DNA of 64,000 nt from Chloroflexota bacterium. GTDB lineage: Bacteria; Chloroflexota; Dehalococcoidia; Dehalococcoidales; UBA2162. The position numbers and the translations under genes are program-made. Positions 1 to 64,000 of the stretch are shown one piece after another (positions within the stretch are counted from its first letter, which is position 1; every line of letters starts with the position of its first letter). Location of the stretch: positions 9,773 through 73,772 of the forward strand of contig JACQGQ010000040.1 in assembly GCA_016199495.1 (NCBI GenBank). The letters are read 5' to 3'. The notes under the pieces were generated by a model. The model saw only the letters and a list, made by a program, of their open reading frames with translations. It had not been told where the DNA came from and searched no databases.

Positions 1-72
1 GTGCTACCCGAAGCGCCGATTGTGGGGGCATCAGGGGCAGCCCTCCTGGCTCGAGGTAACTTAGCCCAGTAG
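1..72 (+). CDS. 3' end of a gene starting left of the window (product not assignable)
   Basis: Frame 1 is open from the window edge to TAG 70-72: ...LPEAPIVGASGAALLARGNLAQ*. The GA..GAALLA tail is reminiscent of ROK/BadF-type sugar-kinase-fold ATPases, but 23 aa is too little to call. Confidence 0.3.
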   Translation: MLPEAPIVGASGAALLARGNLAQ

Positions 73-78
73 CAGAGG

Positions 79-612
79 ATGGTGAGCAAAAGCAAAGAAG
101 CAACGAGGCGAACCAGCACCAGAGCGACCCTGGCTTTCCACTGGAGCTATATTATACTGCCGCTGATTCTCCTGCTGCTGTCAATAATTCTCACTGCCTA
201 CTTCTATCACCGACTTCCCGTTGAGATAGCTTATCATTTCCAGCCTGATGGCTCACCTGATAGATGGCTGAGCCGCGACACGATTATCCTCTGGATGCTT
301 TCAGCACAACTTTTTCTTACCTTGGTGGCCGGAGCCATTACCTGGGCAATAACCAAACTGAGTGCCTTCTTCAGGCAGACAGAGAACACCCGGCTGAAAC
401 CGGAAAAAATCCTGTTACTTATGGGCAATATGGTTGCCCTGCCTCAAATCATTCTCGGCTTTGCAATACTCGATATTTTCAGCTACAATTCATCCCAGAG
501 ACACATTATGCCCCTGTGGCTATTTACCCTGATTATCCTGGGAGTGGGGGGCACTATTCTCGGTATATTCTTTATCCGGGCAATACGACAAGTCTGGGGA
601 GCTAACCGATAG
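79..612 (+). CDS. DUF1648-like integral membrane protein
   Basis: 177-aa ORF with GAGG just upstream of the ATG. An N-terminal TM helix is followed by 'LPVEIAYHFQPDGSPDRWLSR', the P..H...G.PD.W signature I associate with DUF1648/SdpI-like proteins. Three further hydrophobic helices follow. Confidence 0.6.
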   Translation: MVSKSKEATRRTSTRATLAFHWSYIILPLILLLLSIILTAYFYHRLPVEIAYHFQPDGSPDRWLSRDTIILWMLSAQLFLTLVAGAITWAITKLSAFFRQTENTRLKPEKILLLMGNMVALPQIILGFAILDIFSYNSSQRHIMPLWLFTLIILGVGGTILGIFFIRAIRQVWGANR

Positions 613-650
613 TGCCGGAGAGATTGTTTATCAAACCTCACCCCCTTTAT

Positions 651-823
651 CCCCCTCTCCTTTTCAAGGAGAGGGGGAAAGATTTAGAAGAGGGGCGTTA
701 GCCCCTCTTCGACGCCCTTTTAATTCAACCTCCTTCCAAGGAGACGGGAGAGGAGACTTTAGAGAGGGGCTTTCCGCCCCTCTCTGACCTACAGTTCCCC
801 TTCCCCTTAACAAGGGGAAGGGG
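651..823. repeat. Cluster of four perfect GC-rich stem-loops (REP/BIME-like) in the spacer upstream of glyQS
   Basis: 651-677 CCCCCTCTCC/ttttcaa/GGAGAGGGGG; 687-710 GAAGAGGGGC/gtta/GCCCCTCTTC; 761-785 AGAGAGGGGC/tttcc/GCCCCTCTCT; 797-823 CCCCTTCCCCTT/aac/AAGGGGAAGGGG. All arms are homopurine/homopyrimidine. The track ORF 664..849 (-) is an artefact of these repeats. Confidence 0.85.
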
Positions 824-867
824 AAAAAGGGGATAGGGTTAATAAACAATCTCTAAGGAGTGACAGC

Positions 868-2241
868 GTGACCGAAAAAACACCTGATAAGGTTGACATG
901 GAGAAGATTGTCTCCCTCTGCCGGCGGCGCGGTTTCATTTTCCCCAGTAGCGAAATCTACGGCGGACTCTCCAGTTGCTGGGACTACGGGCCGCTGGGGG
1001 TGGAACTGAAGCGCAATGTTAAAGAAGCCTGGTGGCGGGCGATGGTTCAAGAGCGCGACGATATGGTGGGTCTGGACGCCAGTATCCTGATGCATCCCCA
1101 GACCTGGGCCGCCAGTGGACACCTTGAGGGCTTTGCCGACCCCCTGGTGGAGTGTAAGAATTGTCACCTGCGGTGGCGCAGTGACGAAGTGGCGGGCAAC
1201 AGGTGCCCTTCCTGCGGTGGCGAATTAACCGAGTCCCGCATGTTTAACCTGATGTTCAAGACCTTTATGGGGCCGGTTGAAGAAGACGCCGCTGTCGTTT
1301 ACCTGCGTCCGGAGACAGCGCAAGGGATGTTCGTCAACTTCCAGAATGTGCTTAATACCACCCGGAAGAGGCTGCCATTCGGCATCGCCCAGATTGGCAA
1401 AGCCTTCCGCAACGAGATTACCACCGGCAACTTTATTTTCCGCAGCCGCGAGTTCGAGCAGATGGAAATTGAGTTCTTCGTTAAGCCGGGAAGCGATGGG
1501 GAGTGGTTTAACTACTGGCTGGAGGAGCGTCTCCAATGGTATACCAAGCTGGGCATTAAAAAGGAGCACCTCCGCCCCAGAGAGCATGGCAAAGAGGAAC
1601 TATCCCACTATTCGCGGAGGACGGTTGACATTAACTACCTCTTCCCGATGGGCTGGGCTGAGCTAGAGGGCATTGCTAACCGGGGGGACTTCGACCTGGG
1701 GCAACATGCCAGTTCCAGTGGCAAGGATTTAAGTTATTTTGATGAGGAGACTAAAGAACACTTTCTCCCCTATATCATCGAGCCATCAGCCGGGGTTGAC
1801 CGCTCCGTCCTGGCTTTCCTCTGTGATGCCTATGATGAAGAAGCCGATAACGGTGAAATCAGGGTATTGCTCCACCTCCACCCCTCCCTGGCCCCCTTCA
1901 AGGTAGCCGTCTTGCCCTTGAGCCGGCGGGAGAACCTGGTTAAAGTGGCTAAGGAGGTATCTGCCGACCTGCGCCGGCACTGGATGGTGAGCTATGACGA
2001 TGCCCAGAGTATCGGCCGCCGCTACCGCCGTCAGGATGAGATTGGCACTCCCTTCTCTGTTACCATCGACTTCCAATCACTGGAAGATAACCAGGTCACC
2101 ATCCGCGAGCGCGACACCATGAACCAGATACGAGTCCCTATACCCGAACTCCAGAAAACTCTGACCGCCAAGCTCGCCGGCGAAGACCTGTTCGTTTTGC
2201 CCCCCGGTGGGCAGGTGTGGAAGGAAGAAAAAAGGAAATGA
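868..2241 (+). CDS. glyQS: Glycine--tRNA ligase, single-chain class II (GlyQS type)
   Basis: 457 aa with a GTG start 7 nt after AAGGAG (855-860). The N-terminus 'IVSLCRRRGFIFPSSEIYGG...WDYGPLGVELKRN' and 'YLRPETAQGMFVNF', 'FRNEITTGNFIFRSREFEQMEIEFF', 'IEPSAGVDRS' are classic dimeric GlyRS motifs. Confidence 0.95.
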   Translation: MTEKTPDKVDMEKIVSLCRRRGFIFPSSEIYGGLSSCWDYGPLGVELKRNVKEAWWRAMVQERDDMVGLDASILMHPQTWAASGHLEGFADPLVECKNCHLRWRSDEVAGNRCPSCGGELTESRMFNLMFKTFMGPVEEDAAVVYLRPETAQGMFVNFQNVLNTTRKRLPFGIAQIGKAFRNEITTGNFIFRSREFEQMEIEFFVKPGSDGEWFNYWLEERLQWYTKLGIKKEHLRPREHGKEELSHYSRRTVDINYLFPMGWAELEGIANRGDFDLGQHASSSGKDLSYFDEETKEHFLPYIIEPSAGVDRSVLAFLCDAYDEEADNGEIRVLLHLHPSLAPFKVAVLPLSRRENLVKVAKEVSADLRRHWMVSYDDAQSIGRRYRRQDEIGTPFSVTIDFQSLEDNQVTIRERDTMNQIRVPIPELQKTLTAKLAGEDLFVLPPGGQVWKEEKRK

Positions 2242-2927
2242 CCAAGCTCAAAGTTGTAAGCATAGATATGTTCCGTACACTAGTAGATTTAGAAAGTCTA
2301 GAACGGGTTATCTGGCGCATGCTTCTAAAAGATAAGTACACCGTTGCTCTTGCCAAAGAGTGCGCGACTCATGCGGGCAATTCGCTGTTTAAATACCTAC
2401 CACAAAATAAGTTTCTGCCTGTGAAGTTAATTTTCATGGCGTGTTTTACTGAGCTATTCTCTAGCACTGACATCGAATTTGACCCTACTGAAGCTACCAA
2501 GCTATGGGCTCAACAGCACTCCCTCGCTAAGCCATTTGATGATTCTACTTTATTTTTGAATGCAGTAGGAAAGGAATATCCAATATGCCTTGCTAGTGAC
2601 ACCGATGATGATATGCTCGGAGCACTAAAGCAAATGTATGCTTTTGATTATATCTTCACCTCTGAACAACTGGGTTCGTACAAGGCAAATGCTGATGGTA
2701 GATTCTTTTCTGCCATTATAGACTATTACGGAGTCAGGCCTGAGGAAATCATCCATATTGGTGATGGAGGACTTGAGATTGTGGGCGCAGGCAAAGCAGG
2801 AATTACTACCTGCTGGTTAAACAGGACGGGTGTAGAATGGTCACATGATGTGAAGCCGAATTATGAAGTTAATTCTCTAGTTGACGCTGCCTCAGTATTA
2901 GGTGTGAACATTGATTCTGACCCTTAG
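2238..2927 (+). CDS. HAD-superfamily hydrolase (haloacid-dehalogenase-like subfamily)
   Basis: The ATG at 2238 overlaps the glyQS stop (ATGA); the track ORF starts earlier at 2217. Motif I-like 'VVSIDMFRTLVDL' and C-terminal 'IIHIGDGGLEIVGAGKAGITTCWLNR' (motif IV region). GC is visibly lower than the flanks. Confidence 0.6.
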   Translation: MTKLKVVSIDMFRTLVDLESLERVIWRMLLKDKYTVALAKECATHAGNSLFKYLPQNKFLPVKLIFMACFTELFSSTDIEFDPTEATKLWAQQHSLAKPFDDSTLFLNAVGKEYPICLASDTDDDMLGALKQMYAFDYIFTSEQLGSYKANADGRFFSAIIDYYGVRPEEIIHIGDGGLEIVGAGKAGITTCWLNRTGVEWSHDVKPNYEVNSLVDAASVLGVNIDSDP

Positions 2928-2937
2928 CATGGAAGTT

Positions 2938-3049
2938 TAAGAGGGGCGAAGCCCTTTCACCTTTACTTGTCATACCGGCGGAAGCCGGTATCCAGTGGTT
3001 TCTGGATTCCCGCTTTCGCGGGAATGACAAATGACGCGGGAATGACAAA
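2938..3049. repeat. Intergenic repeat block: one degenerate AGAGGGGC-type hairpin plus two 'GTCAT-hairpin-ATCCAG' units in inverted orientation and a 14-nt tandem duplication
   Basis: 2972-2991 ATACCGGC/ggaa/GCCGGTAT; 3006-3025 ATTCCCGC/tttc/GCGGGAAT; GCGGGAATGACAAA repeated at 3018-3031 and 3036-3049. Unit 1 (2970-2995, GTCATACCGGCGGAAGCCGGTATCCAG) matches the reverse complement of unit 2 (3002-3028) except for compensatory stem changes. Confidence 0.8.
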
Positions 3050-3112
3050 CGACATATGAAGTAGTGTTTTCGGATAGTCTCTAGAGGGGCATGGGGTTTA
3101 TAGGCTAAAATA

Positions 3113-4351
3113 ATGAAAATCCTCCATTTTAGTGACCTTCATTTAGGAGTGGAAAGCTACGGGCGGATTGACCCGGCTAGCGGCATATCTTCACGCCTGC
3201 TTGATTTCTTGGCTGTCCTCGACCAGGTGGTCGACTACGCCCTGGAGAACAGGGTCGACCTTGTCCTTTTCTGCGGTGATGCCTATAAAAGCCGGGAGCC
3301 GAGCCAGACCCAGCAGCGCGAGTTCGCCCGGCGCATTAACCGGCTGTCCCGCAGCGGAATTCCCGTCTTCCTCCTCGTCGGCAACCACGACCTGCCTAAC
3401 GCCAGCGGTAAGGCGACCACTACTGAAATTTTTGATACCCTGGCTATCCACAATGTTTATGTCTCCGACCACCCTGACATCTACCGAATTCCAACCAAAA
3501 GTGGCCTTATTCAAATAGCCTCTTTACCCTGGCTGAGACGCAGCGCCCTGTTGGGCAAGGAGGAGACTAAAAATCTTAGCTTTGAGCAGATTAACCGGAA
3601 GCTAGAGCAGGTGCTGACCGGTATTATTGCTGCCCATGCCGACAAACTCGACCCCGGACTGCCCTCGATACTGGCGGCACACGTCGGAGTAGCCAGCGCC
3701 ACCGTAGGCTCGGAAAGGCTGATGGCAATAGGGCAGGAGCATTTTTTATTGCTGAGTAATATTGCTAATCCTGCCTTTGATTATATCGCCTTAGGCCATA
3801 TTCACAAGCACCAGGTCCTATCGGACAATCCGCCGCTGGTCTATGCCGGTAGCCTGGAGCGGGTGGATTTCGGCGAAGAGGCCGACGAAAAAGGGTTTTA
3901 TACTGTAGCTATCGAGACGGAAGGGCAGACTGGTAAGCACAAGGTCGCTTACCAGTTTCACCCCGTAAGCGGGCGCCGCTTCCTCACCATCACCAGCGAT
4001 ATTGAACCGGAGGACACCGACCCCACCACAACGGTGCTCAAGGCTATCGCTGAACAGGGAGAGAAGGTCGGCGGGGCGATCGTGCGACTCCAGATTAGCC
4101 TGCCGGCGGAGATTGAAGGCCAGCTCAGGGATAACGACATCAGGGACGCCTTAAAAGAGACGTATTACTTTACCATCGCCAGGGATATCAAGCGAGAGGC
4201 TCGCCTCAGGCTGGGACAGTTTACCGCCGAAGAAATGACACCCCTTGAGGCGCTCAAATCCTACCTTGAAACCAGGAAAGTAGCCCCGGCCCAAGCTAAA
4301 CTGCTGCTTGAATACGGTGAGAAACTGATAGAGAGGGCGGGGGCTAAATAG
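3113..4351 (+). CDS. sbcD: Exonuclease SbcCD subunit D / Mre11-family metallophosphoesterase
   Basis: 412 aa with 'MKILHFSDLHLG', 'FCGDAYKSREP', 'LLVGNHD', 'LGHIHKHQ', the calcineurin-like phosphoesterase motifs in SbcD order. There is no sbcC next to it. Confidence 0.85.
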   Translation: MKILHFSDLHLGVESYGRIDPASGISSRLLDFLAVLDQVVDYALENRVDLVLFCGDAYKSREPSQTQQREFARRINRLSRSGIPVFLLVGNHDLPNASGKATTTEIFDTLAIHNVYVSDHPDIYRIPTKSGLIQIASLPWLRRSALLGKEETKNLSFEQINRKLEQVLTGIIAAHADKLDPGLPSILAAHVGVASATVGSERLMAIGQEHFLLLSNIANPAFDYIALGHIHKHQVLSDNPPLVYAGSLERVDFGEEADEKGFYTVAIETEGQTGKHKVAYQFHPVSGRRFLTITSDIEPEDTDPTTTVLKAIAEQGEKVGGAIVRLQISLPAEIEGQLRDNDIRDALKETYYFTIARDIKREARLRLGQFTAEEMTPLEALKSYLETRKVAPAQAKLLLEYGEKLIERAGAK

Positions 4352-4360
4352 GGTGGTTTT

Positions 4361-4379
4361 AGAGGGGTCAAGCCCCTCT
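4361..4379. terminator. Stem-loop between convergent sbcD and fdhA (AGAGGGG/tcaag/CCCCTCT); terminator-like but with no 3' U-tract on either strand
   Basis: Perfect 7-bp GC-rich stem 10 nt after the sbcD stop and 33 nt after the fdhA stop. It belongs to the same AGAGGGG...CCCCTCT family as the hairpins at 687-710 and 761-785. Confidence 0.4.
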
Positions 4380-4411
4380 GGGACACTCTTGATAAACGAG
4401 GTTACCTGTAG

Positions 4412-7264
4412 CTACTTGTGGCCGTTCTTTTCTACCCTGACGGCGGCGACCTTGAATTCCGGTATTTTGGCTACCGGGTCGAGAGCCGGATTAGTGAGCA
4501 CGTTGGCCGGGCTCTCGGCAAAATGGAAATCCATGCAGACCACCCCGACCGGGGAAACCTCGGTCACCCTGGCTCTAGCCACTACCTCCCCCCTCCGTGA
4601 GATGACCCTGACCGCCTCGCCATCAGCAATACCTAAAGCTGAGGCATCAGCCGGGTTTATTTCCACCAGTTCTTCTCCGCGGATGGTATTGAGTCCCTTC
4701 ACCTTACGGGTCATGGTGCCGGTATGGTATTGATACAGGCTTCGTTCGGTGGTCAGGATGAGGGGATATTCATCATCGGGAAGCTCCATAGAAGGCTTAT
4801 ACTCCAGGGGGGTAAACCGTCCCTTCCCCCGGGTAAATAGCTGGGTGTGGAGAATAGGTGTTCCTGGATGCTCCTGTGTGGGGCAGGGCCACTGCAAGCC
4901 GCCTTCCTCCAGGCGATGGTAGGTGATACCTCCCAGGCTGGGAGTGAACCGGGCAATCTCGTCCATAATCTGCGACGGGTCTGCAAAGTCAAAACCCTGG
5001 CCGCCCATTCTCTGGGCAATCTGACAGGTAATTAACCAGTCAGGCCTGGAGTCGCCCAGAGGTTCAATTGCTTTCCTCACCCGCTGCACCCGGCGCTCGG
5101 TATTGGTGAAGGTACCATCCTTCTCGGCAAAGCTTACCCCCGGTAGAACGACATCAGCCAGCTGGGCTGTTTCCGAGAGAAAAATATCCTGGACGACCAG
5201 GAATTCTAGCGTTTTTAGCGACGCCCTGACATGGTTAGCGTCGGGGTCGCTCAATACCGGGTTCTCCCCGATAAGATAGATTGCTTTTATCTGCCCCTGA
5301 TAGGCAGCATCAAAAATCTCGGTCAGGGCCAACCCCGGCGAAGAGTCCAGGCTACATCCCCAGGCTGTCTCAAATTTTTCCTTGATAGCCGGGTCGGTTA
5401 CCGCCTGGTAGCCGGGATAGACATTGGGCAGGGCACCAAGGTCGCAGGCACCCTGGACATTGTTCTGACCCCGTAAGGGATTAACCCCGGTCGACGGCTT
5501 GCCGATATTTCCGGTAAGCATCGCCAGGTTAGCAATCGCTAATACATTATCGGTACCATGGGAGTGCTGAGTAATACCCATGGCAAAGAGAATGGTGGCT
5601 GGTTTATTGGTAGCATAGATGCGGGCGGCTTCAGCTACCTTTTCCCCGGGCACCCCGGTAATCCGCTCCACGGTGTCAAGGTCAAAGCTTTTGAGTGACT
5701 CCTTGAAGGCAGCAAAGTTCTCGCAGCGCTCCTCGATAAAGGCTGAGTCAAGCAATCCCTCATCCACTATTACCCGCATCATCCCCATGAGCAGGGCGAC
5801 ATCGCTGCCCGGGCGCTGCCTCAGCCACCGGTCGGCAAAGTGAACCAGACCAATCTCACGAGGGTTAGCCACAATAAGCTTGCCGTCGTGGCGGACGGCT
5901 CTCACTAACTCCAGGGCAATTACCGGGTGAGCCTGACAGGTATTAGTGCCAATCGCCAGAATGCAGGCGGCATCGCCAATATCGCGGATAGAGTTAGTCA
6001 TGGCGCCGCTGCCGAAGGCTGTGACCAGACCGGCCACGGTGGGGGAATGTCAGAGACGGGCACAGTGGTCAATGTTGTTGGTACCCAGTACCGCCCGGGC
6101 AAATTTCTGGGCAACATAGTTATCCTCATTAGTGCACTTGGCTGAGGAGATTACGGCGACCTCGTTTTTCTGGTAGCTGGCTAGTTTGCTGGCGACTAGG
6201 TCGAGAGCCTCTTCCCAGCTTGCTGCCACAAACTCTCCGTCCCGCTTCACCAGGGGAGTGGTCAGGCGCTCCGGGTGATGCACAAATTCCTGTATGCCGA
6301 AGCGTCCCTTGACACAGGCTTGCCCCCGATTTACCTCATTTTTTCGCTGGGGGAGGACTTCAATTATCCGCTCCCCTTTAAGCTGTAGCTCCAACTGGCA
6401 GCCGACCCCGCAGTAGGGACAGGTAGTCAGCACCTGCCGCTCCGCCGAACCCTGCCATTTCCGAGTGCGCTCCAGCAGCGCCCCGACAGGACAGACATCA
6501 ACACAAGCCCCGCAAAACTGGCAGCCCGACTCCATGAGGCTGGGTCCCCTGGCGCCAACTATAACCTTACCGTCTCGAAAAACATAGCCAAGAACATCGG
6601 CGCCACGCACCTCCCGGCAGACCCGGACACAGCGGGTGCAGCCGATGCATAGATTGTAGTCCCGGTCGAAGAAAGGAGCATTAGTTTCAAGAGGCTGTCC
6701 CTTAGCAGTATAGGGTAGCGGCCTTTCCTCTATGCCAAGACCAATATAGTCAGCTACCTTTTGCAGGTCACAGTGGTCATTCTTAGGGCAAAGGACACAG
6801 CGTTCGGTTATGTTGACACTGCGCAGGCAGATATTAAAAGGTTTACAGATGTTAAGATTGTCAGCCTGGTCAAAACGGTCACAGGTAAGGCAGACATTGG
6901 GGTGTTGCCAAAGAATAAGCTTCAGATTGTCATGTTGTTTCTGCTTGACCGGCGGCGTGCTGGTGCGGACCACCATACCACTGGTGGCCTCGGTAGTGCA
7001 AGCCGTCGGCAGAGCTTTCATACCCTCGATTGCAACAACACAGAGCTGACAGCCCTCATATCGTATCGCCGAATTATCGTTTTTGAGTGGCTCGGCATTA
7101 CAATAGATAACCTCACTGGCTTGCACCTCTCTTGACGAAGATAGGTCCGGATGGTAACACAGTGTCGGGATATAGATGCCAGCCTCCCTGGCGGCTTCCA
7201 GCACTGTCATTCCTTGGCTGGCTTCAATCTGCCGACCATCAATAGTTAGACTAATTTTATCCAT
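4412..7264 (-). CDS. fdhA: Formate dehydrogenase catalytic (alpha) subunit, selenocysteine-containing, with N-terminal 2Fe-2S/4Fe-4S domains
   Basis: Track ORFs 6050..7264 and 4412..6037 share one frame and are separated only by TGA at 6050-6052. Read-through gives ...[31 protein letters not shown]..., matching my recollection of the Sec context of E. coli FdhF (...CARVUHGPSVAGL...). The N-terminus has NuoG-like Cys motifs; the C-terminus has a molybdopterin-dinucleotide-binding region ('AVRVISRRGEVVARARVTE'). Confidence 0.85.
6021..6052 (-). promoter_or_regulatory. UGA(Sec) codon plus candidate bacterial SECIS hairpin
   Basis: The mRNA reads UGA CAU UCC CCC ACC GUGGCC-GGUCU-GGUCAC. This is a 6-bp stem (one G.U pair) with a GGUCU apical loop. 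As I recall the E. coli fdhF SECIS (UGA CAC GGC CCA UCG GUU GCA GGU CUG CAC C), GGUCUG sits at the same codon offset from the UGA there. Confidence 0.6.
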
Positions 7265-7304
7265 AATTTTGTCCAGCTGGTACAGCGGTGGCTTTCAAGG
7301 TGAG

Positions 7305-9644
7305 TTATCTGAGGACGGTGGAGTTCTTTCCCGCAGACAAGGCTAATGTTCTCGCCCTGAATTCTGACCGTTTCTGCGGTGGCAATGGCGGTGGTGCTAG
7401 TTCACACCTGAGGTGACACTGAAGGCACCGCTCCGCCTCTTCAACACCTTCAGCTTCGCTGTAGCCAAGCTCTACCAGGTTGAAGTTAGTTCCTCGCTCT
7501 GGCGCCGGGGTAAGCGATGTGGCGACCAGATGTCTGTCGCCAAAACCCTCTCGCCGTCCCAGATACAGACTACCGACATCCGGGTCAACCAGCGTTTCCT
7601 CTATGTCTCCGTTACCACCGAGGTATTTATCGATTGAGCTGGCGGCTTTTCTGCCGGCGGCGATTGCCTGAATAACCGAGGTAGTACCAGTTACCGCGTC
7701 ACCGGCGGCAAAAACACCTGCTTTACCGGTGGCTAAAGTATCGGCATCGACCGCCACCGTGCGCCCTCTGATGGTTCCGATATCACCGACGCTTTTAATT
7801 AGGTCAAGCTCAGGCACCTGACCAACGGCGAAGATGAGCGTATCGGCCGGCAGGATATGCTCTGAGCCGGCGACAACGTTGACCTTGAGCCGGCCTTGCT
7901 CAAAATGAAAAGAACTGACATCGTGACATTCAATTCCAGCAACATGCCTGTTGCCATCATCGACAATCCTGAGAAAGGTATGGGAACAATGGTAGATAAT
8001 GCCCTCTTCAGCGCCTTCTTCAATCTCATTTGCGGAAGCCAGCATCGCTTCCTCGGGCTCCAGACAAGCGATACGGACTTCAGTGGCGCCTAACCTCAGG
8101 GCAGTACGGGCACAATCAAAGGAAACATTACCACCCCCCAGCACGACGACCCTCTCTCCTATCTTGACTTCCTTACCCAGACGCACATCCCGCAACAATG
8201 TGGTATTGATGAGCACCCCTTCAAGGTCATTCCCGGGGATGGGTAGCTTTATCCCCTGGTGAGCGCCAACCGCCACCAGAGTAGCGTCATATCCCTGCTC
8301 CAGGAGCTTCTCCAGCGATTCGACTTTGCTGTTTAACTTAATCTCAACGCCGACATTCCTTATTTCATCTATTTCAGCGTCAATCACTTCCGTGGGCAGA
8401 CGGTACTCAGGGATCCCTACCCGCAGCATCCCTCCGGCTACGGGCAGGGACTCAAAGACGGTAACGCCATGCCCGAGCTTGGCAAGGTAGTAAGCGGCGG
8501 TTAGCCCGGCCGGACCGGAGCCGACAATGGCGACCTTCTTATCGGTGGCAAGAGCGAACCTGGCTCTCTGCTTCCATGAGCCGTCATCATACTCGGCGGC
8601 AAAGCCCTTTAACGACCTTATTCCTATCGCCTCAGTTAGCTCCTTGTGCCGGCACTCTTTCTCACAAAAAGCCAGGCAAACACGACCCAGAATCGCCGGG
8701 AAGGGAATTTTCTCACGATTGACCGCTACGGCTTCGGCATACTTTCCTTCTTTTATCAGGCGAATGTAGCGGGGGCAATCCACCCCCGCCGGACAGGCCG
8801 CCCGGCAGGGAACAAGCTTCTTGTCACGCTCTTTAGGCTTGATGTTCCTGTCGGTGATGGCGCCGACAGGGCAGACCTCGGCACACATCCCGCAGAAGAC
8901 ACAGCCCGACTCCTTGATGGTCGGCCCCCTGGCGCCAACGATAACTTTACCGTCTTGAAAAACGTAGCCAAGAGCATCGGCACCGCGCACATCCCGGCAG
9001 ACCCGGACACATCGGGTGCAGCCGATACACAAATTGTAGTCCCGGTCAAAGAGGGGGGTCTCACTATCAACCGGCTGTTCTTTAGCGATATAGGGGAGCG
9101 GCCTTTCCTCTATGCCTAGGTCAATATAGTCAGCCACCTTTTGCAGGTCGCAGTGGTCATTCTTGGGACAAAGCACACACCGCTCCGTTATCTTGACACT
9201 GCGCAGACAGATATTGTAGGGTTTACAGACATAAAGATTGTCGCCCTGGTCCTGACGGTCACAGGTAAGGCAGACATTGGGGTGTTGCAAAAGAATAAGC
9301 TTGAGATTGTCACGTTGTTTCTCTTGAACCGGTAGTGTGCTGGTATAAACCACCATACCCTCGGCGACCTCGGTAGTGCAGGCATTGGGTAGACCCTCCA
9401 TACCCTCGATTTCAACGATACAGAGTTGACAGCCCTCATATTCCGTCGCCGAGTTATCATTCTTAAACGGTTCGGCATTACGATAGATAATTTCACTGGC
9501 TCGCACCTCTCTTGATGATGGCAGGTCCGGGTGGTAACACAATGTCGGAATATAGATGCCGGCCTCCCGGGCGGCATCCAGTACCGTCATTCCCTCGCTG
9601 GCTTCAATTTGCCGGTCATTAATGGTTACCGTAATCTTACTCAT
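7305..9644 (-). CDS. Fusion protein: NuoG-like 2Fe-2S/4Fe-4S N-terminal module + GltD-like NAD(P)H-dependent FAD oxidoreductase
   Basis: N-terminal ~260 aa are ~80% identical by eye to the FdhA N-terminus. Then 'CPAGVDCPRYIRLIKEGKYAEA...REKIPFPAILGRVC' and the dinucleotide folds 'KKVAIVGSGPAGLTAAYYLAKLGHGVTVFE' and 'VVVLGGGNVSFDCART' typical of the glutamate synthase small subunit / NfnB / SfrB. The start is ambiguous: ATG 9644 (MSKITV) is preferred, with ATG 9656 or TTG 9665 possible. Confidence 0.8.
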   Translation of the reverse strand: MSKITVTINDRQIEASEGMTVLDAAREAGIYIPTLCYHPDLPSSREVRASEIIYRNAEPFKNDNSATEYEGCQLCIVEIEGMEGLPNACTTEVAEGMVVYTSTLPVQEKQRDNLKLILLQHPNVCLTCDRQDQGDNLYVCKPYNICLRSVKITERCVLCPKNDHCDLQKVADYIDLGIEERPLPYIAKEQPVDSETPLFDRDYNLCIGCTRCVRVCRDVRGADALGYVFQDGKVIVGARGPTIKESGCVFCGMCAEVCPVGAITDRNIKPKERDKKLVPCRAACPAGVDCPRYIRLIKEGKYAEAVAVNREKIPFPAILGRVCLAFCEKECRHKELTEAIGIRSLKGFAAEYDDGSWKQRARFALATDKKVAIVGSGPAGLTAAYYLAKLGHGVTVFESLPVAGGMLRVGIPEYRLPTEVIDAEIDEIRNVGVEIKLNSKVESLEKLLEQGYDATLVAVGAHQGIKLPIPGNDLEGVLINTTLLRDVRLGKEVKIGERVVVLGGGNVSFDCARTALRLGATEVRIACLEPEEAMLASANEIEEGAEEGIIYHCSHTFLRIVDDGNRHVAGIECHDVSSFHFEQGRLKVNVVAGSEHILPADTLIFAVGQVPELDLIKSVGDIGTIRGRTVAVDADTLATGKAGVFAAGDAVTGTTSVIQAIAAGRKAASSIDKYLGGNGDIEETLVDPDVGSLYLGRREGFGDRHLVATSLTPAPERGTNFNLVELGYSEAEGVEEAERCLQCHLRCELAPPPLPPQKRSEFRARTLALSAGKNSTVLR

Positions 9645-9693
9645 GCTTATCTGCATTCCCTCCAAGTAGTACTAAGTTATTAATATTTTGCCG

Positions 9694-10143
9694 CTACCGG
9701 GATTGGTTGGCTGGGAACCTGATTGTCTCTCCGGAAACTTTCACTACGGCGTTAAATCGCTCAGGGCAAACGGCCAGACAAGTGTTACACTTGGTACGCT
9801 TCTCCAGGCTAAATTTGTAATCCTCACTGGTTTCCCCGGCTTGAAGGCCAAGCTCCCGCTCCACTGTCTCTAAAAGGCGTCGTCCACCCTGAACATAGCA
9901 GGCAGTGCCCTGATAAACCCTTATGGCATGTTCACCCTGCCGTTCAAAGCGAAACTGGGCATAGAAGCTAGCCACGCCATAAACTTCATTCTTGGATATA
10001 CCCAAAAAAGTGGCTATCTCTGAGATTGCTTCTTCGGAGAGATAGCCTAATTCCTCTTGTACTTTCTGTAGAACAGGGATGGTCGCTCCCTTTTGCCCTC
10101 GATAAGGAGCCAAAATCGATGATAATCGCTCACGCAAAGTCAA
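9694..10143 (-). CDS. NuoE/HndA-like thioredoxin-fold [2Fe-2S] subunit (atypical Cys pattern)
   Basis: 149 aa with a TTG start. 'ATIPVLQKVQEELGYLSEEAISEIATFLGISKNEVYGVASFYAQF' is the NuoE N-terminal signature. The cluster motifs read 'VYQGTACYVQG' (first Cys replaced by Tyr) and 'KCNTCLAVCP' (CX3C plus one extra Cys). Confidence 0.7.
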   Translation of the reverse strand: MTLRERLSSILAPYRGQKGATIPVLQKVQEELGYLSEEAISEIATFLGISKNEVYGVASFYAQFRFERQGEHAIRVYQGTACYVQGGRRLLETVERELGLQAGETSEDYKFSLEKRTKCNTCLAVCPERFNAVVKVSGETIRFPANQSR

Positions 10144-10344
10144 AGTCCCAAAATATAATTTACTGACCCAAGTAATAGTTTACCACCAAACAGCGTCTAA
10201 GGCAAGCCAATGTCCCCGTACTGGTTGGCTGTAGCGGAGTCGTATTCGATGGCTTTGGCTGCCCACACTGATAATATCGAGAATCGCTTATTAGTCTGCA
10301 GGAAGCGATTGTGGAGTTTGCTCAAGATGGTTAAAAGTTTATTT

Positions 10345-10401
10345 TGCCAACTGGCAAAATAAGATACATATATTGACAACTGTCCTTATTTAACTTATAA
10401 T
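10345..10401 (+). promoter_or_regulatory. Consensus sigma70 promoter with upstream palindrome (copy 1 of a shared glycan-operon motif)
   Basis: TGCCAACTGGCA (10345-10356), 16 nt, TTGACA (10373-10378), 17-nt spacer, TATAAT (10396-10401). The -35 is embedded in TTGACAACTGTCC, a near-palindrome (GACAACTGTC). It lies 50 nt upstream of the XRE ATG. Confidence 0.75.
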
Positions 10402-10451
10402 TTAGCTGACATAGCAGGTAAAGCTTCATTTAATACGGCTTTTGATGTATA

Positions 10452-10643
10452 ATGGAGAAGCTTAAGGAAAAGGTAAAGGCGCTACGAAAGAAGAGAGGCT
10501 GGTCGCAAGAGGACCTGGCACGGGAAATAGATGTTAGCCTCTCCACGGTTCAGCGCTGGGAGGGGAAGGGGGCTAATCCCACCCGTCTGGCTCGTCGGGA
10601 GCTTAAGAAACTTTTCCGAGCCGCTGGCATTGATGACGAGTAG
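10452..10643 (+). CDS. XRE-family helix-turn-helix transcriptional regulator (63 aa)
   Basis: 'LRKKRGWSQEDLAREIDVSLSTVQRWEGKGANP' is a textbook HTH_3/XRE motif. It is the first gene after the consensus promoter and immediately precedes the GT2 gene. Confidence 0.85.
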   Translation: MEKLKEKVKALRKKRGWSQEDLAREIDVSLSTVQRWEGKGANPTRLARRELKKLFRAAGIDDE

Positions 10644-10650
10644 GAAAATA

Positions 10651-11532
10651 ATGGCTAGACCGCCTCGACCGAAAATAATGGCTGCTATTCCCGCTTTTAA
10701 TGAGGAGAAGTACATCGGTACCATCGTACTTAAAACCAGGCAATATGTGGATGAGGTCGTTGTCGTTGACGATGGTAGTACGGACCAAACGGCCAGCATC
10801 GCCAGACTGGCCGGGGCTAACGTCATTCAGCACCAGCAAAACAGGGGTTATGGGGCTAGCATCCAGACCCTCTTAACCGATGCCAAGGGAAAAGAGCTTG
10901 ATATTCTTGTCCTTCTTGATGGTGACTTCCAGCACAATCCTGACGAAATTCCTCAACTCATCCAGCCCATCTCGGAAGGTTTTGACCTCGTTATTGGCTC
11001 AAGGGAAGCCCAGGGGGTCAATATCCCTGGATACCGCCGTATCGGGCAAAGGGCGATAGCCTATTTCTCCCGTATTCTCTCCGGGAAAAAGCTCTACGAT
11101 TCCGAGTCCGGATTCAGGGTTTTTTCCCGAAAGGCGATAGCCTTGCTCGAGTTGAAAGAAAATGGCATGGCTATCTCAGCCGAGACGATAGCCGAGGCGG
11201 CTGAAAAGGGGCTCAAAATTACCGAAAGGCCAATTTCAATCAGGTACACTGAGGACGGCTCAACCCTGCACCCCGTCGTGCATGGCTTTGGGGTTCTCGG
11301 TCGCATCATCGTCATGATTTCTGAAAGGAGACCCCTCTTTTTCTTCGGGCTGGGTGGTTTCATACTGAGCGTGCTTGGCTTGTTTGTCGGCATCAGGGTG
11401 CTGAGCATTGCTTCCGCTAGCGGGCAGGTAGCTATCGGCACGGCGCTGGTCTCAACCTTGTTGCTGATTATTGGCGTATTGAGTATTTTTACCGGCGTCA
11501 TACTAAACGTGCTCACCAAATGGAGAAGCTGA
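10651..11532 (+). CDS. GT2 polyprenyl-phosphate glycosyltransferase (GtrB/ArnC/DPM1-like) with two C-terminal TM helices
   Basis: ATG 10651 lies 5 nt after AGGA; the track ORF start at 10531 overlaps the XRE gene in another frame. 'IMAAIPAFNEEKYIG...VVVVDDGSTDQT' and 'LDGDFQHNPDEIP' are GT-A DXD-type motifs. The C-terminus 'LFFFGLGGFILSVLGLFVGI...ALVSTLLLIIGVLSIFTGVIL' gives two TM helices. Confidence 0.85.
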   Translation: MARPPRPKIMAAIPAFNEEKYIGTIVLKTRQYVDEVVVVDDGSTDQTASIARLAGANVIQHQQNRGYGASIQTLLTDAKGKELDILVLLDGDFQHNPDEIPQLIQPISEGFDLVIGSREAQGVNIPGYRRIGQRAIAYFSRILSGKKLYDSESGFRVFSRKAIALLELKENGMAISAETIAEAAEKGLKITERPISIRYTEDGSTLHPVVHGFGVLGRIIVMISERRPLFFFGLGGFILSVLGLFVGIRVLSIASASGQVAIGTALVSTLLLIIGVLSIFTGVILNVLTKWRS

Positions 11533-11737
11533 GAGGGTGTCAAAATGTCATTCTGAACGTAGCGAAGAATTTCGGGGAAGGGCAGACCCGCCTGCTAAAG
11601 CTTGGCGGGCAGGCAAACTAACAGGAAACTGGCTTTTGGTCATTCTGTCTCAAATTCTGGCTAACAGAATTAGAGTACCTTAACAGCCTCTATATGCCAT
11701 GTCGGTAACATTGATAATTTGAAGAGGAATCGAGGCA

Positions 11738-12814
11738 TTGAAGATTACGATAATCGTTGGCACTCGCCCCGAAATAATCAAAATGGCACCGGTCATCAGG
11801 GAATTAGAGAAACGGCCGGCTAACTACTTTATCCTCCATACTGGCCAGCACTATTCATACAACCTTGACCGGGTATTCTTTGAGCAGCTAAAACTCCCGC
11901 CGCCTAAATATAATCTGGAGGCAGGGTCGGGCTCACCTGGTGAGCAAACGGCAAAGATACTTGTCGCTATCGAAAAAGTCCTGCAACAGGAAAGCCCCGA
12001 TGTAATTCTGGTGGAGGGTGACACCAACTCTGTCCTCGCCAGTGCTCTAGCTGCGGTTAAGCTCCACATAAAAGTGGGGCATGTCGAGGCCGGCTTGAGA
12101 AGCTACGACAGGCAGATGCCGGAGGAGATTAATCGTATCTTGACCGACCATTGCTCCGACTTCCTGTTTGCCCCCACCAGGCAGGCAAAAGCCAACCTGC
12201 GGGGGGAGGGTATTCCTGAAGAGAAGATATTCATCACCGGCAATACGATTGTTGATGCCGTCCAGCAGAGCCTGGCAATAGCCAGAGGCAGTGCCAGTAC
12301 TATTAACACCCTGGGCCTCAAGACGGGGGAATATTTCTTGGTAACCGTTCACCGCCAGGAGAATGTCGATAACCGGGCAAGATTTGCCTCTATCTTGAAA
12401 GGTCTTGACAGGCTGGCGGCTAGCTTTGAAATGCCGGTAATCTATCCTGTCCACCCCCATTCCAGGAAGATGATGGCTAAGTTCGACCTTCACTGCCAAC
12501 GCCTCAGGCTGGTTGAACCAGTAGATTTCCTTGGCTTTTTGCAACTTGAGAGCAATGCCCGGCTTATCCTGACCGATTCCGGCGGTGTCCAGGAAGAGGC
12601 TTGTATCCTCGGTGTGCCCTGCGTTACCCTGAGAGATAACACTGAGAGACCGGAAACAATCGAGGTTGGCGCCAACGTCTTAGCCGGTGTTTCGCCGGAT
12701 AAGATACTTGAATGCGCCAAGGTGATGCTTGACCGGGAAAAGGGTTGGCCGAATCCCTTCGGCGACGGCAAAGCTGGAGGGAGAATTGTTGACATACTGG
12801 GGGGGAAGAGATGA
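11738..12814 (+). CDS. wecB: UDP-N-acetylglucosamine 2-epimerase (non-hydrolysing)
   Basis: 'MKITIIVGTRPEIIKMAPV', 'VEGDTNSVLA', 'HVEAGLRSYD...MPEEINR', 'SDSGGVQEEA' are the WecB/MnaA signatures. TTG start. Confidence 0.9.
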   Translation: MKITIIVGTRPEIIKMAPVIRELEKRPANYFILHTGQHYSYNLDRVFFEQLKLPPPKYNLEAGSGSPGEQTAKILVAIEKVLQQESPDVILVEGDTNSVLASALAAVKLHIKVGHVEAGLRSYDRQMPEEINRILTDHCSDFLFAPTRQAKANLRGEGIPEEKIFITGNTIVDAVQQSLAIARGSASTINTLGLKTGEYFLVTVHRQENVDNRARFASILKGLDRLAASFEMPVIYPVHPHSRKMMAKFDLHCQRLRLVEPVDFLGFLQLESNARLILTDSGGVQEEACILGVPCVTLRDNTERPETIEVGANVLAGVSPDKILECAKVMLDREKGWPNPFGDGKAGGRIVDILGGKR

Positions 12815-13725
12815 GAATACTGGTCACCGGCGGTCTGGGAGCGGTCGGCAAGCCCTTATCTGGGGAATTGAGGCGGAGGGGGCATGAGGTCTGGATTTCA
12901 GACAGGACGCACTCTTATGAGTCATATTACATAAGGTGCGATATCGGCGAGTTTCACCAGGTGGAGGCTCTTTTCCGTAAAGTGGAATTTGATTATGTCT
13001 ATCATCTCGCCGCCGAATTTGGTCGCCGTAATGGCGAAGATTTCTATGAGACGCTCTGGAAGACGAATGCTATTGGCACGAAGAATATCCTGAGAATGCA
13101 GGAACGGCTTCAATTCAAGATGATATTCACCAGCAGTTCGGAGGTCTACGGGGATTACGGCGGGATTATGAGTGAAGATGTCATGGATAAAGTGGCTATC
13201 CGGCAAATGAACGATTACGCTATGAGTAAGCGAGTGAACGAGATGCAAATTTTGAATTCCGCTGATAGATTCGGTACGGAGACAGTGCGCCTCCGGTTGT
13301 TCAACACTTACGGCCCCGGAGAGTATTATTCTGAGTATAGGAGCGCTATCTGTGTCTTTATCTATCGAGCTCTGCACGACTTACCCTACACCGTTTTCAC
13401 CAGGCACAGACGGACCTCCTCCTATATCGATGATACGGTCAGGACACTGGCTAATATCGTCGGAAATTTCAAGCCGGGCGAGGTCTATAACATCGCCGGT
13501 AACGAATTGCACGATATGAAGCAAGCCTCCGATATTATTCTCAGTTATCTGGGTAAGGATGATAGTTTGGTCGAGTATCGTGATGTCGAAGAAGCGACCA
13601 CCCTGGAGAAGAGGGTGGATGCTTCCAGGGCAGTTCGCGACCTGGGGCATCAAAGCACCGTGGCCCTGGAGGAGGGCATCCCGAGGACTATCGACTGGCA
13701 GAAAGGGGTTTACGGCCGTGGCTAA
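12811..13725 (+). CDS. NAD-dependent epimerase/dehydratase (extended SDR)
   Basis: 'MRILVTGGLGAVG' Rossmann motif, 'FTSSSEVYG', 'YAMSK' (YxxxK). The ATGA overlaps the wecB stop. Confidence 0.8.
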   Translation: MRILVTGGLGAVGKPLSGELRRRGHEVWISDRTHSYESYYIRCDIGEFHQVEALFRKVEFDYVYHLAAEFGRRNGEDFYETLWKTNAIGTKNILRMQERLQFKMIFTSSSEVYGDYGGIMSEDVMDKVAIRQMNDYAMSKRVNEMQILNSADRFGTETVRLRLFNTYGPGEYYSEYRSAICVFIYRALHDLPYTVFTRHRRTSSYIDDTVRTLANIVGNFKPGEVYNIAGNELHDMKQASDIILSYLGKDDSLVEYRDVEEATTLEKRVDASRAVRDLGHQSTVALEEGIPRTIDWQKGVYGRG

Positions 13726-14938
13726 GAAAATAGTCATAATTGGTACCGGTTATGTCGGCTTGCCTCTCGCTATCGTGCTGGCGCGCGCCGGCTATCAGGT
13801 TGTCGGTGTTGATATTGAGGAAAACGTAGTCAACGCCATTAACCAGGGTGTCTTACGTCTGGCTGAAGAAGAGGTCAAGCAGATATTCCGGGAACCCCGG
13901 GTAAGAGAGAACCTTCATGCCCAGAAGACCCCTTGCCCGGCAGATGTCTTTATCATCTCGGTGCCGACACCCCTGGACGAAAAGAAAAGGATTGCTGACC
14001 TTTCCCAGGTTATCGGCGGTGTGGAGTCTATTTTACCATTTTTGCGTTCGGGTAACCTGGTCATCCTGGAAAGCACCGTGCCTCCGCTCACCTGCCGGCA
14101 GATTGTCGCTCCCCTTATTGAAAAGACCGGGTTAAAAGTGGGGGAAAGCATTTTCCTCTGTCATTGTCCGGAAAGAATTTTACCCGGCGAAGTATTTGAG
14201 GAACTGGTGAACAATGACCGGGTTATTGGCGGGCTTAATGCTCAAGCCGCCCAGATGGCCAGGGAAATCTATGCCTCCTTTGTTAAGGGGAATCTTTATC
14301 TCACTGACGATGTTACCGCGGAACTGGTCAAGCTGATGGAAAATACCTATCGAGATGTCAATATCGCCCTGGCTAACGAATTTGCCGCCGTGGCTGAAGG
14401 GCTTAGAGTGGATATCTTGCAGGCGATTGAGCTGGCTAATAAGCATCCTCGGGTCAATATCCTTAAACCCGGCATCGGTACTGGCGGGCATTGTATTCCT
14501 GTCGACCCCTGGTTTATCAAGGAGGTTAATCCGATTAACTCTCGCCTCATCCATACTGCCCGGCTGATTAATGATGAGGTACCCTATAAAATTGCTGCCA
14601 GGATTAGGCAGACCCTCAAGGAGATAAAGAATCCTCGTATAGTAGCCGTCGGTGTTACCTACAAACCTGATACCTATGACATCAGGAATAGCCCGGCGCT
14701 GAAGATAGTTAGCCTGCTCAGGGAAGACGGCTACCAGGTGGCAGCCTATGACCCGTTGGCTCAGGGTTATCAATATACTTCTCTCGGGGAAGTAGCCAAA
14801 GGAGCCGATTGTTTAGTGATACTGGTGGAGCATCAGGTTGTTAAGCAAGAGCTTGCCGGTAAGGAGATTGATATCAAGAAGGTTATGCGCCACCCCTTGA
14901 TAATGAGATTCTACCCTCAACCAGAAGTGACCACCTAG
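13718..14938 (+). CDS. Nucleotide-sugar 6-dehydrogenase, UDP-N-acetyl-D-mannosamine dehydrogenase (WecC)-like
   Basis: GTG 13718 overlaps the upstream stop; the track start at 13559 lies inside the previous gene. 'KKIVIIGTGYVGLPLA', 'GGHCIPVDPWFI'. Proximity to wecB (one SDR gene between them) suggests UDP-ManNAcA formation. Confidence 0.8.
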   Translation: MAKKIVIIGTGYVGLPLAIVLARAGYQVVGVDIEENVVNAINQGVLRLAEEEVKQIFREPRVRENLHAQKTPCPADVFIISVPTPLDEKKRIADLSQVIGGVESILPFLRSGNLVILESTVPPLTCRQIVAPLIEKTGLKVGESIFLCHCPERILPGEVFEELVNNDRVIGGLNAQAAQMAREIYASFVKGNLYLTDDVTAELVKLMENTYRDVNIALANEFAAVAEGLRVDILQAIELANKHPRVNILKPGIGTGGHCIPVDPWFIKEVNPINSRLIHTARLINDEVPYKIAARIRQTLKEIKNPRIVAVGVTYKPDTYDIRNSPALKIVSLLREDGYQVAAYDPLAQGYQYTSLGEVAKGADCLVILVEHQVVKQELAGKEIDIKKVMRHPLIMRFYPQPEVTT

Positions 14939-14943
14939 GAACA

Positions 14944-16350
14944 ATGTTAAAAATAACTTTAATAAACCCCCCGCAAGCCAGCCAATATTCACAACCCCCG
15001 ATGGGGCTAGCCTTGCTCGCCGCTGTCCTGGAAAGGGGCGGCTACAATGTAGCTGTCGTCGATGCCAACGCCTTAAAGCTCAAGCCGGAGAATGTCGTCC
15101 CCCAGGTGATTGATACCGATGTCGTCGGACTGACCGCGATGACTCCCACGATAAATGCGGCGATAGCTATCGCTCACCATCTGAAAAAAGCTGACCCCGA
15201 TTTGACCTTAATCCTGGGCGGTGCCCACGCTACTCTGCTACCTGAGGAAACGTTAATTAGTGCCCCTGAAATAGACGTGGTTATCCGGGGAGAGGGGGAA
15301 GAGACCGTTATTGAATTACTGCGGGCTTTAGAAGATAAGCAGCCTTTAGGTAAAATTCCAGGCATTAGCTACCGAAAAGATGGTAAGGTGGTCAGTAATG
15401 CGGCTAGAGCCACGGAGGTTGATTTGGACTCTCTGCCTTTTCTTGGCTACCACTTACTGCCCTGGCAAAGATATAAACCCCATCCGCCCCACGGCCGCGC
15501 CCTCCCCTTTGCCGCTATTATCACCAGTCGGGGTTGTCCTTACCAGTGTGGCTACTGCTCCAAACCCATCTTTGGCAACAAGTTTAGAGGGCAAAGCCCG
15601 CAGAGGGTGGTTGCTGAGATTGCTTACTACCAGGATAAGTTTGCCATTAAAGAGTTTGCTTTCTACGATGATGTCTTTACCCTGAACCGGCAGAGAGCCT
15701 ATGGGATAGCCGAAGAGCTAATAAAAAGGGAGCTAAAAATAGTCTGGACCTGCGAGACGCGGGTCAACCTGGTGGATAAAGATTTATTGACCCGTATGAA
15801 GCAAGCCGGTTGCTATGCGGTTGCCTATGGTATCGAATCTGCTTCCCCGGAGATACTGGCCAGTCTCAACAAAGGCATAACTATCGACAAGGTGGAGGAG
15901 GCAATTCGCCTATCCCGGGAGGTAGGCTTACAAACCATTGGTTACTTTATGATTGGCTGTCCCGGCGAGAACCAGGAAACCATCGTTGCCACCATTGAAT
16001 TTGCCAAGAAGCTAAAGGTTGATTTCGCCCAGTTTGCTGTCACCACACCATTCCCGGGTACCGGGTTATACGACTTATATCTAAAGGATAAGGGAGACAA
16101 CATCCCCTGGGAAAACTTTGTCTACGGAGGGGCGGGCAACCAGATAAACCCCGTGTTTGAAAGCGCTCAACTTAGCCGGGCTGACCTTGAGTATTGGAAG
16201 GGAAGAGCTTATCGAGAATTCTACCTGCGTCCGGCTTACATCTGGCAGCGCCTTAAACAGGTTGACTCTATCGGGGACTTAAGACTTAATCTCAAGGGGT
16301 TTTTGATGCTTCTGGGGGATATCAAACCTCGGCCAAGAGAAGGAGCATGA
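14944..16350 (+). CDS. B12-binding-domain radical SAM protein (COG1032-type, class B rSAM) no. 1
   Basis: N-terminal Rossmann-like cobalamin-domain pattern ('LINPP...PMGLALLAAVLERGGYNVAVVD...VVGLTAMT...ILGGAHAT...IRGEGE'), then 'SRGCPYQCGYCSKP' (CxxxCxxC). Confidence 0.85.
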   Translation: MLKITLINPPQASQYSQPPMGLALLAAVLERGGYNVAVVDANALKLKPENVVPQVIDTDVVGLTAMTPTINAAIAIAHHLKKADPDLTLILGGAHATLLPEETLISAPEIDVVIRGEGEETVIELLRALEDKQPLGKIPGISYRKDGKVVSNAARATEVDLDSLPFLGYHLLPWQRYKPHPPHGRALPFAAIITSRGCPYQCGYCSKPIFGNKFRGQSPQRVVAEIAYYQDKFAIKEFAFYDDVFTLNRQRAYGIAEELIKRELKIVWTCETRVNLVDKDLLTRMKQAGCYAVAYGIESASPEILASLNKGITIDKVEEAIRLSREVGLQTIGYFMIGCPGENQETIVATIEFAKKLKVDFAQFAVTTPFPGTGLYDLYLKDKGDNIPWENFVYGGAGNQINPVFESAQLSRADLEYWKGRAYREFYLRPAYIWQRLKQVDSIGDLRLNLKGFLMLLGDIKPRPREGA

Positions 16351-17567
16351 ACATCCTTTTTGTCCACGAAGTTGATTGGCTGAGAAAGGTAGTGTTTGAA
16401 ATACACACCCTTTCCGAACTTTTGTCCCTGTCAGGACACCAGGTTTATGCCATTGACTATGAATCTATGTGGGTTAAGAACCAGCCCTTTGACTTTGGCA
16501 GCCTCAAAACGCAGACAGTTGATAGGGTAGCCAGGGCTTACCCCGATGCCTCGGTGAGCCTGATACGTCCCGGCTTTATCAAGCTTCCCGGCTTGAGCCG
16601 TCTCTCGGCGACCTACACCCACTGCCGGGAAATCCAGAAAACTATTAAGGGAAAAGATATTGATGTTATTATCCTTTACTCCGTGCCGACCAATGGCTGG
16701 CAAACCATCCGTCTCAGTCGGAAGCTGGGCGTGCCGCTAGTGTTCAGAGCCATCGATATACCCAATCAACTCGTCCCCTATCCGCTCTTGCGCCCGATGG
16801 TTCGCTGCCTGGAAAGAAAAGTATACTCCAACGTAGACCTGATTCTAACCATTAGCCCGCGGCTGTCCCAATACGTGATTAATATGGGCGCCCCGCCGGC
16901 TAAGGTGGAACTGCTGCTCCTGGGGGTAGATACCGGCTTCTTCCGTCCGCAGCCTGATGATACTGAAATCCGCCGGAAATGGGGGTTGGGGGAAAAGGAC
17001 CTGATTATCGTTTTCATCGGCACCCTGTTTGGTTTCAGCGGGCTTGATGCCTTTATCCGCCGTTTCTCTGAAATCGTAAGAGAGATTCCCGAAGCCAGGC
17101 TGCTCATCGTCGGTGATGGACCTCAGCGCCCCGGGCTGGAAAGAATAATCACGGAATTGGGTCTGCAAAGGCAGGTCATCATCACCGGCTTCCAACCCTA
17201 TGAGACGATGCCCGGCTACATCAATCTGGCGGCAGTATGTATAAATATCTTCCGGCTGACAGCTACTACCCGGGATATCTTCCCGACCAAGATAGTCCAG
17301 TATCTGGCTTGCGGCAAGGCGGTGGTTGCCACGCCGCTGCCCGGCATGACGGCCATAATTCACGGCCGAGAGCAGGGGATAGTTTATGCCACTACCCCTG
17401 GCGAGATAGCTTCCGAGATAATCGCACTGCTTCAATCACCCCAGGACAGGCAACAATTAGGGCAAGCCGCTTTAAGCTACGTGAAGCAAGCGCACAGTTA
17501 TGATAGAATAGCTCAACAGCTTGAAGCCGCCCTTGGTGAAGTCGCTGGTAGAGGGGAATCAGCGTGA
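16347..17567 (+). CDS. GT4-family glycosyltransferase no. 1
   Basis: 406 aa with GT-B retaining-type C-terminal motifs ('IIVFIGTLFGFSGLD...LLIVGDGP...FPTKIVQYLACGKAVVAT'). The ATGA overlaps rSAM-1. Confidence 0.85.
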   Translation: MNILFVHEVDWLRKVVFEIHTLSELLSLSGHQVYAIDYESMWVKNQPFDFGSLKTQTVDRVARAYPDASVSLIRPGFIKLPGLSRLSATYTHCREIQKTIKGKDIDVIILYSVPTNGWQTIRLSRKLGVPLVFRAIDIPNQLVPYPLLRPMVRCLERKVYSNVDLILTISPRLSQYVINMGAPPAKVELLLLGVDTGFFRPQPDDTEIRRKWGLGEKDLIIVFIGTLFGFSGLDAFIRRFSEIVREIPEARLLIVGDGPQRPGLERIITELGLQRQVIITGFQPYETMPGYINLAAVCINIFRLTATTRDIFPTKIVQYLACGKAVVATPLPGMTAIIHGREQGIVYATTPGEIASEIIALLQSPQDRQQLGQAALSYVKQAHSYDRIAQQLEAALGEVAGRGESA

Positions 17568-19012
17568 CGATACTGCTACTTAACCCGAAGCTTAACTCCT
17601 GGAGTCCGAATGTCTATGTGCCACTGGGACTGGCCTACATCGCCGCCGCCTTAGAACAGGCCAGCTACAGTGTCGAAATCATCGACCTTAATGTAGAAAA
17701 AATAAGCGATAACGAACTGCAGCGAAAAACAGCCGCGGCTGATATGGTAGGTATTACCGGCATGGTTACGGAACATGAGGGCATCTTGAGATTAGTCGAT
17801 ACTATCAAGAAAGCCAATGCTGAGACCGGAGTAATCTTGGGTGGTCCTCTGGCGACGACGCTGCCGCGGGAAATGCTCCAGTCCTCCCGGGCCGACTTCG
17901 TAGTTATCGGGGAGGGGGAGAAAACTATCGTCAACCTTGTTTCGGCGATAAAGCACGGTGATAACTTCAGCGATATTAAAGGTATCGCCTATAAAGATGG
18001 TGACCGAATCATCGTCGCCGAGCCAGCAGAACCTATCGCCAACTTGGACACTGTTCCCTTCCCGGCCAGACACCTTTTAGATATGAATCGTTACCTGCAA
18101 AATCATTTCGAGCGCTTTGGGTTCAAAGTTAAGGATTTCGGTAAAATCAAGAGTACCAACCTGGTATCAAGCAGAGGCTGCCCCTATAGCTGCACCTTTT
18201 GTTTCAAAGGCATGTGGGGCAGAACGTGGCGGGCACGAAGCCCGGAAAATATCATTGACGAGATGGAACTGCTCTACCGGGAGTATGGAGTAAATGGTTT
18301 TTTCTTCAATGATGATACCTTTGTCCTCGATAGAAAGAGAATTTTTGAATTTTGCCAGTTATTGAAGGCAAGGGGATTGAAGGTCGCCTGGTATTGCAAC
18401 GGTCGCATCAACCTGATGACAAAAGAACTGCTTGAAGCTATGTATGATGCCGGCTGCCGCGGCATCGCCTATGGCATAGAGTCAGGCACCCAGCAGATAC
18501 TGGACTCGATGAAAAAGAACGTAGCCCTTGACCGGGTAAGAACGGTGGTCAAATATACCAGGGAGGCCGGTATTTATACCACCGGCTACTTTATGATTGG
18601 GATGCTGGGTGAAAACAGGACCACCATCAGAAAAACTATGAGTTTCGCCCGGGAGCTTGAGCTAGATTATTACGGCTTTTCCCTGACAACCCCCTTAATC
18701 GGGACGGAGCTATATGACCATGCCCTTGAAGCCGGGCTGATAGAAAGAGATGGTACGTCTCCACAAGAGTGGAGCCTCCATGTCAATGCCAATTTGACCG
18801 ATGATTGCTCTGATGCGGAACTGGCTGCCTTTGAGAGCGAAGCCTTTAAGGAATTCTTCCTTAAGAAGAGATTCGGTAAATACTATTTCTTTAACCCGAA
18901 CTTCTTAAAAGAGGAGCTGGCAGTGCTTCTTTCGCTGCGCCACAAGGCGCAAGCCAAAGAATTGGCTAATAAAGTTAAAGGTATTGTTAGCTCTTACTGG
19001 CATAAAGGTTAG
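17564..19012 (+). CDS. B12-binding-domain radical SAM protein no. 2 (paralogue of no. 1)
   Basis: 'LLNPK...PLGLAYIAAALEQASYSVEIID...MVGITGMV...ILGGPLAT...IGEGE' then 'SRGCPYSCTFCFKG'. It is collinear with rSAM-1 over its full length. The GTGA overlaps the upstream GT4. Confidence 0.85.
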   Translation: MTILLLNPKLNSWSPNVYVPLGLAYIAAALEQASYSVEIIDLNVEKISDNELQRKTAAADMVGITGMVTEHEGILRLVDTIKKANAETGVILGGPLATTLPREMLQSSRADFVVIGEGEKTIVNLVSAIKHGDNFSDIKGIAYKDGDRIIVAEPAEPIANLDTVPFPARHLLDMNRYLQNHFERFGFKVKDFGKIKSTNLVSSRGCPYSCTFCFKGMWGRTWRARSPENIIDEMELLYREYGVNGFFFNDDTFVLDRKRIFEFCQLLKARGLKVAWYCNGRINLMTKELLEAMYDAGCRGIAYGIESGTQQILDSMKKNVALDRVRTVVKYTREAGIYTTGYFMIGMLGENRTTIRKTMSFARELELDYYGFSLTTPLIGTELYDHALEAGLIERDGTSPQEWSLHVNANLTDDCSDAELAAFESEAFKEFFLKKRFGKYYFFNPNFLKEELAVLLSLRHKAQAKELANKVKGIVSSYWHKG

Positions 19013-19014
19013 AC

Positions 19015-20181
19015 ATGAAAATTTTACAGGTATTTGCCATATTCTCCCCACAGGTTAATGGTACGGTAAAGCTCTTATATCAGCTCTCGGAAGCCCTGAT
19101 GAAAAGAGAACATGAGGTGGTGATATATGCCAGCGATTACAAATCGGACCAGGAATATGCCAATTCTCTGCCGCGAGTTAAGGTTTACCCTTTTCGGAGC
19201 TGGTTGAATTTGTTGGGATTATACTTGATGCCGGGTATGATTGCCGCCACAAGGAAGGGGCTGAAAGACTTTGATGTCATCCACCTGCACTGCTTGCGCA
19301 GCTTCCAGAATATCGTGCTCCACCACTATGCCGTTAAATATGGTATGCCTTATGTCCTGGATACCCACGGCTCCCTCCCCAGAAGGCACGGTGAAAAGAG
19401 CCTCAAGTGGTTGCTGCGGTGGTTGTTTGATATTACCTATGGCTATAGGATATTAAGGGATGCCAGTAAAGTTATTGCTGAGACTGAGCTAGGAGTCAAC
19501 GAATATAAAGAATTCGGCGTAAATCAAGATAAGATAGTTTTAATTCCGCCGCCATTTGCCGTTGACAACTTTGCGCGGCTGCCAGCGCCGGGCTTATTCC
19601 GGCAAGGATATAATATTAAAGAAAAGGGCATAGTCCTGTTCCTGGGCAGAATAAACTGGATAAAAGGGCTGGACTTTTTGGTGGAATCTTTTAATGAACT
19701 GGCTAAGTCAAGGAGCGATGTTATTCTGGTAATCGTGGGTAATGACGATGGCTATAAGCCCACCCTGGATAAGCTCATCAGGGAGCTGGATTTGTCAGAC
19801 AAAATCTTATTTACCGGATTTCTGGATGGAGCTGCCAAGCTAGCGGCACTGGTTGATGCCGATGTCGTCGTGCAGACCTCTAGATATGAGCAGGGCGCCT
19901 GGGCACCCTTTGAGGCAGTGCTGTGTAATACCCCGATTATCGTCAGTAATAATTCCGGTGCTGGCGAGGATGTGAAGAAGATAGACGCCGGCTATTTGGT
20001 GGAATATGGAAATAAAGGGCAATTAAGAGATATGATACAGTATGTTCTTGAGCACCCGGCGGAAGCCCGGGAGAAAACACAAAAGGCAAAGGAGTATATC
20101 AAGTCAAATTTATCTTTAAAGAAGGGAGTGGAGAAATATGAGGAGCTCTATCGAGAGGTGAGCCGGAGGTATAAAAAATGA
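19015..20181 (+). CDS. GT4-family glycosyltransferase no. 2
   Basis: 'IVLFLGRINWIKGLD...LVIVGNDDG...YEQGAWAPFEAVLCNTPIIVSNNSGAGE' are GT4 motifs. Confidence 0.85.
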   Translation: MKILQVFAIFSPQVNGTVKLLYQLSEALMKREHEVVIYASDYKSDQEYANSLPRVKVYPFRSWLNLLGLYLMPGMIAATRKGLKDFDVIHLHCLRSFQNIVLHHYAVKYGMPYVLDTHGSLPRRHGEKSLKWLLRWLFDITYGYRILRDASKVIAETELGVNEYKEFGVNQDKIVLIPPPFAVDNFARLPAPGLFRQGYNIKEKGIVLFLGRINWIKGLDFLVESFNELAKSRSDVILVIVGNDDGYKPTLDKLIRELDLSDKILFTGFLDGAAKLAALVDADVVVQTSRYEQGAWAPFEAVLCNTPIIVSNNSGAGEDVKKIDAGYLVEYGNKGQLRDMIQYVLEHPAEAREKTQKAKEYIKSNLSLKKGVEKYEELYREVSRRYKK

Positions 20182-21143
20182 AAATGCTGATAACCGGAGG
20201 CGCCGGATTCATTGGCAGCCATTTATGTGACAAATACACCAAAGAAAATCACACTGTATTGTGCCTGGATAATTTTATGAGTGGCAACCTGACCAATGTC
20301 AAGCATCTACTGGATAACCGAAATTTCAAGTTGATAAAAGGTGATGTTAGAGACTTTGACCTGCTGGAAAAGATTACGCGTGATGTCGATGTCGTCTTTC
20401 ATCTGGCAGCCCAGATTCATGTGGACAGGTCTTATATTGAGCCTAAACTTACCTATGAAGTGAATGTTATGGGGACACAGAATATCCTGGAAGTAGCCAG
20501 GCTATATGATGCCAAGAAGGTAATTTATGCTTCGACCAGTGAGGTATATGGCTCGGCTCAATATTCCCCGATAGATGAACAGCACCCCTTGAATGCTCCC
20601 CATCCTTATGGCGCCAGTAAAATTGCGGCTGACCGGATGTGCTATGCTTATATTCATACCTACGGTATGAATATAAGCATCGTCAGGCTCTTCAATATTT
20701 TTGGCCCGCGGCAGAGGGATATCGGCTATGGGGGAGTGATATCGATATTTACTCGGAGAATCCTGAGCAATCTGTCCCCTATTATCTATGGAGACGGGCG
20801 ACAAACCAGGGATTACACCTATGTTGAGGATGCAGTCAGAGCTTATGATTTAGTCTTAAACCATAATGAGCCGCTAACCGAGCCAATCAACTTTGGCAGC
20901 GGCCGGGAGGAGTCGATACTCGACTTAGCCAATATGCTCATTGCCTTAAGCGGAAAAAAGGGTAATATCAAACCAGTTCATATCGAGCCAAGAATAGGCG
21001 AGGTTAAGCGGCTTATTGCTGACGCCACCAAGGCTAAAAATCTCCTGGGATGGGAACCCAAGTGTAAATTAGAGGAGGGGTTGGAGAAGTTTGTGCAATG
21101 GTACAGAAATTACGGACTAGAGGGGAGGATTGAAATCGAATGA
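20178..21143 (+). CDS. NAD-dependent epimerase/dehydratase (RmlB/UXS-like extended SDR)
   Basis: 'MLITGGAGFIGSHL', 'ASTSEVYG', 'YGASKIAADR', 'GDGRQTRDYTYVEDAV'. Confidence 0.8.
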   Translation: MKMLITGGAGFIGSHLCDKYTKENHTVLCLDNFMSGNLTNVKHLLDNRNFKLIKGDVRDFDLLEKITRDVDVVFHLAAQIHVDRSYIEPKLTYEVNVMGTQNILEVARLYDAKKVIYASTSEVYGSAQYSPIDEQHPLNAPHPYGASKIAADRMCYAYIHTYGMNISIVRLFNIFGPRQRDIGYGGVISIFTRRILSNLSPIIYGDGRQTRDYTYVEDAVRAYDLVLNHNEPLTEPINFGSGREESILDLANMLIALSGKKGNIKPVHIEPRIGEVKRLIADATKAKNLLGWEPKCKLEEGLEKFVQWYRNYGLEGRIEIE

Positions 21144-21202
21144 AAAGCGTGAAAGGAATATGAGCTAGGCTGGGCAGTCAGCCAAAGATGAGGGGGAGAG
21201 AT

Positions 21203-21958
21203 ATGAGCGCCAATGGCAAGCTTGAGGGCGGGTTTAGAACCAAAGCCGAGCAAGAAGTCGGCAAGAGAATTGAAGAGATTTTCCTGAAGTGCCCGGATAG
21301 TGTCGAGACAAAATTAGAAAACTTCACCAAATATGTGCGACGGCAAAAAGTTACTCGCCTGTTAGCCCAATATGAAATTTTTAAGCAGATATTAGGTGTT
21401 AAAGGGTCGATTATAGAGTGTGGTGTTCATCACGGGTTTGGGCTGATAGCCTGGGCACAGCTTAGCTCCGTCTTAGAGCCAGTTAATTTGACCAGGCGTA
21501 TCTACGGGTTCGATACCTTCGGCGGATTCCCGGTGGTAAATGAGAAAGACCGGAGTAAGTTCACGCATATCGAGGCTGGAGCTTTCTACGCCGACTCCTA
21601 CGATGAATTAACCGAGTTAATCAAAATTTATGATAGTAACCGATTTCTAGGGCATATTCCCAAAGTAGAGTTGATAAAAGGAGACGCCGTCAGGACTATT
21701 CCTGAGTTTATCGAGAATAATAAACATCTGGTGGTGAGTCTATTGTTTCTTGACTTCGATTTATATGAGCCGACAAAAGCTGCCCTAGAAAGCTTCTTCC
21801 CCAGAATGCCCAAGGGAGCCATAGTTGCCTTTGATGAACTGGATAATCCCCTCTGGCCAGGGGAAACCCTGGCTCTTTTGGAAACAATAGGGATAAATAG
21901 ACTGACAATAAAGCGGGTTGAATTTGACCCTTACATTGGTTATGCGGTTATAGAATGA
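21203..21958 (+). CDS. TylF/MycF-family sugar O-methyltransferase
   Basis: 'IIECGVHHGFG...FDTFGGFP...LLFLDFDLYEPTKAALESFFPRMPKGAIVAFDE' is the macrocin-O-methyltransferase-like pattern. The ATG at 21203 is preferred over 21188 (GAGGGGGAGAG upstream). Confidence 0.7.
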   Translation: MSANGKLEGGFRTKAEQEVGKRIEEIFLKCPDSVETKLENFTKYVRRQKVTRLLAQYEIFKQILGVKGSIIECGVHHGFGLIAWAQLSSVLEPVNLTRRIYGFDTFGGFPVVNEKDRSKFTHIEAGAFYADSYDELTELIKIYDSNRFLGHIPKVELIKGDAVRTIPEFIENNKHLVVSLLFLDFDLYEPTKAALESFFPRMPKGAIVAFDELDNPLWPGETLALLETIGINRLTIKRVEFDPYIGYAVIE

Positions 21959-22779
21959 GTGAAATTAGCGTAGAAAAATACCAAGCCCTAGCTAGGCAAA
22001 CACGGGTACGTGTTCTAAGAATGATTCACCGTGCCCAAAGTTCCCATGTTGGCACGTCTCTCTCGGCAGCCGATTTGCTGACAGTGCTATACAACCGAGT
22101 ATTGCGCCTGGACCCCGCTCGGCCAGATTGGCCTGACCGCGACCGCTTCATCCTGAGCAAGGGACATGGCTGCGCCGTCGTCTATGCGGTACTGGCTGAG
22201 AAGGGGTTTTTCCCTAGAGACTGGCTGGAGACATTCTATCTTGACGGCTCGCATCTGCCGGGACACATTACTCGTAGTGTCCCCGGTGTCGAGGCATCTA
22301 CTGGTTCCCTGGGACACGGGCTTTCCATTGGCTGCGGGATGGCACTGGTCGGTAAGCGAGAGGAGCAGCCCTACCGTGTATTCGTCTTACTCAGTGATGG
22401 CGAGTGTGATGAAGGGTCAACATGGGAAGCAGCCCTGTTTGCCCCCCATCACCACCTGGATAATATCATCGCTATTGTCGACTATAATAAGATTCAGAGC
22501 TTTGGTACGGTGAAAGAAGTCCTCGACCTTGAACCATTGGCCAGCAAATGGCAAGCCTTTGGCTGGGCGACACGTGAGATAGACGGGCACGACTTTGAAC
22601 AGATTGAGAAGGCATTACTGAGTGTCCCTTTTGAGCCGGGAAGACCGAGCTGTATTATTGCCCACACCGTCAAAGGAAAGGGAGTCAGTTTTATGGAGGG
22701 TCAGCTTGCCTGGCATTACAAGCCACCCAATGATGAGCAACTGGCACAGGCGCTAGCTGAACTAGGGGTATTTGGATGA
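21955..22779 (+). CDS. Transketolase, N-terminal (ThDP-binding) subunit
   Basis: 'SSHVGTSLSAADLLTVLY', 'DRFILSKGHGCAVVYAVLAEKG', 'GSLGHGLSIGCGMAL', 'LLSDGECDEGSTWEAA'. Confidence 0.9.
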   Translation: MSEISVEKYQALARQTRVRVLRMIHRAQSSHVGTSLSAADLLTVLYNRVLRLDPARPDWPDRDRFILSKGHGCAVVYAVLAEKGFFPRDWLETFYLDGSHLPGHITRSVPGVEASTGSLGHGLSIGCGMALVGKREEQPYRVFVLLSDGECDEGSTWEAALFAPHHHLDNIIAIVDYNKIQSFGTVKEVLDLEPLASKWQAFGWATREIDGHDFEQIEKALLSVPFEPGRPSCIIAHTVKGKGVSFMEGQLAWHYKPPNDEQLAQALAELGVFG

Positions 22780-23702
22780 GAGCTGGTTTTATCCGAGCAC
22801 TGATGGACCTGGCAAAAACTGATGAGCGTATCTTCTTGCTGGTGGGGGATGTCGGTTATTCTTTGGTTGAACCTTTTGCTCAAGGGTTTCCCCGCCGTTT
22901 CATTAACGTTGGCATAGCTGAGCAGAATATGATGGGTATCGCCACCGGGCTGGCTATGTCTGGTAAGATTGTCTTTGCCTACTCCCTGGCTAATTTCCCG
23001 ACCTTCCGCTGTGTCGAGCAAATACGGAATGACGTCTGCTACCATAATGCTAACGTGAAGATTGTCGCCTCAGGCGGTGGGTTAGTCTACGGTGCTTTAG
23101 GCGTGACTCACCATGTTACCGAGGACTTGGCTATTATGCGTGCCTTACCCAACATGACGGTAATCGCACCAGGTGACCCCATAGAAGCAGCCTTAGCCAC
23201 ACGAGAAGCCGCTGAATTTCCAGGGCCGTGCTACCTGCGATTGGCTAGAACCGGAGACCCCGTAGTTCATGAAGCGGTTCCAGATTTCCAAATTGGCAAA
23301 GCGATTACAGTGCGCAATGGGGATGATATCACTTTGGTTGCCAGCGGAGGGATACTATATAATACTGTTCAGGCAGCCAAGCAGTTGGAGCAGAAGGGAA
23401 TTAAGCCACGAGTGCTAAGCATGCACACGGTTAAGCCCCTGGATGCTGAAGCGTTGCTCGCCGCAGCGACAGAAACTAAAGCAATCATTACTATTGAGGA
23501 ACATAGCATAATTGGTGGCTTGGGAGGTGCCGTAGCCGAGGTACTTGCCGAATCGGGTATCTCGGGTATTGCCTTCAGGCGAGTAGGGATTAAAGACTGT
23601 TTTTGCTTTGAAGTTGGCAGCCAGGCATACTTATGTAAATATTATTCTCTGTCAGCAGAGGACATTGTCAATGAGGCTATTCATCTGTTGAAAGGAGTGT
23701 AA
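22776..23702 (+). CDS. Transketolase, C-terminal (pyrimidine-binding) subunit
   Basis: 'FINVGIAEQNMMGIATGLAMSGKIVFAYSLANF', 'HHVTEDLAIMRALPNMTVIAPGD'. The ATGA overlaps the N-terminal subunit gene. Confidence 0.9.
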   Translation: MRAGFIRALMDLAKTDERIFLLVGDVGYSLVEPFAQGFPRRFINVGIAEQNMMGIATGLAMSGKIVFAYSLANFPTFRCVEQIRNDVCYHNANVKIVASGGGLVYGALGVTHHVTEDLAIMRALPNMTVIAPGDPIEAALATREAAEFPGPCYLRLARTGDPVVHEAVPDFQIGKAITVRNGDDITLVASGGILYNTVQAAKQLEQKGIKPRVLSMHTVKPLDAEALLAAATETKAIITIEEHSIIGGLGGAVAEVLAESGISGIAFRRVGIKDCFCFEVGSQAYLCKYYSLSAEDIVNEAIHLLKGV

Positions 23703-23710
23703 AGATTGAT

Positions 23711-24817
23711 ATGAACTATAAAGTCCCTTTTGTCGATTTCCCGCGGCACTACCATGGTCTGGAGGGCGAGATTGATGCTGCCATTAAAGAGATACTATGC
23801 GGTGGCGATTTTATAATGCGTCAGCAATTACGAGATTTTGAGGAGCATATTGCCTCCTTTCTCGGGGTGGATTACGCGGTGGGTGTCCATAGCTGTACCG
23901 ATGCCATGCACCTCTCTTTGCTGGCTGCCGGAGTCGGACCGGGTGACGAGGTTATCACCGTCGCCCACACCTTTGTCGCTACCGTGGCCGCTATCGTTCA
24001 CTGCGGGGCGACGCCAATTCTGGTGGATGTGAGCCAGGATTTTAATATGGACATGGCACAGGTGGAAAAAGCCATCTCCCCACAGACCAAAGCCATCATA
24101 CCGGTCCACCTCAATGGTCGCCTTTGTGATATGGAAAGGTTGATGAAGATTACTCGTAAACACAATCTCCTGGTAATTGAAGATGCTGCCCAGGCTCTGG
24201 GGGCGGCCTTCGATGGTAAGAAGGCTGGCTCCTTCGGTCTGACCGGGTGCTTTAGCTTCTATCCGGCCAAAATTTTAGGCGGCATTGGTGATGGTGGCAT
24301 CGTAGTTACTGATGATAGTGAGCTAGCCGAAAAGATACGTCTCCTTAGAGACCATGGCAGGGAGACAAAGGAGGACATCGCCTTTTTTGGATTTAATAGC
24401 CGACTGGATAATCTGCAGGCGGCTATTCTTGATGTGAAGCTGAAGCACCTGCCGCAGTGGATTGAGAGGCGACGAGAGCTAGCCTCGCTATATGAGCGGG
24501 GCTTGTCTGCAATACCGCAGATAACCACACCACCCCCCCCACAGCCAGGGCGCTATTTTGACGTCTATACCAACTATGTCGTGCGGGCTGAAGAGCGGGA
24601 TAAGCTTGTCTCCCACCTCGGCCAGTGCGGCATTGAAATTTTGATTTCCTGGCCCAAGCCGATGCACCATCAGCCAGCGCTGGGTCTGGGGCATTTTCAT
24701 CTCCCGGAAACCGAGAGAATTTCAAGAGAGGTACTGTCCTTACCTCTCTACCCGGAATTAAGCGATGACAAGGTGGAATATGTCATAGCGTCAATCCGTA
24801 ATTTCTACAGAGATTAA
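23711..24817 (+). CDS. DegT/DnrJ/EryC1/StrS-family PLP-dependent sugar aminotransferase no. 1
   Basis: 'GDEVITVAHTFVATVAAI', 'IIPVHLNG', 'FSFYPAKILGGIGDGGIVVTDD' (PLP lysine context). Confidence 0.9.
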   Translation: MNYKVPFVDFPRHYHGLEGEIDAAIKEILCGGDFIMRQQLRDFEEHIASFLGVDYAVGVHSCTDAMHLSLLAAGVGPGDEVITVAHTFVATVAAIVHCGATPILVDVSQDFNMDMAQVEKAISPQTKAIIPVHLNGRLCDMERLMKITRKHNLLVIEDAAQALGAAFDGKKAGSFGLTGCFSFYPAKILGGIGDGGIVVTDDSELAEKIRLLRDHGRETKEDIAFFGFNSRLDNLQAAILDVKLKHLPQWIERRRELASLYERGLSAIPQITTPPPPQPGRYFDVYTNYVVRAEERDKLVSHLGQCGIEILISWPKPMHHQPALGLGHFHLPETERISREVLSLPLYPELSDDKVEYVIASIRNFYRD

Positions 24818-24839
24818 AAGTTTTACTTTTATTAAGGTA

Positions 24840-25667
24840 ATGAAAGAGCGACTAACGCATCTATTAAAAAAATGGCCACCTTTTTACAATCTGGTGGCAC
24901 GAATATATGCCAACCTGAGACCCTATCTCATCGCCGAACGTATCGTTGGCACCAGGGCGCGCGAAAGGGAATGGGCGACACGGCGCGACCGTAAAGGCAA
25001 TGATTGGAACAACAAACGGTACCCCGGAAAAAATGAGTGGGTATTGAGCTACTGGGACTCACGAAACCACAGCCACCGTCCCTTCTTAACGGAAAGAATA
25101 GCTGATTTCTCACCTATTTCCAGTATCCTGGAAATAGGCTGCAACTGCGGCCCGAATCTATACATGATTGCCCAAAAGTTCCCCGGCATAAAGATTCAGG
25201 GCATTGATATTAACCCGCTCGCCATCCAAAAGGGCAAAGAGTTATTTGCCGCGGCGGGTATCTCCAATGTCAAGCTTTCGGTGGGCAAGGCGGATGAACT
25301 CAGCCAATTCCCGGATAACAGCTTTGATGTTGTCTTCACTGACGCTGTTTTAATCTACATTGGGCGGGATAAAATCCAGGGTATTATCAAGGAGATGGTC
25401 CGAGTTGCCCGCAAAGGATTAATCCTCGTGGAACAGCACATCTGCAAACCCAACAATAAAGCCAATCATAGTCTCGGAATTCGACCTTATGGCTTGTGGC
25501 AGAGAGACTACGTGGCACTATTAAAGCAGTTTGTCCCCGAGGCACAAATAGGCATTACTAAAATCACTGAAGATATGTGGGCTGACCCGCAATGGCAGGA
25601 AACAGGGGCTATCATTGAGGCTAGACTACCCAAGACAGCTAATTTAGGTAAGAAGGTCTTAACTTGA
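24840..25667 (+). CDS. Class I SAM-dependent methyltransferase
   Basis: Motif I 'ILEIGCNCGPNL', 'IQGIDINPLAI', 'FDVVFTDAVLIYI'. Confidence 0.75.
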   Translation: MKERLTHLLKKWPPFYNLVARIYANLRPYLIAERIVGTRAREREWATRRDRKGNDWNNKRYPGKNEWVLSYWDSRNHSHRPFLTERIADFSPISSILEIGCNCGPNLYMIAQKFPGIKIQGIDINPLAIQKGKELFAAAGISNVKLSVGKADELSQFPDNSFDVVFTDAVLIYIGRDKIQGIIKEMVRVARKGLILVEQHICKPNNKANHSLGIRPYGLWQRDYVALLKQFVPEAQIGITKITEDMWADPQWQETGAIIEARLPKTANLGKKVLT

Positions 25668-26944
25668 AGAAAGTTCTTATTATCGGCTTCCTGCACCCCC
25701 TGACTCTCTCCGGGGGGAGCTTTCGCACCCTACCTTTAGCCAGTTACCTCCCGGAATTCGGTTGGGAGCCGGTTGTGCTAACACCACTTCTCCTTGAAAA
25801 AAGGCAATTGCCTTTCCGGGTTGTGGAAACACCTTACCGGGATGTTTTGGTCTTCTGGAAGAAGCTATTTGGCTTTAAGTTGGACGAAGATATAAAAATG
25901 CAGGTAAAGAACCGATTTGGGACAGACTCTAAGACATCAGTGGTAGATTTTTTTCTTACCCGCGCTGGGGAAATCCTTAACTATCCTGACTCGCATCGAG
26001 GCTGGCAACGGTTTGCTTTGGAAGCAGGCAATAATTTACTTGAGCATGAAAAAATAGATGCCATGATTAGCTGCCACCCGACAATCAGCCACATTATCGC
26101 TAGCAATCTAAAAGCTAAGCACAGAATCCCTTGGCTGGCGGACTTTCCTGACCTCTGGTCACAGAACCACAATTACTCTTACAGTTCTTTAAGAAAGGCT
26201 ATTGACCAGAGGTTAGAGAAAAAAACACTATCTACGGCGGATGTCCTGACCACAGTCTCAGAACCCTGGGCTGAGGAACTAAGGGTGTTGCATAAAGGAA
26301 AGCCTGTTTACACAGTTACCCACGGCTTCGACCCCTTACAGGTGAACATCCCACCGGTAAAGCTGACAGACAAATTCACCATTACCTATACCGGCACGAT
26401 TTATAGAGGAAAGCAGCAGCCCTCAAGGCTTTTCGCCGCCTTGAGAGACTTAATCTCCGATGAAACAATAGACCCGGTGGACGTTGAAGTTAGATTTTAT
26501 GGTTCCAAGCACGACTGGTTGGATAAGGAAATTAAGCAATATGGGCTATCAAATATTGTCAAGCAACATGGGGTGGTGCCTCGACAGGCCGCCATTATCA
26601 AGCAGAGAGAGTCACAGTTGTTGCTTTTCTTAGATTGGGATGACCCTCAAGAAAAGGGCGTTTACACCGGGAAGATATACGAATACCTTGGAACGCGGAG
26701 GCCAACTCTCGCTACAGGAGGGGCAGCTGATGATGTGGTCGCTGAACTACTAAACAAGACTAAAGCTGGCAAGCAGGCAGCAACTGTAGAAGATATTAAG
26801 CAGACCCTTAAGAACTTGTACCGGGAGTATAAGTTAAAAGGCGATTTAGCCTATAATAGCATAGACTCGGAGATAAACAAACACAGCCACCGGGAAATGG
26901 CAAGGAAGTTCTCTGCAATTCTTGACCGTTTGGCACCTCAGTGA
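25664..26944 (+). CDS. Glycosyltransferase (GT4-like GT-B)
   Basis: TTG start overlapping the upstream stop. 'MKKVLIIGFLHPL..SGGSFR...' N-terminal domain and 'FTITYTGTIYRGKQQP...YTGKIYEYLGTRRPTLA' C-terminal domain. Confidence 0.65.
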   Translation: MKKVLIIGFLHPLTLSGGSFRTLPLASYLPEFGWEPVVLTPLLLEKRQLPFRVVETPYRDVLVFWKKLFGFKLDEDIKMQVKNRFGTDSKTSVVDFFLTRAGEILNYPDSHRGWQRFALEAGNNLLEHEKIDAMISCHPTISHIIASNLKAKHRIPWLADFPDLWSQNHNYSYSSLRKAIDQRLEKKTLSTADVLTTVSEPWAEELRVLHKGKPVYTVTHGFDPLQVNIPPVKLTDKFTITYTGTIYRGKQQPSRLFAALRDLISDETIDPVDVEVRFYGSKHDWLDKEIKQYGLSNIVKQHGVVPRQAAIIKQRESQLLLFLDWDDPQEKGVYTGKIYEYLGTRRPTLATGGAADDVVAELLNKTKAGKQAATVEDIKQTLKNLYREYKLKGDLAYNSIDSEINKHSHREMARKFSAILDRLAPQ

Positions 26945-27005
26945 CCGGAAGCCTGAGTAAAGGAGCAATTTCCTGTTAGGTTAGCCCTATAAAAATGAGA
27001 AAGAT

Positions 27006-29240
27006 ATGACCGAGCGAGAGGTTAGTTTATCGCCAGCTAAATGGACCGCCTCCATAATTGCCTTTGTTGCTCTCACCGGTATCGCGATATTGCTCGATAT
27101 CCCTTTCCTGAGACAAATCTCCGGCTTTTTGTTTCTGACCTTTATCCCCGGCTTTCTTATCCTGTCTATCCTGAAACTGAATAAACCGGGGCTGGCTGAC
27201 AAAATTGTCTTATCCCTTGGGCTCAGCGTTGCCTTTTCTATGTTCTTTGGACTACTGTTAAATAGTGCGCTGCTCGCTCTTGGTTATATCAGGCCTTTAT
27301 CAACTATCCCCATCCTTATTTTATTCAGTACGGCAACTATTGTTTTGTCCATTGTTGCCTATATCAGAAACAAAGGTATTGTCTTATCCCTCCCCAATCT
27401 CAAGCTAACGACCATGGAAAAGGCGCTTTTCATCGTGCCCTCATTCTTTCCGCTGCTGACTATCGTGGGCACACGCCTGATGAACATGTCGGATAATAAT
27501 GTATTGTTAATGCTTTTGCTTTTATTAATTCCAGCCTGTGTTATCCTGGTTTCATTTTGCCGTGACAAAATTTCTCAAGGGCTATACCCCGGCTTCATCT
27601 ATTTCATCAGTATCTCTCTGGTGCTCATGCTGGCATTGAGGTTAAACCACGTCTTAGGTGCGGACGCCCATGATTTTTATTACCTCTTTCAACGAACCCT
27701 CCAGGAAGGACACTGGGGTCTTTATAATATGTATCTACAGGATGCTAACTTGAGTATCTCCTTACTGCCGACAATGTATCAGTCTTTGATGAATTTAAAT
27801 GGCGAGTATTTATTTAAAATTCTCTACCCGCTTCTCTTCTCTAGCTCACCGCTGGTCGTCTATATTATCTGTCGAAAATACATTGGCAGCGGCGATGCTT
27901 TTCTCGCCTCCTTCTTGTTTATGGCACAGGTTACTTTCTTATGGACGACGGGGGTTAGTACCAACAACATGGCTGTTCTCTTTTTTGCCCTGACAATAAT
28001 GGTTCTCTTCCATCAGGACATAGGCGAGTTTGCTAAAAGGCTTCTCTTCATCATTTTTGCGGCTGTTTCTATCACGTCACACTACGCCACGGCCTATATA
28101 TTCTTCTTTCTCCTGTTTTTTACCTGGCTGGGAATGCAGATAATTCCCGGCATTCTGCATAGCCAGAGGAAAGCGGCGGCTCCACCTGAAAATACCATGG
28201 CCGCAGGTACACTCTCCAATCCATTATCAGGAGAAGTCACGCCCAATAGTGATGCCGATACTTCTCAGTCGGCTGCTCTGGTTCTGGCTCAATTTCGATT
28301 GACAAGGGGGGTAACAACAACTATCGTGTTATTGTTTTTCATTATGCTTTTCTTTTGGTATAGCCAGATAACAGGAGTCCCTTTCAGTGTTGGCGTCGGA
28401 TTTATAGGTAAGACATTTTTGAATTTAAACCAGTGGTTTCTCATCGAAGCTAAGGGGACAACAGTCACCGCCGCCCTGGGCGAAAATATAGCCACCATTC
28501 CACAGCAGATACGGCTTGTTGTTTCCTGGTTCACTGTCGCCCTGGTCGCCATCGGCGTGTTAAGCGCTGTAGTCAGCTACAAGAGAATGGTGTCTGTTCC
28601 TCAATCAGGCCAGATTAAGCCGGATTTTTTAGGTTCGAAATTTGAGATGGAGTATTTTCTACTAGCACTGGCAGGCAGTGCCCTGCTGGGAATCAGCGTT
28701 GCCCTCCCCCTTATCTCAGTATTCTATAGTATGGAGAGGATATTCTTCCAGATGCTGCCTGTCTTATCCCCATTTTTCGTCATCGGGGGTATTATGGCGG
28801 CGAAATGGCTGAGAGCCAGACCTCATTGGATTATCCTCCCGGTGTTAATACTTTTCTTTATGTCCACCACCGGCACGACCTATCAACTAGCCGGTCATCG
28901 GGAATCAATGATGTTGAATTCAGAAGGTTCGGATGTGCGGGTATGGATACGTGACCAGGAAAGTAGCGCGGCTAAATGGATAACGCAGTATGGCAAAAGA
29001 GAGGGATTTACCTATGCTGGACCTTTACTGGGAACACGAGTATTTGAGAGTCAGGGTCTGGTTCATCCGGATAAAGTGCGTAATCTTATCTATGAATATC
29101 AGCAGGGAAGGGAAATCAACGGCTATATTTACCTGAGGAAGGTAGATTTGACTGTTCAGAACCTGGTAGTGGAATATCCTGACATATTCGCCAGCAAGAA
29201 TAAAATCTATAGTGCCGGTATCTCAGAAGTATATCGATAA
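27006..29240 (+). CDS. Polytopic (~17 TM) membrane protein with C-terminal soluble domain; GT-C / O-antigen-polymerase-like architecture, family unassigned
   Basis: 744 aa. Hydrophobic helices run through most of the length, interrupted by one hydrophilic linker ('HSQRKAAAPPENTMAAGTLSNPLSGEVTPNSDADTSQ'). The last ~110 aa are soluble. This is the last gene of the plus-strand glycan operon. Confidence 0.55.
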   Translation: MTEREVSLSPAKWTASIIAFVALTGIAILLDIPFLRQISGFLFLTFIPGFLILSILKLNKPGLADKIVLSLGLSVAFSMFFGLLLNSALLALGYIRPLSTIPILILFSTATIVLSIVAYIRNKGIVLSLPNLKLTTMEKALFIVPSFFPLLTIVGTRLMNMSDNNVLLMLLLLLIPACVILVSFCRDKISQGLYPGFIYFISISLVLMLALRLNHVLGADAHDFYYLFQRTLQEGHWGLYNMYLQDANLSISLLPTMYQSLMNLNGEYLFKILYPLLFSSSPLVVYIICRKYIGSGDAFLASFLFMAQVTFLWTTGVSTNNMAVLFFALTIMVLFHQDIGEFAKRLLFIIFAAVSITSHYATAYIFFFLLFFTWLGMQIIPGILHSQRKAAAPPENTMAAGTLSNPLSGEVTPNSDADTSQSAALVLAQFRLTRGVTTTIVLLFFIMLFFWYSQITGVPFSVGVGFIGKTFLNLNQWFLIEAKGTTVTAALGENIATIPQQIRLVVSWFTVALVAIGVLSAVVSYKRMVSVPQSGQIKPDFLGSKFEMEYFLLALAGSALLGISVALPLISVFYSMERIFFQMLPVLSPFFVIGGIMAAKWLRARPHWIILPVLILFFMSTTGTTYQLAGHRESMMLNSEGSDVRVWIRDQESSAAKWITQYGKREGFTYAGPLLGTRVFESQGLVHPDKVRNLIYEYQQGREINGYIYLRKVDLTVQNLVVEYPDIFASKNKIYSAGISEVYR

Positions 29241-29270
29241 TCTAACTATAGGTCAGAGCTTGCCGATATT

Positions 29271-30170
29271 TTAATTTTGAGTCATCCCCAGCATTGACCT
29301 GATATATATTATCAGTCTGGTTAGTGTTTTCATTGGCCGGCGCAGAAAACGCAGATGTGAATACAAAAGTGGCGCTACCTCCAGACGGAAGTAGAGGTCC
29401 CGTAATGTCAACGCCTGTTTTATCCCCTGAGGCGTCAGCCTCCGGGTGGCGTGTTCCAGAGTAAGGACGTGCTCCCCCCGCCCGGCCAGTTCGCGGTTCA
29501 TCACCGCCTCCGCTCCCTTCCAGACAACAGTTTCCCCGTTGGGGATATGTGAGTAACCATGGTTCTGATGGACAGCAGTAACGACCTGAGTGGCATCAAT
29601 TACTGGCACCTTCAAGCGACGTGCCTGGTAGACTAGCCAGTTGTCCCATCCACCCCTGCCGATAGCAAATGGAGGGACGTTATCATATAATCCGTGGGAA
29701 TAAACGAAATAATCAATACCACTCCGGGGGTGAAGTTTACCATTCTTGGCAAGGCGAGCCTGCAACCGGGATTCCCACTGGGTATCGTCAAAGTTCACCG
29801 TTTCATCCAGGTCGAGGTCCCACCTCTGCCCTATCATTAAAAACGGACGTTTGCGCACACTCTCGACCGCCGGCAGGAAATCACTCATTAAGATGATATC
29901 GGCGTTGACATAGCACATAAGCTGATACCTGGCGGCGCTCTGAGCCAGGTTGAAGATGGAGCTAATCAGGGGTGTGCCATACTCATTACACTCTACCTCG
30001 GGAATATGCGCTATGCCTAGTTCTGAAGCAACCCCGGCTGCCCCTGCCTCATTACCGATTAATATAACCTGGCATTCAGGGCGAAGACGTAGCCAGCTCC
30101 GAATGGCATTGGTCTGAGTAACCTTATCGTGTCCGCTAAACGGTTTGGGGGTGGTGAATATGGTCAGCAT
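29271..30170 (-). CDS. Putative GT-A-fold glycosyltransferase (uncharacterised family)
   Basis: 299 aa. 'MLTIFTTPKPFSGHDKVTQTNAIRSWLRL.PECQVILIGNE' and 'CYVNADIILMSDF' (DXD-like). I recognise the family only as a recurrent hypothetical protein in glycan loci. Confidence 0.45.
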   Translation of the reverse strand: MLTIFTTPKPFSGHDKVTQTNAIRSWLRLRPECQVILIGNEAGAAGVASELGIAHIPEVECNEYGTPLISSIFNLAQSAARYQLMCYVNADIILMSDFLPAVESVRKRPFLMIGQRWDLDLDETVNFDDTQWESRLQARLAKNGKLHPRSGIDYFVYSHGLYDNVPPFAIGRGGWDNWLVYQARRLKVPVIDATQVVTAVHQNHGYSHIPNGETVVWKGAEAVMNRELAGRGEHVLTLEHATRRLTPQGIKQALTLRDLYFRLEVAPLLYSHLRFLRRPMKTLTRLIIYIRSMLGMTQN

Positions 30171-30179
30171 CGAGTTAAC

Positions 30180-30775
30180 CTAGCCTGCCCCGTATTTAAT
30201 ACGGGGCTTCCTGCCCTTTATTATCAGATGCCAGCCAAGCTCGTATCTATCCGGCACATCAATGACTGAACAGGACTCAAAATATGTTGAGAACAGGGCT
30301 TGCGCCTCTGACTTGGTGTATACTTTGATATAAGGATTGTCTTCCTTCCGCTCCGAATAGCGGGCAAGGAGTTCATCCATGGTAAGTTTTTTCAGCAGTC
30401 CCTCCCGTATCCCTCGTAAATAAACTATACTGTAGCCATAAAGCAGGCTATCCTGGTTATAGAGCATGACCATAAGCTGTCCGCCTGGCTTAAGCACCCT
30501 CTTTATTTCCGATAAGGCTTTTCCGATATCCGGAATATGATGCAAAACTCCGAAGGAATAAACGCAGTCAAAAGTGTCTTTCTTAAAAAGTAAGGCGGTG
30601 GCATCTGCCTGTAGCACATTGGCTGCCAAATTGGCTTCCTTAAGCAGACTGCGGGTAGTCTCGACGGCGGTCTGGCTGAAATCGGCGCTGGTAACGGAGG
30701 CCCCGTTGCGGGCGAATTCGGCGGACCCTGTTCCCAGAAATCCTTAATTGTGGAGTGGCTTATTTTATCCTTCAT
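30180..30775 (-). pseudogene. Class I SAM methyltransferase, disrupted (frameshift plus probable internal deletion)
   Basis: The ATG at 30775 overlaps the 3' end of the upstream dehydrogenase gene by 11 nt. It reads MKDKISHSTIKDFWEQG, then the frame decays. The -1 frame continues ...GTGSAEFARNGASVTSADFSQTAVE...LAANVLQADATALLFKKDTFDCVYSFGVLHHIPD...LKPGGQL. That frame has no ATG/GTG/TTG start before the TTG codon at 30627-30629, and a TAA lies just upstream of the GTG motif. Confidence 0.55.
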
Positions 30776-32108
30776 TTTTATCGCCTCGATAAAAGCCGAT
30801 GGCGGTGTAGTCCATCTGCTCGCTAAATCCATCACTATCGAAAAACCTCCAGCAATCCAGAAGTACCGGCTTCTTCATACCGGAAATAAAGTCGGCCGGT
30901 TTAAGGTTTTTAAATTCATTCCAGGGGGTTGCCAGAATACAGTAATCGGCATCTTTCAGGCAAGCCTTTGCTGAAGTGGTATAGATTACACCCTTCTCAC
31001 CCAGGACTTTCCTCGCATTTTCCAGGCCGGCCGGGTCGTAAACTGATAGTCTGGCGCCTTGCTGTAACAGAGCGCCACTGATTCTAACAGCCGCCGATTC
31101 CTCGATAACATCCGTCTCCGGCTTATATGTCAGACCAAGAACAGCAATTCGCTTACCTTTTACCTCACCAAGCCTTTGCCTGACCAGGGCAACTATGCGC
31201 TCGTTCTGATGCTCGTTCTCTCTATCCGTAGCCTCAGCCAGCCTGGCTTCACAGTCCACCGTTTTAGCAAAGAAGGCGAAGGCCTGGTTATCCCTGGGGA
31301 AGCAGGGGCCGCCGTAGGCAAGGGCACCAGATAAGTATTTTCGGCCGATGCGCGAGTCAAATCCCAGCAGCCGGCTAACTGCCTCGGCGTCGCCACCGGG
31401 TATCCGTTCGCAAAGTTCGGCCAGGGTATTGGCAAAAGTTATCTTCATGGTTACATACGCATTGAGGGAAATTTTAGCCAGTTCTGCATTCTGGATGGCC
31501 GTTCTTACTATCGGCGGGTTATTCTGGCAAACGGTCTGGTAAATTCCCGATAGTAATTTCCCGGATTTCGGGTCTGATTCTCCAATGAGGATAACATCAG
31601 GATATAAAAAATCCCGGATAACGGTGCCCAGGGCGATGAACTCCGGGCTGTAACACAACCCGAAATCCGGGCCGCATTTCTTGCCGGAGACCTTTTCCAG
31701 CAAGGGTTTAATCCTCCCCTCAGTGGCTCCGGGGAGAACTGTGCTGGTAAGCACCACCAGATGGTAAGCCCTTTTAGCTTTGATACCTTCAGCTATTTGC
31801 CCGGCAGCCGCCTCCACGTATTTTGTCGAGAAGCTGCCATCTGCCTGGCTGGGGGTTGGCACGACGATAAAGGTTACCTCGGAGTTCTCGACGGCATACC
31901 TGTAATCAACGGTGGCCGATAAATCCCCCACTTTTTCCAGCAATTCGGCCAGTCCCGGCTCGTGAATATTAGGCTGGCGCTCATTGACGGCTTTTATTGT
32001 TGCCGGGTTGAGGTCATAACCGATAACCCGATAGCCCTTGCTGGCAAGGCAAGCGACTATGGGAAAGCCCAGCTTACCGAGGCCAAATACCGAGATAGTC
32101 TTCGTCAA
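30765..32108 (-). CDS. UDP-glucose/GDP-mannose dehydrogenase family protein
   Basis: 'ISVFGLGKLGFPIVACLA', 'YGGPCFPRDNQAF', 'IAVLGLTYKPETDV'. The TTG start overlaps the upstream stop. Confidence 0.85.
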   Translation of the reverse strand: MTKTISVFGLGKLGFPIVACLASKGYRVIGYDLNPATIKAVNERQPNIHEPGLAELLEKVGDLSATVDYRYAVENSEVTFIVVPTPSQADGSFSTKYVEAAAGQIAEGIKAKRAYHLVVLTSTVLPGATEGRIKPLLEKVSGKKCGPDFGLCYSPEFIALGTVIRDFLYPDVILIGESDPKSGKLLSGIYQTVCQNNPPIVRTAIQNAELAKISLNAYVTMKITFANTLAELCERIPGGDAEAVSRLLGFDSRIGRKYLSGALAYGGPCFPRDNQAFAFFAKTVDCEARLAEATDRENEHQNERIVALVRQRLGEVKGKRIAVLGLTYKPETDVIEESAAVRISGALLQQGARLSVYDPAGLENARKVLGEKGVIYTTSAKACLKDADYCILATPWNEFKNLKPADFISGMKKPVLLDCWRFFDSDGFSEQMDYTAIGFYRGDKNEG

Positions 32109-33091
32109 TTACGCTTAGCCTCCTGCTTTTTATCTGCGGCCACCACCTTCTCTATCCAGTGGTAGGTTTCTTTTAATCCCTCCACCAGTGGCGCCGTTGG
32201 TTTCCAGCCCAGCTTCTCTTCAATCAGGCGGTTATCTGAATTCCGCCCGCGAACACCGAGAGGCCCCGGGATATGTTTAATGGAAAGTTTCTTACCCGCT
32301 ATATCCATAATAATTTCCGCCAGCTTGTTGATGGACACCATTTCCTCGGAACCGATATTCACCGGACCAATGAAGTCAGATTTCATTAATCGCCGGACAC
32401 CCTCCAGGCATTCGTCGATGTAGAGGAAAGAGCGGGTTTGAAAGCCATCACCCCACATCTCAATCTCGCCGCCGTCAGGAGTTTCGGCCACCTTGCGGCA
32501 GAAGGCGGCCGGTGCTTTTTCCCGGCCGTCGTTCCATGACCCTTCGGGGCCAAAGATATTATGGAAGCGGGCAAGGCGCACATTTATACCGTAATTTCTC
32601 ATAAAAGCCAGGTACAGGTGTTCGCTGAACAGCTTCTCCCAACCATATTCACTGTCCGGCGCTGCCGGGTAGACCGAATCCTCGGAACATCTGGGATTAT
32701 CCGGGTCTCTCTGGTTGTATTCCGGGTAAATGCAGGCGGAGGAAGAATAGAATATTTTTTTAACGCCCGCTTTGTAGCTGGCTTCAATCATATTCAAATT
32801 TATTAGAGCAGAATTATGCATAATATCGGCATCATTCTCCCCAGAGAAGACAAAGCCGGCGCCACCCATATCGGCGGCAAGCTGATAGACCTCGTCAAAC
32901 GGCTGGTCGGTTACTTTGGTGCAGATACGGGGGTCCCTCAAATCACCGATAACGAAGTCATCGGCCTGGGTTTTACGGAACGGAGGATATTTTAAGTCCA
33001 CACCCCGCACCCAGTTACCCTCGGCTTTTAATCTTTTCACCAGGTGGCTACCGATAAAGCCGCCGGCTCCACTCACCAGTATCCTGTCCAT
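32105..33091 (-). CDS. NAD-dependent epimerase, GDP-mannose 3,5-epimerase (GME)-like
   Basis: 'ILVSGAGGFIGSHLVKRLKAEG', 'FYSSSACIYPEYNQ' (compare plant GME 'SSACIYPEFKQ'), 'YGWEK' (YxxxK). Confidence 0.65.
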   Translation of the reverse strand: MDRILVSGAGGFIGSHLVKRLKAEGNWVRGVDLKYPPFRKTQADDFVIGDLRDPRICTKVTDQPFDEVYQLAADMGGAGFVFSGENDADIMHNSALINLNMIEASYKAGVKKIFYSSSACIYPEYNQRDPDNPRCSEDSVYPAAPDSEYGWEKLFSEHLYLAFMRNYGINVRLARFHNIFGPEGSWNDGREKAPAAFCRKVAETPDGGEIEMWGDGFQTRSFLYIDECLEGVRRLMKSDFIGPVNIGSEEMVSINKLAEIIMDIAGKKLSIKHIPGPLGVRGRNSDNRLIEEKLGWKPTAPLVEGLKETYHWIEKVVAADKKQEAKRN

Positions 33092-33141
33092 ACACGGGTC
33101 TCCTGTCTGCCTCTCTAGCGGTACCCCTTTTTACTTTTTGA

Positions 33142-33747
33142 TTAGGTAGTTCGGTGTGCCAATGTATCATCATGCCTTCTTCGGTTTCGGGGTAAATCCA
33201 GTATATGCCTGGCGGCATCGTACAAGTCGTCAGCAATGTAGCTACACTCAATCCGGTTATTTTGAACCGTTTCACCGCCATATCCTGTTTTCACCAGTAT
33301 CGTTTCACAACCAGCCCTTTGCCCGGCTTCGATATCGGTCAGCTTATCGCCAACCATATATGAGCTTTTCATATCTATGCCCAGCTCTTTTTCCGCCAGC
33401 AGCAACATCCCCGGCTTGGGCTTCCGGCAGTCGCAGTCTGCCCGGTATCTCTCTACTTTTGCTTGCGGATGGTGGGGGCAGTAGTAGAAGGCATCGATAC
33501 AAGCCCCAGTTTCCATCAGTTTCTCTCCCAAGGCCTGGTTGAAGGCTGCGGTATCTGCTTCCTGATAGTAGCCGTGGGCGATACCGGCTTGATTGGAGAC
33601 GATAACGACCAAAAACCCGTCTTCATTAAGCCGCCGGATGGCGTCGCTGGCTTTGGCAATCAAAGCCAGTTGGTCTAATTTGTGGGCGTAGTGCGGTGGT
33701 TCCTGCGTGATAACACCGTCCCTATCGAGAAATACCGCCTTAGTCAA
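33142..33747 (-). CDS. gmhB: D-glycero-D-manno-heptose 1,7-bisphosphate phosphatase (HAD, GmhB-type)
   Basis: 'AVFLDRDGVI', 'VVIVSNQAGIAHGY', 'YYCPHHP...CDCRKPKPGM', 'YMVGDKLTDIEAG'. Confidence 0.85.
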   Translation of the reverse strand: MTKAVFLDRDGVITQEPPHYAHKLDQLALIAKASDAIRRLNEDGFLVVIVSNQAGIAHGYYQEADTAAFNQALGEKLMETGACIDAFYYCPHHPQAKVERYRADCDCRKPKPGMLLLAEKELGIDMKSSYMVGDKLTDIEAGQRAGCETILVKTGYGGETVQNNRIECSYIADDLYDAARHILDLPRNRRRHDDTLAHRTT

Positions 33748-34312
33748 CGAACAGCTCCTGCTCCACCAGATGGCAGATAATATGCCCGATGGTAATATGT
33801 GCTTCCTGTATCCTTTGAGTATTAGCCGATGGTACTGTAATGGTTAGCTCCGTCTTGTTGCTCAATTGCTTCCCCTTTTCTCCGGTCAGGGCTATCACGA
33901 CGGCGCCCAGAGAGCGTGCCGTGTCAATCGCCTTCAGTATATTGGGCGAAGTGCCGCTGGTCGTAATGGCAATAAGGACATCCCCTCGATTAACCAGCGC
34001 CTCCAGTTGGCGACTGAAAACGGCATCGTAGCCGTAGTCATTGGCTAGAGACGTCAGGGTAGAAGTATCGGTGGTCAGGGCGATGGCGGGCAACGCTTTC
34101 CTTTCCCTTCGTAAACGCCCGACAAGCTCGCTGGCAATGTGCTGGGCATCGGCCGCGCTGCCGCCATTGCCGATTAAAAGCACTTTCTTACCCGCCTTAT
34201 AGGCGTCTATTATTGTTGCAGCGGCAGTTACTATCGTATCTGCCAGGTTTTTCATCACCGCTTTCTTAATTTCGGCACTCTCGGCCAGTTCCCGGATTAC
34301 TTCTTCCCTCAT
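33740..34312 (-). CDS. gmhA: Sedoheptulose-7-phosphate isomerase (SIS domain)
   Basis: 'KVLLIGNGGSAADAQHIASELVGR', 'ALTTDTSTLTSLANDYGYD.VFSRQL', 'LIAITTSGTSPNI'. Confidence 0.9.
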   Translation of the reverse strand: MREEVIRELAESAEIKKAVMKNLADTIVTAAATIIDAYKAGKKVLLIGNGGSAADAQHIASELVGRLRRERKALPAIALTTDTSTLTSLANDYGYDAVFSRQLEALVNRGDVLIAITTSGTSPNILKAIDTARSLGAVVIALTGEKGKQLSNKTELTITVPSANTQRIQEAHITIGHIICHLVEQELFVD

Positions 34313-34331
34313 TAATTTCTTACCTGCCGTA

Positions 34332-35333
34332 TCAATAATTCTGTTCCGGGGCGTAATAGACTATCTGGCTGCCCAGGTCATGGAAATTAAACGGGACATA
34401 GAGCAGTTTATTCAGTTTTTCTCTGACTTTGTGCCGGGTCTCGGGTCTGACGAAGAGCAGCATGAATCCCCCGCCGCCAGCCCCCAGTAATTTCCCGCCT
34501 AAAGCACCGGCCCCGATAGCGGCCTCATAAATCTCATCAATAAGCGGACTGGTAATGCGTTCCGTCAGGCTACGTTTTATCATCCAGGCTTGGTGCATTA
34601 ACTTGCCGAAATCATCATACCCGTCCTCAGTGCGGTTAAGAATAGTAACCGCTTCTGCCACCATGTCTCGCATCGCTTTCAATTCTTTGGTCTTTTCCGG
34701 TGTCCTTTTTATCTGTTCGGCGGCAATCTCCGAGGCATTGCGGGGAAAGCCGGTAAAGAAAAGCATCAGGTGGCCCTGCAGAAAGTTTATTTTAGTCTGC
34801 TCGAGAGTTATCGGCTGCACCCATATTTTACGTCTGCCACCGAACTCAATCATATTTAAGCCGCCAAAAGCGGCCGTGGTCTGGTCTTGTGAGCCCACAT
34901 TTTCTTTAATTATATCCTGTTCAATATGGATGGCTTCCAGGGCAAGCTGCCTCTTGGTCACCAACTGTCCTTTGAGAGCATAGAGGGCGTTCAGTAAGCC
35001 TACGGTAAAAGCGGAGCTTGAGCCCAGTCCGGACATGGCCGGTAAATCGGCGTTGTGCTGGATTTCAACCCCGCGGTTGTTCAAATCGACAAAATTCAGG
35101 CACTCCCGTACCGGAAGGTGTTCTATCTCGGCGATAGTTTGAGTTTCCTGCCGTTTGGTAAATCTTATTAGATACTTGTAGTCAAAGAAGGGCGGCAGGT
35201 AGCGGCAGATGACATAACTGTATTTATTAATGGAGGTGCTGAGAACAGCGCCACCATGTTCCTCATAAAAGGCCGGGTAGTCCGTGCCGCCGCCAAAGAA
35301 AGAAATCCGTAGTGGCGTCCGGCTGATTATCAT
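34332..35333 (-). CDS. hddA: GHMP-family sugar kinase, D-glycero-alpha-D-manno-heptose-7-phosphate kinase-like
   Basis: 'IISRTPLRISFFGGGTDYP', 'PAMSGLGSSSAFTVGLLNAL', 'KLLGAGGGGFMLLF'. It lies directly upstream of gmhA-gmhB. Confidence 0.75.
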   Translation of the reverse strand: MIISRTPLRISFFGGGTDYPAFYEEHGGAVLSTSINKYSYVICRYLPPFFDYKYLIRFTKRQETQTIAEIEHLPVRECLNFVDLNNRGVEIQHNADLPAMSGLGSSSAFTVGLLNALYALKGQLVTKRQLALEAIHIEQDIIKENVGSQDQTTAAFGGLNMIEFGGRRKIWVQPITLEQTKINFLQGHLMLFFTGFPRNASEIAAEQIKRTPEKTKELKAMRDMVAEAVTILNRTEDGYDDFGKLMHQAWMIKRSLTERITSPLIDEIYEAAIGAGALGGKLLGAGGGGFMLLFVRPETRHKVREKLNKLLYVPFNFHDLGSQIVYYAPEQNY

Positions 35334-35887
35334 TGTGGGCCCCCGCCCCTTTTTTCTGCCATCTGAGTAGCCTCTTTACCGCTGTCTCTTTTTGATAAGA
35401 TAGGGTTGTCAACAGGCCATTGAATGTTCAGCCTGGGGTCGTTCCATAGAATGGTAAACTGGCGGGCACGGTCATAATAGGTGGACTGCTTGTAGTGAAA
35501 GATTGCCATCTCGCTCAGGACGACGTGCCCGTTGCCGAACCTGGGCGGAATCAGCACCTGCCGCCGGTTCTGCTCGGACAAAGTGAATGACTCCCACTGC
35601 CCGAACTGGGGAGAAGCCTTGTCCCAGTTGACCACCACCAGGTAGAATTCTCCGTAGAGGCAGGAGACCAGTTTCCAGGTGACATCATCGCCGTGAATGC
35701 CGCGCAGAACATGTTTCGAGGAGACGGAAATATCATCCTGGACAAACTTAATATCGATTCCCGCCTCCGTGTAGAGTTTTTCATTATAGGTCTCCACGTA
35801 GCTGCCCCGGAAATCCTGAAATATAGTCGGCGGTTCTATGATTAAGACGCCGTCGAGCCGGGCTCTGGTAACCTTCACCTCACTCAT
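35330..35887 (-). CDS. RmlC-like cupin sugar-nucleotide 3,5-epimerase
   Basis: 185 aa. 'DGVLIIEPPTIFQDFRGSYVETYN', 'VQDDISVSSKHVLRGIHGD', 'LIPPRFGNGHVV'. This is the dTDP-4-dehydrorhamnose 3,5-epimerase fold pattern. Confidence 0.8.
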   Translation of the reverse strand: MSEVKVTRARLDGVLIIEPPTIFQDFRGSYVETYNEKLYTEAGIDIKFVQDDISVSSKHVLRGIHGDDVTWKLVSCLYGEFYLVVVNWDKASPQFGQWESFTLSEQNRRQVLIPPRFGNGHVVLSEMAIFHYKQSTYYDRARQFTILWNDPRLNIQWPVDNPILSKRDSGKEATQMAEKRGGGPQ

Positions 35888-35926
35888 ACCTCTCTTAAAT
35901 ACCGTACGACTCCAACTAATTCATCC

Positions 35927-36586
35927 TTAATTAAACTCTTGAACCATCTCAATTTCTTGCCTATCGACTACTTTATTGCCATCCTGGTAACCAAAATGCG
36001 GCACTAATCGGCCGGTCTGTTTGAAGCCACACTTTTCATGAAGACGCCGGGAAGCTATGTTTTCCTGTGCCAGCGTGGCGTATAGTTTCTTTAAGCCCAA
36101 CAGATGCGCCTGCTCATTGATAATGGTTTGCAGTAGAAATCCCAGCCCGCGTTTTTGAAATTCTTCTCGAACGGCCAATCCGCTCACCGGCCGTTGCGGT
36201 TGGTACCTTTTAAGCAAGCATGCCCCGATAATCTGTTTCTCCTTCAACAGGTTTAAAAATGTCCAATCATCCTCTCTTTGCCAGTCTCTTATTCTGGTTG
36301 CCAGTTCCTCTGCCGATTTAATGGGCGGATTAAAAAGCGGGTAGGGCGGCCAGAAATTCCGGGATTGCTCCGATAGACCGCGAAAGTAGAAATCAAACAG
36401 GGCTGGTGAATCCTCCACATTCAATCTTTGTAGCACCAGTCTACCCAGCGATTTATTTTCAAGAGAAATGCTTTCAATAATCCTGTCTTTAATCCGGACA
36501 TCATTAACCGTGGCTACTCCGGGGAGTCTGGCTAAGGCACTTCTTATATTCTCGGCATCAGTATTATTTGTCTTTATCATAAGCAA
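35927..36586 (-). CDS. GNAT-family N-acetyltransferase
   Basis: 'LAVREEFQKRGLGFLL' (motif A Q/RxxGxG) and 'NIASRRLHEKCGFKQTG'. Confidence 0.75.
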   Translation of the reverse strand: MLMIKTNNTDAENIRSALARLPGVATVNDVRIKDRIIESISLENKSLGRLVLQRLNVEDSPALFDFYFRGLSEQSRNFWPPYPLFNPPIKSAEELATRIRDWQREDDWTFLNLLKEKQIIGACLLKRYQPQRPVSGLAVREEFQKRGLGFLLQTIINEQAHLLGLKKLYATLAQENIASRRLHEKCGFKQTGRLVPHFGYQDGNKVVDRQEIEMVQEFN

Positions 36587-36595
36587 AGTCGTGTT

Positions 36596-37810
36596 TTAAG
36601 CGCCGGCTTTAATCATATCTATCGCCTCAAGCAGACTGGCACAAATATATAGCTCCTGCTCCTCGGTCAACAGCGGATGGAGCGGCGGGCAGAGCAGCCT
36701 CCGGCCGACGTCATCGGACACCGCCAGTCTGGGAACTCCGCATTTTTCAGCAATATAGGGCCAGCGTAAATAGGTCGGTGGGTTGGAGATGCTGCAGACG
36801 ATACCGAACTTTTCACTCATGATAGCAATAATCTTGTCTCGCTTCTCTCCGGCCCAATCAGGCTGAACCAAAATTGAATACACATAGTAAAGGTGTTCAC
36901 AATTCGGAGGCTCATAGGGCAAGATGAGTTCCGCTGTTCCGCTCAGTATTTTGCAACGCCGCTGAGCCGCCTCTCGACGCCGCCGGTTCATTTCATCGAG
37001 GCGATTGAGCTGAACCAAGCCCACGGCCGCCTGTACCTTGGTCATTTTATAGTTACTGCCCCACTCATCTTCCCCGCCGAACTGCCTGATGTTACGCAGC
37101 CGCTCAGCCACTGCCGGGTCATTAGTCGTAATCATACCACCTTCCCCCAGCGTCGTCATCAGTTTAGAGGAATAAAAGCTAAAAGCAGTCAGCCAGCCCT
37201 GTGAGCCTACCTTTGCCCCTTTATAGGTAGCGCCGCAGGCGCGGGCGGCATCACCGATGACTTTCAGGGGGCCATACCTGGGGTGAGGGTGACGTCCGGC
37301 AATATCAAGCAACTCATCCATGGGCGCCGGCAGGCCGTTCATGTGAACGGGGAAGATAGCCCGGGTGTGCCGCGTTATCCTTTTCTCCACATCCTCCGGG
37401 TCAAGGTTCAGAGTCCGGGAGTCAATATCACAGAAAACAACTTTACCCCCCTGGCCCACTATCGCTAGGTGGGCTGCCTTATAATTTACCGCCGGACTAA
37501 TGACCTCATCTCCCGGCGCCAGGTCAAGACACCTTATCGCCATATCCAGTCCCGTGCCGCAGCTGTTAATAGCGATGGCGTAGCGGGTGCCACAGTACGC
37601 GGCGAAGGCGTTTTCGAATTTTTCAATTTCTTTGGCATTCGGACCAAAACCCGTTGACCAGTCGTTTGACTTCCGTATTGCCCTGACGGCGGCATCGATT
37701 TCAGCCTCGGTGTACCAGCCACCGAGGTTCGGCTCGCCCCACCAGGGTACATTCTTGGGCTCGGGCTTGCCCCGGGCAAGAATGTCCTTTCTGATTTGAG
37801 GTTTAATCAT
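36596..37810 (-). CDS. DegT/DnrJ/EryC1/StrS-family sugar aminotransferase no. 2
   Basis: 'GDEVISPAVNYKAAHLAI', 'IFPVHMNG', 'FSFYSSKLMTTLGEGGMITTND'. Confidence 0.85.
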   Translation of the reverse strand: MIKPQIRKDILARGKPEPKNVPWWGEPNLGGWYTEAEIDAAVRAIRKSNDWSTGFGPNAKEIEKFENAFAAYCGTRYAIAINSCGTGLDMAIRCLDLAPGDEVISPAVNYKAAHLAIVGQGGKVVFCDIDSRTLNLDPEDVEKRITRHTRAIFPVHMNGLPAPMDELLDIAGRHPHPRYGPLKVIGDAARACGATYKGAKVGSQGWLTAFSFYSSKLMTTLGEGGMITTNDPAVAERLRNIRQFGGEDEWGSNYKMTKVQAAVGLVQLNRLDEMNRRRREAAQRRCKILSGTAELILPYEPPNCEHLYYVYSILVQPDWAGEKRDKIIAIMSEKFGIVCSISNPPTYLRWPYIAEKCGVPRLAVSDDVGRRLLCPPLHPLLTEEQELYICASLLEAIDMIKAGA

Positions 37811-37875
37811 TGTTCTACCGCCCTGAGGGTAAACTATTATTCTCTAAAATGCCTGAGTTCTTGGTCAGTTTTGTT

Positions 37876-38883
37876 TTAGAAACTTCTATCACCTGACTCC
37901 TCTTTGAAGTAATTCATCTTGTTGAGATATTCATCCTGGTTTTTGACAAACCAGTTCCAGGTTTCCTTCAGCCCGTCCCGCAGGCTTGTTGTTGGGTTAT
38001 AATGAATTAGCTTCTTAGCCAGAGATATATTCATCACTCTTTTGGGAAATCCCGAGGGTTTTGTCGTGTCGAATTTGTAATTAAAGTCAATAAAGCTATT
38101 TAATGTTTTCACCAGTTCCCTGATTGAATAACCCTGGCCGCTACCTAGATTTACGAAACCGGTGCCTGTTCCATGGTAAAGAGCTAAAATTACCCCTTCG
38201 GCAACATCACGGCTATAGGCGAAATCCCGTATGGCACTGCCATCTCCCCAAATCAGCACGGGGTCTTCTTTATGATAGATTCGATACATTAAAGATGGAA
38301 TAACCATAGCACTATTCGGGTCAAAATTATCCCCTGGCCCGTAAACATTGCTTGGCCTGACAATCGAAAAATTGTCCAAACCATACTGGATTTGGTAGGC
38401 TTGAATCTGTAATTCCGCCATCCTTTTCGCCCAGCCGGGGAACATATCCATTGGAGGCCCATCAGGGTTTTCGGTTTCCTCGAAAACCTCGGCGCTGGCG
38501 TAGGCACCGATGGAGCTGGTATAGACGACTTTCCTGACTTCATTGATGCGGCAGGCTTCCAGTATATTGGTGTTCATCATCAAAAGCGGTACCAGGAAAC
38601 TGGCTGGTTTAGCCGTGGTAACATCAATATTGCCCTTGATGCCAGCCAGGTGAAAAACAAACTCCATCCCCCTGGTTATATCCTGGCAGAATTCGAAGCT
38701 GGTCAGGTCGCCAAAAATATGTTTCGCTTTTTTATTGACCCTTATCTTGTCCAGCGAAACCAGGCTCACAGCGGCGCCGGCATTACACAAAATTTCTACC
38801 ACCTGTCTTCCGATGAGACCGGTGCCACCGCTGACCAGGGCATTTCTACCGAGAAAACTTCTTAAAATACCTTCTTCTATCAT
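37876..38883 (-). CDS. NAD-dependent epimerase/dehydratase-family protein (GDP-fucose-synthase/GME-like; atypical active-site motif)
   Basis: 'ALVSGGTGLIGRQV', 'YTSSIGAY', 'FPGWAKRMAE' where YxxxK is expected, 'VRPSNVYGPGDNF'. Confidence 0.7.
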   Translation of the reverse strand: MIEEGILRSFLGRNALVSGGTGLIGRQVVEILCNAGAAVSLVSLDKIRVNKKAKHIFGDLTSFEFCQDITRGMEFVFHLAGIKGNIDVTTAKPASFLVPLLMMNTNILEACRINEVRKVVYTSSIGAYASAEVFEETENPDGPPMDMFPGWAKRMAELQIQAYQIQYGLDNFSIVRPSNVYGPGDNFDPNSAMVIPSLMYRIYHKEDPVLIWGDGSAIRDFAYSRDVAEGVILALYHGTGTGFVNLGSGQGYSIRELVKTLNSFIDFNYKFDTTKPSGFPKRVMNISLAKKLIHYNPTTSLRDGLKETWNWFVKNQDEYLNKMNYFKEESGDRSF

Positions 38884-38915
38884 AGTATAACTTCCGTCTT
38901 TATCATGGTAGCACT

Positions 38916-39437
38916 CTAATACAAGTCCCCAAATTCAACCAGGATGCTTGAGCGGTCGGCTTCTAAGGCAGTGTGGTAGGCCGGTACTATGTATTTTTCA
39001 TCGTCCAACTGATAAATGTCTACGTTAGTTAGTAAGTGCTTCAACGCTTCGATATGATTTTGAGAATGTTGCGGCCCGGGATTAAGTGGCGTTGTGCTGC
39101 CAATCATTGTTCTTATGATGACCTTGGGCTTAAATTGCCCGCATGACATTTGTTCAATTTTATCTAAATGGTTTATCAGTTGATTGGTAGCTATAATCAA
39201 GAAGTCCATCCTGGGGAAGATACTGACCGGAATAAATCCTGTCAGGCTTAAGCCAATACTCATCCCCATTTGCACGTCTTCAAATACGGGCAATTCAATC
39301 CGGCGTGACTTTGATATGTTTTGCAGGGTTCCGTACATAACATGGCCTGAGTAGCGGACACTCTGGCCAAGGAAAATCACTTTCTTATTGGCGGCCAGCA
39401 TATCCATGGCTTGAGTCACTTCGTCTTTATAGTTCAT
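38916..39437 (-). CDS. Mini ThDP-enzyme beta-like subunit (E1-beta/transketolase pyrimidine-binding domain only)
   Basis: 173 aa. 'VIFLGQSVRYSG...RIELPVFEDVQMGMSIGLSLTGFIPV..FPRMDFLIIATNQLINH', 'PGPQHSQN'. It lacks the usual C-terminal domain. Confidence 0.65.
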   Translation of the reverse strand: MNYKDEVTQAMDMLAANKKVIFLGQSVRYSGHVMYGTLQNISKSRRIELPVFEDVQMGMSIGLSLTGFIPVSIFPRMDFLIIATNQLINHLDKIEQMSCGQFKPKVIIRTMIGSTTPLNPGPQHSQNHIEALKHLLTNVDIYQLDDEKYIVPAYHTALEADRSSILVEFGDLY

Positions 39438-40018
39438 CGAAAGGTCACCCAGGTGCCGACATTAATATGGGGAAACTGGCGAATATACTTATATCGTCTA
39501 ATGTCAGGTTCAGATTGCTGCCTGCCCCAGACCTCCTGCGTTGGTGTATTGGTGCTGAGGCCATTATCTTCAATGACGAATGTCATTGGCAAACCGTGCC
39601 TGGCGGCGTACTTGGTGCATTCGTGAAATAGCCCCGACTCGCCGGCCATATCCCCGACAAAAACCCAGACATGACTCTTAGACCGGTTTCTTTTGATGGC
39701 TAAAGCCACACCAAGGGCAATAGGCGGGCAGCCGCCAACTATAGAAGAGGTAAAGAAATTATGCTCCTTGTTGTTCAGCGCCATACTTCTGCCAGCTAAT
39801 ATCTCTTTTTTAACCCATTGTGGGTCGATACCTTTGAGTAAAGCGTGATAATGACTGCGATGTGTTGAGAAAACCCAATCCCTCTTCTTGATTTCTTTGA
39901 ATATTTCTATCAGGGCATCCTCATTGCCACGGCTCAAATGAACCGGTGCTCTTATCTTGGCGGCTAAAAATAAGTCCTTTATTTCTTCCTCAAAGTCGAT
40001 TAAAGCTTGCTTGTCCAT
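39434..40018 (-). CDS. Mini ThDP-enzyme alpha-like subunit (E1-alpha-type ThDP-binding domain)
   Basis: 194 aa. 'HLSRGNEDA', 'STHRSHYHALLKG', and the ThDP motif 'VFVGDMAGESG...(24 aa)...IEDNG'. It overlaps the beta-like gene by 4 nt. Confidence 0.65.
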   Translation of the reverse strand: MDKQALIDFEEEIKDLFLAAKIRAPVHLSRGNEDALIEIFKEIKKRDWVFSTHRSHYHALLKGIDPQWVKKEILAGRSMALNNKEHNFFTSSIVGGCPPIALGVALAIKRNRSKSHVWVFVGDMAGESGLFHECTKYAARHGLPMTFVIEDNGLSTNTPTQEVWGRQQSEPDIRRYKYIRQFPHINVGTWVTFR

Positions 40019-40020
40019 GA

Positions 40021-40986
40021 TTACCTTTCACTATGGTTTTTATACCACTCAATCGTTCTTTTCAGTCCTTCCCGGAAAGAAATTTCCGGGGAAAAACCCA
40101 GTAGCTTTGATGCCTTGGTAACATCTACCTGTCGTTGCTGGATTGTCATCGGTTTGGAAGAGTTATAAGTTATGGCACCGCGATACCCGGTTAGTTCCTG
40201 GATAATAGCTACTGCCTCACCAATAGTATAGAGTTGGCCGCTGGCAATGTTGCAGACGTCGAACCCGGATAGCTTTTCACAGGCAAGGAGTGCCCCCCTG
40301 ATAAAATCATCCACGTAGATAAAGTCCCTGACCACGTCAGGAGTACCCCACACCTCCAACGGGTTTTGCCTTTCTAAAAATCTTCTAATCAAAGCCGGTA
40401 AGACATGGGCTCTTTCTAAATCGAAACTGCTATAAGGGCCATAGATATTGGAGGGGCGGATGATAGTGACCTCCATCCCGTACTGCTTGAAGTAGAACTC
40501 AGCCAGTTTTTCGGCGTAACGTTTCATCCAGCCGACACCAAAATAGTTGCCCGGCGGGTCTCCTTCAAATCCCTTGTCTTCAGATATAGGAATATCTAGT
40601 TCCGGGTAAATGGCTGAACTGCTGATGAAGATGAATTTCTTAACCTTATTTTTGGCGGCTGCTTCCAACAATAATGAATTCATCAAAACATTGGGGGTAA
40701 TCTGTGCCACCGGATTAGTCGCCATCTCGTGGGCGCCAGCGGTATGAGCGGCACAGTGAAAGACATAATCAATAGCGGGCGGGATATTTGCCGAAAGGCT
40801 CAAATCGCCGGTTGACTCAAACAGGTTTGTCGTTGCCGCGGTAAAATTGCTCGGTTTATCTGGATTGAGCGAATGCGCATAAACGATGGCGCCTTTTGCC
40901 AGCAGTGCTTTCGCCAGGTTAGTGCCGACAAAGCCGGTCCTGCCTCCAGCAACAAAGACCTTTTTATTTTCGAACATTCGAGACAT
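40021..40986 (-). CDS. NAD-dependent epimerase/dehydratase-family protein (paralogue of 37876..38883)
   Basis: 'VFVAGGRTGFVGTNL', 'ISSSAIYPE', 'GVGWMKRYAE', 'IRPSNIYGP'. Confidence 0.7.
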   Translation of the reverse strand: MSRMFENKKVFVAGGRTGFVGTNLAKALLAKGAIVYAHSLNPDKPSNFTAATTNLFESTGDLSLSANIPPAIDYVFHCAAHTAGAHEMATNPVAQITPNVLMNSLLLEAAAKNKVKKFIFISSSAIYPELDIPISEDKGFEGDPPGNYFGVGWMKRYAEKLAEFYFKQYGMEVTIIRPSNIYGPYSSFDLERAHVLPALIRRFLERQNPLEVWGTPDVVRDFIYVDDFIRGALLACEKLSGFDVCNIASGQLYTIGEAVAIIQELTGYRGAITYNSSKPMTIQQRQVDVTKASKLLGFSPEISFREGLKRTIEWYKNHSER

Positions 40987-41010
40987 CTACCATTAACATC
41001 CTTAAACCAA

Positions 41011-42015
41011 TTAAGAACCCTGTAGCCTTCCCTTAAAATAATCCCGCCAGTAGTCAAGCGTGTCTGCCAAGGTTTTATCGAATTTGATAACCGGTTTCCA
41101 GCCGGTGGCTTCCGTGAACTTGTCGATGCAGGGAATCTGAAGGGTGACATCCGATGGCCTCAGGCGTTCGGGTTCAACTTTAACTTTGATATTCTTTACC
41201 TTAGCCAGGGTGAGAAGCTTATCTAACATTGCCCCCACGGTCATCGTCTCGACGCCGCCGATATTATAGACCTCGCCCGGCGGGCACTTCTCCACCAGCA
41301 GCCAGTAGGCTTTAACGGCATCCCGGACGTCGAGGAAAGTGCGGATGCTTTCCAGATTACCCACTTTAACTAGCGGCGGCGACAACTCGGCTTCAATAGC
41401 CGCAATCTGCCGGGCGAAAGTGGACTCGGCAAAGACCTCTCCTCGCCGCGGCCCGGTGTGAGTGAACATGCGGGTTCTGATTGTCTTAATCCGCCAGGAA
41501 AGCCAGTATTGAAAAGCCAGCATATCCTCGGCTACTTTGCTGACAGCGTAGGGTGAAGCCGGCCGGAAAGGGTTTTTTTCTTTTATCGGAACCTCATTCT
41601 TTCTGACCTGCCCGTAGACTTCGGAGGAGCTACAGATATGAATTATCGGGTCGTAGCCGGAGCTGTTCTTTAGCTCTCTGACCGCTTCCAGTAGGTTACA
41701 GGTGCCAATGACATTGGTACTCAGTGTCGCCACCGGCGCCGTGAAACTGAAGGGAACGTAGGACTGGGCCGCCAGGTGAAAGATAACATCCGGTTTTTGT
41801 TTGGAAAGAACGGCTATCAGGGAGGGTAGGTCCTGTAAATCACCGGGCTCGAGGGTGATTTTATCAAGGATATGCTGGATATTGTCTTTCGGCGCCCGCC
41901 ATCGGGCTAAACCTGAAATCTGGACATCAGGGGAATCTGCCAGAATAAAATCAGCCAGGTGACTGCCGACAAAGCCGGTGATGCCGGTTATCAAAACCCT
42001 TTTAATCTCTGCCAT
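41011..42015 (-). CDS. GDP-mannose 4,6-dehydratase / Rmd-family sugar-nucleotide dehydratase-reductase
   Basis: The ATG at 42015 (MAEIKRVLITGITGFVGSHL) is preferred over the track start at 42087, which lies inside the upstream gene. 'CSSSEVYG', 'SPYAVSKVAED', 'RMFTHTGPRRGEVF'. Confidence 0.75.
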   Translation of the reverse strand: MAEIKRVLITGITGFVGSHLADFILADSPDVQISGLARWRAPKDNIQHILDKITLEPGDLQDLPSLIAVLSKQKPDVIFHLAAQSYVPFSFTAPVATLSTNVIGTCNLLEAVRELKNSSGYDPIIHICSSSEVYGQVRKNEVPIKEKNPFRPASPYAVSKVAEDMLAFQYWLSWRIKTIRTRMFTHTGPRRGEVFAESTFARQIAAIEAELSPPLVKVGNLESIRTFLDVRDAVKAYWLLVEKCPPGEVYNIGGVETMTVGAMLDKLLTLAKVKNIKVKVEPERLRPSDVTLQIPCIDKFTEATGWKPVIKFDKTLADTLDYWRDYFKGRLQGS

Positions 42016-43075
42016 AGCTTTTGTCCCATTCGGCGGTGCTGATAACATACTCTTCCAGGGTATCCTGCCCCAGCCCCCAGTTCTCATCGTTAAAGATATA
42101 GGGGTGCTTGCCGGCTACAATATCCCTGGCGATTCTCCGATACTCGGCAAAGTGTAGAGTAGGTATGCCATCGACACTGCCCTTTAATTTATAGCCGAAG
42201 GTCGTCAGCAGGATGCGGTAGGCTCTCAGTATGAGATTGTTGAAGTGTTCTGGTAAGAAGGGTAATGTCAACCAGTTTTCCAAGGGTAGCCCGTTCCCGT
42301 GAGACCTTTCGGTAAACTTGCCGCTATGGTCGATGTGGTAAAGTCGCAAGGGCTCTTTCAGCACGACTTCACGCAACCCAACCGCGTAAGTAATATAACA
42401 AAATAGCCCATCACCATAGGCCGCGATAATTTGGGCTTCACGATACCCACGTAGCAAATGCCAGTTCCGTCGTGACATGAGTTGAAAATCCCCGGCGGCA
42501 TTGGTATGTAAGTAAGGTAATTTTTCCCGCTTTGCCGGGGGACCCTGGTCATTGATTTGAATGATATTGCTCCGGCAATAATCTAACTGTTCCTGAAGCG
42601 TATCGCATTGAATGATATTTCTATCAACATCACAGCGGTCGATACGGTAACACTCGTCTTCCTTCAGGCCTCTTGCGGCGATATAAGATATCAATTCATT
42701 CGAATAAATCAAATCAATAGCACCGGGCAATACGAACTGTCCTCGAGACCGCCTGATTCCACTGTTAATAGCGACCACTCTATGCATTGGTATTTTGCCC
42801 GAATATTCATACCTCTGATGAATTGATGGGGGTACAATGATGATACGGATGGTACAATACTTCAGATGGTTGGGCCATTGAAGGACTTCTTTCAGCAAGG
42901 GACGGTCGGTGGGGGGATTCCAATCTACCAGGATTAGCTCCGATTCAATACGGTGTTCCTCCAGTTGCTGCAAAAGACTTCTGAGAGACACCTGTGTACG
43001 CCGCAAGGTATTACCACCATGCGCATCATTACGGGAGGCGATAATAATGCTCAAATATAGATTTTCTTTAACCAT
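42002..43075 (-). CDS. Putative GT-A-like glycosyltransferase (uncharacterised family)
   Basis: 357 aa. 'LSIIIASRNDAHGGNTLRR...ELILVDWNPP' resembles a GT2-type N-terminus, but the remainder is unassigned. Confidence 0.4.
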   Translation of the reverse strand: MVKENLYLSIIIASRNDAHGGNTLRRTQVSLRSLLQQLEEHRIESELILVDWNPPTDRPLLKEVLQWPNHLKYCTIRIIIVPPSIHQRYEYSGKIPMHRVVAINSGIRRSRGQFVLPGAIDLIYSNELISYIAARGLKEDECYRIDRCDVDRNIIQCDTLQEQLDYCRSNIIQINDQGPPAKREKLPYLHTNAAGDFQLMSRRNWHLLRGYREAQIIAAYGDGLFCYITYAVGLREVVLKEPLRLYHIDHSGKFTERSHGNGLPLENWLTLPFLPEHFNNLILRAYRILLTTFGYKLKGSVDGIPTLHFAEYRRIARDIVAGKHPYIFNDENWGLGQDTLEEYVISTAEWDKSYGRD

Positions 43076-44501
43076 TGTTTACAGCCTCGTTGTTTCCGTA
43101 GTCCAGAAATCTTTTACCCCTCAAGTTGTCTTTCTTCAGCTTAAAGATCTTACGCTCGACATAATACTCGAAGAGGAACTCGTACATTTTCCGGAAGAAT
43201 TTGTTAGGCGGAATAGCCTTTATTAAGAGCAGTGCTACTCTGTCCACCGGGAATGGCAATTTGGCGAGCCATGCCCCGAGTAAGAAAATATTGAATCTGA
43301 TATTTTTCTCTTTTTCCGTAAAGCAGGATAAAACCGATTTTTTAGCGAGGCCGCTCATATCCCCTAGGTAAGTAGATGGGTCTATCAACGAATGTTCAAC
43401 ACAGTAATCATACAGGTCTGTTTTTTCCATCGGCACGGTGATGGTATAGCTGGGGTAGGTTACTCTGGCTCTCTTGCTCATCTTTATCGTTTCTAGGTCA
43501 TCCTGCAACGTGGACTCGGGTGCGGCAAGCATGTAGTTGACCCAAGTGTTGATGCCGTAGTCCTTTATTTTTCTCAATTTCTCTTCAATGTTCTCGTTGC
43601 GCATCTGCCGTTTCAGGATATTTTCCCTCACGTGTCGAGAGGTGCTATCGACGGAAAGATGGACGGAAAAACAGCCTGCTTTCTTCAACAGCCTCAGCAT
43701 GGCATCATCGACAGTATCGAGCCTTAGATAGCAATTGAAAGGAACGCCGACTCTTTGCGGATAATTTTCAGAGAATTCTTCGAGCCATTCATCAGCCTTG
43801 AAGGCGAAGCAATCATCGCCGAACTTGACAAAATCCATTCTATATTTACTACCCACGTCCTCTATCTCCCTGAGAGTTCTTTCCACAGAAAACCGCCTGA
43901 CTGCGGCTCCTTTCCCCCGGTAAAGCTTGTGATAATAGTTGTTGCAGCAATAGGCACAGCTAAAGGGACAGCCTCTGGTCACGTAAAAAGTCTTCTTAGC
44001 GGCATACTTAAGATGCGAATTGGAGATAACCAGATCCCTGTCCGCCGGAGGCAGCTCATCTAGATTGGTGATCAGTGGTCTCACAGGATTGACCCGGTTT
44101 TTGGTAATGAGATTGGCGACGTCATCATAAGGATTCCCGGCTTCAACTCTAAGCAGGAAGTCCCGGAAAGGATATTCCCCTTCACCGATGCAGTAAGCGT
44201 CCATACCGCTTTCCGTGAATGTTTCAGGAGAAATCGTTGGGTGAGGACCTCCCATAATAGAAATGAATTTGTGTATCTTAATGGCTTCTCTGTTTGCCTG
44301 CATGATTTTCTTAAATCCGATGATATTCACTGAATAGGCGACAATATCAGGACTGACTTCTTTCACTGACGCAATCAAATCATTCCTGTCAAGCGAGCAG
44401 AAAAAAGTCTGATGGTTTATCTGCTTAGCCACTGCGGACAAATAGGCGATTGCCATATGGTCAGCGAAATCCAGGTCATGGATGACAAACAATATTTTCA
44501 T
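43068..44501 (-). CDS. B12-binding-domain radical SAM protein no. 3 (divergent)
   Basis: 'MKILFVIHDLDF...IVAYSVNI...IMGGPHPT...CIGEGE' then 'TRGCPFSCAYCCN'. This is the first gene of the 15-kb minus-strand operon. Confidence 0.8.
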   Translation of the reverse strand: MKILFVIHDLDFADHMAIAYLSAVAKQINHQTFFCSLDRNDLIASVKEVSPDIVAYSVNIIGFKKIMQANREAIKIHKFISIMGGPHPTISPETFTESGMDAYCIGEGEYPFRDFLLRVEAGNPYDDVANLITKNRVNPVRPLITNLDELPPADRDLVISNSHLKYAAKKTFYVTRGCPFSCAYCCNNYYHKLYRGKGAAVRRFSVERTLREIEDVGSKYRMDFVKFGDDCFAFKADEWLEEFSENYPQRVGVPFNCYLRLDTVDDAMLRLLKKAGCFSVHLSVDSTSRHVRENILKRQMRNENIEEKLRKIKDYGINTWVNYMLAAPESTLQDDLETIKMSKRARVTYPSYTITVPMEKTDLYDYCVEHSLIDPSTYLGDMSGLAKKSVLSCFTEKEKNIRFNIFLLGAWLAKLPFPVDRVALLLIKAIPPNKFFRKMYEFLFEYYVERKIFKLKKDNLRGKRFLDYGNNEAVNNG

Positions 44502-44663
44502 TGTCTTGTCTTCTTTTTGCTTAAAAAGTTCACGGCATTCCTACGGACTGCTTCTATCTCTGTTTTTGCTTACCTATATCATCAGGTTTCCTGTCGATTA
44601 TTATGGTCTCTCTGCTATTCTTACCACATATTATAGCATGTAATGTGGCGGATATTAATAACA

Positions 44664-44721
44664 ATGGTACGATGTTACTGGACAATTGTCAACATAATAT
44701 CTTATAATACGCCAGATGGCA
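44664..44721 (-). promoter_or_regulatory. Copy 2 of the shared glycan-operon promoter/operator motif
   Basis: The minus strand reads TGCCATCTGGCG (44721-44710), 17 nt, TTGACAATTGTCC (-35 = 44692-44687), 17-nt spacer, TACCAT (44669-44664). A second candidate promoter lies downstream: TTAATA-17-TGCTATAAT with an extended -10 (TATAAT = 44635-44630). Confidence 0.6.
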
Positions 44722-44769
44722 TTAATATCCGAGTTGGTTTTGACGTGGAGCCGATTTTTATTTCCAGGC

Positions 44770-46554
44770 TCACACCGGTTGGCTCTGGTATAACTCACAG
44801 TAGGCGCCTCTGTTTCCCATCAGTTGCTTGTGGGTGCCTTCTTCCAGGACTTGCCCATCTCCTAATACTACGATTTTATCGGCATTAACTATCGTGGAAA
44901 GACGATGGGCAATAACAATGACAGTATGGTCTCTGGCTATTTCGTCAATGGCTTTCTGGACGGCGGCTTCAGAGATATTATCCAGGGCGTTAGTCGCTTC
45001 ATCAAAAATCAGTATCTCAGGGTTTCGTATCATCGCCCGGGCAACGGCAATCCTCTGCCTTTGTCCGCCAGATAGCTTCATTCCCCTATCCCCGACAAGG
45101 GTCTCATACCCATCCGGCAGCTTGGTGATGAAGCTGTGGGCATCGGCGTATTTAGATACTCGAACAATATCTTGGTCGGGGTATTCTGAGCCAAAAGTGA
45201 TATTATTCTTAATCGTGTCATTAAAGATGAAAGTATCCTGACTGACATAGCCAATCTTATTTAACCACGAGGCTATTTTGTATTGTTTTATGTTGACACC
45301 GTCAATCGTTATTTCACCCCGGTCGACATCATAGAGGCGGAGTAATAGATTGACAATGGTCGTTTTCCCGGAGCCGGAGCGGCCCACAATAGCTGTCGTC
45401 TTGCCTTTTTCGAAGGTAATTGAAACATCCTCCAGAACTTTTTTGCGTCCCTTATAAGCAAAGGTAACATTATCCAACTTTATTTCGGACTTGAAAGACG
45501 CTAACTCCTTCTTGCCATCTTCAATATGGGTGAGTCTCTCACCCAATATTTGATAAACATTTTCGCAATTCGGCAGTGAAGCTTTAATCTGCATGGTGGC
45601 GTTACTGACACCACCGATAATGGGAATCAGTCTGAAAACAGCGAAGGCAAAGGTGCCGAAGACAGGGATTAAAGCCCCGAAACTGTTCGGCGCTGTCATT
45701 CTGATGCCAATGGCGGTTATGCCTACAAAAAAGAACAGGACAAATATGAGCGCCGGACTTAGTGCCTGTTGCCAGGTAGATTGCCTGATAGAATGATGCC
45801 AGTGTGTTTTTACGGCGTCGCCAAATCTACGTACCCAATCCTTTGTGGCGTTGAATGCCTTCAATTGCTTAATTCCGTCAATAGTCTCATTGAGGATAAC
45901 GGTACTCTGCGTGATAGCTTCCTGCTGGCGTTTCCCGGCATCATAAGCTACTCTTTCCGCCAGATATCTGGTAAGCAAGTAATAAATCAGCCCTATCAGG
46001 AAAACAGTTATCGTTCCCTGCCAGGATAATGAAAAGAGAAGCAGGATTACTGAGAGAGATAGTATCGTCTGGGCTAACAATTCCGTAGACGAATAAAGAA
46101 ACACTTCAAGACTATGTGGGGCGGATATCGCATTGTAGATGAGTTCTCCCTGCTTATGTTCGACGAAGTATTGATAATCAGCCTGAACAAACTTAGTAAA
46201 GATTTCTTTCTGGTTTTTCTCTACCAGCCGACCAGAAAAAGTTATTCGGTATCTGATAGTTAATAATTTGATGATAAAGGTCGATAACGCAAACAGCAGA
46301 AAAAGCAGGCTGTAAGCGATAAACTCGTCGGCTACAGGTAAGAGGCGGGCAATTCCCCGAAAAATTGAAAGGATAATAATCTCCTTTCCAAGTCCTGCCC
46401 CAAAGGTAGAATTCAGCATTGGATAGACGACGGCTACATTGGCTGCTTCTAAGCCGCCAACTATCAATGAGGAAACGACCAGCAAGAGAACTTTTCGTCT
46501 ATACTGCCCAAAGAAGAATCGTAATATCCCTGAAGTGTTTATCCGCTTTTCCAT
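44770..46554 (-). CDS. Fused TMD-NBD ABC exporter (MsbA/PglK-like)
   Basis: 594 aa with six N-terminal TM helices. Walker A 'GRSGSGKTT', signature 'LSGGQRQR', Walker B 'ILIFDEATNALD'. Confidence 0.9.
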   Translation of the reverse strand: MEKRINTSGILRFFFGQYRRKVLLLVVSSLIVGGLEAANVAVVYPMLNSTFGAGLGKEIIILSIFRGIARLLPVADEFIAYSLLFLLFALSTFIIKLLTIRYRITFSGRLVEKNQKEIFTKFVQADYQYFVEHKQGELIYNAISAPHSLEVFLYSSTELLAQTILSLSVILLLFSLSWQGTITVFLIGLIYYLLTRYLAERVAYDAGKRQQEAITQSTVILNETIDGIKQLKAFNATKDWVRRFGDAVKTHWHHSIRQSTWQQALSPALIFVLFFFVGITAIGIRMTAPNSFGALIPVFGTFAFAVFRLIPIIGGVSNATMQIKASLPNCENVYQILGERLTHIEDGKKELASFKSEIKLDNVTFAYKGRKKVLEDVSITFEKGKTTAIVGRSGSGKTTIVNLLLRLYDVDRGEITIDGVNIKQYKIASWLNKIGYVSQDTFIFNDTIKNNITFGSEYPDQDIVRVSKYADAHSFITKLPDGYETLVGDRGMKLSGGQRQRIAVARAMIRNPEILIFDEATNALDNISEAAVQKAIDEIARDHTVIVIAHRLSTIVNADKIVVLGDGQVLEEGTHKQLMGNRGAYCELYQSQPV

Positions 46555-46624
46555 ATTACCCTAGACGGCTAATAGTTACTCGGCCACCTATTGCGGCTTT
46601 ACTCACCCGTTGAAGCTTTACTTG

Positions 46625-46653
46625 ATTATACATAGCTCTAGTTAGCAAAACAA
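46625..46653 (-). promoter_or_regulatory. Candidate sigma70 promoter for the ABC exporter gene
   Basis: The minus strand reads TTGTTT (46653-46648), 17 nt, TATAAT (46630-46625), ~70 nt upstream of the ATG at 46554. Confidence 0.35.
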
Positions 46654-46674
46654 GATTGCTTGCAGTAATACTCT

Positions 46675-46935
46675 CTTAAACGTGGTTGGTGTCGGCTGTG
46701 GTAATGGTGAGTTTCTTTATTGTCTAAAGTAGAAGTTCCCACACTGGAGGCTTACTGCTTACTACTTTACGCCGGAATTCATTGCGACCGGAGAGAGTTT
46801 TCCGGGATTATCAGGAGTAGAATTGATTGTCGCCGATGTGTCCGATATAATATAAACAAAACTTTTGACATTGCATTAAGTGATTGCGTTTTCAGATTTT
46901 TTCTGAAATTAAAAAAGCCGTTAGAAAAGGTGTAA
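46675..46935 (+). pseudogene. Relic of a class I SAM methyltransferase (multiple frameshifts, truncated)
   Basis: Motif I 'NVVGVGCGNGEFLYCLK*' (46679-46732). A post-I-like 'GVELIVADVSD' at ~46813 and 'KTFDIALSDCVF' (track ORF 46720..46935) follow in the expected order, but the three are in three different frames. Confidence 0.45.
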
Positions 46936-46955
46936 GCGGGGTTTGAGTTCGGATT

Positions 46956-48776
46956 ATGTGTGGCATCGCCGGTTATATCGGGAAGACTCGAATTGACCGG
47001 GGGAGGATAGAAAATACCCTCGACCTGATGCGTAATCGAGGTCCAGATAATCGTGCATTTGTATCTATCGGCGAGGAAAATATAAGCGTTGTTCTCCTTC
47101 ATTCCCGCCTTAGCATCATCGACCTTGAAGCGAGGTCAAACCAGCCTCTCACCATCGGTGATTATACTATTATCTTCAATGGGGAAATCTACAATTATGT
47201 TGAACTCCGCGAGCAACTACGAAAAGCCGGGGTTTCTTTTCGGACTGAATCGGATACCGAAGTCTTGCTGCAATATTATATTCGTTATGGCGATGAGTGT
47301 GTTAATTATTTTGAAGGAATGTGGAGCTTTGCTATCTATGACCGCCACACTGCCAGGCTTTTCCTGTCAAGAGACAGGTTTGCCGAGAAGCCACTTTACT
47401 ATTATTCAACTCCTGATGGGACTTTCTTTGCCTCAGAGGTTAAGTTCATCCAGTCCTTGATGGGTGAACGGCTTGCCGTAAACTATCAGCAAATACTCCG
47501 ATATCTGGTAAACGGGTATAAATCTCTATATAAGACCGAGGATACATTTTTTACAGGACTGAAAGAGCTACCGTATGCCTGTAATCTGGTTATTGACCAT
47601 GACCTGAACACCAGTATCTCACAATACTGGATTCCCTCCTGGACTCCCAGGGAAATGTCTTTAACTGAGGCGATAGAGGAATTCAGGCAATGTCTTCTAA
47701 ATAGTATTAAAATAAGATTGCGTGCCGATGTACCTCTGGCATTTTGTTTAAGCGGAGGTATCGATTCAGCATCGATTGTGTCAATTGCGGCTAAAGTCTT
47801 CAACTACGATGTAGCCACCTTTTCCATTATAGACCCCGATGAACGCTATAACGAACTCGATAATATCCGGGCTACAATCGACGACCTCGATTGCCGGCAT
47901 ACTCTCATTGAATTGCAACCAGGACAACCATTCCAACGACTTAAAGACCTCATCCAGTATCATGACGCCCCTGTGTACACAATATCCTATTACGTGCACT
48001 CCTTCCTGTCTGAAGCCATTTCAAACAATGGCTATCGTATTGCCTGCTCCGGCACCGGCGCCGATGAACTGGTTACCGGCTATTATGACCATTTCAATCT
48101 TTACCTGTATGAAATGCGCCAATCGCCCGATTATGCTAGGTATCTCGAGGACTGGCGCCAAAACGCGGGACGTTTTGTCCGAAATCCTTACCTGAAGAAA
48201 CCGGAATTATATTTCAACCAGCCGGACTTCCGTGACCATATCTACCTGGAGAACGATATCTTCGCCGCTATGCTTAGAGTTGATTTCCGGGAGGACTTTA
48301 CCGAGATAAGATATGCTGATTCTCTGCTGCGCAACCGGATGATGAATGAGCTGTTCCACGAGGGCACTCGGGTTATTCTTCACGAGGACGATTTGAATTC
48401 AATGTTCTATTCGATAGAAAATAGGAGTCCGTATCTGGACTCTAAGCTATACGAGATTTCATACTCGATTCCGAACGAGTATCTTATTCAGGACGGGTAC
48501 GGGAAATATATTCTCCGTGAAGCAGTGAAGGGCATACTGAACGAAAAAGTCAGGACCGACAGGAGAAAGGTTGGGTTCAACGCTTCCTTCAACTCTCTCG
48601 TCGACCTGGATAAGAAGGAAAGCAGGGACTTCATGCTGGAAGACAGTGAAATTTTTGAAATTGTCGACCGTGATAAAATTACACCATTGCTGTCCATGAA
48701 CCCGATGTCCGATAGCGTCAACAAGTTTATGTTTTATTTCCTTAATGCAAAAATATTCCTTGAGCTGAATGGTTGA
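46956..48776 (+). CDS. Asparagine synthase (glutamine-hydrolysing)-family amidotransferase
   Basis: 'MCGIAGYIG' (N-terminal Cys nucleophile) and 'FCLSGGIDSASIV' (PP-loop). 606 aa. Confidence 0.85.
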   Translation: MCGIAGYIGKTRIDRGRIENTLDLMRNRGPDNRAFVSIGEENISVVLLHSRLSIIDLEARSNQPLTIGDYTIIFNGEIYNYVELREQLRKAGVSFRTESDTEVLLQYYIRYGDECVNYFEGMWSFAIYDRHTARLFLSRDRFAEKPLYYYSTPDGTFFASEVKFIQSLMGERLAVNYQQILRYLVNGYKSLYKTEDTFFTGLKELPYACNLVIDHDLNTSISQYWIPSWTPREMSLTEAIEEFRQCLLNSIKIRLRADVPLAFCLSGGIDSASIVSIAAKVFNYDVATFSIIDPDERYNELDNIRATIDDLDCRHTLIELQPGQPFQRLKDLIQYHDAPVYTISYYVHSFLSEAISNNGYRIACSGTGADELVTGYYDHFNLYLYEMRQSPDYARYLEDWRQNAGRFVRNPYLKKPELYFNQPDFRDHIYLENDIFAAMLRVDFREDFTEIRYADSLLRNRMMNELFHEGTRVILHEDDLNSMFYSIENRSPYLDSKLYEISYSIPNEYLIQDGYGKYILREAVKGILNEKVRTDRRKVGFNASFNSLVDLDKKESRDFMLEDSEIFEIVDRDKITPLLSMNPMSDSVNKFMFYFLNAKIFLELNG

Positions 48777-48782
48777 GAAGTC

Positions 48783-49904
48783 GTGAGATACTGTAAGAAA
48801 TGCGTCATCCCGGATACCCGTCCCGGCATACAGATTAGAGCAGACGGCATTTGTTCTGCCTGTGTTGGCCATGGTGAAAAAGAACGGTTCATTGACTGGG
48901 ATAAGCGCCGGGCCGTGTTTGAAGCAATCGTGGACGAGGTCAAGCGACTTAACAAGGGTTATGACTGTATTGTACCGGTAAGCGGCGGCAAAGACAGTAC
49001 CTATCAGGTTATAAAGTGCCTGGATTATGCTTTACGAGTGCTGGCTGTTACCTGGAAAACCCCGGCCAGAACGGAGGTAGGACAATATAATCTTGACAAT
49101 CTGGTAAAGCTCGGCGTCGACCATATCGACTACACCATTAACCCCGATGTCGAAAGACGGTTCATGTACAAGACCTTGGTGAAGAGTGGCGATACAGCGA
49201 TACCGATGCACATGGCGCTTTATGCCATACCGCTCCGGCTGGCCGTTGCCCTTGGTATTCCTCTTGTGATATGGGGCGAAAGTCCGCACCTAGAATACGG
49301 GGGGACAGAGGCCGAGAGAAATATTGACACCCTGGACCTGGCCTGGTTTAAGACACATGACATCCTGCAGGGCACATCTGTCAAAGACTGGACTGATGAG
49401 GATTTAACGGGCAAAGACCTGGCAGCATATCGACTGCCCGGTGACCAAGAATTTAAAACTGCCGGGATTCGCTCACTGTTTCTAGGGTATTATTTCAGGT
49501 GGGACCCGGAGGAAAATTTAGCAATCTCAAAGAACCACGGGTTCAGGGTAAGAGCCGAGGGTCCCAAGACTGGTTATTATGACTATGCGGATATCGACTG
49601 TGACTTTATTTCTATCCATCATTATTTCAAGTGGCTCAAGTTCGGCTTTACCCGCTTGTTTGATAATCTGTCAGTGGAGATACGTAACGGCAGGATGTCA
49701 CGTAAGGAAGCATTAAAAATTATCACGGAACGGGGAGACCAAACACCATATGAGGATATTAAAAAGCTGTGCCAATTTCTGCAGATTTCAGAAGGCCATT
49801 TTTGGCAAATTGCCGAGTCGTTCCGCAATAGAAACATCTGGTCGCAGGAAAACGGCCGATGGGTGATAAAGGGCTTCATCATTACTGATTGGGAGTGGTC
49901 ATGA
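48783..49904 (+). CDS. N-acetyl-sugar amidotransferase (WbuX/WbpG/PseA-like PP-loop enzyme)
   Basis: 'MRYCKKCVIPDTRPGI...DGICSAC' zinc-ribbon-like N-terminus followed by 'CIVPVSGGKDSTYQ' (PP-loop). Confidence 0.7.
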   Translation: MRYCKKCVIPDTRPGIQIRADGICSACVGHGEKERFIDWDKRRAVFEAIVDEVKRLNKGYDCIVPVSGGKDSTYQVIKCLDYALRVLAVTWKTPARTEVGQYNLDNLVKLGVDHIDYTINPDVERRFMYKTLVKSGDTAIPMHMALYAIPLRLAVALGIPLVIWGESPHLEYGGTEAERNIDTLDLAWFKTHDILQGTSVKDWTDEDLTGKDLAAYRLPGDQEFKTAGIRSLFLGYYFRWDPEENLAISKNHGFRVRAEGPKTGYYDYADIDCDFISIHHYFKWLKFGFTRLFDNLSVEIRNGRMSRKEALKIITERGDQTPYEDIKKLCQFLQISEGHFWQIAESFRNRNIWSQENGRWVIKGFIITDWEWS

Positions 49905-50242
49905 AGATTACAAAAAACGAACCACCGCGAATCTTCCGTGCCGGTGAAGACAGTCAAATCAGGATTTCTGACTGTGGGAGGATATACCTTGAGCCCGATG
50001 AGCAGGTCAGTTTTATAACTTCTTCAGGTAAGGAGCATGATTTTACTGCTAAGTCATGGGGATTCTACGCTACTCCATCCGTAAACAAACGGCTGGTCGA
50101 CCAGGGTTTCAAAACGGCTCTGGTGAAGAACGAGGCCGGTAGATACTACATTATGGTTGTGGACGTTGGCCGTATCTCCGATTTTGAAGCGTATCTGAGT
50201 TCGGAAAAGAACCAGGTGGTAGAGTGGATAGATGAACGCTAA
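49901..50242 (+). CDS. Hypothetical protein (113 aa)
   Basis: The ATGA overlaps the amidotransferase stop. I recognise no motif. Confidence 0.5.
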   Translation: MKITKNEPPRIFRAGEDSQIRISDCGRIYLEPDEQVSFITSSGKEHDFTAKSWGFYATPSVNKRLVDQGFKTALVKNEAGRYYIMVVDVGRISDFEAYLSSEKNQVVEWIDER

Positions 50243-50258
50243 GAATTTGGTATAACTC

Positions 50259-50420
50259 TTAGAGAGTACGGTAATAAAACCCTTTGGCCGCCATCTCTTT
50301 ACGGTTAAAAAATCCCTTGACAGCAATGAGCACCGGGCTGTCATTCACCATATCGTTAAATTTGTCCGGGTTATTTGCTTTATAACCTGGCGGACTATCG
50401 TCAGGACTCTTAATTTTAAT
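50259..50420 (-). pseudogene. 3'-terminal relic of a TviB/WbpO-type nucleotide-sugar dehydrogenase
   Basis: The minus frame reads ...KFNDMVNDSPVLIAVKGFFNRKEMAAKGFYYRTL* (stop 50259-50261). The C-terminus of the intact gene at 60671..61918 is ...KLKGMMNDSPILIDVRGVFSNAEAREKGLVYRSL*, giving 17/30 identities by eye. An in-frame stop ~50 codons upstream means no N-terminal part remains. Confidence 0.65.
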
Positions 50421-50440
50421 AAACCTGGAATCTGATTAAA

Positions 50441-51553
50441 TTACAGATTCTTACCGGAAATATCGATTATCATTCTCTCCAGTTCTTCCAGGGATGAAGG
50501 GAAAAGAATTGCCGAACGGCTTGCTTTTGTCATCCATTCTATTTGTTGTTTTTTGAGTTCCTTCGATTTGAACGAAATCAGATTTATCAAGGAAATGGCT
50601 TGCCCACCTCTCACGCTGAAAATGGCATTGGAGGAGATGCCGAGGTAAATCTGCACCTTCTTGTCGTACAGCATCTCCGCCGGTATATAAACAGGCAATT
50701 CCTTACCGACTTCGATGACATCCTTGTTGAGTTCGTGCCCGGGGTGGTATTTGCGGGCGATTTCCTTTTCCGGGTAGTGGCGCCGGACAACATCAAATAT
50801 GCTCTTAAGCTCCCGGCTGAAGGTATCGCGGTCAGGGACATCTCTGTCAACAAGGTCCTGGTGGAAGTAGATAACCTTATAGTTGCTGGTATCAAACAGC
50901 CGGAACTTCTCCCAGGTGAAGTCGGCCATTATTTCATCCCTATTTGACCAATCGATGACACCGCCTACTGATTTTTTCATAAAGCTCTCGGGCATTAATG
51001 GAAAGCCTTTGCTCCAGGGATTGACCTGGGGGAATTGACCAAGCTGAGTATCTTTTCCGTACACCATTTTGTAGATAAGCAGGGTAGCAATATCGTTAAT
51101 GCTTCGCGGGGAGTATCGGCTCATATAAGGAGGGCCCGGGTCTATGAAAACCAACCTGTTTCTCTGGCTCAGTCTTCTTAGAAAATAAATCTTGGCGCCG
51201 CTGAAACCCGGGCTGGGAAACATGATATCGGCATTTTCCAGGCCAGCAAAATATCTGTTGTAGAACTTTTTTAAGTGGCGGCGTTCTCCGAGTATGTCAG
51301 GCAGGACATATACAAGCTTTTTGAATCTTCTGCCCTCAGTCCACCGCTGCGAATACTCCGGGTAGTAAATCAATTCAAGTTCATTGCGGAACACCTTTTC
51401 ATTAATAATTTGGAATAAGTGATACAGGTCTTTCAGAGTTGGGATAAAGATTGTTGCTTGGATATCTTTACTTTCATTCGTAAGCCTGTACAAAGGATAA
51501 GCTATCGAGGCATAACTCTCACATAAGATGACGATTCTCTTCTTACTATTCAT
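50441..51553 (-). CDS. Hypothetical protein (370 aa), candidate unassigned glycosyl/nonulosonate transferase
   Basis: Long AT-rich ORF and last gene of the minus-strand operon. N-terminus 'KKRIVILCESYASIAYPLYRL'. I recognise no family. Confidence 0.4.
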   Translation of the reverse strand: MNSKKRIVILCESYASIAYPLYRLTNESKDIQATIFIPTLKDLYHLFQIINEKVFRNELELIYYPEYSQRWTEGRRFKKLVYVLPDILGERRHLKKFYNRYFAGLENADIMFPSPGFSGAKIYFLRRLSQRNRLVFIDPGPPYMSRYSPRSINDIATLLIYKMVYGKDTQLGQFPQVNPWSKGFPLMPESFMKKSVGGVIDWSNRDEIMADFTWEKFRLFDTSNYKVIYFHQDLVDRDVPDRDTFSRELKSIFDVVRRHYPEKEIARKYHPGHELNKDVIEVGKELPVYIPAEMLYDKKVQIYLGISSNAIFSVRGGQAISLINLISFKSKELKKQQIEWMTKASRSAILFPSSLEELERMIIDISGKNL

Positions 51554-51571
51554 ATATAAAGACCGTAGTTT

Positions 51572-52462
51572 TTATAGATTATTCCGCTTATAAAGCTGAA
51601 TTCCATCATTGCAATGTATGGGAGGAAAGCCCTCTACGATTCCTAGACTTACACGTTTCAGGTCTATTATCAGGTTGTACTTATCAGATAAAAGAACAGG
51701 CAACATCTGGCTGTATTCCTCATGATGGATATTAATCAGTAAATAGTCAATCATGTTCTCTTTAATACTATTAGCGGCGCCCAGAATGGCGTGGTACTCG
51801 GCTCCCTGTACGTCCATCTGGATGATATCCACGTGGTCAAATCCGTGTTTCTGCACTAATCGGTCTATTGTAAGCATTGGTACCCTGGTGGCTTTTCCGG
51901 TTATGATTCGGCGAAGGTTGCCAAGGCTTGGCATGCCACTACGGCCCATGAGTGGACTCATTGCTTGCCCATACTGGTAATCGGGTCGGGAAGAGGTGTC
52001 AAAATAACAGCTTCCATTTTTATTTGAGACGGCACCGAGTACAGCCATGCCATTGATATTTTGGGCGGCAAAGTGCTCCTTCAACCATTCATAATGCACC
52101 GGTTCCGCTTCTACAGCCAGACAGTGGTATCTTGTCGGAGTACATGGAATAACCTTGAAGTCGATAGCACCAGCTATGTTGAGGCATATTCTTCCCCATC
52201 CAGCCCCTAGCTCGAAAATATTTACCTCATCCCTCTTGATATCGGCAAGGATACTTAACAGGCAATCCTGCTGGAAATTCCCACCGGCTATATTCCCCGC
52301 CTCTCGTATTCTACTGTATAGTTCTTCATCACCGGCTTTACGGTCGGCGCCTAGGCACTTAGTCATCCGGTAATAGCCGAGGGGAAGCTGTTCCCAGCCG
52401 CCTTCCCCCGGCGCCTTTACCGTGGGTGTCTTAATATCGAAATGACGAATGTTCATATCCAT
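51572..52462 (-). CDS. FkbM-family methyltransferase
   Basis: 'IFELGAGWG' and 'HVDIIQMDVQGAEYHAILGA' (FkbM signature). Confidence 0.7.
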   Translation of the reverse strand: MDMNIRHFDIKTPTVKAPGEGGWEQLPLGYYRMTKCLGADRKAGDEELYSRIREAGNIAGGNFQQDCLLSILADIKRDEVNIFELGAGWGRICLNIAGAIDFKVIPCTPTRYHCLAVEAEPVHYEWLKEHFAAQNINGMAVLGAVSNKNGSCYFDTSSRPDYQYGQAMSPLMGRSGMPSLGNLRRIITGKATRVPMLTIDRLVQKHGFDHVDIIQMDVQGAEYHAILGAANSIKENMIDYLLINIHHEEYSQMLPVLLSDKYNLIIDLKRVSLGIVEGFPPIHCNDGIQLYKRNNL

Positions 52463-52485
52463 TGTAATTAAGGAAAACCCCTAAC

Positions 52486-53589
52486 TCATTCAAGGATATT
52501 ATCAATTGTATCCCTGAGCTTAATTAATAAAACGCCGATTTTCCGACGGATAGCCCACGGCATAAACCTGGCAAATAGTGACTTTGCCTGCTGAGTATTG
52601 CTGGCGTAGCCTCTTTGCTTCATGTTACGCACATTTTCCTGATATGAATGATACGAAACGTACTTGCCCTTTTTGCTCGGAACCAACAAATCAGCAAGCT
52701 GGTTCACATCTTTATCCTGAATAAACCCTGCCTTTTGAGCAACTTGAACAAGCTCAATGGCGCAATCAGGTAGACAGAATAATTCCATGATGCTGGCTAG
52801 CTTTAAAAGCTTGATATCATTCCAGCCATCCCCAAGAATACTTTCTGTGGTAATTTCATTGGTACCGTCACGTAAATAAAGGGCCTCTCCGGAGATAACC
52901 TGGCCCCGCTTGGTTGGTCCTGGAATCAGTGAGGGTGTAGCTTCCGGTAGAGCTTCCCGGCTCATACGGTAGACTGCCAAGTCAAACAGCTTAAACCCGA
53001 GAGGCCTCAGGAACGAGTCAAGGTCACTGAAAACTGGTTGCCCGATATGCCACGGTTGAAACCAGATTTCAATACTCATACCTACTACCGATTTTCTAAG
53101 CGACCCGATAGCCCCTTTCAGGATGTCTAATTCCGCGCTTTCGGTATCCAGTTTCATAAAGTCCACATAATCAATGCCATTGTTACTTGCAAACGTATCA
53201 AAATCGACTGTGTCAAGCTCAAGAGCTTTTTCAATAACCAGATTCACTTTGTCCGGAAAACGCTGCAACAGTTTTATATCGGGCTGATAAAACCCGGAGG
53301 CGGCCGGATATGCCGCGCAATAAAACGTCCTTTTGCCTTTATCCCGATGCAGCGCTGCGGGATAAAAGCGTTTCGCTAGGCCGGATTCCTGCTGGTTGAG
53401 CCGTTGGCATTCATTAGCGTCTGCCTCAAAGCCGATTAATTTAACCTGGTCTCCGTATGATGACCAGTGCTCTTCAAATCCGCCCCGGGCACCGACATCA
53501 ACAATCACCAGTGGCTTTTGTTCAAAGGCGCCTGAAGCAACAAGGTACTGGGTAAATCTGGGTGAGGAATTTATATTCTTTAAACCCAA
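52486..53589 (-). CDS. FkbM-family methyltransferase
   Basis: 'VIVDVGARGG' and 'VDFMKLDTESAELDILKGA'. Confidence 0.7.
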   Translation of the reverse strand: MGLKNINSSPRFTQYLVASGAFEQKPLVIVDVGARGGFEEHWSSYGDQVKLIGFEADANECQRLNQQESGLAKRFYPAALHRDKGKRTFYCAAYPAASGFYQPDIKLLQRFPDKVNLVIEKALELDTVDFDTFASNNGIDYVDFMKLDTESAELDILKGAIGSLRKSVVGMSIEIWFQPWHIGQPVFSDLDSFLRPLGFKLFDLAVYRMSREALPEATPSLIPGPTKRGQVISGEALYLRDGTNEITTESILGDGWNDIKLLKLASIMELFCLPDCAIELVQVAQKAGFIQDKDVNQLADLLVPSKKGKYVSYHSYQENVRNMKQRGYASNTQQAKSLFARFMPWAIRRKIGVLLIKLRDTIDNILE

Positions 53590-53625
53590 AGGTAGTTTAT
53601 CTCCTTTATACCTTTATTGTTCTAT

Positions 53626-55170
53626 TTAGCAATCGGATTTCTGGAAAAGCAATAGCTGGCGCCCCTCAGGATAGGATTCCCAGATTCCTTCAAAATGAAA
53701 ACATTTACCGAAAGCCTCTTTCAGTACCGGGACATTCCAGTTTTCTTCAGTCAGAGAAGGCAGCTTGTAAAGGGCTTCATTAATCGGCACGAATTCTACC
53801 AGCAAATATTTTTCCGTAAACCGGTCAAGCAAATCTACCAGATGTTCTAAAGTCACCCCCTGGTTGCTAACCATGTGATGAATAATCGCCAGTGCCATTA
53901 CCAGTTCACATTTGAACCGATTCGTTGCCGCCGATATTGTGCCAATATTCAATTCATATTGTGGTGTTGGCTGCCGGATATCCATTATGAGTGGCAGGAC
54001 ATCAGTGCTTTCTTTGCGGATGTAAGAATATAATTGATTGATAGATTCTTCATCCCGGTCAAACGAGATAACCGAAGCGCCGTTGTGAGCCAGCATCAAG
54101 GAAAACCAGCCGGTATTGGCGCCGATATCCAGGGCTGTTTTTGGCTTTAGTTTGGTGACGATTTCTTGAATATTAAGCTCTTTAGGTGTCCAGGAATCGG
54201 TGTCCCTCTCCCACGGTGGTTTGGTGCCGATGATGTTCTGATAATATTCCGACCAGTGACTGCTCCCCTCGCTCACCTTCAAGGATTCTACTTTGTGTCT
54301 CAGGCGCTTCAGGAAATTAGCCCGGGAGCCTAAAGCCTTGAGATGACGGGTGTCTGTCTCACGGGAGATACCGGCAAGGCTGTTGTTTTTTATTTTAGGG
54401 CGGAGCTTATAGGTAGCCCCCTCCAGAACATTTTTTAACGATTCATTACTCAAGACCTTATCAATAGTGGCAATCCCAAGCCGGTAATGCCACCGCTCAC
54501 TGGTTATTTCCCCTCTGTTAGCAATGGTAATAACCAGTTTGTCTAGGAGGCTGCGTTGAAACTTATTGCCCGCCAATTTTCTGGTGCTTGTGTCCAGACC
54601 GTTACTGACAATCTCTCTTAAGATTAGGCGGGCGATATAGTGCCGTTTCTTTTCATATAATTCCAGTGGGAATAAAATAGTATCGCGGAAGGCTTTATCA
54701 TAGCCGTGCCAGATTGGTGTGTCCGCTATCGGAACAAAGGAGCCATAGTCCAGATAGACAGGCTCACCATTTTGAATTACCGTATTAAACGGATTGGGGT
54801 CGTAAAGCGAATATCCGTAGCCGTTGGCTATCTCTTCTATTTCCAATATGGCCAGGGCAACTTCTTTCAGGGCTAATGCTGGCCACTCGAAGGGGTAAGA
54901 TAAATGACTAATGAAGGGGTACTCAATAACCAGAGGATATTGGCTAATACTCGTTTTCCGCATTTCTCCGGGCTGTAATAGTCCCTTCCCCACAAGATTA
55001 TCTATCAGTCCCGATTTGAATAGTGTCTTTACTGGCGCCGCATGCTCTTCTAATATGTATTTGAATACGGTATTATTGTCGGTGAATTTAACACTACTTC
55101 TGTCATTCCAGGAGAGTTCCATTCTTTTCAGGTGTCTGGGTAATTGATTGGTCACTGATTTAGTCTCCAT
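53626..55170 (-). CDS. Two-domain protein: NoeA-like N-terminal domain + class I SAM methyltransferase
   Basis: C-terminal motif I 'ALDIGANTGWFSLMLAHNGASVISFDRDE'. The N-terminal ~330 aa carry 'SYPFEWPALALKEVALAILEIEE...YSLYDPNPFNTVIQNGEPVYLDYGSF'. I recognise this pattern from NoeA-type methyltransferases of unknown substrate. Confidence 0.6.
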   Translation of the reverse strand: METKSVTNQLPRHLKRMELSWNDRSSVKFTDNNTVFKYILEEHAAPVKTLFKSGLIDNLVGKGLLQPGEMRKTSISQYPLVIEYPFISHLSYPFEWPALALKEVALAILEIEEIANGYGYSLYDPNPFNTVIQNGEPVYLDYGSFVPIADTPIWHGYDKAFRDTILFPLELYEKKRHYIARLILREIVSNGLDTSTRKLAGNKFQRSLLDKLVITIANRGEITSERWHYRLGIATIDKVLSNESLKNVLEGATYKLRPKIKNNSLAGISRETDTRHLKALGSRANFLKRLRHKVESLKVSEGSSHWSEYYQNIIGTKPPWERDTDSWTPKELNIQEIVTKLKPKTALDIGANTGWFSLMLAHNGASVISFDRDEESINQLYSYIRKESTDVLPLIMDIRQPTPQYELNIGTISAATNRFKCELVMALAIIHHMVSNQGVTLEHLVDLLDRFTEKYLLVEFVPINEALYKLPSLTEENWNVPVLKEAFGKCFHFEGIWESYPEGRQLLLFQKSDC

Positions 55171-55218
55171 GTTAAGTCCGGATTATCTGTATAAAGAGGG
55201 CTACCCCGGCTATACGCA

Positions 55219-55965
55219 TTATTGCTCTTTAGCATGATAAAGAATCTTAGCGCACTTTCTGGCAAATTCGACCATCTGCTTTAGTTCGTCAGGCTCCACA
55301 CTATGGATATGGTCGGGGCCCGGGAGCTTCTTATCAAGAGTAAAATGCTTCTCGATTATCCGGGCACCTCTGGCCATGGCTATTAGTGATGCCTCTATGC
55401 CGATAGTATGGTCGCTGAAACCGGAGAACTGATTGAAGTCGACCGTCAAGAAATCGAGGTCTTCAGGGAGTGTGGGGTATTTAGCCACGCAATATAAAAA
55501 ATCGACCCGGCCGCTGGTCTTGATTCTGGGAAAGCCCTTTTCCCGGTACATACCGAGAGAAGCGATGATGTCCTTGCCGGTATCAGTGATAGCTTCTATT
55601 AATTGGCTATCATAGATGCTGCGGCTGGCTATCTTGTAACGCTTCATGCCGATATCCTGGCACCATTTCACCCTTTCCCTATCGAAAACGGACGCCATAA
55701 ACTCTATGCCCGTCTTTTGGCAATAATCCGCCACTTCTTCCACCTGCTCTCGGCTAAGCTGCGCCTTTTTTCTCATCTTGTTCCGTTGGTCATCAGCCGG
55801 GAATATAGCTTCAACATCAAATAGCTGAAACTTGGCAATATCAGCCCCCGCTTCCTTGGCGGCGGTGATGAGCTTTCTTGCCATCGTCATATCCCCATTA
55901 TGATTCTGACCAATCTCGGCCACAACCAGTATGTTCTGTTCCAAGTCACGGTTATCAATCTTCAT
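55219..55965 (-). CDS. NeuB-family (N-acylneuraminate/nonulosonate synthase-like) TIM-barrel protein lacking the SAF domain
   Basis: 'ILVVAEIGQNHNGDMTMARKLITAAKEAGADIAKFQLF' and 'GFSDHTIGIEASLIAMARGARIIEKHFTLDK'. It is only 248 aa and stops before the usual C-terminal SAF domain. Confidence 0.75.
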   Translation of the reverse strand: MKIDNRDLEQNILVVAEIGQNHNGDMTMARKLITAAKEAGADIAKFQLFDVEAIFPADDQRNKMRKKAQLSREQVEEVADYCQKTGIEFMASVFDRERVKWCQDIGMKRYKIASRSIYDSQLIEAITDTGKDIIASLGMYREKGFPRIKTSGRVDFLYCVAKYPTLPEDLDFLTVDFNQFSGFSDHTIGIEASLIAMARGARIIEKHFTLDKKLPGPDHIHSVEPDELKQMVEFARKCAKILYHAKEQ

Positions 55966-55974
55966 ATTCCAGCA

Positions 55975-56703
55975 TCAAACATGGTGGTAGTGGAAGGTGT
56001 ATTGTGCTGCCGTTATCTTGAACCTCATCCCCTCGTAGAGTCTTAACGAGGGTGCGTTCGCCAACTGTGTGCCGACACGAATTTGAGTAAAGCCATGGCA
56101 CTGTGATTCAGCAAAGGCAATCATATCTTCGGCAACCCCTTTTCTACGATATTTTTCATCTACGGCGATGAGGTCTATTACCAAAGTGCCATCCTCTCCG
56201 TAAATTAGCAGCAAGAAACCGATAATAAAATCACCAGCCAGAGCCACCACCATAGTGTCCCCCCTGTTTCCGGTGAAATAGCTCCCCACCCATTCCGCCT
56301 TAATCATATCGGCGACCTCACGTGGGAAAGCACTGTCAAGATGGAACCTTGAATAGACAAAACTTCTCCTGGCCAGTTCCACAACCTGGTTCTGGTCTTC
56401 CGGGATAGTGAAGCGTAAGTCACAGTTAGCGGTACAATTCTCCGACGGGGCTATCGGCTTCTCAAAAACAATATTGGTATCTATCAGGTTAAAGCCCTGT
56501 TCTTCAAGAAATTTAACCGCCGACAAAGCCTCAGGCGAAACCTTAGAATAGATGAAGACACTCCTGTCTTGTAACTCTTTGAGCCGGTCATAATTTCTGG
56601 CTCTTTTGACTAGGTCATCATCGACGACGAGCTTATAAACGTCCCGTTTAAGGGTCCGAGCCAACCACTGGTCATAAATAAGGTTTTTGTGTTTACCTGC
56701 CAT
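55975..56703 (-). CDS. GNAT-family acetyltransferase
   Basis: 'IAVDEKYRRKGVAEDMI' (motif A) and 'NAPSLRLYEGMRF'. Confidence 0.7.
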   Translation of the reverse strand: MAGKHKNLIYDQWLARTLKRDVYKLVVDDDLVKRARNYDRLKELQDRSVFIYSKVSPEALSAVKFLEEQGFNLIDTNIVFEKPIAPSENCTANCDLRFTIPEDQNQVVELARRSFVYSRFHLDSAFPREVADMIKAEWVGSYFTGNRGDTMVVALAGDFIIGFLLLIYGEDGTLVIDLIAVDEKYRRKGVAEDMIAFAESQCHGFTQIRVGTQLANAPSLRLYEGMRFKITAAQYTFHYHHV

Positions 56704-56731
56704 CGTAACTAACCTTTTATTCTTGCCAATT

Positions 56732-57766
56732 TCAAGTCAGCACCGATAAAGATTCCCAGATTGACTTATACCAGTTGATGTATTCGACAAAACCTCTCTC
56801 CAGAGGGAATTGCGGATTGTAGCCAATCATTTCCCTTGCCCTGTCGACGCAGAGGGTGCCGCGGTCGGGGGTTAGCCTGTCCTTGGGCAGGTAGTTAATT
56901 TCGACACCGGGGAAATGCTCGGCCAGGATGTCTGCCATCTGAGCAACAGAGCGGGATTCGCCATAGGTCATATTGAATAGCTGGTTTTTGGAATTCTTAT
57001 TCTCCAGGATGTTAACAATGCCTGATACCAAATCATCAATGTAGGTAAAGTCCAGACGACTGGAACCGTCGCCCTGAATTGAAATCTCCAGACCCTGCAG
57101 GGCACTTTCGATGAAGACCTGTCCCACACGCCGACTGACACAGCGCGGCCCATACAATGCCGACGGACGGAGAATAGTGTAGGGCAGGTCGAAGACCTGG
57201 TTATAGGCAATAACCATCTTCTCTCCGGCGAATTTGAGAGCGCCATAAATACCCAGAGGCTCACAAGGTGTTTCTTCAGTTACGGAACCTGAGGTAAAGT
57301 TGCCATACACCATGCTGGAAGAAAAATAAATAAAGTGCTTGATGTGCAGGCTTGGAGACCTGGCAATATCCAGGGAGTTCTCTAGCGTCCTTAAGCTATG
57401 GTCAAAGGTGCTGTAAGGGTCTTTATTTGACCTGTCGGCATGGGCGACGGCCGCCAGGTGAATCAAGGTATCAACATCCATCCCCCCGATAGCTTCCGAA
57501 AGCCTGACATAATCTCTGGAGTCGAGCTCGGTAAGAGGAATACTTTTCTCTTTCAAGAGGTCAAGCCGTTGCTGAATAATGCTCAGGTAAAGCTCACTAT
57601 TGGGGATGGCATCGGCATTGTTTTTGATGCTATAGAGGTTGTTGACAGCCAGGCTATCGATAATAAATACCTCGGCACCTAAGTCTTTGAGTTTCAGCGC
57701 CAGATTGTGTCCGATAAAACCGGCACCACCGACTAGAACAATGCGTCGACCTGTAAAATCACTCAT
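56732..57766 (-). CDS. NAD-dependent epimerase/dehydratase (extended SDR)
   Basis: 'IVLVGGAGFIGHNL', 'FSSSMVYG', 'YGALKFAGEK'. Confidence 0.8.
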   Translation of the reverse strand: MSDFTGRRIVLVGGAGFIGHNLALKLKDLGAEVFIIDSLAVNNLYSIKNNADAIPNSELYLSIIQQRLDLLKEKSIPLTELDSRDYVRLSEAIGGMDVDTLIHLAAVAHADRSNKDPYSTFDHSLRTLENSLDIARSPSLHIKHFIYFSSSMVYGNFTSGSVTEETPCEPLGIYGALKFAGEKMVIAYNQVFDLPYTILRPSALYGPRCVSRRVGQVFIESALQGLEISIQGDGSSRLDFTYIDDLVSGIVNILENKNSKNQLFNMTYGESRSVAQMADILAEHFPGVEINYLPKDRLTPDRGTLCVDRAREMIGYNPQFPLERGFVEYINWYKSIWESLSVLT

Positions 57767-57767
57767 C

Positions 57768-58916
57768 TTACTTGACCTCCATAATGGCGTTCTTGATTGT
57801 TGTTACCATATAGTTAATGTCTTCGTGACTAACATGTGGCCCCACGGGTAGGGCAATCGAGTTGCCACTAATGCGAGACGCCACCGGGAAACTAGTATCG
57901 CTGTAGCCGTACTTGTCTTTATAATACCTGAGGTGGGGGACAGGGCGCGGATAATAGACGCTGGTGCCAAGTCCGTGTTGTTTGAGATAATTCACTATTT
58001 CGAAGCGTTTCTTGAATAGGGGCTCCTTGAGAATTATCGTCTGGCAGTAGTAACTGCTCTGATAGCCGTCATGGCTGGACTGCAACAACTCAATTTCACC
58101 AATATCCGCCAACCCTGTTGTCAGCGACGTATAGTTTTCCTGGCGTTTTTGCAGGAAACTATCAATCTTCTTCATTTGCTCGATACCCAGGGCAGCCCCG
58201 AGCTCATTCAATCGATAATTCAGCCCCAACTCCACGACATCATATATGCCCGGAATATCACGCTCACTGACAATATTGCGGTCGATACCAAAGGCTCTCT
58301 GGCGGGAGATTTTTTCGACAGTCTCCCGGGATTTAGCCAACACCATCCCTCCCTCGGCGGTAGTAATATGCTTTACCGGGTAGAAGGAAAAACAGCCGAC
58401 ATCGCCGAAAAGACCAGCATGCATTCCGTCCAGATAGGTACCAATGGCCAGAGCACAGTCCTCCACCACAAACAGATTGTGCTTCTTGGCAATCTCCATG
58501 ACACGGTGCATATTAACCGGCATACCTAGGTAATGCACAATGGCAATTACTCTTGTCCGTTCGGTTAGTTGAGCTTCGATTTGGTCGATATCGATATTGC
58601 CGGTGTCCTTTTCCGCATCAACAAATACCGGCCTGGCACCTACCAGCTCGGCGGCATGGGCCGTGGCGACGTGTGTCTCGGCAGGAACAATTACCTCATC
58701 GCCAGGACCTAAACCGAGACAGTGATAGGCTAAGTGCAGCGCCGCCGTACAGGATGATACGGCGATAGCATCTTTCGCTCCGGTGTAGTGAGCAAAAAGG
58801 GCTTCGAATTCTTTTACCCGTGGACCATGGGTCAAAATTGGTCCGCTGAGCACCTGCGCCACGGCATTTCTCTCTTCATCACCGATAATAGGGCTACCAA
58901 AAGGTATTGTTCGCAT
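57768..58916 (-). CDS. DegT/DnrJ/EryC1/StrS-family sugar aminotransferase no. 3 (WbpE/PseC/SpsC-like)
   Basis: 'GDEVIVPAETHVATAHA', 'IVHYLGMP', 'FSFYPVKHITTAEGGMVL'. Confidence 0.85.
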   Translation of the reverse strand: MRTIPFGSPIIGDEERNAVAQVLSGPILTHGPRVKEFEALFAHYTGAKDAIAVSSCTAALHLAYHCLGLGPGDEVIVPAETHVATAHAAELVGARPVFVDAEKDTGNIDIDQIEAQLTERTRVIAIVHYLGMPVNMHRVMEIAKKHNLFVVEDCALAIGTYLDGMHAGLFGDVGCFSFYPVKHITTAEGGMVLAKSRETVEKISRQRAFGIDRNIVSERDIPGIYDVVELGLNYRLNELGAALGIEQMKKIDSFLQKRQENYTSLTTGLADIGEIELLQSSHDGYQSSYYCQTIILKEPLFKKRFEIVNYLKQHGLGTSVYYPRPVPHLRYYKDKYGYSDTSFPVASRISGNSIALPVGPHVSHEDINYMVTTIKNAIMEVK

Positions 58917-58928
58917 AGTATAAAACCC

Positions 58929-59933
58929 CTAGATGTAGGTCACCATTACTGAATCCGATTGATGAGTCGCCTTTTCAATAGCAAAACACACTGACATTGT
59001 CTGGAAGATGTCCTCTACAGTCACTTCTGCCGGAGAACGGCCCAGGATAGATTCGACAAAACTATAAATCAGCTCACCCTTTTCGATACCGGGGTAAGGG
59101 GTGGTAATTTTTTTACCTGTTTGAGCCGGATCACGCGATTCAAATAGCGTGGCGTGCTCCAGACCATTGACAAAGGTTGCCCGCGTGCCGTAAATACTCA
59201 GGGCGTGAAAATGGGGATATACACACCCGAAATTAGCCGCCACCTTGCCAATCAGACCACTCTTAAACTTTAAAATACTAACCACCATGTCATTATAACG
59301 AAAGCCTTTACCCCGGGAAGCAATAGCATTGCCGTAAGCGGCTACTTCGACGATACGGTCACCGGTCAGCCAGAGGAGCAGGTCCACAAGATGTACCGCC
59401 CCTCCGTAGACCACGGAGTAGAAATCGATTTTGCCCCGCCACCCCTCCGTTATCTTGTGCAGCCGGCCGTAATTATAGTCCCCTTCCACATAAAACAACT
59501 GGCCCAGCTTACCATCTGTAATCATCCGCTTTAGCTGGAGAAAACGGGGAGAGAGGCGTAGAATCAGATTAGAAGACATTTTCAAGGCGGGTTTCTGCTG
59601 AAGTAGCTGACGTATATGAGCAGCTTCATTCTCATACAAGCAGAGAGGCTTTTCAACGAAAATATGCTTGTCGTTTTCGATGGCTTGTACAATCTGCTGG
59701 TAGTGATAATTATCGTAGCTGGCGATGGAGACTATATCAATGTCCGGGTCGTGAAGCAGCTCATCAGCCTTAGAGGTTAGCCTGATGCCTGGATATTGCC
59801 TTTTAGCCATCGCCAGTTTGTCATCGGAGAAATCACACAGGGCGACGACCTCACAATCAGGGTGACTTTGATATCCGGCAATATGTCCTTCACCCACACC
59901 CAGGCCGATGATACCTACCCTTAGACTTTTCAT
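58929..59933 (-). CDS. Gfo/Idh/MocA-family oxidoreductase (WbpB-like)
   Basis: 'LRVGIIGLGVGEGH', 'IFVEKPL'. 334 aa. Confidence 0.8.
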   Translation of the reverse strand: MKSLRVGIIGLGVGEGHIAGYQSHPDCEVVALCDFSDDKLAMAKRQYPGIRLTSKADELLHDPDIDIVSIASYDNYHYQQIVQAIENDKHIFVEKPLCLYENEAAHIRQLLQQKPALKMSSNLILRLSPRFLQLKRMITDGKLGQLFYVEGDYNYGRLHKITEGWRGKIDFYSVVYGGAVHLVDLLLWLTGDRIVEVAAYGNAIASRGKGFRYNDMVVSILKFKSGLIGKVAANFGCVYPHFHALSIYGTRATFVNGLEHATLFESRDPAQTGKKITTPYPGIEKGELIYSFVESILGRSPAEVTVEDIFQTMSVCFAIEKATHQSDSVMVTYI

Positions 59934-60640
59934 AATCGTTCTATTCTCGATAGTGCCAGGCTACGATAAATCTGAAGAATATCTTCCAGCGTATACTCCC
60001 AGTGGGGTCGTATCATTTTAGATACTATTGTAACAAAATTGTCCATATCTTGCCAAGTGTCCACAGATAACTGAATATGGCTAAGATTTTCGGTCAGGGC
60101 AAAGTTTTGTATGCGGAATTCCTCTGGATGATTATAATAATATCTGGTCAGATGCTCTAGGTCATCCTCTGCTCGCATACGGTCGCAGGCCTTCCGGTAA
60201 GTAAAAACCCGCAAGATTTCAGTTGACTGTCCTTTAGGATAGCTACGTGGGAAAATGTTGGTTACCAGGTCATAATCTCCATTCAGGAAAATGTCTATAC
60301 CCTTTTCAATTATTCGCTGGTCGAGCAGTGGACTGTCTCCGTTCACCCTGACAAAGACGTCAAACTGGTATAGATTCAAGACTTCCTTGAATCTGCCGGC
60401 GACATTGGATAAAGGACCGCGGTAACAGGCGACACTATTCTGGCGGCAATAATCAGCTATGGGCGTGTCGCTATCATCAATTGAGGTAGCGACTACTATA
60501 TTATCGAGGTAGTCACAATGCTCAAGCCGCTCTAATGAGTATTGCAGTAGGGGCTTACCGTCGGCTTCAAGCAGTACCTTGTTCGGTAACCGCTGGGAGC
60601 TCATACGAGCCTGGACTATAGCGCCTATCTTCATTTTCAT
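59930..60640 (-). CDS. Cytidylyltransferase-family protein (SpsF / acylneuraminate cytidylyltransferase-like)
   Basis: 'IGAIVQARMSSQRLPNKVL...GKPLL', 'VRVNGDSPLLD'. Confidence 0.75.
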   Translation of the reverse strand: MKMKIGAIVQARMSSQRLPNKVLLEADGKPLLQYSLERLEHCDYLDNIVVATSIDDSDTPIADYCRQNSVACYRGPLSNVAGRFKEVLNLYQFDVFVRVNGDSPLLDQRIIEKGIDIFLNGDYDLVTNIFPRSYPKGQSTEILRVFTYRKACDRMRAEDDLEHLTRYYYNHPEEFRIQNFALTENLSHIQLSVDTWQDMDNFVTIVSKMIRPHWEYTLEDILQIYRSLALSRIERL

Positions 60641-60670
60641 TCAATTCAATGTCCGCCTACTGTCCAATTC

Positions 60671-61918
60671 TCATAAACTCCGGTAGACAAGCCCCTTCTC
60701 CCTGGCTTCTGCATTTGAGAAAACTCCCCGAACATCAATTAAAATGGGGCTATCATTCATCATGCCTTTTAGTTTAGCCACGGTCATTTTCGTAAAGGCT
60801 TTATGAGCCACGGCGATAATCACACCATCAACTTTAGTCTCTTTGAGGTTCGATACAACCTTAATTCTAAATTTGCCTTCAATATCATCCAGCAATGGGT
60901 CATACCCCCATACCTCAACGCCGTATTCTTGAAGCTCGGCGATGATTTCTTTTACCGGGGTTTCCCTGGTATCGGCGACGTTTTCTTTATAGGTTAAGCC
61001 CATGATAAGGACTCGGGAGCCTTTTATTACCTTACCGACAGAGTTTAAGGCTTTGATGGTCATCTCGGTGAGGTGATGCGCCATGCTATCATTGATGGCT
61101 CTACCGGCGAGGATGACCTGAGGATGGTAACCTACCTCTCTGGATTTATAGACCAGGTAATAGGGGTCAACTGGTATGCAGTGTCCACCGACCAGGCCGG
61201 GAGAGTAGCGCTGGAAATTCCATTTAGTCGCGGCTGTATCCAGGACGTCTCTAGTATTTAAGCCCATTTTTTCGAAGATGATGGCAAATTCGTTCATGAG
61301 GGCTATATTCAAGTCCCTTTGGATATTTTCGATGACCTTGGCCGCTTCGGCAGTCTTTATATTCTTAGCCTTGAAAATATGAGGGGTTATCTTACCGTAG
61401 AGTTCAGCCAGCAGCTCGGTAGTCTCCTCATTCATGCCGGCAATCACCTTGGTTACCTTGTCTAGGGAATGCTCCTTATCACCGGGGTTTATCCTCTCCG
61501 GGGAATAGGCAATCTTAAAGTCCAGGCCACACCTGAATCCGGACTCATTTTCTAAAATCGGCTTGACAATCTCTTCGGTGACACCGGGATACACTGTCGA
61601 TTCCAGGATGACGACACTGCCTTTCTTCATATTTTGCCCGACAATTCTAGCCGTATCTTCGACGTGGGATAAATCAGGTTCTTTGGATTTGGTCACCGGG
61701 GTCGGCACGCAGATAATAATGAAGTCAGCTTTGCCGATTTCCTCAGCTTTATCAGTGAAGAGGAGGTTCTGACTGTTATTGTTTTTGTTTAATTCTGTCA
61801 GTTTCCTTTTGTCATTATCGTAGCCGATTACCTTAAGGCTTCTGGAGAATGCCTGAGCCAGCGGTAGCCCGACGTAACCCAGCCCAATAATACACACGGT
61901 CGTTTTCTTTAAATCCAT
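60671..61918 (-). CDS. Nucleotide-sugar 6-dehydrogenase (UDP-GlcNAc/GalNAc dehydrogenase, TviB/WbpA/WbpO-like)
   Basis: 'TVCIIGLGYVGLPLAQAF', 'GGHCIPVDPYYL', 'VLIMGLTYKENVADTR'. Confidence 0.85.
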   Translation of the reverse strand: MDLKKTTVCIIGLGYVGLPLAQAFSRSLKVIGYDNDKRKLTELNKNNNSQNLLFTDKAEEIGKADFIIICVPTPVTKSKEPDLSHVEDTARIVGQNMKKGSVVILESTVYPGVTEEIVKPILENESGFRCGLDFKIAYSPERINPGDKEHSLDKVTKVIAGMNEETTELLAELYGKITPHIFKAKNIKTAEAAKVIENIQRDLNIALMNEFAIIFEKMGLNTRDVLDTAATKWNFQRYSPGLVGGHCIPVDPYYLVYKSREVGYHPQVILAGRAINDSMAHHLTEMTIKALNSVGKVIKGSRVLIMGLTYKENVADTRETPVKEIIAELQEYGVEVWGYDPLLDDIEGKFRIKVVSNLKETKVDGVIIAVAHKAFTKMTVAKLKGMMNDSPILIDVRGVFSNAEAREKGLVYRSL

Positions 61919-61919
61919 T

Positions 61920-62858
61920 TTATACGCCCTTAAACCACTTTATCGTTTCGGCCAATCCGGTTTCTAAATCATACAGCGGCTTATAGCCAAAGGCTTCAGC
62001 CTTTGAAATATCAGCCGAACTGTGTTTTATATCGCCGGGTCTTGCTCTCTGATACACGGGCTCCACATTACTCCCGGTAAGCTCAATAATATATTCTGCC
62101 AGCCGGTTAATGGTGATGCTGTCTCCCCGACTGATATTGAATACTCCACTGGCATTACTCTCTTCTGCCAGTAGATTTGCCGATACCACGTCCTTGACGA
62201 AGGTAAAATCTCTGGTTTGCTCTCCGTCGCCAAAGATGGTGGGAGAGTTACCCTCAAAACAGCTTTTAATAAATCTGGGAATGACAGCGGCGTATTGAGA
62301 ATCAGGGTCCTGTCCCGGTCCGAAGACATTAAAGTACCTGAGACAAACGGTAGCTAGTCCATAAACCTTGTGAAATACTCGGCAGTAGTATTCTCCGGCC
62401 AGTTTGGCTACCGCGTAAGGAGACTGTGGGTCAGGTAGCATGTTCTCTTTTTTCGGCAGGACTGGAGTATCTCCATAGACCGAGGATGACGAAGAATATA
62501 TCACCTTATTTACTCTATTGTCCCTGGCCGCCAGCAGTACCTTCAGCGTACCGCTAGCGTTGACTTGATGGCAAGGAAGGGGTTCATCGATACTGCGAGG
62601 AACGCTGGGGATAGCGGCCAGGTGAAAGACACAACTAACGTCCCGAAAAAGCTTCTGAAGCAACGAAAGATTGGTGACGCTGCCCCGAATAAAATCAATG
62701 TCATTTTCCGAAATCAGTCCTTCAATATTCCTCAGCTTACCCGTGGAGAGGTCATCCAGAACCTTTACATTGTAGCCCCTCCTCACAAGGCTGCCGGTAA
62801 GATGAGAGCCGATGAACCCGGCGCCACCCGTAACGACTACCTTTTTATCTTGTTTCAT
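61920..62858 (-). CDS. UDP-sugar 4-epimerase (TviC/WbpP-like extended SDR)
   Basis: The ATG at 62858 (MKQDKKVVVTGGAGFIGSHL) is preferred over the track TTG at 62894. 'DDLSTGKLRNIE', 'YSSSSSVYG', 'YAVAKLAGEYY'. Confidence 0.85.
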   Translation of the reverse strand: MKQDKKVVVTGGAGFIGSHLTGSLVRRGYNVKVLDDLSTGKLRNIEGLISENDIDFIRGSVTNLSLLQKLFRDVSCVFHLAAIPSVPRSIDEPLPCHQVNASGTLKVLLAARDNRVNKVIYSSSSSVYGDTPVLPKKENMLPDPQSPYAVAKLAGEYYCRVFHKVYGLATVCLRYFNVFGPGQDPDSQYAAVIPRFIKSCFEGNSPTIFGDGEQTRDFTFVKDVVSANLLAEESNASGVFNISRGDSITINRLAEYIIELTGSNVEPVYQRARPGDIKHSSADISKAEAFGYKPLYDLETGLAETIKWFKGV

Positions 62859-63146
62859 AACAAACCCATCGTGAGTAGCCGAGTCCCAGGGCAAAGGCTA
62901 TTCTGTTAGGAATACAGGTGACGAAGCGAGTACTGAGATATGGAAGGATAGTCAATATCAATATCATGAATAGAACTCCATCAACTACCCACATCCGAAC
63001 GATTTCAAGATACCTCTCACCTGGCTGAGGAGCGATTCACTCACAATATCTCAACAATTATAGCACGGCGAAAATCAATATACTAGCTAGTGTACTGGTT
63101 CATAAAAAGCACAGTAAGTGGAAGTCCAACTTGCATAGTACTTAAA

Positions 63147-63204
63147 ATTATGTATCAACATAAGGACAATTGTCAATAGTTGTATTACAAAATGCCAGAT
63201 GGCA
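63147..63204 (-). promoter_or_regulatory. Copy 3 of the shared glycan-operon promoter/operator motif
   Basis: The minus strand reads TGCCATCTGGCA (63204-63193), 16 nt, TTGACAATTGTCC (-35 = 63176-63171), 18-nt spacer, CATAAT (63152-63147). A further TGCTATAAT extended -10 lies at 63065-63057. Confidence 0.6.
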
Positions 63205-63340
63205 TCAAGAGACATCACCTCTTGCCATCACCCGATAAATGATGACCACCTTTACCCTGTCATCGACCTGGTAAAGAATTCGGTCTTTACGTTACTCCCG
63301 GAGACGTCGTCCACCAACTGAGTGAGTTTGCAAGCAGTTA
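63205..63340 (-). pseudogene. Relic of a RelE/ParE-family toxin gene (frameshifted, N-terminally truncated)
   Basis: The minus frame reads ...DRILYQVDDRVKVVIIYRVMARGDVS* (stop 63205-63207). It matches the C-terminal 'yRiiY.vdd....v.I..v.hR' pattern of RelE/ParE toxins. An in-frame TAA lies 26 codons upstream, and the preceding '...LVDDVSGSNVKT' is in another frame. Confidence 0.4.
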
Positions 63341-63350
63341 AACTTTAGCT

Positions 63351-63920
63351 CTAGCGCCCTGGCCGGCCACTGTGAGGAATCTTCTTTTGACTATGCTGAC
63401 CAGAGTGATAGTCCGGAGCCGTAATATTAAATAAAGTACTTATTTTAGGGTCGGCAAATCTGGAAAGTATCGGACTATCTAACTCATCTGTTGAGCTGTT
63501 GGTCGTAATCACTGTCGGCAGTTGGGCATTATAGCGATAGTTAATCACCTGATAGAGCTTTTCCTGCGCCCAGGGTGTGGTTGTTTGCTTGCCAAAGTCA
63601 TCGAGGACGAGCAGCGGGGTGCTCTTGACACTTTCAAAGAGCCGGTCATAGGATATCCGGCTCTCCGGGCTGAAGGTGGAACGGAGGTGGTCAAGGAAGT
63701 CCGGCACGACAATGAACAGGGCTGGTTTTTTAACCTGGTAGCGATAATTAACGATGGCGGCCGCCAGGTGGGTCTTACCGCAGCCATTATCGCCCTGAAA
63801 GACCACCCAGCCATCGGGGGACTTGGCAAACTCATGGGCTAAATCGTAAGCTGCTTTTAGATTTTGACGCTGTTCCAGCGTAAGATTAACCCGCTTCCAG
63901 TCAAAGTTGTCAAAGGTCAT
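63351..63920 (-). CDS. DnaC/DnaI-like AAA+ ATPase (helicase-loader family)
   Basis: 'TFDNFDW', Walker A 'GDNGCGKTHLAAAI', Walker B 'LLVLDDFG', 'VINYRY...PTVITTN', 'ILSRF'. The ATG at 63920 has AAGGA upstream. However, the frame stays open to the window edge (64000), so a longer N-terminus cannot be excluded. Confidence 0.65.
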   Translation of the reverse strand: MTFDNFDWKRVNLTLEQRQNLKAAYDLAHEFAKSPDGWVVFQGDNGCGKTHLAAAIVNYRYQVKKPALFIVVPDFLDHLRSTFSPESRISYDRLFESVKSTPLLVLDDFGKQTTTPWAQEKLYQVINYRYNAQLPTVITTNSSTDELDSPILSRFADPKISTLFNITAPDYHSGQHSQKKIPHSGRPGR

Positions 63921-64000
63921 GTCCTTTTCCTTTTTAATCTCTGGAGCCCAGCCAGAGGTTGACAGTGCTGGCGTTTTTTCCGCGATGGCAGATACCTGGT

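Follow-up and report, generated by a model that had tools for sequence, protein, structure and literature searches.

A composite promoter motif of two palindromic blocks recurs in front of the three long glycan operons in the window (the whole 64-kb stretch of DNA analysed). The motif exists and is specific, conserved and linked to both an XRE-family regulator gene and glycan genes, and it has spread by duplication. We propose, with a probability of roughly 0.55, that it constitutes one sigma-70-type promoter module at three operons, where dimers of a 63-aa XRE protein would occupy both palindromes and repress their own operon and, in trans, the two others. The cis-element and its linkage to the XRE gene are well supported. 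The XRE protein is a reasonable candidate for the binder of the blocks, and we infer the sign of regulation and the start sites from the sequence.

The composite motif, TGCCANCTGGC(A/G) followed after 16-17 nt by TTGACAAYTGTCC, has exactly three matches in the 64-kb window, as against 7e-9 expected from base composition. Exact matches to either block on its own occur only in these three promoter copies, and the few block matches with one or two mismatches are all found outside the gaps that hold the three promoters, none of them being a further exact copy. All three copies are intergenic: nine intergenic gaps exceed 100 nt (together 5.2% of the window), three of these hold the copies, and each copy is oriented toward its downstream glycan operon of 12-19 kb. 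The first-pass annotation had reported two blocks with a 16-17 nt spacing at these three positions, each copy heading and pointing into a long glycan operon; the sequences, their intergenic location and orientation, and the Pfam content of the operons all bear this out. The elements of the three copies are listed here.

10341-10360, plus strand: copy 1, full block 1 palindrome, ATTTTGCCA-AC-TGGCAAAAT (9+2+9)
10345-10356, plus strand: copy 1, block 1 core, TGCCAACTGGCA, distal operator candidate centred at about -57 from the inferred start
10357-10372, plus strand: copy 1, spacer between the blocks, 16 nt, 88% A+T, in UP-element position
10373-10385, plus strand: copy 1, block 2, TTGACAACTGTCC, proximal operator candidate centred at about -28
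10396-10401, plus strand: copy 1, -10 hexamer TATAAT, 17-nt spacer from the -35
44721-44710, minus strand: copy 2, block 1, TGCCATCTGGCG, 48 nt past the stop codon of the ABC exporter
44692-44680, minus strand: copy 2, block 2, TTGACAATTGTCC, comprising the -35 and the palindrome GACAATTGTC
44669-44664, minus strand: copy 2, -10 TACCAT, weak
44630-44658, minus strand: copy 2, second promoter-like site, TTAATA-17-TATAAT with TG extension
63204-63193, minus strand: copy 3, block 1, TGCCATCTGGCA, within the palindrome ATGCCA-TC-TGGCAT
63176-63164, minus strand: copy 3, block 2, TTGACAATTGTCC, the same sequence as block 2 of copy 2
63152-63147, minus strand: copy 3, -10 CATAAT, 18-nt spacer
63057-63065, minus strand: copy 3, second promoter-like site, extended -10 TGcTATAAT, about 95 nt downstream of the first and aligned with the second site of copy 2

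All three copies carry sigma-70-type -35 and -10 hexamers spaced 16-18 nt apart. The perfect TTGACA-17-TATAAT promoter claimed for copy 1 (10373-10401) agrees with the consensus at 12/12 positions, and the corresponding elements of copies 2 (TTGACA-17-TACCAT) and 3 (TTGACA-18-CATAAT) agree at 10/12 and 11/12. Transcription from copy 1 would start near 10408-10409, as judged from the position of its -10. Block 2 of copy 1 consists of the -35 hexamer TTGACA plus seven conserved spacer bases, so the conservation of block 2 is partly that of the -35 itself. In copies 2 and 3 this block does contain, as previously noted, a perfect 10-bp palindrome, GACAATTGTC, overlapping the -35. Block 1 had been described as a 5+5 repeat with a 2-nt centre; the palindrome is real and is longer than that, reaching the 9+2+9 given above in copy 1, and its core in several relatives is the perfect 12-mer TGCCAGCTGGCA. 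The blocks are separated by 17 nt in copy 2 and 16 nt in copy 3, and the interblock spacers are UP-element-like in composition (75-88% A+T). The sequence of the copy 1 spacer is not shared with the other copies. The extra downstream promoter-like sites of copies 2 and 3 could allow regulation to be bypassed. Both blocks can also be written as dyads of TGNCAR-type half-sites (TGCCAG/CTGGCA and TGACAA/TTGTCC). A sigma-54 reading of CTGGCA was rejected since no TTGC element lies at the required spacing.

Pfam and NCBIfam scans covered essentially all genes of the window (about 59), and the Pfam scans confirmed the glycan content of all three long operons. The relevant transcription units are as follows.

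10452-29240, plus strand: operon 1, with the 63-aa XRE protein as its first gene
10452-10643, plus strand: XRE/Cro-type helix-turn-helix protein, 63 aa, first gene of operon 1 and candidate regulator
10651-29240, plus strand: operon 1 after the XRE gene, with an AglJ-like GT2 polyprenyl-phosphate glycosyltransferase, a UDP-GlcNAc 2-epimerase and epimerases; further genes on the same strand encode two B12-radical SAM proteins, GT4s, a transketolase-like pair, a DegT aminotransferase, methyltransferases and a 744-aa DUF2206 membrane protein
29271-44501, minus strand: operon 2, with a B12-radical SAM protein, GDP-mannose dehydratase-like and other epimerases and split E1/transketolase-like genes; further genes on the same strand encode DegT, GNAT, RmlC-like epimerase, GHMP kinase, SIS, HAD and UDP-glucose dehydrogenase-type proteins
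44770-46554, minus strand: MsbA/PglK-like ABC exporter, a glycan-related unit without the motif
46956-50242, plus strand: AsnB-like/WbuX unit, glycan-related and without the motif
50441-62894, minus strand: operon 3, with an epimerase, UDP-sugar dehydrogenase, cytidylyltransferase, GFO oxidoreductase, DegT and a further epimerase; further genes on the same strand encode GNAT, a NeuB-type synthase and methyltransferases
63351-63920: IstB-like ATPase, with no transposase partner in view

Operon 1 probably has a role in glycosylating the S-layer or proteins. The motif is absent from the one other glycan-related promoter region (46555-46955).

The identification of the first gene behind copy 1 as a 63-aa XRE protein is secure: it scores 42.3 bits with Pfam HTH_3 (PF01381; cutoff 23; E 8e-11) and has no domain other than the helix-turn-helix, and so no C-terminal multimerisation domain. 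Its AF2 model (pLDDT 87.7) places helices at residues 4-15, 19-26, 30-38 and 45-58, giving the compact, all-helical XRE/Cro-C1 fold, in which helices 2-3 form the helix-turn-helix. Every one of the top structural matches in the PDB has the XRE fold (TM 0.6-0.74), the closest being C.Esp1396I, HipB, C.BclI, P22 c2, 434 Cro and the SinR N-terminal domain (3qq6), and these Foldseek matches are generic for the fold (E at least 0.025). Such proteins are small dimeric binders of palindromic operators and mostly autoregulators. The best PDB sequence match is HipB (E 0.001), and the recognition helix VSLSTxQRWE is invariant across all homologues seen. The XRE gene is followed 7 nt downstream by a GT2 gene (PF00535), has a 2Fe-2S ferredoxin-like gene among its neighbours and is preceded by a divergent gene; an identical protein is on record from a 'Chloroflexi bacterium' MAG. 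According to the Pfam scans it encodes the only DNA-binding domain in the window, and tblastn and blastn found no second XRE copy, remnant or pseudogene there, including behind copies 2 and 3.

The search in relatives suggested by the first-pass annotation was carried out as an exact-pattern scan of the composite motif over 596 Gb of genomes (185,579 species genomes), the JGI metagenome collection and viral contigs. It returned 24 other loci, two in species genomes, both of them Dehalococcoidales MAGs, and 22 in JGI metagenomes. The viral contig collection gave no match, and a phage origin was rejected on this basis. Among 28 distinct instances, most have TTGACA, 17-18 nt and TATAAT or a near match (exact TATAAT in 20/28), and most loci show TTTATAAT at 17-18 nt, a leader of about 45-50 nt and then an XRE orthologue heading a glycan operon. 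In every case where the downstream genes are readable and identifiable, they encode an XRE homologue or a glycan or envelope protein. The commonest order is XRE followed by GT2 and an epimerase. By inspection, XRE is followed in L019 by phosphoglucosamine mutase-, nucleotidyltransferase- and GlmS-like sequences, and a sugar-phosphate-isomerase-like gene lies downstream in L015. An epimerase follows the motif in L010, L018 and L027 (with a radical SAM operon next in L027), and membrane proteins of no assigned family follow in L025 and L028. The bases flanking block 1 tend to stay symmetric, being T..A at most loci, A..T in copy 3 and L029 and C..G in L031. Neither block was found alone in 356 kb of related DNA, each always accompanying the other, and half-site position 3 differs consistently between them (C in block 1, A in block 2).

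The pattern positions in these 24 loci are conserved by construction, and XRE homologues were therefore gathered by protein search instead, after which their upstream DNA was read. Of 1240 matches, the best 120 are at least 73% identical, and the homologues evaluated (75-81% identity) represent six evaluable lineages. The two-block promoter lies upstream of XRE in five of the six, as listed here.

L032: block 1 TGCCAGTTGTCT, spacer 16 nt, block 2 TTGACAATTGTCA
L035: block 1 TGCCAATTGACA, spacer 17 nt, block 2 TTGACAGTTGTCT
L036: block 1 TGCCAGTAGGCA, spacer 16 nt, block 2 TTGACAATTGTCC
L040: block 1 TGTCTGCTGGCA, spacer 8 nt, block 2 TTGACAGCTGTCC
L043: block 1 TACCGTCTGGCA, spacer 16 nt, block 2 TTGACAACCGTCC

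The exception is L042, which has only degenerate blocks inside a threefold tandem repeat of about 100 nt. Mean pairwise identity in this motif-independent set is 0.68 for block 1, 0.84 for block 2 and 0.94 for the -10, as against about 0.50 for the two spacers. Half-sites interchange between the blocks, block 1 reading TGCCAG|TTGTCT in L032 and TGCCAA|TTGACA in L035, and in L043 one half-site of each block has changed from CA to CG; these swaps and the parallel change are consistent with a single symmetric binder. The centre-to-centre distance of the blocks is 21 bp in L040 compared with 29-30 bp elsewhere, and the 8-nt spacing behind it argues against a rigid cooperative geometry. Wherever the gene after XRE is annotated it is glycan- or carbohydrate-modifying, mostly GT2, with a polysaccharide deacetylase in L035. 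The divergent upstream gene in L032 is annotated STT3/AglB, and the corresponding 801-aa protein of L022 carries the WWDYG motif that is typical of STT3/AglB oligosaccharyltransferases.

The two orthologues of the first gene of operon 2 that were examined gave a mixed outcome. In L045 the orthologue lies inside an operon with no promoter there. In L046 (82% identical) little is left of block 1 and the symmetry of block 2 is gone, and the -10 region of the second promoter-like site of copy 2 is conserved.

Several copies in front of genes other than XRE are still attached to what is left of the XRE leader and of the first 1-27 codons of XRE, which identifies them as old duplicates of an XRE promoter cassette. 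The first-pass annotation had stated that the sequence around the blocks is not conserved. This holds among the three window copies, but the first roughly 30 nt after the -10 of copy 3 are homologous to the XRE-type leader of relatives, with an alignment score of 27 versus 15 +/- 2.3 for shuffled sequences, a score reached in 1 of 2000 shuffles. Copy 2 shows no resemblance to the XRE cassette beyond the blocks. As judged from these alignments, the XRE-less copies descend from a duplicated XRE promoter cassette, and we place the original position of the module at the promoter of the 63-aa XRE gene, first in its glycan operon. The earlier argument for protein-binding sites rather than duplication thus posed a false choice: the copies are cassette duplicates, and the survival of the blocks still speaks for function, since the blocks persist while leader, XRE remnants and flanks decay, pointing to selection on the blocks themselves.

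Based on these observations, we propose that the module comprises a distal palindrome of 12-20 bp (consensus TGCCAG|CTGGCA) centred at about -57, an A/T-rich spacer of 16-17 nt, and a proximal palindrome (TGACAA|TTGTCC) centred at about -28 that would hold the -35 and the first seven spacer bases, both positions assuming a start site about 7 nt after the -10. Dimers of the XRE protein would bind both palindromes through common TGNCAR-type half-sites. Occupancy of the proximal site would block RNA polymerase at the -35 and the adjoining spacer. The XRE protein would thereby repress its own operon, a negative feedback, and would also regulate in trans the other two glycan operons, which gained copies of the module, tying about 47 kb of glycan genes to the level of one regulator. 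Small XRE proteins usually autoregulate at the promoter of their own gene, and an autoregulated, repressive XRE regulon is the probable arrangement here. By analogy with restriction-modification controllers, the distal site is possibly activating at low regulator level.

In its general design, the XRE system would, in our best reading, come closest to an autoregulatory switch of the C-protein or Cro type that has an additional target in trans. The C-box consensus of the restriction-modification controller (C) proteins consists of GACT...AGTC-type repeats. The gene of C.Esp1396I leads its operon; the protein has two operators at the promoter from which it is itself expressed and also regulates a second promoter in trans (PMC3488213, PMC2691842). 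Like C.Esp1396I and C.AhdI, the protein described here is a small single-domain XRE-fold protein encoded first in its operon, with two candidate dyad operators at its own promoter of which the proximal one overlaps the -35, and the related operator of C.Esp1396I at a second, trans-regulated promoter offers a precedent for the proposed action on operons 2 and 3 (PMC3488213, PMC2691842). C-box operators form two adjacent sites of about 35 bp in total (PMC3488213), whereas the sites here are 29-30 bp apart from centre to centre and not adjacent in a tetramer site of that kind. C proteins are the best Foldseek matches of the XRE model, with a sequence identity of only about 23-25%. Unlike C-protein loci, the window holds no restriction-modification domains, the predicted targets are glycan operons, and the candidate operators, TGCCANCTGGCA and TTGACAAYTGTCC at 16-17 nt from each other, are unrelated to C-boxes. 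With neither restriction-modification neighbours nor C-boxes, its two defining features, the identity of a restriction-modification controller was rejected.

SinR of Bacillus subtilis is an XRE-family repressor of the eps operon that acts through repeated promoter sites (GTTCTYT). It resembles the system described here in combining an XRE-type helix-turn-helix protein, a long exopolysaccharide operon and repeated promoter sites, the role of XRE in the present case being predicted. However, SinR has a C-terminal oligomerisation domain and the antagonist SinI, is not encoded at the head of its target operon and recognises an unrelated site; a SinR-type regulator was rejected because the XRE protein is a helix-turn-helix domain only and no sinI-like partner was seen in its neighbourhood. 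In enterobacterial polysaccharide operons, the JUMPStart/ops element lies in the transcribed leader and acts on elongation via RfaH. It too is a short conserved element at the 5' end of several long polysaccharide operons per genome, and it often flanks replaceable glycan islands, but the elements found here lie upstream of and within the promoter. The ops 8-mer GGCGGTAG is absent from all three leaders, which excludes this candidate; in the whole window it occurs three times (58356 on the plus strand; 2022 and 37815 as reverse complement) as against about two expected by chance. XRE-fold type II antitoxins (HipB, HigA, MqsA) are likewise small XRE proteins, which as dimers autoregulate via short palindromes in their own promoters. 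No toxin gene is adjacent and the NCBIfam antitoxin models score far below their cutoffs, so an antitoxin was rejected. The HTH_XRE protein NMB0910 is reported to modulate the capsule promoter of Neisseria meningitidis, with activation seen in E. coli reporters (PMC12131743). It differs from the present protein in being LexA-like and encoded away from the locus, and has no two-palindrome module across several operons (PMC12131743).

Three other explanations of the motif have to be weighed against an XRE repressor acting at both palindromes. The copies are demonstrably paralogous, with leader and XRE codons carried along, block 2 contains the -35, the spacer between the blocks resembles an UP element (75-88% A+T), and decay is visible in L046 and L042; all of this would suit a duplicated strong constitutive promoter with no dedicated regulator, whose blocks are kept as core elements or by shared descent. 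We nevertheless regard this as rather unlikely: no requirement of RNA polymerase is known for a palindrome at about -63 to -52, nor for the seven bases after the -35, and bases outside the hexamers outlast their surroundings in old, otherwise unalignable copies such as copy 2. The dyad symmetry of both blocks, the tendency of the bases flanking block 1 to remain symmetric and the lack of any lone block in 356 kb likewise argue against it. A regulatory cassette might instead be real while one or both palindromes are bound by another transcription factor encoded elsewhere, a reading we consider quite unlikely. The motif-XRE linkage in five of six independent lineages and in most motif-found loci, the usual autoregulation of small XRE proteins, and the half-site swaps between the blocks in L032 and L035 all favour the XRE protein itself, and neither the window nor the DNA beside the motif in relatives encodes a further DNA-binding protein. 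On the other side, the survey of regulators covers 64 kb of the genome only, the consistent difference between the blocks at half-site position 3 would suit two proteins, and block 1 drifts more than block 2 in the motif-independent set (0.68 versus 0.84).

The palindromes might also be recombination or rearrangement sites, or homology anchors for swapping, inverting or deleting glycan islands, rather than operators. In L010 a copy-1-type promoter with XRE codons 1-26 is joined, in convergent orientation, to a truncated epimerase of the copy 3 type together with the promoter of that gene, which is the layout expected from a deletion between convergent copies 1 and 3, and in L008, L014 and L022 XRE is cut at the same codon (about 27) and the glycan operon is missing. 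These junctions, however, fall within the coding sequence of XRE at a distance of about 180 nt from the palindromes, and the L010 arrangement could have arisen as an assembly chimera. Scans of the window found neither a recombinase nor an integrase domain, and the IstB-like ATPase (63351-63920) stands there without a transposase partner in view, while the fixed geometry of the blocks relative to -35 and -10 is explained by transcription and not by recombination. We consider this last reading very improbable. An invertible, phase-variable promoter was rejected since each block is itself a palindrome, the blocks are not mutual inverted copies bracketing the promoter, and the window contains no recombinase domain.

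Little is known about transcriptional control in uncultured Dehalococcoidales, which are believed to depend on an S-layer that is glycosylated, in place of a wall of peptidoglycan. A literature search found no paper on this regulator or motif, nor on surface-glycan regulation in the order. The type of mechanism, an autoregulated XRE repressor with dyad operators, is already textbook, and XRE control of capsule and exopolysaccharide promoters is known elsewhere (SinR; PMC12131743). The system would therefore be a well-conserved switch of ordinary type in a poorly known lineage. If XRE repression of the three operons is borne out, a 63-aa protein and a module of about 41 bp would provide a simple handle on about 47 kb of glycan genes, and glycan islands of this clade could be located in metagenomes by using the module as a sequence tag. 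Its spread by copying of the XRE promoter, parts of the gene included, illustrates clearly how a regulon grows by promoter duplication. A broader scenario, which we offer as a speculation and hold to be unlikely on balance, is that a portable cassette has been copied repeatedly, with leader and first XRE codons, in front of newly acquired or rearranged Dehalococcoidales glycan operons, putting each under one XRE master regulator. The same copies might serve as homology anchors for island replacement or deletion, the two processes together controlling variation of an AglB/STT3-linked, archaeal-style surface glycan in a wall-less, S-layer-bearing lineage.

A leader RNA element was also considered and rejected for want of support. 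No Rfam family reached its gathering threshold in the window, the 29 leaders folded singly gave weak and inconsistent structures, and RNAalifold returned one 6-pair hairpin, ACUUCA/UGAGGU, with no covarying pairs. This hairpin in the leaders would mask the ribosome-binding site.

The gene order of the locus carrying the copy 2 ortholog in a relative (L046) differs from that of the window, which shows that the glycan region is modular and has undergone rearrangement between strains. At this locus (1513-5118), the ortholog of operon 2's first gene lies 129 nt beyond homologs of the genes that end operon 3, which encode an FkbM methyltransferase and a 370-aa protein. The stretch with the ABC exporter and AsnB/WbuX, which keeps operons 2 and 3 apart in the window, is missing from it. 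In operon 1, a conserved ~102-aa protein (MLEIKVCEIRGRCPVYEVGDR...) is encoded between the GT2 glycosyltransferase and the UDP-GlcNAc 2-epimerase in four relatives (L012, L021, L023 and L026). In the window, no more than a 205-nt gap (11533-11737) separates these two genes, and the gene for the ~102-aa protein appears to have been lost.

Two further loci, L010 (389-1005) and L013, carry two convergent motif promoters separated by ~600 nt. Comparison of L010 with window regions 10345-10530 and 62770-63204 places at its junction epimerase codons 42-1 fused head-on to codons 1-26 of the XRE gene. This arrangement is what would be expected if a deletion had removed all of the DNA between convergent copy-1-type and copy-3-type promoters, which delimit about 52 kb in the window; an assembly chimera could also have produced the junction. 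Three assemblies (L008 ~7230-7310, L014, and L022 ~5270-5360) have an XRE gene truncated past codon ~27, where the L010 gene is also cut, and all of them lack the glycan operon after the cut; in L022 the opposite strand carries housekeeping-type genes. The XRE gene may thus contain a rearrangement hotspot.

Second promoter-like sites follow the motif promoters of copies 2 and 3, about 50-95 nt downstream:

44630-44658, minus strand: second site of copy 2, extended -10 (TGcTATAAT)
63057-63065, minus strand: second site of copy 3, extended -10 (TGcTATAAT)

The copy 2 site and the sequence after it (TATAATATGTGGTAAGRATAGCA) are kept in L046 (~3640-3660). Upstream of the XRE homolog in L042 (1-275), a ~100-nt unit holding a leader and a degenerate promoter (TTGAGA-17-TACAAT) occurs in three tandem copies, and in L035 (9762-10000) a tandem pair of promoter modules precedes the XRE gene, the second being degenerate (TGCCAGCAGACA, 17 nt, TTGATA-17-TATAAT). 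The XRE start codon itself lies within a conserved TATAATG (window 10420-10460 and XRE-type loci), preceded in most orthologs by a TTCAYT-17-TATAAT arrangement. A transcript from a promoter at this position would begin within the XRE gene and bypass XRE; alternatively, the conservation may merely reflect ribosome-binding-site context (GAGG, 4 nt, ATG).

An AglB/STT3-like oligosaccharyltransferase gene adjoins the XRE promoter divergently in two relatives:

L022, 2556-4961, minus strand: AglB/STT3-like gene with a WWDYG motif
L032, 7479-9797, minus strand: AglB/STT3-like gene with an STT3 Pfam match

These neighbours, together with the window's GT2 (10651-11532), which is most similar to AglJ (143 bits, under the NCBIfam cutoff of 325), suggest an archaeal-style N-glycosylation pathway. 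In the window, a ferredoxin/oxidoreductase cluster lies upstream in place of the AglB/STT3-like gene.

Directly upstream of copy 3 is a further gene:

63351-63920, minus strand: DnaC/IstB-like AAA ATPase, 189 aa

Every specific NCBIfam model scores under its cutoff for this protein, which seems short at the N-terminus relative to these models, and no transposase partner of the gene is visible. An ops-like 8-mer was also considered:

37815-37822, minus strand: GGCGGTAG on the coding strand, between two operon 2 genes

Since the window contains three occurrences versus about two expected, this match to an ops element is probably due to chance. Outside its own family, the XRE domain most closely matches giant proteins with many tandem XRE-like repeats in the protein library (P0241 and others), one of which has 34 matched stretches over 4162 aa.

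Follow-up and report, generated by a model that had tools for sequence, protein, structure and literature searches.

A proposed modular surface-glycan island of a Chloroflexota bacterium with a GT2 enzyme, an ABC exporter and a DUF2206 protein in place of the usual assembly genes

In haloarchaea, the glycosyltransferase AglJ primes Dol-P, and extension is then carried out by soluble glycosyltransferases (GTs) (PMC3871713). Within the Chloroflexota, Dehalococcoides is devoid of peptidoglycan and possesses an archaeal-like S-layer wall (PMC10608941), and the phylum has received archaeal surface machinery by transfer (bioRxiv 10.1101/2025.02.02.636118). The window analysed here, a stretch of 64,000 nucleotides on a contig of a Chloroflexota MAG, carries a glycan island of about 53 kb and about 50 genes, whose host is a Dehalococcoidia-like bacterium of this phylum. 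In analogy to the haloarchaeal AglJ system, a GT2 enzyme of the island is proposed to prime polyprenyl phosphate. We tentatively read the island as one modular, hypervariable surface-glycan locus in which polyprenyl phosphate is charged by GT2, the glycan is lengthened by soluble GTs and flipped by an ABC exporter, and a DUF2206 protein transfers it outside, a reading to which we would give somewhat less than an even chance. The island lacks the usual assembly genes and carries GT2, the ABC exporter and DUF2206 instead, which makes it a promising entry point to an as yet unstudied mode of cell-surface glycan assembly.

The island (10531-62894) is a near-continuous run of 49 ORFs and one gene fragment according to the ORF list and Pfam/NCBIfam scans, and 45 of these ORFs, every one having been scanned, clearly match glycan-biosynthesis families; its gene density is far above chance expectation. 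The layout of three operons around a divergent centre described in an earlier note on this DNA was borne out by ORF list and family scans: operon A (10531-29240, +, 16 genes), operon B (44501-29271, -, 17 genes and the fragment) and operon E (62894-50441, -, 12 genes), with the ABC exporter (44770-46554, -) and AsnB, WbuX and a 117-aa ORF (46956-50242, +) in the centre. Operon A had been placed from 10452, where no ORF starts, the first start codon past a stop being at 10531. Gene junctions are mostly 4-base overlaps or gaps below 50 bp, and the GC content is 0.48 vs 0.533 in the upstream flank. The complexity, earlier rated far larger than that of any of the systems with which the island was compared, was overstated, as the flagellin glycosylation island of Campylobacter likewise comprises about 50 genes.

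Pfam matched no Wzx, Wzy, Wzz, OPX, ABC-2 (Wzm/Wzt) or phosphoglycosyltransferase (PGT) family in any ORF of the window, a six-frame stop-to-stop hydropathy scan of the window revealed no additional polytopic ORF, and the Wzx of a sister locus used as phmmer query found no match there either. The profile and hydropathy scans thereby support the claim that the island is devoid of Wzx/Wzy, Wzm/Wzt, OPX and PGT genes. Six related loci of about 20 kb likewise show no PGT family among their Pfam matches. Only three membrane proteins were found in the island by the six-frame scan, and these had been rightly named before: GT2, akin to Dol-P-Man synthase and ArnC, a fused ABCB/MsbA half-transporter, and the DUF2206 protein of GT-C fold. 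The claim also withstood the check named in the earlier note, a search for Wzx/Wzy or a PGT among its unassigned proteins: those at 29271, 42002 and 50441 show neither a membrane segment nor such a profile match, and the DUF2206 protein at 27006 resembles STT3, AftA and ArnT.

GT2, encoded by the first gene of operon A (10531..11532, +), is a polyprenyl-phosphate glycosyltransferase of the Dpm1/ArnC/GtrB/AglJ type (Pfam Glycos_transf_2, 4e-26) with two C-terminal TM helices (270-288 and 310-328). Its best NCBIfam matches, all under their cutoffs, are AglJ (1.9e-41), PpgS, Dol-P-hexose transferase and ArnC; AglJ, the Dol-P primer, is thus the closest curated family, at 142 bits far below the equivalog cutoff of 325. 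The closest PDB relatives are DPMS (5mlz, 7.5e-15) and ArnC (9bhc, 1.7e-14) (residues 45-321). The main rival explanation is a conventional pathway whose priming enzyme is encoded elsewhere, with GT2 and DUF2206 adding a side branch. Conventional loci can also be devoid of a PGT, as E. coli O-antigen loci depend on a distant wecA, and those bacterial enzymes of the GT2 clade that have been characterised (ArnC, GtrB, CsbB, Ppm1) all supply GT-C enzymes with monosaccharide donors and are not known to prime oligosaccharides; this precedent and the sub-cutoff AglJ score count against our preferred reading. On the other side stands the neighbourhood of GT2. Its homologues head a conserved operon, GT2-WecB-SDR-(DH)-B12 rSAM-GT4, on many metagenome contigs, and for 80 close relatives, most on contigs below 5 kb, the neighbours include WecB (20), rSAM (15) and SDR (13). 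GT2 appears to be tied to soluble GTs and not solely to a GT-C enzyme, since in locus L106 it heads a GT operon without DUF2206. The two genes do occur together in the compact operon GT2-WecB-SDR-GT4-SDR-DUF2206 of L102, and lie near each other in the archaeal loci L011, L017, L019 and L020 and the Saccharimonadales locus L022. The assembly logic, earlier called unusual, is so in a relative sense, given that many metagenome contigs of Chloroflexota/Dehalococcoidia share its modular architecture.

The DUF2206 protein (27006..29240, +; 744 aa, about 16 TM; Pfam DUF2206, 110 bits vs cutoff 35.6) has 16 hydrophobic segments and is a candidate extracytoplasmic glycosyltransferase. The top 12 Foldseek PDB matches of its AF2 model (pLDDT 79.6, pTM 0.85) are all GT-C enzymes (STT3, AftA, ArnT, DPY19), and neither a Wzy nor a WaaL structure is among the structural matches. 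Three features count against our reading: no STT3 Pfam match was obtained, the C-terminal soluble part comprises only about 110 aa, and D31, the acidic residue that GT-C enzymes canonically have where EL1 begins, is conserved as Asp in only 18/26 family members. Relatives are found in Dehalococcoidia MAGs and are more frequent in methanogen and ANME archaea, and judging from the model DUF2206 is a candidate for an uncharacterised, mostly archaeal membrane glycosyltransferase. Its conserved immediate upstream partner is a divergent GT4-like (GT-B) enzyme (25664..26944, +; Pfam Glyco_trans_4_4, 4.8e-8), whose homologues of 54-59% identity adjoin DUF2206 in L001, L004, L006, L007 and L010 (Methanomicrobiales); the homologue in L025 also has a weak Glyco_trans_1_4 match.

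The fused TMD-NBD ABC exporter (44770..46554, -; Pfam ABC_membrane and ABC_tran) is of the ABCB/MsbA/HepA type and a candidate flippase for a lipid-linked glycan. It scored 416 bits with the HepA family, 383 with MsbA and 265 with PglK in NCBIfam, all under cutoff, and 281 bits with Sav1866 and 277 bits with MsbA in the PDB. In none of about 100 related loci is it a conserved neighbour, and its role is proposed from its position. Wzx was found in the sister loci L025, L107, L011, L019 and L020, and DUF2206 is absent from L106 and L107 and therefore may be accessory. With Wzx in L025 and L107 and no DUF2206 in L106, the exporter and DUF2206 look like interchangeable or optional modules rather than parts of a fixed new machine; the DUF2206-free loci and the non-conserved exporter count against our reading as well.

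Under the preferred reading, the carrier would be polyprenyl-monophosphate in the haloarchaeal manner, making a phosphoglycosyltransferase dispensable. GT2, always first in its GT operon, would load the first sugar onto polyprenyl phosphate at the cytoplasmic face, and GT4, GT-A-like and GT-B-like enzymes would extend the lipid-linked glycan with rare, methylated sugars. Flipping would fall to the ABC exporter, the same job being done by Wzx in sister loci, and DUF2206 would pass all or part of the glycan to the final acceptor outside the membrane. The cell would have little or no peptidoglycan, and the acceptor would most likely be a protein of its S-layer or surface, or else some other component of its envelope; protein or S-layer glycosylation is a plausible putative target.

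The island codes for as many as seven soluble GTs. All five recognisable GTs listed earlier were recovered, namely GT2, the GT4 enzymes at 16347..17567 (+; Pfam Glycos_transf_1, Glyco_trans_4_4) and 19015..20181 (+; Pfam scan), the divergent 25664 and the GT-C-like 27006. Operon B ends with a gene that converges on DUF2206 and encodes a soluble 299-aa weak GT-A candidate (29271..30170, -) without Pfam match or TM. It belongs to a large Chloroflexota family (3930 homologues, one named 'glycosyltransferase family A' and one matching PF00535), is syntenic in L001, L002, L009, L106 and L107, and reached only 2% probability against GT2 by hhalign. Remote homology makes the soluble 357-aa protein at 42002..43075 (-), which lacks a Pfam match and a membrane segment, a weak GT-A (GT2-like) candidate: hhalign against GT2 gave E 1.3e-3 (probability 18%), 2/27 homologues match PF00535 at 6.5e-5, and a fragment in its 90%-identity cluster bears the name 'GT2 family'. 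This family comprises 2777 cluster representatives and frequently forms repeated domains within proteins of 1000-2800 aa. The 370-aa protein closing operon E (50441..51553, -; GT-B fold, AF2 pLDDT 90.2) is from an orphan family of only 65 homologues, 0 annotated. Foldseek matched it to UGTs (8e-6), polysialyltransferase 5wc6 (1.1e-5), UDP-sugar 2-epimerases and sialyltransferases 4v2u and 2yk7, and on its model it may be a nonulosonic-acid transferase or a PseG/NeuC-like hydrolase.

Besides the GTs, there are genes for five or six nucleotide-sugar modules: UDP-ManNAcA; UDP-GalNAcA, accompanied by amidation or acetamidino enzymes; UDP-GlcA; 6-deoxy/amino-heptose; CMP-nonulosonic acid; and a branched amino-dideoxyhexose. 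Operon A (all +) contributes the non-hydrolysing UDP-GlcNAc 2-epimerase WecB (11738..12814; TIGR00236, 425 bits vs cutoff 210), an SDR epimerase/dehydratase (12811..13725; Pfam Epimerase, 7.6e-39) and a UDP-ManNAc dehydrogenase-like enzyme (13559..14938; NDP-sugar DHase 383 bits, above cutoff; UDP-ManNAc DH models 372 and 343 bits), whose true start is probably near 13722, as the profile match opens at residue 56. Two B12-binding radical SAM enzymes follow (14944..16350, Pfam B12-binding and Radical_SAM, with HpnJ and BchE as nearest families, under cutoff; 17564..19012, profile matches), then an SDR NDP-sugar 4,6-dehydratase-like protein (20178..21143; GDP_Man_Dehyd 1.4e-77; LegB 246 and RmlB 233 bits, both under cutoff), a TylF-type O-methyltransferase (21188..21958; Pfam scan), a split transketolase-like ThDP enzyme (21955..23702; 21955-22779, Transketolase_N; 22776-23702, Transket_pyr and Transketolase_C), a DegT/PseC-like sugar aminotransferase (23711..24817; profile matches) and a class I SAM methyltransferase (24840..25667; Pfam scan). 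The SDR-TK-TK-DegT module is kept in L002 at 67-77% identity.

Operon B (all -) starts with the third B12-binding radical SAM enzyme (43068..44501), followed by an NDP-sugar 4,6-dehydratase (41011..42087; GDP_Man_Dehyd 1.9e-74), a Fcl-like SDR (40021..40986), a split PDH-E1 alpha/beta-like ThDP enzyme (38916..40018; 39434-40018, 38916-39437), another Fcl-like SDR (37876..38883) and a DegT aminotransferase (36596..37810), assigned by profile matches, and by a GNAT N-acetyltransferase (35927..36586; Pfam scan) and an RmlC-type 3,5-epimerase (35330..35887; TIGR01221, 159.3 bits vs cutoff 155.75). Downstream lie a heptose module (33142..35333) of HddA-like GHMP kinase (34332-35333; 150 bits, under cutoff), GmhA isomerase (33740-34312; 217 bits vs 276) and GmhB phosphatase (33142-33747; 190 bits vs cutoff 178), as well as a GDP-fucose-synthase-like SDR reductase/epimerase (32105..33091) and an AglM/TuaD-type UDP-glucose 6-dehydrogenase-like enzyme (30765..32108), both from profile matches. 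In the centre (+), AsnB-type glutamine amidotransferase (46956..48776; TIGR01536, 375 bits vs cutoff 267) and WbuX N-acetyl-sugar amidotransferase (48783..49904; TIGR03573, 342 bits vs cutoff 203) precede the 117-aa ORF (49889..50242), which matched no family in Pfam/NCBIfam scans.

Operon E (all -) opens with a TviC-like SDR 4-epimerase (61920..62894), a TviB-like UDP-GlcNAc 6-dehydrogenase (60671..61918; 378 bits vs cutoff 592, its subfamily model passing), a CTP_transf_3 CMP-sugar cytidylyltransferase (59930..60640), a GFO/IDH/MocA oxidoreductase (58929..59933), a DegT/PseC-like aminotransferase (57768..58916; PseC model 322 bits, cutoff 423) and an SDR dehydratase/epimerase (56732..57766), those without scores from profile matches. 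It continues with a GNAT N-acetyltransferase (55975..56703; Pfam scan), a short NeuB-type nonulosonic acid synthase without SAF domain (55219..55965; Pfam NeuB 1.3e-56; NeuB model 207 bits, under cutoff), a 514-aa protein with an unassigned N-terminal 320 aa and a weak class I methyltransferase domain (53626..55170) and two FkbM-family methyltransferases (51572..53589; 51572-52462, 52486-53589; Pfam scan).

Much of the earlier inventory was confirmed, with three B12-radical SAM enzymes, three DegT aminotransferases, two GNATs, two split ThDP enzymes and two amidotransferases, both of the latter above profile cutoffs. Five intact methyltransferases were also recovered, while the supposed two dead ones are one gene in two pieces, an interrupted class I methyltransferase (30180..30835, -; pseudogene remnant) with in-frame stops ahead of a degenerate motif I and a C-terminal half matching Methyltransf_11. 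The four nucleotide-sugar dehydrogenases turned out to be three of UDPG_MGDP_dh type plus the GFO/IDH/MocA oxidoreductase, and the SDR epimerases/dehydratases number 8 instead of nine, in addition to which the island encodes one cupin epimerase (RmlC-type) and one 2-epimerase (WecB).

The glycan genes lie at 10531-62894 as three long co-directional ORF runs, namely operon A (10531-29240, plus strand), operon B (44501-29271, minus strand) and operon E (62894-50441, minus strand), together with a divergent central pair formed by an ABC exporter (44770-46554, minus strand) and the AsnB/WbuX genes (46956-50242, plus strand), just as the earlier note had laid them out. Gene junctions in this island are mostly 4-base overlaps or gaps of less than 50 bases. 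The window holds 110 ORFs of at least 90 aa; Pfam was scanned with every one of them and NCBIfam with the informative ones, and a clear assignment to glycan biosynthesis was obtained for 45 of 49 ORFs plus one fragment. The numbers previously given for B12-radical SAM enzymes (three), DegT aminotransferases (three), GNATs (two), split ThDP enzymes (two), amidotransferases (AsnB, and WbuX, which scores above its NCBIfam cutoff) and recognisable glycosyltransferases (GTs; five) are correct, while eight rather than nine SDRs were counted, three of the four proposed nucleotide-sugar dehydrogenases are of the UDPG type, the fourth being a GFO/IDH/MocA enzyme, and the two supposedly dead methyltransferases are really one interrupted gene in two pieces. 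Genomic-island markers were checked and rejected, as no tRNA was found and the sole hints are an IstB/DnaC-like ATPase at its edge and a GC content five points below the upstream flank (0.48 versus 0.533). This AAA ATPase, encoded at 63351-63920 on the minus strand by an ORF that may run past 64000, is an IS21 helper or else a helicase loader; none of the window ORFs was recognised as a transposase.

None of the window ORFs matched the Wzx, Wzy, Wzz, OPX, ABC-2 or phosphoglycosyltransferase (PGT) families in Pfam, with E values up to 10 considered for the unassigned proteins. No window ORF had a Pfam match to the Wzx flippases (PF01943/PF13440/PF14667), a Wzx from the related locus L025 found no match as a phmmer query against the six-frame window ORFs, and a priming PGT (PF02397 or PF00953) is absent from the window, as are an STT3 Pfam match, an AglB oligosaccharyltransferase, and separate ABC-2 permease and NBD subunits of the Wzm/Wzt or KpsMT type, the only ABC protein being a fused ABC_membrane and ABC_tran half-transporter. 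Hydropathy was scanned in the called genes and in every six-frame stop-to-stop ORF of at least 50 aa, and only three membrane proteins emerged in the island, the GT2 glycosyltransferase (named 10531 after its window start coordinate, as are the proteins below), the ABC exporter 44770 and the DUF2206 protein 27006; no small multi-TM ORF that could be a four-TM flippase of the GtrA/GtcA/ArnEF type occurs in any frame. The earlier observation of a large glycan island with no Wzx, Wzy, Wzz, OPX or PGT is confirmed. Such genes had been thought to hide, if anywhere, among the unassigned proteins, and none was found there: 29271, 42002 and 50441 match no such profile and are soluble, and because they carry no membrane segment they cannot be Wzx, Wzy or a PGT (WecA, WbaP or PglC), so that these identities were rejected. 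A teichuronic-acid or secondary cell-wall polymer locus was rejected as well, with no TagO, TagA, TagGH or LCP match. The Pfam listings of six related loci of about 20 kb (L001, L002, L024, L025, L106 and L107) contain no PGT family, and no ligase or polymerase was seen in them either.

The GT2 protein 10531 carries two helices at its C-terminus, behind a GT2 domain. Among curated families it is best matched by AglJ, PpgS, the haloarchaeal Dol-P-hexose transferase and ArnC, in each case below the NCBIfam equivalog cutoff; AglJ is the top match, at 142 bits versus a cutoff of 325. The closest solved relatives are the Pyrococcus Dol-P-Man synthase and ArnC, with the ArnC alignment covering nearly the full length. 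Judged by its architecture and relatives, 10531 is a polyprenyl-monophosphate glycosyltransferase, of the kind with C-terminal TM helices that marks bacterial three-component systems. A scan for close relatives returned 80 metagenome loci (56-87% identity), among which GT2 heads a conserved operon GT2-WecB-SDR-(DH)-B12 rSAM-GT4. The locus L102 is a compact six-gene operon, GT2-WecB-SDR-GT4-SDR-DUF2206, which ends in DUF2206, and no more than 8 kb separates GT2 from DUF2206 in archaeal L011, L017, L019 and L020 as well as in L022 from a Saccharimonadales bacterium. A GT2-headed GT operon and the heptose module, but no DUF2206, are present in L106. A 13-TM protein and a DUF1616-like protein are encoded downstream of GT2 in L048 (7309-10207).

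The DUF2206 protein 27006 scores above the Pfam PF09971 gathering threshold (110.3 bits versus 35.6). Its AlphaFold model, built on 26 homologues, has a pLDDT of 79.6 and a pTM of 0.85, and all of its 12 best Foldseek matches in the PDB are GT-C enzymes, namely STT3 of eukaryotic OST, AftA (8if8), ArnT and the C-mannosyltransferase DPY19, with probabilities of 0.98-1.00, E values from 8e-3 to 0.12 and TM scores of 0.29-0.47, which is a modest similarity; the resemblance to STT3 is at fold level only (E 8e-3, TM 0.39). Matches below the top 12 are noise, except for a weak one to Pmt1-Pmt2 (rank 26, probability 0.69), likewise GT-C. The model contains two short helices (33-45 and 47-55) after TM1, as in the first loops of GT-C proteins. 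D31 stands where an acidic residue is expected and is a candidate catalytic residue; of the 26 sequences, 18 have D, seven N and one E at this position. In the same set R36, K139 and R212 do not vary, and E138, H215 and D220 are near-invariant. From the model, a GT-C fold appears reasonable for DUF2206, which would place a GT-C-fold transferase in the same operon as GT2. No WaaL- or Wzy-type structure is among the matches, and DUF2206 as a Wzy or WaaL was rejected.

The family counts at least 537 homologues, the closest (up to 61% identity) on metagenome contigs. A search of a genome collection with a 10-sequence alignment gave Dehalococcoidia MAGs as the nearest named relatives (52-57%), and most other genome matches are archaeal (31-45%), from ANME-1/Methanophagales, Methanosarcinales, Methanomicrobiales, Altiarchaeia and Methanobacterium. 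A full-text literature search found no paper on DUF2206, and this widespread family is now given a predicted fold and a genomic context. A PIG-L-family deacetylase gene lies directly upstream of DUF2206 in L001 (9302-9913) and L025 (9333-9944), together with an Acetyltransf_9 or WbqC gene; there is no PIG-L gene in the window. In L024, a PMT_2 GT-C and an LPG_synthase_TM protein (7505-10001) are encoded directly upstream of DUF2206.

We read the island as a lipid-linked surface-glycan locus with an uncharacterised, mostly archaeal family of predicted GT-C fold in the place of the known terminal enzymes. We tentatively favour the view that all of it forms a single modular, hypervariable system for a surface glycan, of a type recurring in the lineage, and that this system follows a haloarchaeal-style route: GT2 would charge polyprenyl phosphate, soluble GTs would extend the lipid-linked glycan, the ABC exporter would flip it and DUF2206 would transfer it outside the membrane. 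This route is favoured because GT2 keeps its place as first gene of the GT operon even without DUF2206, because PGT genes are consistently missing across the relatives, because the best family match of GT2 is AglJ and the locus has archaeal affinities, and because AglJ, which primes Dol-P before soluble GTs extend the glycan, offers a precedent (PMC3871713). The Agl pathway of Haloferax volcanii (AglJ/G/I/E, AglB; AglD/AglR/AglS) shares with the island a Dpm1-type GT2 that charges polyprenyl monophosphate and soluble GTs that extend the product, functions which are proposed for the island, as well as uronic acids made via an AglM-like dehydrogenase, a methylated glycan, genes that are clustered and variable between strains, and a multi-spanning membrane transferase acting outside the membrane on a glycan flipped before transfer, again as proposed here (PMC3871713, PMC3892788). 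In contrast to Agl, the island belongs to a bacterium, its GT2 stays below the AglJ equivalog cutoff, it lacks an AglB/STT3 homologue, its flippase candidate is an ABC exporter instead of AglR/Wzx, and it encodes far more sugar-modifying enzymes, including the three B12-radical SAM and two ThDP enzymes. If GT2 truly primes the carrier, a haloarchaeal-style PGT-free route would exist in a bacterium.

A conventional undecaprenyl-pyrophosphate pathway is the main rival and only somewhat less likely than the favoured route. A PGT encoded elsewhere would prime, GT4 and other soluble GTs would build the repeat unit or oligosaccharide, the ABC exporter or a Wzx encoded elsewhere would flip it, and a ligase or polymerase encoded elsewhere would finish it, while GT2 and DUF2206 would add a single side-branch sugar outside from a polyprenyl-P-sugar, as a pair of the ArnC/ArnT, GtrB/GtrC or CsbB/YfhO type. 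The architecture of GT2 and its ArnC/DPMS relatives, the predicted GT-C fold of DUF2206 and the co-occurrence of both in the window, L102, L011, L017, L019, L020 and L022 agree with this reading, which is also in keeping with every bacterial member of the GT2 clade characterised so far; DUF2206 is dispensable in L106 and L107, as expected of a decoration enzyme, and priming genes far from the locus are common in bacteria. ArnC/ArnT(+ArnEF), GtrB/GtrC(+GtrA), CsbB/YfhO(+GtcA) and Ppm1/Pmt likewise combine, in one operon, a polyprenyl-P-sugar GT2 bearing C-terminal TM helices with a GT-C transferase. Unlike these systems, the island has no small flippase of the GtrA, ArnEF or GtcA type in any frame, its pair sits in an operon with three GT4s and many sugar pathways, and DUF2206 is a distinct, uncharacterised family. 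The conventional pathway would moreover need at least three unseen components, and both the six related loci devoid of PGT, ligase and polymerase and the L106 operon, headed by GT2 although it has no DUF2206, argue against it.

Another PGT-free scheme, in the manner of mycobacterial PIM/LM/LAM or GPI, would have GT4s glycosylate a membrane lipid inside, the ABC exporter flip it and DUF2206 extend it outside from the polyprenyl-P-sugar of GT2, no PGT being needed as the anchor is a membrane lipid. The set of GT4s, a Ppm1-like GT2 and a GT-C protein matches the PimA/PimB, Ppm1 and PimE/Mpt logic, no gene is tied more closely to DUF2206 than a divergent GT4 (25664), PIG-L directly precedes DUF2206 in L001 and L025, and PGTs are absent throughout; besides, wall-less or S-layer-only cells often bear lipoglycans. 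We nevertheless consider a lipid-anchored lipoglycan quite improbable, as the window contains neither PIG-L nor a lipid-head-group gene, the acceptor is hypothetical, and the many different sugars encoded are beyond the reach of one polyprenyl-P-sugar synthase, so that cytoplasmic enzymes would still have to make most of the glycan. The mycobacterial pathways (PimA/PimB GT4s, Ppm1 GT2, PimE/MptA/EmbC/AftA GT-C) are similar to the island in having cytoplasmic GT4s, a polyprenyl-P-sugar synthase and GT-C enzymes with no PGT required, and differ from it in that the island lacks lipid-anchor genes, has one GT-C protein and one polyprenyl-P-sugar synthase, and specifies a quite different sugar repertoire.

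The flipping step of the favoured haloarchaeal-style route would fall to 44770, a fused ABCB-type half-transporter whose NCBIfam scores are all below cutoff (HepA family 416 bits, MsbA 383, PglK 265 against a cutoff of 1000) and whose best half-transporter structures are Sav1866 and MsbA. For the island glycan, 44770 is a candidate flippase. The pgl system of Campylobacter jejuni (PglC, PglK, PglB) also has a fused ABC half-transporter, here the candidate flippase of a lipid-linked oligosaccharide, and a GT-C final transferase with no Wzy or Wzz; it differs in that the island has no PglC-type PGT, no PglB/STT3 Pfam match and no WWDYG-bearing periplasmic domain, and in that the PglK model scores below the HepA and MsbA models for the island exporter. 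Nowhere among the related DUF2206 and GT2 loci was the ABC exporter found as a conserved neighbour, and L025, L107, L011, L019 and L020 have a Wzx where the window has this exporter. DUF2206 in turn is absent from the sister loci L106 and L107. In this locus type, the flippase is interchangeable and DUF2206 is optional.

The poor conservation of the exporter with DUF2206 or GT2, its generic ABCB exporters as best PDB relatives and the fact that the only GTs in operons B and E are candidates could also mean that two or three independent glycan loci lie side by side, for instance one for nonulosonic-acid or filament glycosylation, one for a heptose polysaccharide and the DUF2206 locus, with 44770 as an unrelated lipid or drug exporter. 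The window, L001 and L002 share a common plan, with GT4s and DUF2206 followed by a convergent 29271-like gene, a UDPG dehydrogenase, FkbM methyltransferases, a 50441-like gene and NeuB; ahead of DUF2206, the B12-radical SAM enzymes of the window recur in L001 only and its split transketolase and DegT in L002, and L001 also has a 25664-like GT4 upstream of DUF2206. In L001, L002 and L106, however, modules of operons B and E (29271-like, 50441-like, UDPG dehydrogenase, FkbM methyltransferase, NeuB and heptose genes) lie immediately beside the GT2/DUF2206 operon in convergent orientation and therefore travel together with it, which makes mere juxtaposition very improbable, and in operon A taken by itself GTs far outnumber sugar pathways.

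Several island genes are 54-69% identical to DUF2206-adjacent genes in archaeal MAGs: WecB (11738), GT4 25664 and the TviB-like 60671 have such relatives beside DUF2206 in Methanomicrobiales, Altiarchaeia, ANME-1 and other archaea (L010, L011, L014 and L017). These identities suggest that glycan modules have been shared or transferred between domains, for which the archaellum sets a precedent as archaeal surface machinery transferred to Chloroflexota (bioRxiv 10.1101/2025.02.02.636118); a glycosylation module would join the list of surface machinery common to archaea and Chloroflexota. The wall of Dehalococcoides is an archaeal-like S-layer with no peptidoglycan (PMC10608941). Chloroflexota of the Dehalococcoidia type abound in the subsurface, their envelope is poorly understood, and the window locus with its recurrent GT2-WecB-rSAM-GT4(-DUF2206) core is a concrete candidate pathway for their surface glycan. 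It is conceivable, albeit unlikely, that DUF2206 is a new oligosaccharide-transferring GT-C family which, together with the AglJ-like GT2 primer, constitutes a PGT-free polyprenyl-monophosphate pathway which methanogenic/ANME archaea and Dehalococcoidia would have in common through horizontal transfer and which would glycosylate S-layer or surface proteins without STT3, AglB or PglB. If so, the DUF2206 family, whose listed archaeal homologues come from methanogens, ANME and Altiarchaeia, would become a candidate for N-glycosylation independent of AglB in Euryarchaeota, a process whose transferase was reported as unidentified in 2013 (PMC3892788), and a Haloferax glycan described in 2023 as added independently of AglB had its transferase unnamed (PMC10384203). 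The earlier note, which had seen an unusual assembly logic closer to protein or S-layer glycosylation or a decoration system, was right about the components and the absences, whereas the logic is not unique to the window and a protein target is hypothetical.

DUF2206 has no better-conserved partner than GT4 25664, which also accompanies it in a Methanomicrobiales MAG, and PDB sequence or profile searches with 25664, 29271, 42002 and 50441 returned nothing usable. The 50441 family has only 65 proteins, none annotated. Its AF2 model (pLDDT 90.2) has a GT-B fold, Foldseek matched it to UGTs of plants and bacteria, a bacterial polysialyltransferase, UDP-sugar 2-epimerases and two sialyltransferases, and the gene stands at the end of the nonulosonic-acid operon E. 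Going by the model, 50441 could be either a nonulosonic-acid transferase or the missing PseG/NeuC-type hydrolase. About 3900 proteins, mostly from Chloroflexota, make up the 29271 family, one of them named 'glycosyltransferase family A' and one matching Pfam GT2, and the 42002 family comprises about 2800 cluster representatives, with a Pfam GT2 match in two of 27 homologues. Profile-profile comparison with the GT2 alignment gave probabilities of 2% (29271 family) and 18% (42002 family), and since these signals are weak, both proteins are called GT-A candidates only. The N-terminal ~175-250 residues of 42002 recur two to six times in giant metagenome proteins of 1000-2800 aa, a repeat pattern as is usual for polymerising glycosyltransferases with several domains.

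Operon A encodes WecB (above cutoff), a UDP-ManNAc-dehydrogenase-like enzyme, a 4,6-dehydratase-like SDR, a split transketolase, a DegT aminotransferase, two methyltransferases and two B12-radical SAM enzymes. Taken as its longest ORF, the UDP-ManNAc-dehydrogenase-like gene shares 167 bases (13559-13725) with the SDR gene before it; its real start is probably near 13722, as the family profile begins at residue 56. Operon B provides GmhA, an HddA-like kinase, GmhB (above cutoff), a 4,6-dehydratase, RmlC (above cutoff), three Fcl-like SDRs, DegT, a GNAT, a split PDH-E1-like ThDP enzyme, the third B12-radical SAM enzyme and an AglM/TuaD-like UDP-Glc dehydrogenase, a set which we take to be a 6-deoxy/amino-heptose route of the Campylobacter capsule type. 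The isomerase, kinase and phosphatase are present (33142-35333, minus strand), and a heptose-1-phosphate nucleotidyltransferase (HddC/HldC; NTP_transferase) was not recognised anywhere in the island. At 30180-30835 (minus strand) lies a class I methyltransferase remnant with two in-frame stops just upstream of a degenerate SAM-binding motif I (GFLGTGS); only its C-terminal half is left as an ORF, and it is probably a pseudogene or an assembly error.

TviB- and TviC-like enzymes (UDP-GalNAcA), three methyltransferases and a nonulosonic-acid set of a short NeuB, a CMP-transferase (CTP_transf_3), DegT, a GNAT and an SDR are encoded in operon E; the nonulosonic-acid enzymes match Pfam, with all equivalog scores below cutoff. 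No PseG/LegG/NeuC-type hydrolase or hydrolysing 2-epimerase was recognised, the only Epimerase_2 protein being WecB of operon A. NeuB (55219-55965, minus strand) has 248 aa and lacks the C-terminal SAF domain, which its homologues in L002 and L107 keep, and the gene after it (53626-55170) starts with a 320-aa region without a family match. The island resembles the C. jejuni capsule heptose genes in GmhA/HddA/GmhB with a 4,6-dehydratase, an RmlC-like epimerase and Fcl-like reductases for 6-deoxyheptoses, and the flagellin glycosylation island of that species in NeuB, CMP-transferase, DegT and GNAT for nonulosonic acids and in its size of about 50 genes. Unlike the capsule and flagellin systems, it has no KpsMT/KpsED export, Maf-type transferase or heptose-1-P nucleotidyltransferase, and its NeuB is without SAF.

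By analogy, AsnB and WbuX may amidate uronic acids and form acetamidino groups. HisH/HisF-like proteins, the usual partners of WbuX, are absent here; a 117-aa ORF (49889-50242, plus strand) without a family match shares 16 bases with the end of wbuX. With its three B12-radical SAM and two split ThDP enzymes, the island seems to make C-methylated or branched sugars. Upstream of the island, the ORFs at 6050-7264 and 4412-6037 are one molybdopterin formate-dehydrogenase-like gene (4412-7264, minus strand), joined by an in-frame TGA (6047-6049) that is a selenocysteine codon within the motif HCARL-U-HSPT, with NuoE- and NuoF/GltD-like genes (7305-10143) beside it.

Follow-up and report, generated by a model that had tools for sequence, protein, structure and literature searches.

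The locus and its gene content

The window analyzed here is a 64,000-nucleotide stretch of DNA from an uncultured Dehalococcoidales bacterium. On its forward (+) strand, an operon that spans positions 10.5-29.2 kb, within a large cluster of genes for surface sugars, includes two class B radical SAM proteins (B12-binding domain plus radical SAM domain) that alternate with two GT4 glycosyltransferases. This tetrad consists of four co-directional open reading frames: rSAM-A (14944..16350; 468 aa, ATG start), GT4-A (16347..17567; 406 aa, ATG), rSAM-B (17564..19012; 482 aa, GTG) and GT4-B (19015..20181; 388 aa, ATG). Their boundaries are exactly those given in an earlier sequence-only reading of the window, and the junctions agree as well: an ATGA overlap at 16347-16350, a GTGA overlap at 17564-17567 and a 2-nt gap in TAG-ac-ATG at 19010-19017. 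That reading had proposed translational coupling within the tetrad. The overlaps are present, but they are common to the whole operon, since an ATGA overlap runs on at 20178-20181 from GT4-B into the next gene.

The operon is preceded by a promoter-like site (TTGACA-17-TATAAT; 10373..10401, +), called by a 12/12 consensus match only and located ~130 nt 5' of the first gene. This first gene (10531..11532, +) encodes a GT2 of the polyprenyl-phosphate sugar-synthase type, which scores 142 bits to AglJ, 129 to PpgS and 107 to a Dol-P hexose transferase, all below cutoff, and is proposed as the priming enzyme. Orthologues of the GT2 lie directly 5' of rSAM-A in two other loci and upstream of the module in two more. 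The next gene encodes WecB, a UDP-GlcNAc 2-epimerase (11738..12814, +; TIGR00236, 424.6 bits, cutoff 210), which is kept 5' of rSAM-A in nine loci. It is followed by SDR1, an SDR epimerase/dehydratase (12811..13725, +; PF01370, E=7.6e-39) whose position between WecB and rSAM-A is also kept. A WecC-like UDP-ManNAc dehydrogenase (13559..14938, +) reaches 383 bits in the NDP-sugar dehydrogenase model (cutoff 190), with UDP-ManNAc dehydrogenase models at 372 and 343 bits, below cutoff. Its open reading frame opens at 13559, and the true start is likely at ~13718 (406 aa), as called on an identical contig. The WecC-like gene is present in four of the nine WecB loci and absent from four others. rSAM-A is thereby placed at the end of a WecB-SDR1-(WecC) run, ahead of GT4-A.

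Downstream of the tetrad lies SDR46 (20178..21143, +), a 4,6-dehydratase-type SDR with orthologues (74-94% identity) downstream of GT4-B in many loci. A five-gene nucleotide-sugar tailoring block follows (21188..25667, +), comprising a TylF-like methyltransferase (21188-21958), a split transketolase-like ThDP enzyme (21955-22779 and 22776-23702), a DegT aminotransferase (23711-24817) and a class I methyltransferase (24840-25667). This block co-occurs with rSAM-B and GT4-B (module B) in seven loci. A GT4-like protein (25664..26944, +), matched in its N-terminal GT4 domain only, has orthologues in two loci. The DUF2206 membrane protein (27006..29240, +; PF09971) is proposed as the terminal transferase for a lipid-linked glycan and has an equivalent operon position in three loci. 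Its AF2 model (pLDDT 78.9, pTM 0.84) is predicted to have a GT-C fold: the top 14 Foldseek matches in the PDB are all GT-C enzymes (STT3, DPY19, AftA), with probability >=0.99 and modest TM-scores of 0.36-0.46.

On the reverse (-) strand, a third class B radical SAM protein, rSAM-C (43068..44501; PF02310 E=4e-12, PF04055 E=1.8e-17), is only 24% identical to rSAM-A. The sequence-only reading had this divergent protein open the opposite operon. The gene is real, but its opening position is uncertain because an ABC exporter gene (44770..46554, -) precedes it on the same strand, across a 268-nt gap. The exporter is MsbA/HepA/PglK-like (HepA 416, MsbA 383 and PglK 265 bits, all below cutoff) and is a candidate flippase for a lipid-linked glycan. 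rSAM-C is followed not by a glycosyltransferase but by a gene (42002-43075) matching no Pfam or NCBIfam family and by heptose nucleotide-sugar genes. Orthologues of rSAM-C (49-51% identity) adjoin HddA-like kinase, RmlC-like and SDR genes in two loci.

The two radical SAM proteins

Profile searches upheld the domain calls for both proteins. PF02310 and PF04055 were matched by rSAM-A at E=1.1e-23 and 2.3e-25 and by rSAM-B at 6.1e-24 and 4.6e-25. Both carry the CxxxCxxC motif (C198/C202/C205 in rSAM-A), read in the translations as SRGCPYQCGYC and SRGCPYSCTFC. Among the curated NCBIfam families, no cutoff is attained by either protein. The best profile is HpnJ (260 bits for rSAM-A, 202 for rSAM-B; cutoff 577.6) and the next is BchE (236 and 199 bits; cutoff 481), so that both score less than half the cutoff and rSAM-A and rSAM-B fall outside these known non-glycan clades.

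Among solved structures, AprD4 comes closest in sequence (E=4e-29 and 6e-33) as well as in fold (TM-score 0.74-0.76; AF2 model of rSAM-A, pLDDT 82). The sequence match spans mainly the radical SAM core and not the B12 domain, and in the NCBIfam model of AprD4 the two proteins reach 115 and 138 bits, where 500 would be required. AprD4 has a B12-like domain and yet has been reported to bind no cobalamin (PMC12931638). In rSAM-A and rSAM-B, the N-terminal domain aligns with that of the true cobalamin binders TokK, CysS, TsrM, OxsB and MgmA, and GG and GEGE motifs are invariant in both families. Judged from these alignments, both proteins probably use cobalamin. The superfamily is large (16,597 cluster representatives at E<=1e-30), and methylases in it cannot be told from non-methylases by sequence, while each class B group having a characterized member includes C-methyltransferases (PMC12931638).

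Conservation and origin of the gene pairs

The adjacency of radical SAM and GT4 genes is kept across genomes and even across domains, being found in Chloroflexota, Desulfobacteraceae and ANME-1 archaea. Orthologues of rSAM-A (54-81% identity) have GT4-A directly 3' in 13/13 informative loci. Orthologues of rSAM-B, which form a separate family, have GT4-B directly 3' in 23 of 32 loci; in another five, the two genes are separated by nothing but an AglB/STT3 oligosaccharyltransferase gene. The whole tetrad recurs on at least seven independent metagenome contigs (64-85% amino-acid identity), far more than chance could explain. The strict 1:1 pairing of the sequence-only reading was not upheld: in addition to the five loci with an intervening AglB, 4/32 rSAM-B orthologues lack GT4-B, rSAM-C has no glycosyltransferase behind it, and one locus (L058) has a GT4-A (65% identical) without rSAM-A, as expected if the tailoring step is optional.

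That reading also took the tetrad for a duplicated two-gene unit. In its favor, the order of the genes repeats and the two radical SAM proteins are indeed collinear paralogues (34% identity over 447 residues, E=2e-91). The glycosyltransferases argue otherwise. Both match PF00534, PF13439 and PF13579, but they are 24% identical and belong to different GT4 subfamilies: GT4-A is WcaI/stp3-like, with an invariant D-x7-Q replacing EX7E, whereas GT4-B has the canonical E-x7-E. rSAM-B ranks 137th among the representatives of 50%-identity clusters nearest to rSAM-A, with more than 130 closer. Moreover, rSAM-A and GT4-A (module A) occur without module B in many Dehalococcoidales, and module B without module A in ANME-1 archaea and Desulfobacteraceae. 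Together with the exceptions to the pairing, these observations contradict a recent duplication of a single unit and make it extremely unlikely.

Glycosylation context and proposed function

All orthologue loci long enough to judge are glycan-assembly loci, and relatives at 42-54% identity likewise adjoin GT2, GT4 and GT-C genes. AglB/STT3 genes lie within 8 kb of the modules in nine distinct loci, supported by the motif WWDYGYW, by PF02516 (E=1e-25) and by the AglB core (E=2e-21). One of them, L005, is a compact AglB-GT2-rSAM-A-GT4-A locus. No AglB was found within the 64-kb window. A polyprenyl-phosphate-type GT2 lies directly 5' of the radical SAM gene in two Dehalococcoidales loci, in loci of two CPR phyla and in L161, where the GT2 scores best to PpgS (160 bits, below cutoff), DUF2304 comes next and a PMT_2 GT-C gene is close by. 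As read from sequence, this context suggests an archaeal-type pathway of polyprenyl-phosphate-linked glycosylation, of surface or protein, in a Dehalococcoidales bacterium. The radical chemistry probably decorates cell-surface sugars, because the pairs recur beside the protein-glycosylating AglB in related bacteria and archaea.

We propose, with a probability of roughly 0.45, that the tetrad holds two separate modules for radical tailoring plus extension in one assembly line, which would feed a polyprenyl-phosphate glycan to a GT-C transferase. The proposal builds on the observed domains, fold, conserved adjacency, and glycan, AglB and GT-C context. The lipid would be primed by the AglJ/PpgS-like GT2 (10531), a ManNAc(A)-type residue derived from WecB/WecC would be added by GT4-A, and a second residue would be added by GT4-B. 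Each radical SAM protein would modify an unactivated sugar carbon of its partner's lipid-linked intermediate via a 5'-deoxyadenosyl radical derived from [4Fe-4S]/SAM, probably using cobalamin as well. The likeliest function is radical tailoring of lipid-linked sugars, in which the reaction would probably be C-methylation, a Csp3-methylation as described for GenK, GenD1 and MoeK5. The finished glycan would then be flipped and transferred, by DUF2206 here and by AglB/STT3 in relatives. The reaction type, cobalamin use and the order of the steps are inferred parts of this model, as is the lipid-linked substrate, for which the GT2-to-rSAM adjacency across phyla and the GT-C fold of DUF2206 speak.

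Alternative readings

A serious, if unlikely, rival is that each radical SAM protein modifies a nucleotide-activated sugar and that the neighboring GT4 is the dedicated transferase for this unusual donor. The substrate would be the product of WecB/SDR1/WecC for rSAM-A and of the SDR46/transketolase/DegT block for rSAM-B. The constant place of rSAM-A after the WecB-SDR1-(WecC) run, the co-occurrence of SDR46 and the block with module B, and the heptose nucleotide-sugar genes around rSAM-C orthologues all agree with this. Among 80 loci on viral contigs, about 20 show a class B radical SAM gene (25-38% protein identity) right behind one for a 4,6-dehydratase-like SDR; these cassettes comprise TK-N, TK-C, SDR and DegT genes and lack a neighboring glycosyltransferase. 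The cassettes, the heptose link and the gene order fit action on NDP-sugars equally well, and the lipid-linked model is further weakened by the lack of AglB in the window and by a GT-C call for DUF2206 at TM ~0.4. The viral proteins are not orthologues, however, and the polyprenyl-phosphate GT2 that adjoins the radical SAM gene in different phyla speaks for a substrate linked to lipid. Donor specificity of glycosyltransferases is usually strict, and L058 has GT4-A without rSAM-A. To our knowledge, no characterized class B radical SAM enzyme acts on an NDP-sugar; the known sugar-acting members GenK, GenD1, MoeK5 and HpnJ are reported to work on glycosides or glycolipids that are already assembled (PMC9204698).

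The same position in the pathway could be filled by non-methylating radical chemistry, which we consider rather unlikely: ring contraction of the HpnJ/OxsB type to a carbocyclic or contracted sugar, 1,2-diol dehydration of the AprD4 type with SDR reduction (deoxygenation), or radical epimerization. Against methylation, the best profiles, HpnJ and BchE, are non-methylases, the closest solved structure is a sugar diol-dehydratase, and the operon already has separate class I methyltransferases. SDR genes flank both modules, much as AprD3 accompanies AprD4. All three family scores are nevertheless less than half of their cutoffs, the AprD4 match is mainly to the core, and the window yielded no HpnK-type/PIG-L deacetylase. 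The substrate of HpnJ is a glucosaminyl lipid, yet likeness to HpnJ is not diagnostic because, in an SSN drawn at a stringent threshold, it groups with the methylases Fom3 and MoeK5 (PMC9204698). It is very improbable that the genes are merely packed in one operon while the radical SAM proteins act elsewhere, for example on the polyprenyl carrier, a protein or peptide, or a cofactor. The superfamily is versatile as well as huge, a 44%-identity relative (L078) has no glycan genes around it, and GT4-B is missing beside some rSAM-B orthologues; but every judgeable orthologue locus is a glycan locus, the more distant relatives repeat this setting, and the adjacency survives transfer among Chloroflexota, Desulfobacteraceae and ANME-1 archaea.

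Comparison with known systems

According to the sequence-only reading, no class B radical SAM enzyme is known to have an assigned role in envelope glycan assembly. Such a role is indeed unmentioned in two recent reviews, of B12-radical SAM enzymes and of archaeal N-glycosylation respectively, but the claim of no precedent was overstated: HpnJ works on an envelope lipid that carries a sugar, and the target of MoeK5 methylation is a sugar on a phosphoglycolipid (PMC9204698). HpnJ, which acts with HpnI/HpnK to form the bacteriohopanetetrol cyclitol ether, is likewise a class B enzyme working after a glycosyltransferase on a sugar carried by a membrane lipid. It shares the two-domain architecture, and among curated profiles it gives rSAM-A and rSAM-B their highest scores. 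It differs in that both proteins score far below its cutoff, no locus contains hopanoid genes, and the partner here is a GT4 (with the AglJ/PpgS-like GT2) in a polyprenyl-phosphate and AglB/GT-C context. MoeK5, GenK and GenD1, compared by description, are cobalamin-type enzymes that methylate unactivated sugar carbons on assembled glycosides, but they belong to actinomycete secondary metabolism (moenomycin, gentamicin) and not to envelope or protein glycosylation. The apramycin 1,2-diol dehydratase AprD4 resembles rSAM-A and rSAM-B in its sugar-ring substrate and Rossmann-like N-terminal domain; it differs in its lack of cobalamin.

In the mycobacterial PpgS-Rv3632-Rv3779 system, a short GT2 that makes polyprenyl-phospho-HexNAc is combined with a small membrane protein and a GT-C transferase. 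We know of no radical SAM partner in this system. L161 resembles it in its GT2, DUF2304 and PMT_2 GT-C genes, with scores below cutoff. A 2024 review of archaeal N-glycosylation does not mention a radical SAM enzyme (PMC11407970). Compared with the archaeal Agl pathways, most hosts here are bacteria (Dehalococcoidales), and DUF2206 takes the place in the window that AglB has in relatives. The likeness to these pathways lies in an AglJ-like GT2, soluble glycosyltransferases that extend a lipid-linked glycan, ManNAcA-type or unusual sugars, AglB/STT3 inside related loci, and ANME-1 archaea that themselves carry module B.

Organization of the Radical SAM-Glycosyltransferase Tandem

Four consecutive genes on the + strand of the window alternate a class B radical SAM protein with a GT4 glycosyltransferase: rSAM-A (14944-16350; 468 aa, ATG start), GT4-A (16347-17567; 406 aa, ATG start), rSAM-B (17564-19012; 482 aa, GTG start) and GT4-B (19015-20181; 388 aa, ATG start). 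The four open reading frames match exactly the coordinates proposed in a sequence-only reading, and the junctions described there (an ATGA overlap, a GTGA overlap and a 2-nt gap) are all present. A second ATGA overlap, at 20178-20181, connects GT4-B to the next gene. Because this gene overlaps as well, the tetrad is an internal part of one long and tight + strand operon extending over approximately 10531-29240. A perfect sigma-70-type sequence at 10373-10401 is a consensus match only.

A single large glycan-biosynthesis region occupies 10.5-63 kb of the window. Upstream of the tetrad, the + strand encodes an AglJ/PpgS-like polyprenyl-phosphate GT2, WecB, an SDR and a UDP-ManNAc dehydrogenase-like enzyme. 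Downstream on the same strand are a 4,6-dehydratase-type SDR, a TylF-like methyltransferase, a split transketolase-like ThDP enzyme, a DegT aminotransferase, a class I methyltransferase, a GT4-like protein and a 744-aa DUF2206 membrane protein. The opposite (-) strand carries heptose-pathway genes (GmhA-, GmhB- and HddA-like), 6-deoxy-sugar enzymes, a WbuX amidotransferase, a nonulosonic-acid set (NeuB, cytidylyltransferase), FkbM methyltransferases and an MsbA/PglK-like ABC exporter. The nearest genome loci to the window genes are Dehalococcoidales MAGs, and the homologues carry Chloroflexota or Dehalococcoidales names.

Other features of the window were also recorded. Within 46956-49904 (+) and 55219-62894 (-), an acetamidino sugar is suggested by an AsnB-like amidotransferase together with the WbuX N-acetyl sugar amidotransferase (above cutoff, with 342 bits), and a nonulosonic acid by the NeuB, cytidylyltransferase, GFO/IDH/MocA, DegT and GNAT genes; several rare sugars are therefore encoded by the locus. 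At the edge of the glycan region lies a gene for an IstB-like IS21 helper ATPase (63351-63920, -), hinting that the locus boundary is mobile. Away from the glycan genes, two molybdopterin-oxidoreductase ORFs (6050-7264 and 4412-6037, within 4412-7264, -) share one frame and are split by a TGA at 6050-6052 within 'CARL-TGA-HSPTVAG', which we take to resemble the selenocysteine site of FdhF-type formate dehydrogenases. The pair is probably one selenoprotein gene, not two.

Assignment to the Class B Radical SAM Enzymes

Both proteins match the radical SAM core PF04055 (E=2.3e-25 for rSAM-A, 4.6e-25 for rSAM-B), and the cysteines of the CxxxCxxC motif (C198/C202/C205) are invariant in the 36 sequences aligned. 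The B12-binding domain that had been called in both is supported by profile search (Pfam E of about 1e-23 to 1e-25 for the B12-binding domain and radical SAM core). PF02310 scores 83.8 bits in rSAM-A and 84.6 bits in rSAM-B against a cutoff of 32.1, spanning positions 10-120 of 121, and the GG and GEGE motifs of the domain are invariant. The N-terminal domain also aligns with the cobalamin binders TokK, CysS, TsrM, OxsB and MgmA. A B12-like domain may be free of cofactor, as in AprD4 and ArsL (PMC12931638); binding and use of cobalamin by rSAM-A and rSAM-B are predicted. The closest solved structures by sequence are AprD4 (6FD2), matched mainly within the radical SAM core, and 9CCB (MgmA/QCMT, the MCR glutamine C-methyltransferase), followed by TsrM, TokK, CysS and OxsB. 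The AF2 model of rSAM-A (pLDDT 82.3) has the class B two-domain architecture, and its Foldseek matches were TsrM, AprD4, MgmA, OxsB, CysS and TokK (E=1e-21 to 1e-26, TM 0.63-0.76).

Membership in a clade of known, non-glycan function was assessed with the curated NCBIfam models, and neither rSAM-A nor rSAM-B reaches a family cutoff. Among the 35 NCBIfam B12-radical SAM models matched by rSAM-A, no cutoff was reached; HpnJ and BchE scored highest. The hopanoid enzyme HpnJ (TIGR03471) scores 260 bits for rSAM-A and 202 bits for rSAM-B against an equivalog cutoff of 577.6, and hopanoid (hpn) genes are absent from the window and from all orthologue loci, where the context consists of glycan genes only. 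BchE (TIGR02026; 236 and 199 bits against an equivalog cutoff of 481) and the AprD4 family diol-dehydratase (NF033070; 115 and 138 bits against a cutoff of 500) were likewise rejected. The curated methylase models HpnR, PhpK, MgmA, KedN5 and Trp methyltransferase all fall below cutoff, and HpnR, PhpK and MgmA were dismissed as family assignments on these scores. Many rSAM-A and rSAM-B homologues carry the automatic JGI names 'anaerobic magnesium-protoporphyrin IX monomethyl ester cyclase' (BchE) or 'YgiQ'. As the BchE model stays below half its cutoff, the first of these names is probably a misannotation. The Campylobacter HS:19 radical SAM genes were set aside as a precedent, their types being unrelated.

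Two Conserved but Independent Modules

The pairing of a radical SAM gene with a GT4 gene is kept across genomes for each module separately. A GT4-A orthologue (53-78% identity) directly follows the rSAM-A orthologue (54-81%) in 13 of 13 non-redundant loci whose contig continues, and this pair is usually preceded by WecB-SDR-(WecC). rSAM-B forms an orthologue family of its own (55-85% identity), found in Chloroflexota, Desulfobacteraceae and an ANME-1 archaeon. Among its 32 informative non-redundant loci, GT4-B is directly downstream in 23 and separated by one intervening gene in five; GT4-B is missing from the other four (L058, L061, L064 and L065), so that the strict 1:1 pairing proposed earlier does not hold. 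The whole tetrad recurs in L030, L031, L037, L039, L042, L043 and L051. No fusion of a radical SAM protein to a glycosyltransferase was found among the best 150 cluster representatives.

As had been noticed, rSAM-A and rSAM-B are collinear paralogues (34% identity). The further proposal that the tetrad is a duplicated two-gene module is contradicted by GT4 divergence, by the ranking of the radical SAM proteins and by the independent occurrence of the modules. GT4-A and GT4-B share only 24% identity. Both match the GT-B domains PF13439/PF13579 and PF00534. At the EX7E position, GT4-A and all 16 of its orthologues carry D-x7-Q without exception ('RDIFPxKxxQY'), which presumably fits a WcaI-like subgroup, while GT4-B and all 23 of its orthologues retain E-x7-E. 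When the best 150 representatives of 50%-identity clusters are ordered by their similarity to rSAM-A, rSAM-B is 137th. Many Dehalococcoidales have module A without module B, ANME-1 and Desulfobacteraceae have module B without module A, and one locus (L058) has GT4-A followed by rSAM-B, without rSAM-A.

A Probable Polyprenyl-Phosphate Glycosylation Pathway

In the five loci where one gene separates rSAM-B from GT4-B, that gene encodes an 800-aa protein with a WWDYGYW motif. Its matches to STT3 (PF02516, E=1e-25) and to the core domain of AglB (E=2e-21) identify it as an AglB-type oligosaccharyltransferase. AglB/STT3-type genes are present in nine related loci (L004, L005, L010, L048, L049, L050, L052, L066 and L069), including the rSAM-A loci L004, L005, L010 and L048. 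Examples of about 800 aa with WWDYGYW are found at 10730-13141 (-) in L004, 2114-4585 (+) in L005 and 6709-9117 (+) in L049. In L005 the order on one strand is AglB, a small ORF, GT2, rSAM-A and GT4-A.

The motif WW[DE][YWF]G is absent from every frame of the 64-kb window. The window operon ends with the DUF2206 gene (27006-29240, +), where related loci carry AglB. The AF2 model of this protein (pLDDT 79, pTM 0.84) has GT-C enzymes as all of its best 14 PDB matches, namely STT3 of the human and yeast OST, the C-mannosyltransferase DPY19 and AftA (probability at least 0.99, TM 0.36-0.46); the next match is noise. DUF2206 holds the same terminal position in L031, L033 (ANME-1) and L035 (Desulfobacteraceae). 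Its conserved residues include R36, R212, H215 and D220. On this predicted fold, DUF2206 may be an uncharacterised oligosaccharyl- or glycosyltransferase common to Dehalococcoidia, ANME archaea and Desulfobacteraceae.

At the other end of the operon, the GT2 at 10531 best matches AglJ, PpgS and Dol-P hexose transferase, all below cutoff (142 against 325 bits). The AglJ/PpgS-like GT2, the ABC and Wzx-type exporters and the AglB/DUF2206 context describe a putative glycan built on polyprenyl phosphate, which a GT-C enzyme would transfer outside the cell, most likely onto surface proteins. The loci of Dehalococcoidales type that carry AglB/STT3 genes imply archaeal-type N-glycosylation in these bacteria.

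rSAM-C and Relatives on Viral Contigs

The third radical SAM gene reported in the window, rSAM-C (43068-44501, -), is real, though distant (24% identity). It overlaps by 8 nt the gene at 42002-43075 (-), whose 357-aa product has no Pfam or NCBIfam family and is not conserved beside rSAM-C orthologues. These orthologues (49-51%; L149 and L152, on viral contigs) adjoin HddA-like kinase, RmlC-like and SDR genes, which ties rSAM-C to the metabolism of heptose nucleotide sugars and not to a glycosyltransferase. Class B radical SAM proteins of 25-38% identity are also encoded on 218 viral-contig stretches labelled as such in IMG/VR (the compared loci L079-L158 are IMG/VR contigs, viral as labelled there). 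A recurrent cassette, as in L106, L114, L116, L132 and L142, consists of TK-N, TK-C, SDR, DegT, a 4,6-dehydratase-like SDR, the radical SAM gene, SDR and dehydratase. These cassettes suggest phage-borne nucleotide-sugar pathways with a radical SAM step.

Where the Radical Step Acts

Does the radical step act on a lipid-linked sugar or on its nucleotide-sugar donor? A polyprenyl-phosphate-type GT2 lies directly before the radical SAM gene in L005 and L007, in two CPR phyla whose radical SAM proteins have 38-39% identity (L011, L012) and in L161 (42% identity). This adjacency, together with L058, is evidence for a lipid-linked intermediate, and the presence of GT4-A without rSAM-A in L058 suggests that the rSAM-A step is an optional tailoring. 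Action on the nucleotide sugar would account for the WecB-SDR-(WecC) run that always precedes rSAM-A, for the position of rSAM-C orthologues among heptose nucleotide-sugar genes and for the viral-contig class B proteins (25-38%), frequently found directly after a 4,6-dehydratase in TK/SDR/DegT cassettes with no adjacent glycosyltransferase. Against this, the sugar-acting members of class B that have been characterised take assembled glycosides or glycolipids as substrates (PMC9204698). Modification of the lipid-linked sugar is favoured, with a probability of about 0.45 that includes the guess of methylation, and modification of the donor is the less likely, though serious, alternative.

The compact L161 locus may be a minimal system in which a polyprenyl-phosphate-linked sugar is modified by radical chemistry. 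On an 11.2-kb contig (Logan SRR22315506) it combines a PMT_2 GT-C gene, two GT2 genes (one of them PpgS-like), DUF2304, three B12-radical SAM genes and two class I methyltransferases.

Which Reaction Is Catalysed

Csp3-methylation is predicted as the single most likely reaction of rSAM-A and rSAM-B, given the predominance of methylases throughout the characterised groups of the class; C-methyltransferases occur in each class B group from which any member has been characterised (PMC12931638). Precedents for C-methylation on sugars are GenK and GenD1, which act on glycosides, and MoeK5, which acts on a phosphoglycolipid (PMC9204698). Ring contraction (as by HpnJ and OxsB), diol dehydration (as by AprD4) or epimerisation, taken jointly, is unlikely. 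The rSAM-A model resembles the non-methylases AprD4 and OxsB as well as it does the methylases TsrM, MgmA, CysS and TokK. Since both kinds fit equally, AF2 and Foldseek are uninformative about the reaction of rSAM-A. The closeness to HpnJ also leaves the chemistry undecided, because HpnJ co-localises with Fom3 and MoeK5 in a similarity network, as a 2022 review notes (PMC9204698), and the non-methylating members of the class 'show no clear structural features' setting them apart from alkylating ones (PMC12931638). Methylases and non-methylases likewise share no sequence feature that would tell them apart.

Among the best 150 representatives, fusions to class I SAM methyltransferases are seen in three relatives at 35-39% identity, and in L160 (6001-8078) such a methyltransferase directly follows the radical SAM gene. 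The clade is thereby linked to methyl chemistry, with no indication of which enzyme does what. The rSAM-A relatives (35-47%) fused to or directly followed by Methyltransf_11/25 are P0302, P0370, P0388 and L160; other relatives are tandem fusions of two radical SAM proteins, from about 1000 to more than 2000 aa.

Comparison with Known Systems

The words 'glycan', 'polysaccharide' and 'glycosyltransferase' are all absent from a 2026 review of B12-radical SAM enzymes (PMC12931638), as are 'radical', 'cobalamin' and 'B12' from a 2024 review of archaeal N-glycosylation (PMC11407970); a radical SAM role beside an oligosaccharyltransferase, common to bacteria and archaea, is mentioned in neither. In searches of incomplete coverage, no relevant literature was found on B12-radical SAM enzymes in capsule, O-antigen, S-layer or N-glycan contexts or on DUF2206, and no report joined Dehalococcoidia with oligosaccharyltransferase. 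The class B superfamily is huge and mostly uncharacterised. rSAM-A and rSAM-B are new members of this known superfamily, in a glycan-assembly context that was not found described, and their conserved pairing next to AglB, in bacteria as well as archaea, offers a genuine lead that can be tested. A broader reading, held more tentatively than action on the lipid-linked sugar and less doubtful than action on the donor, is that in uncultured anaerobes (Dehalococcoidales, CPR bacteria, ANME-1 and Desulfobacteraceae) class B radical SAM enzymes belong, as conserved and built-in parts, to the AglB/GT-C-dependent glycosylation of surface proteins, where they would modify unactivated carbons (C-methyl, deoxy, carbocyclic) of polyprenyl-phosphate-linked sugars.

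With two compact and experimentally tractable gene sets, AglB-GT2-rSAM-A-GT4-A and rSAM-B-GT4-B, the effect of radical chemistry on a lipid-linked sugar can be addressed. Dehalococcoidales are without peptidoglycan, and the present finding indicates an archaeal-type glycosylation pathway in this order; DUF2206 has been assigned a predicted fold and a likely role. The known class B radical SAM enzymes tailor antibiotics, cofactors, pigments and lipids, so that a conserved part in a primary pathway of cell-surface glycosylation would be new. The broader reading, if true, would make this the first case of radical chemistry in the assembly of N-glycans or envelope glycans and would imply a family of sugar structures so far unseen in glycoproteins.
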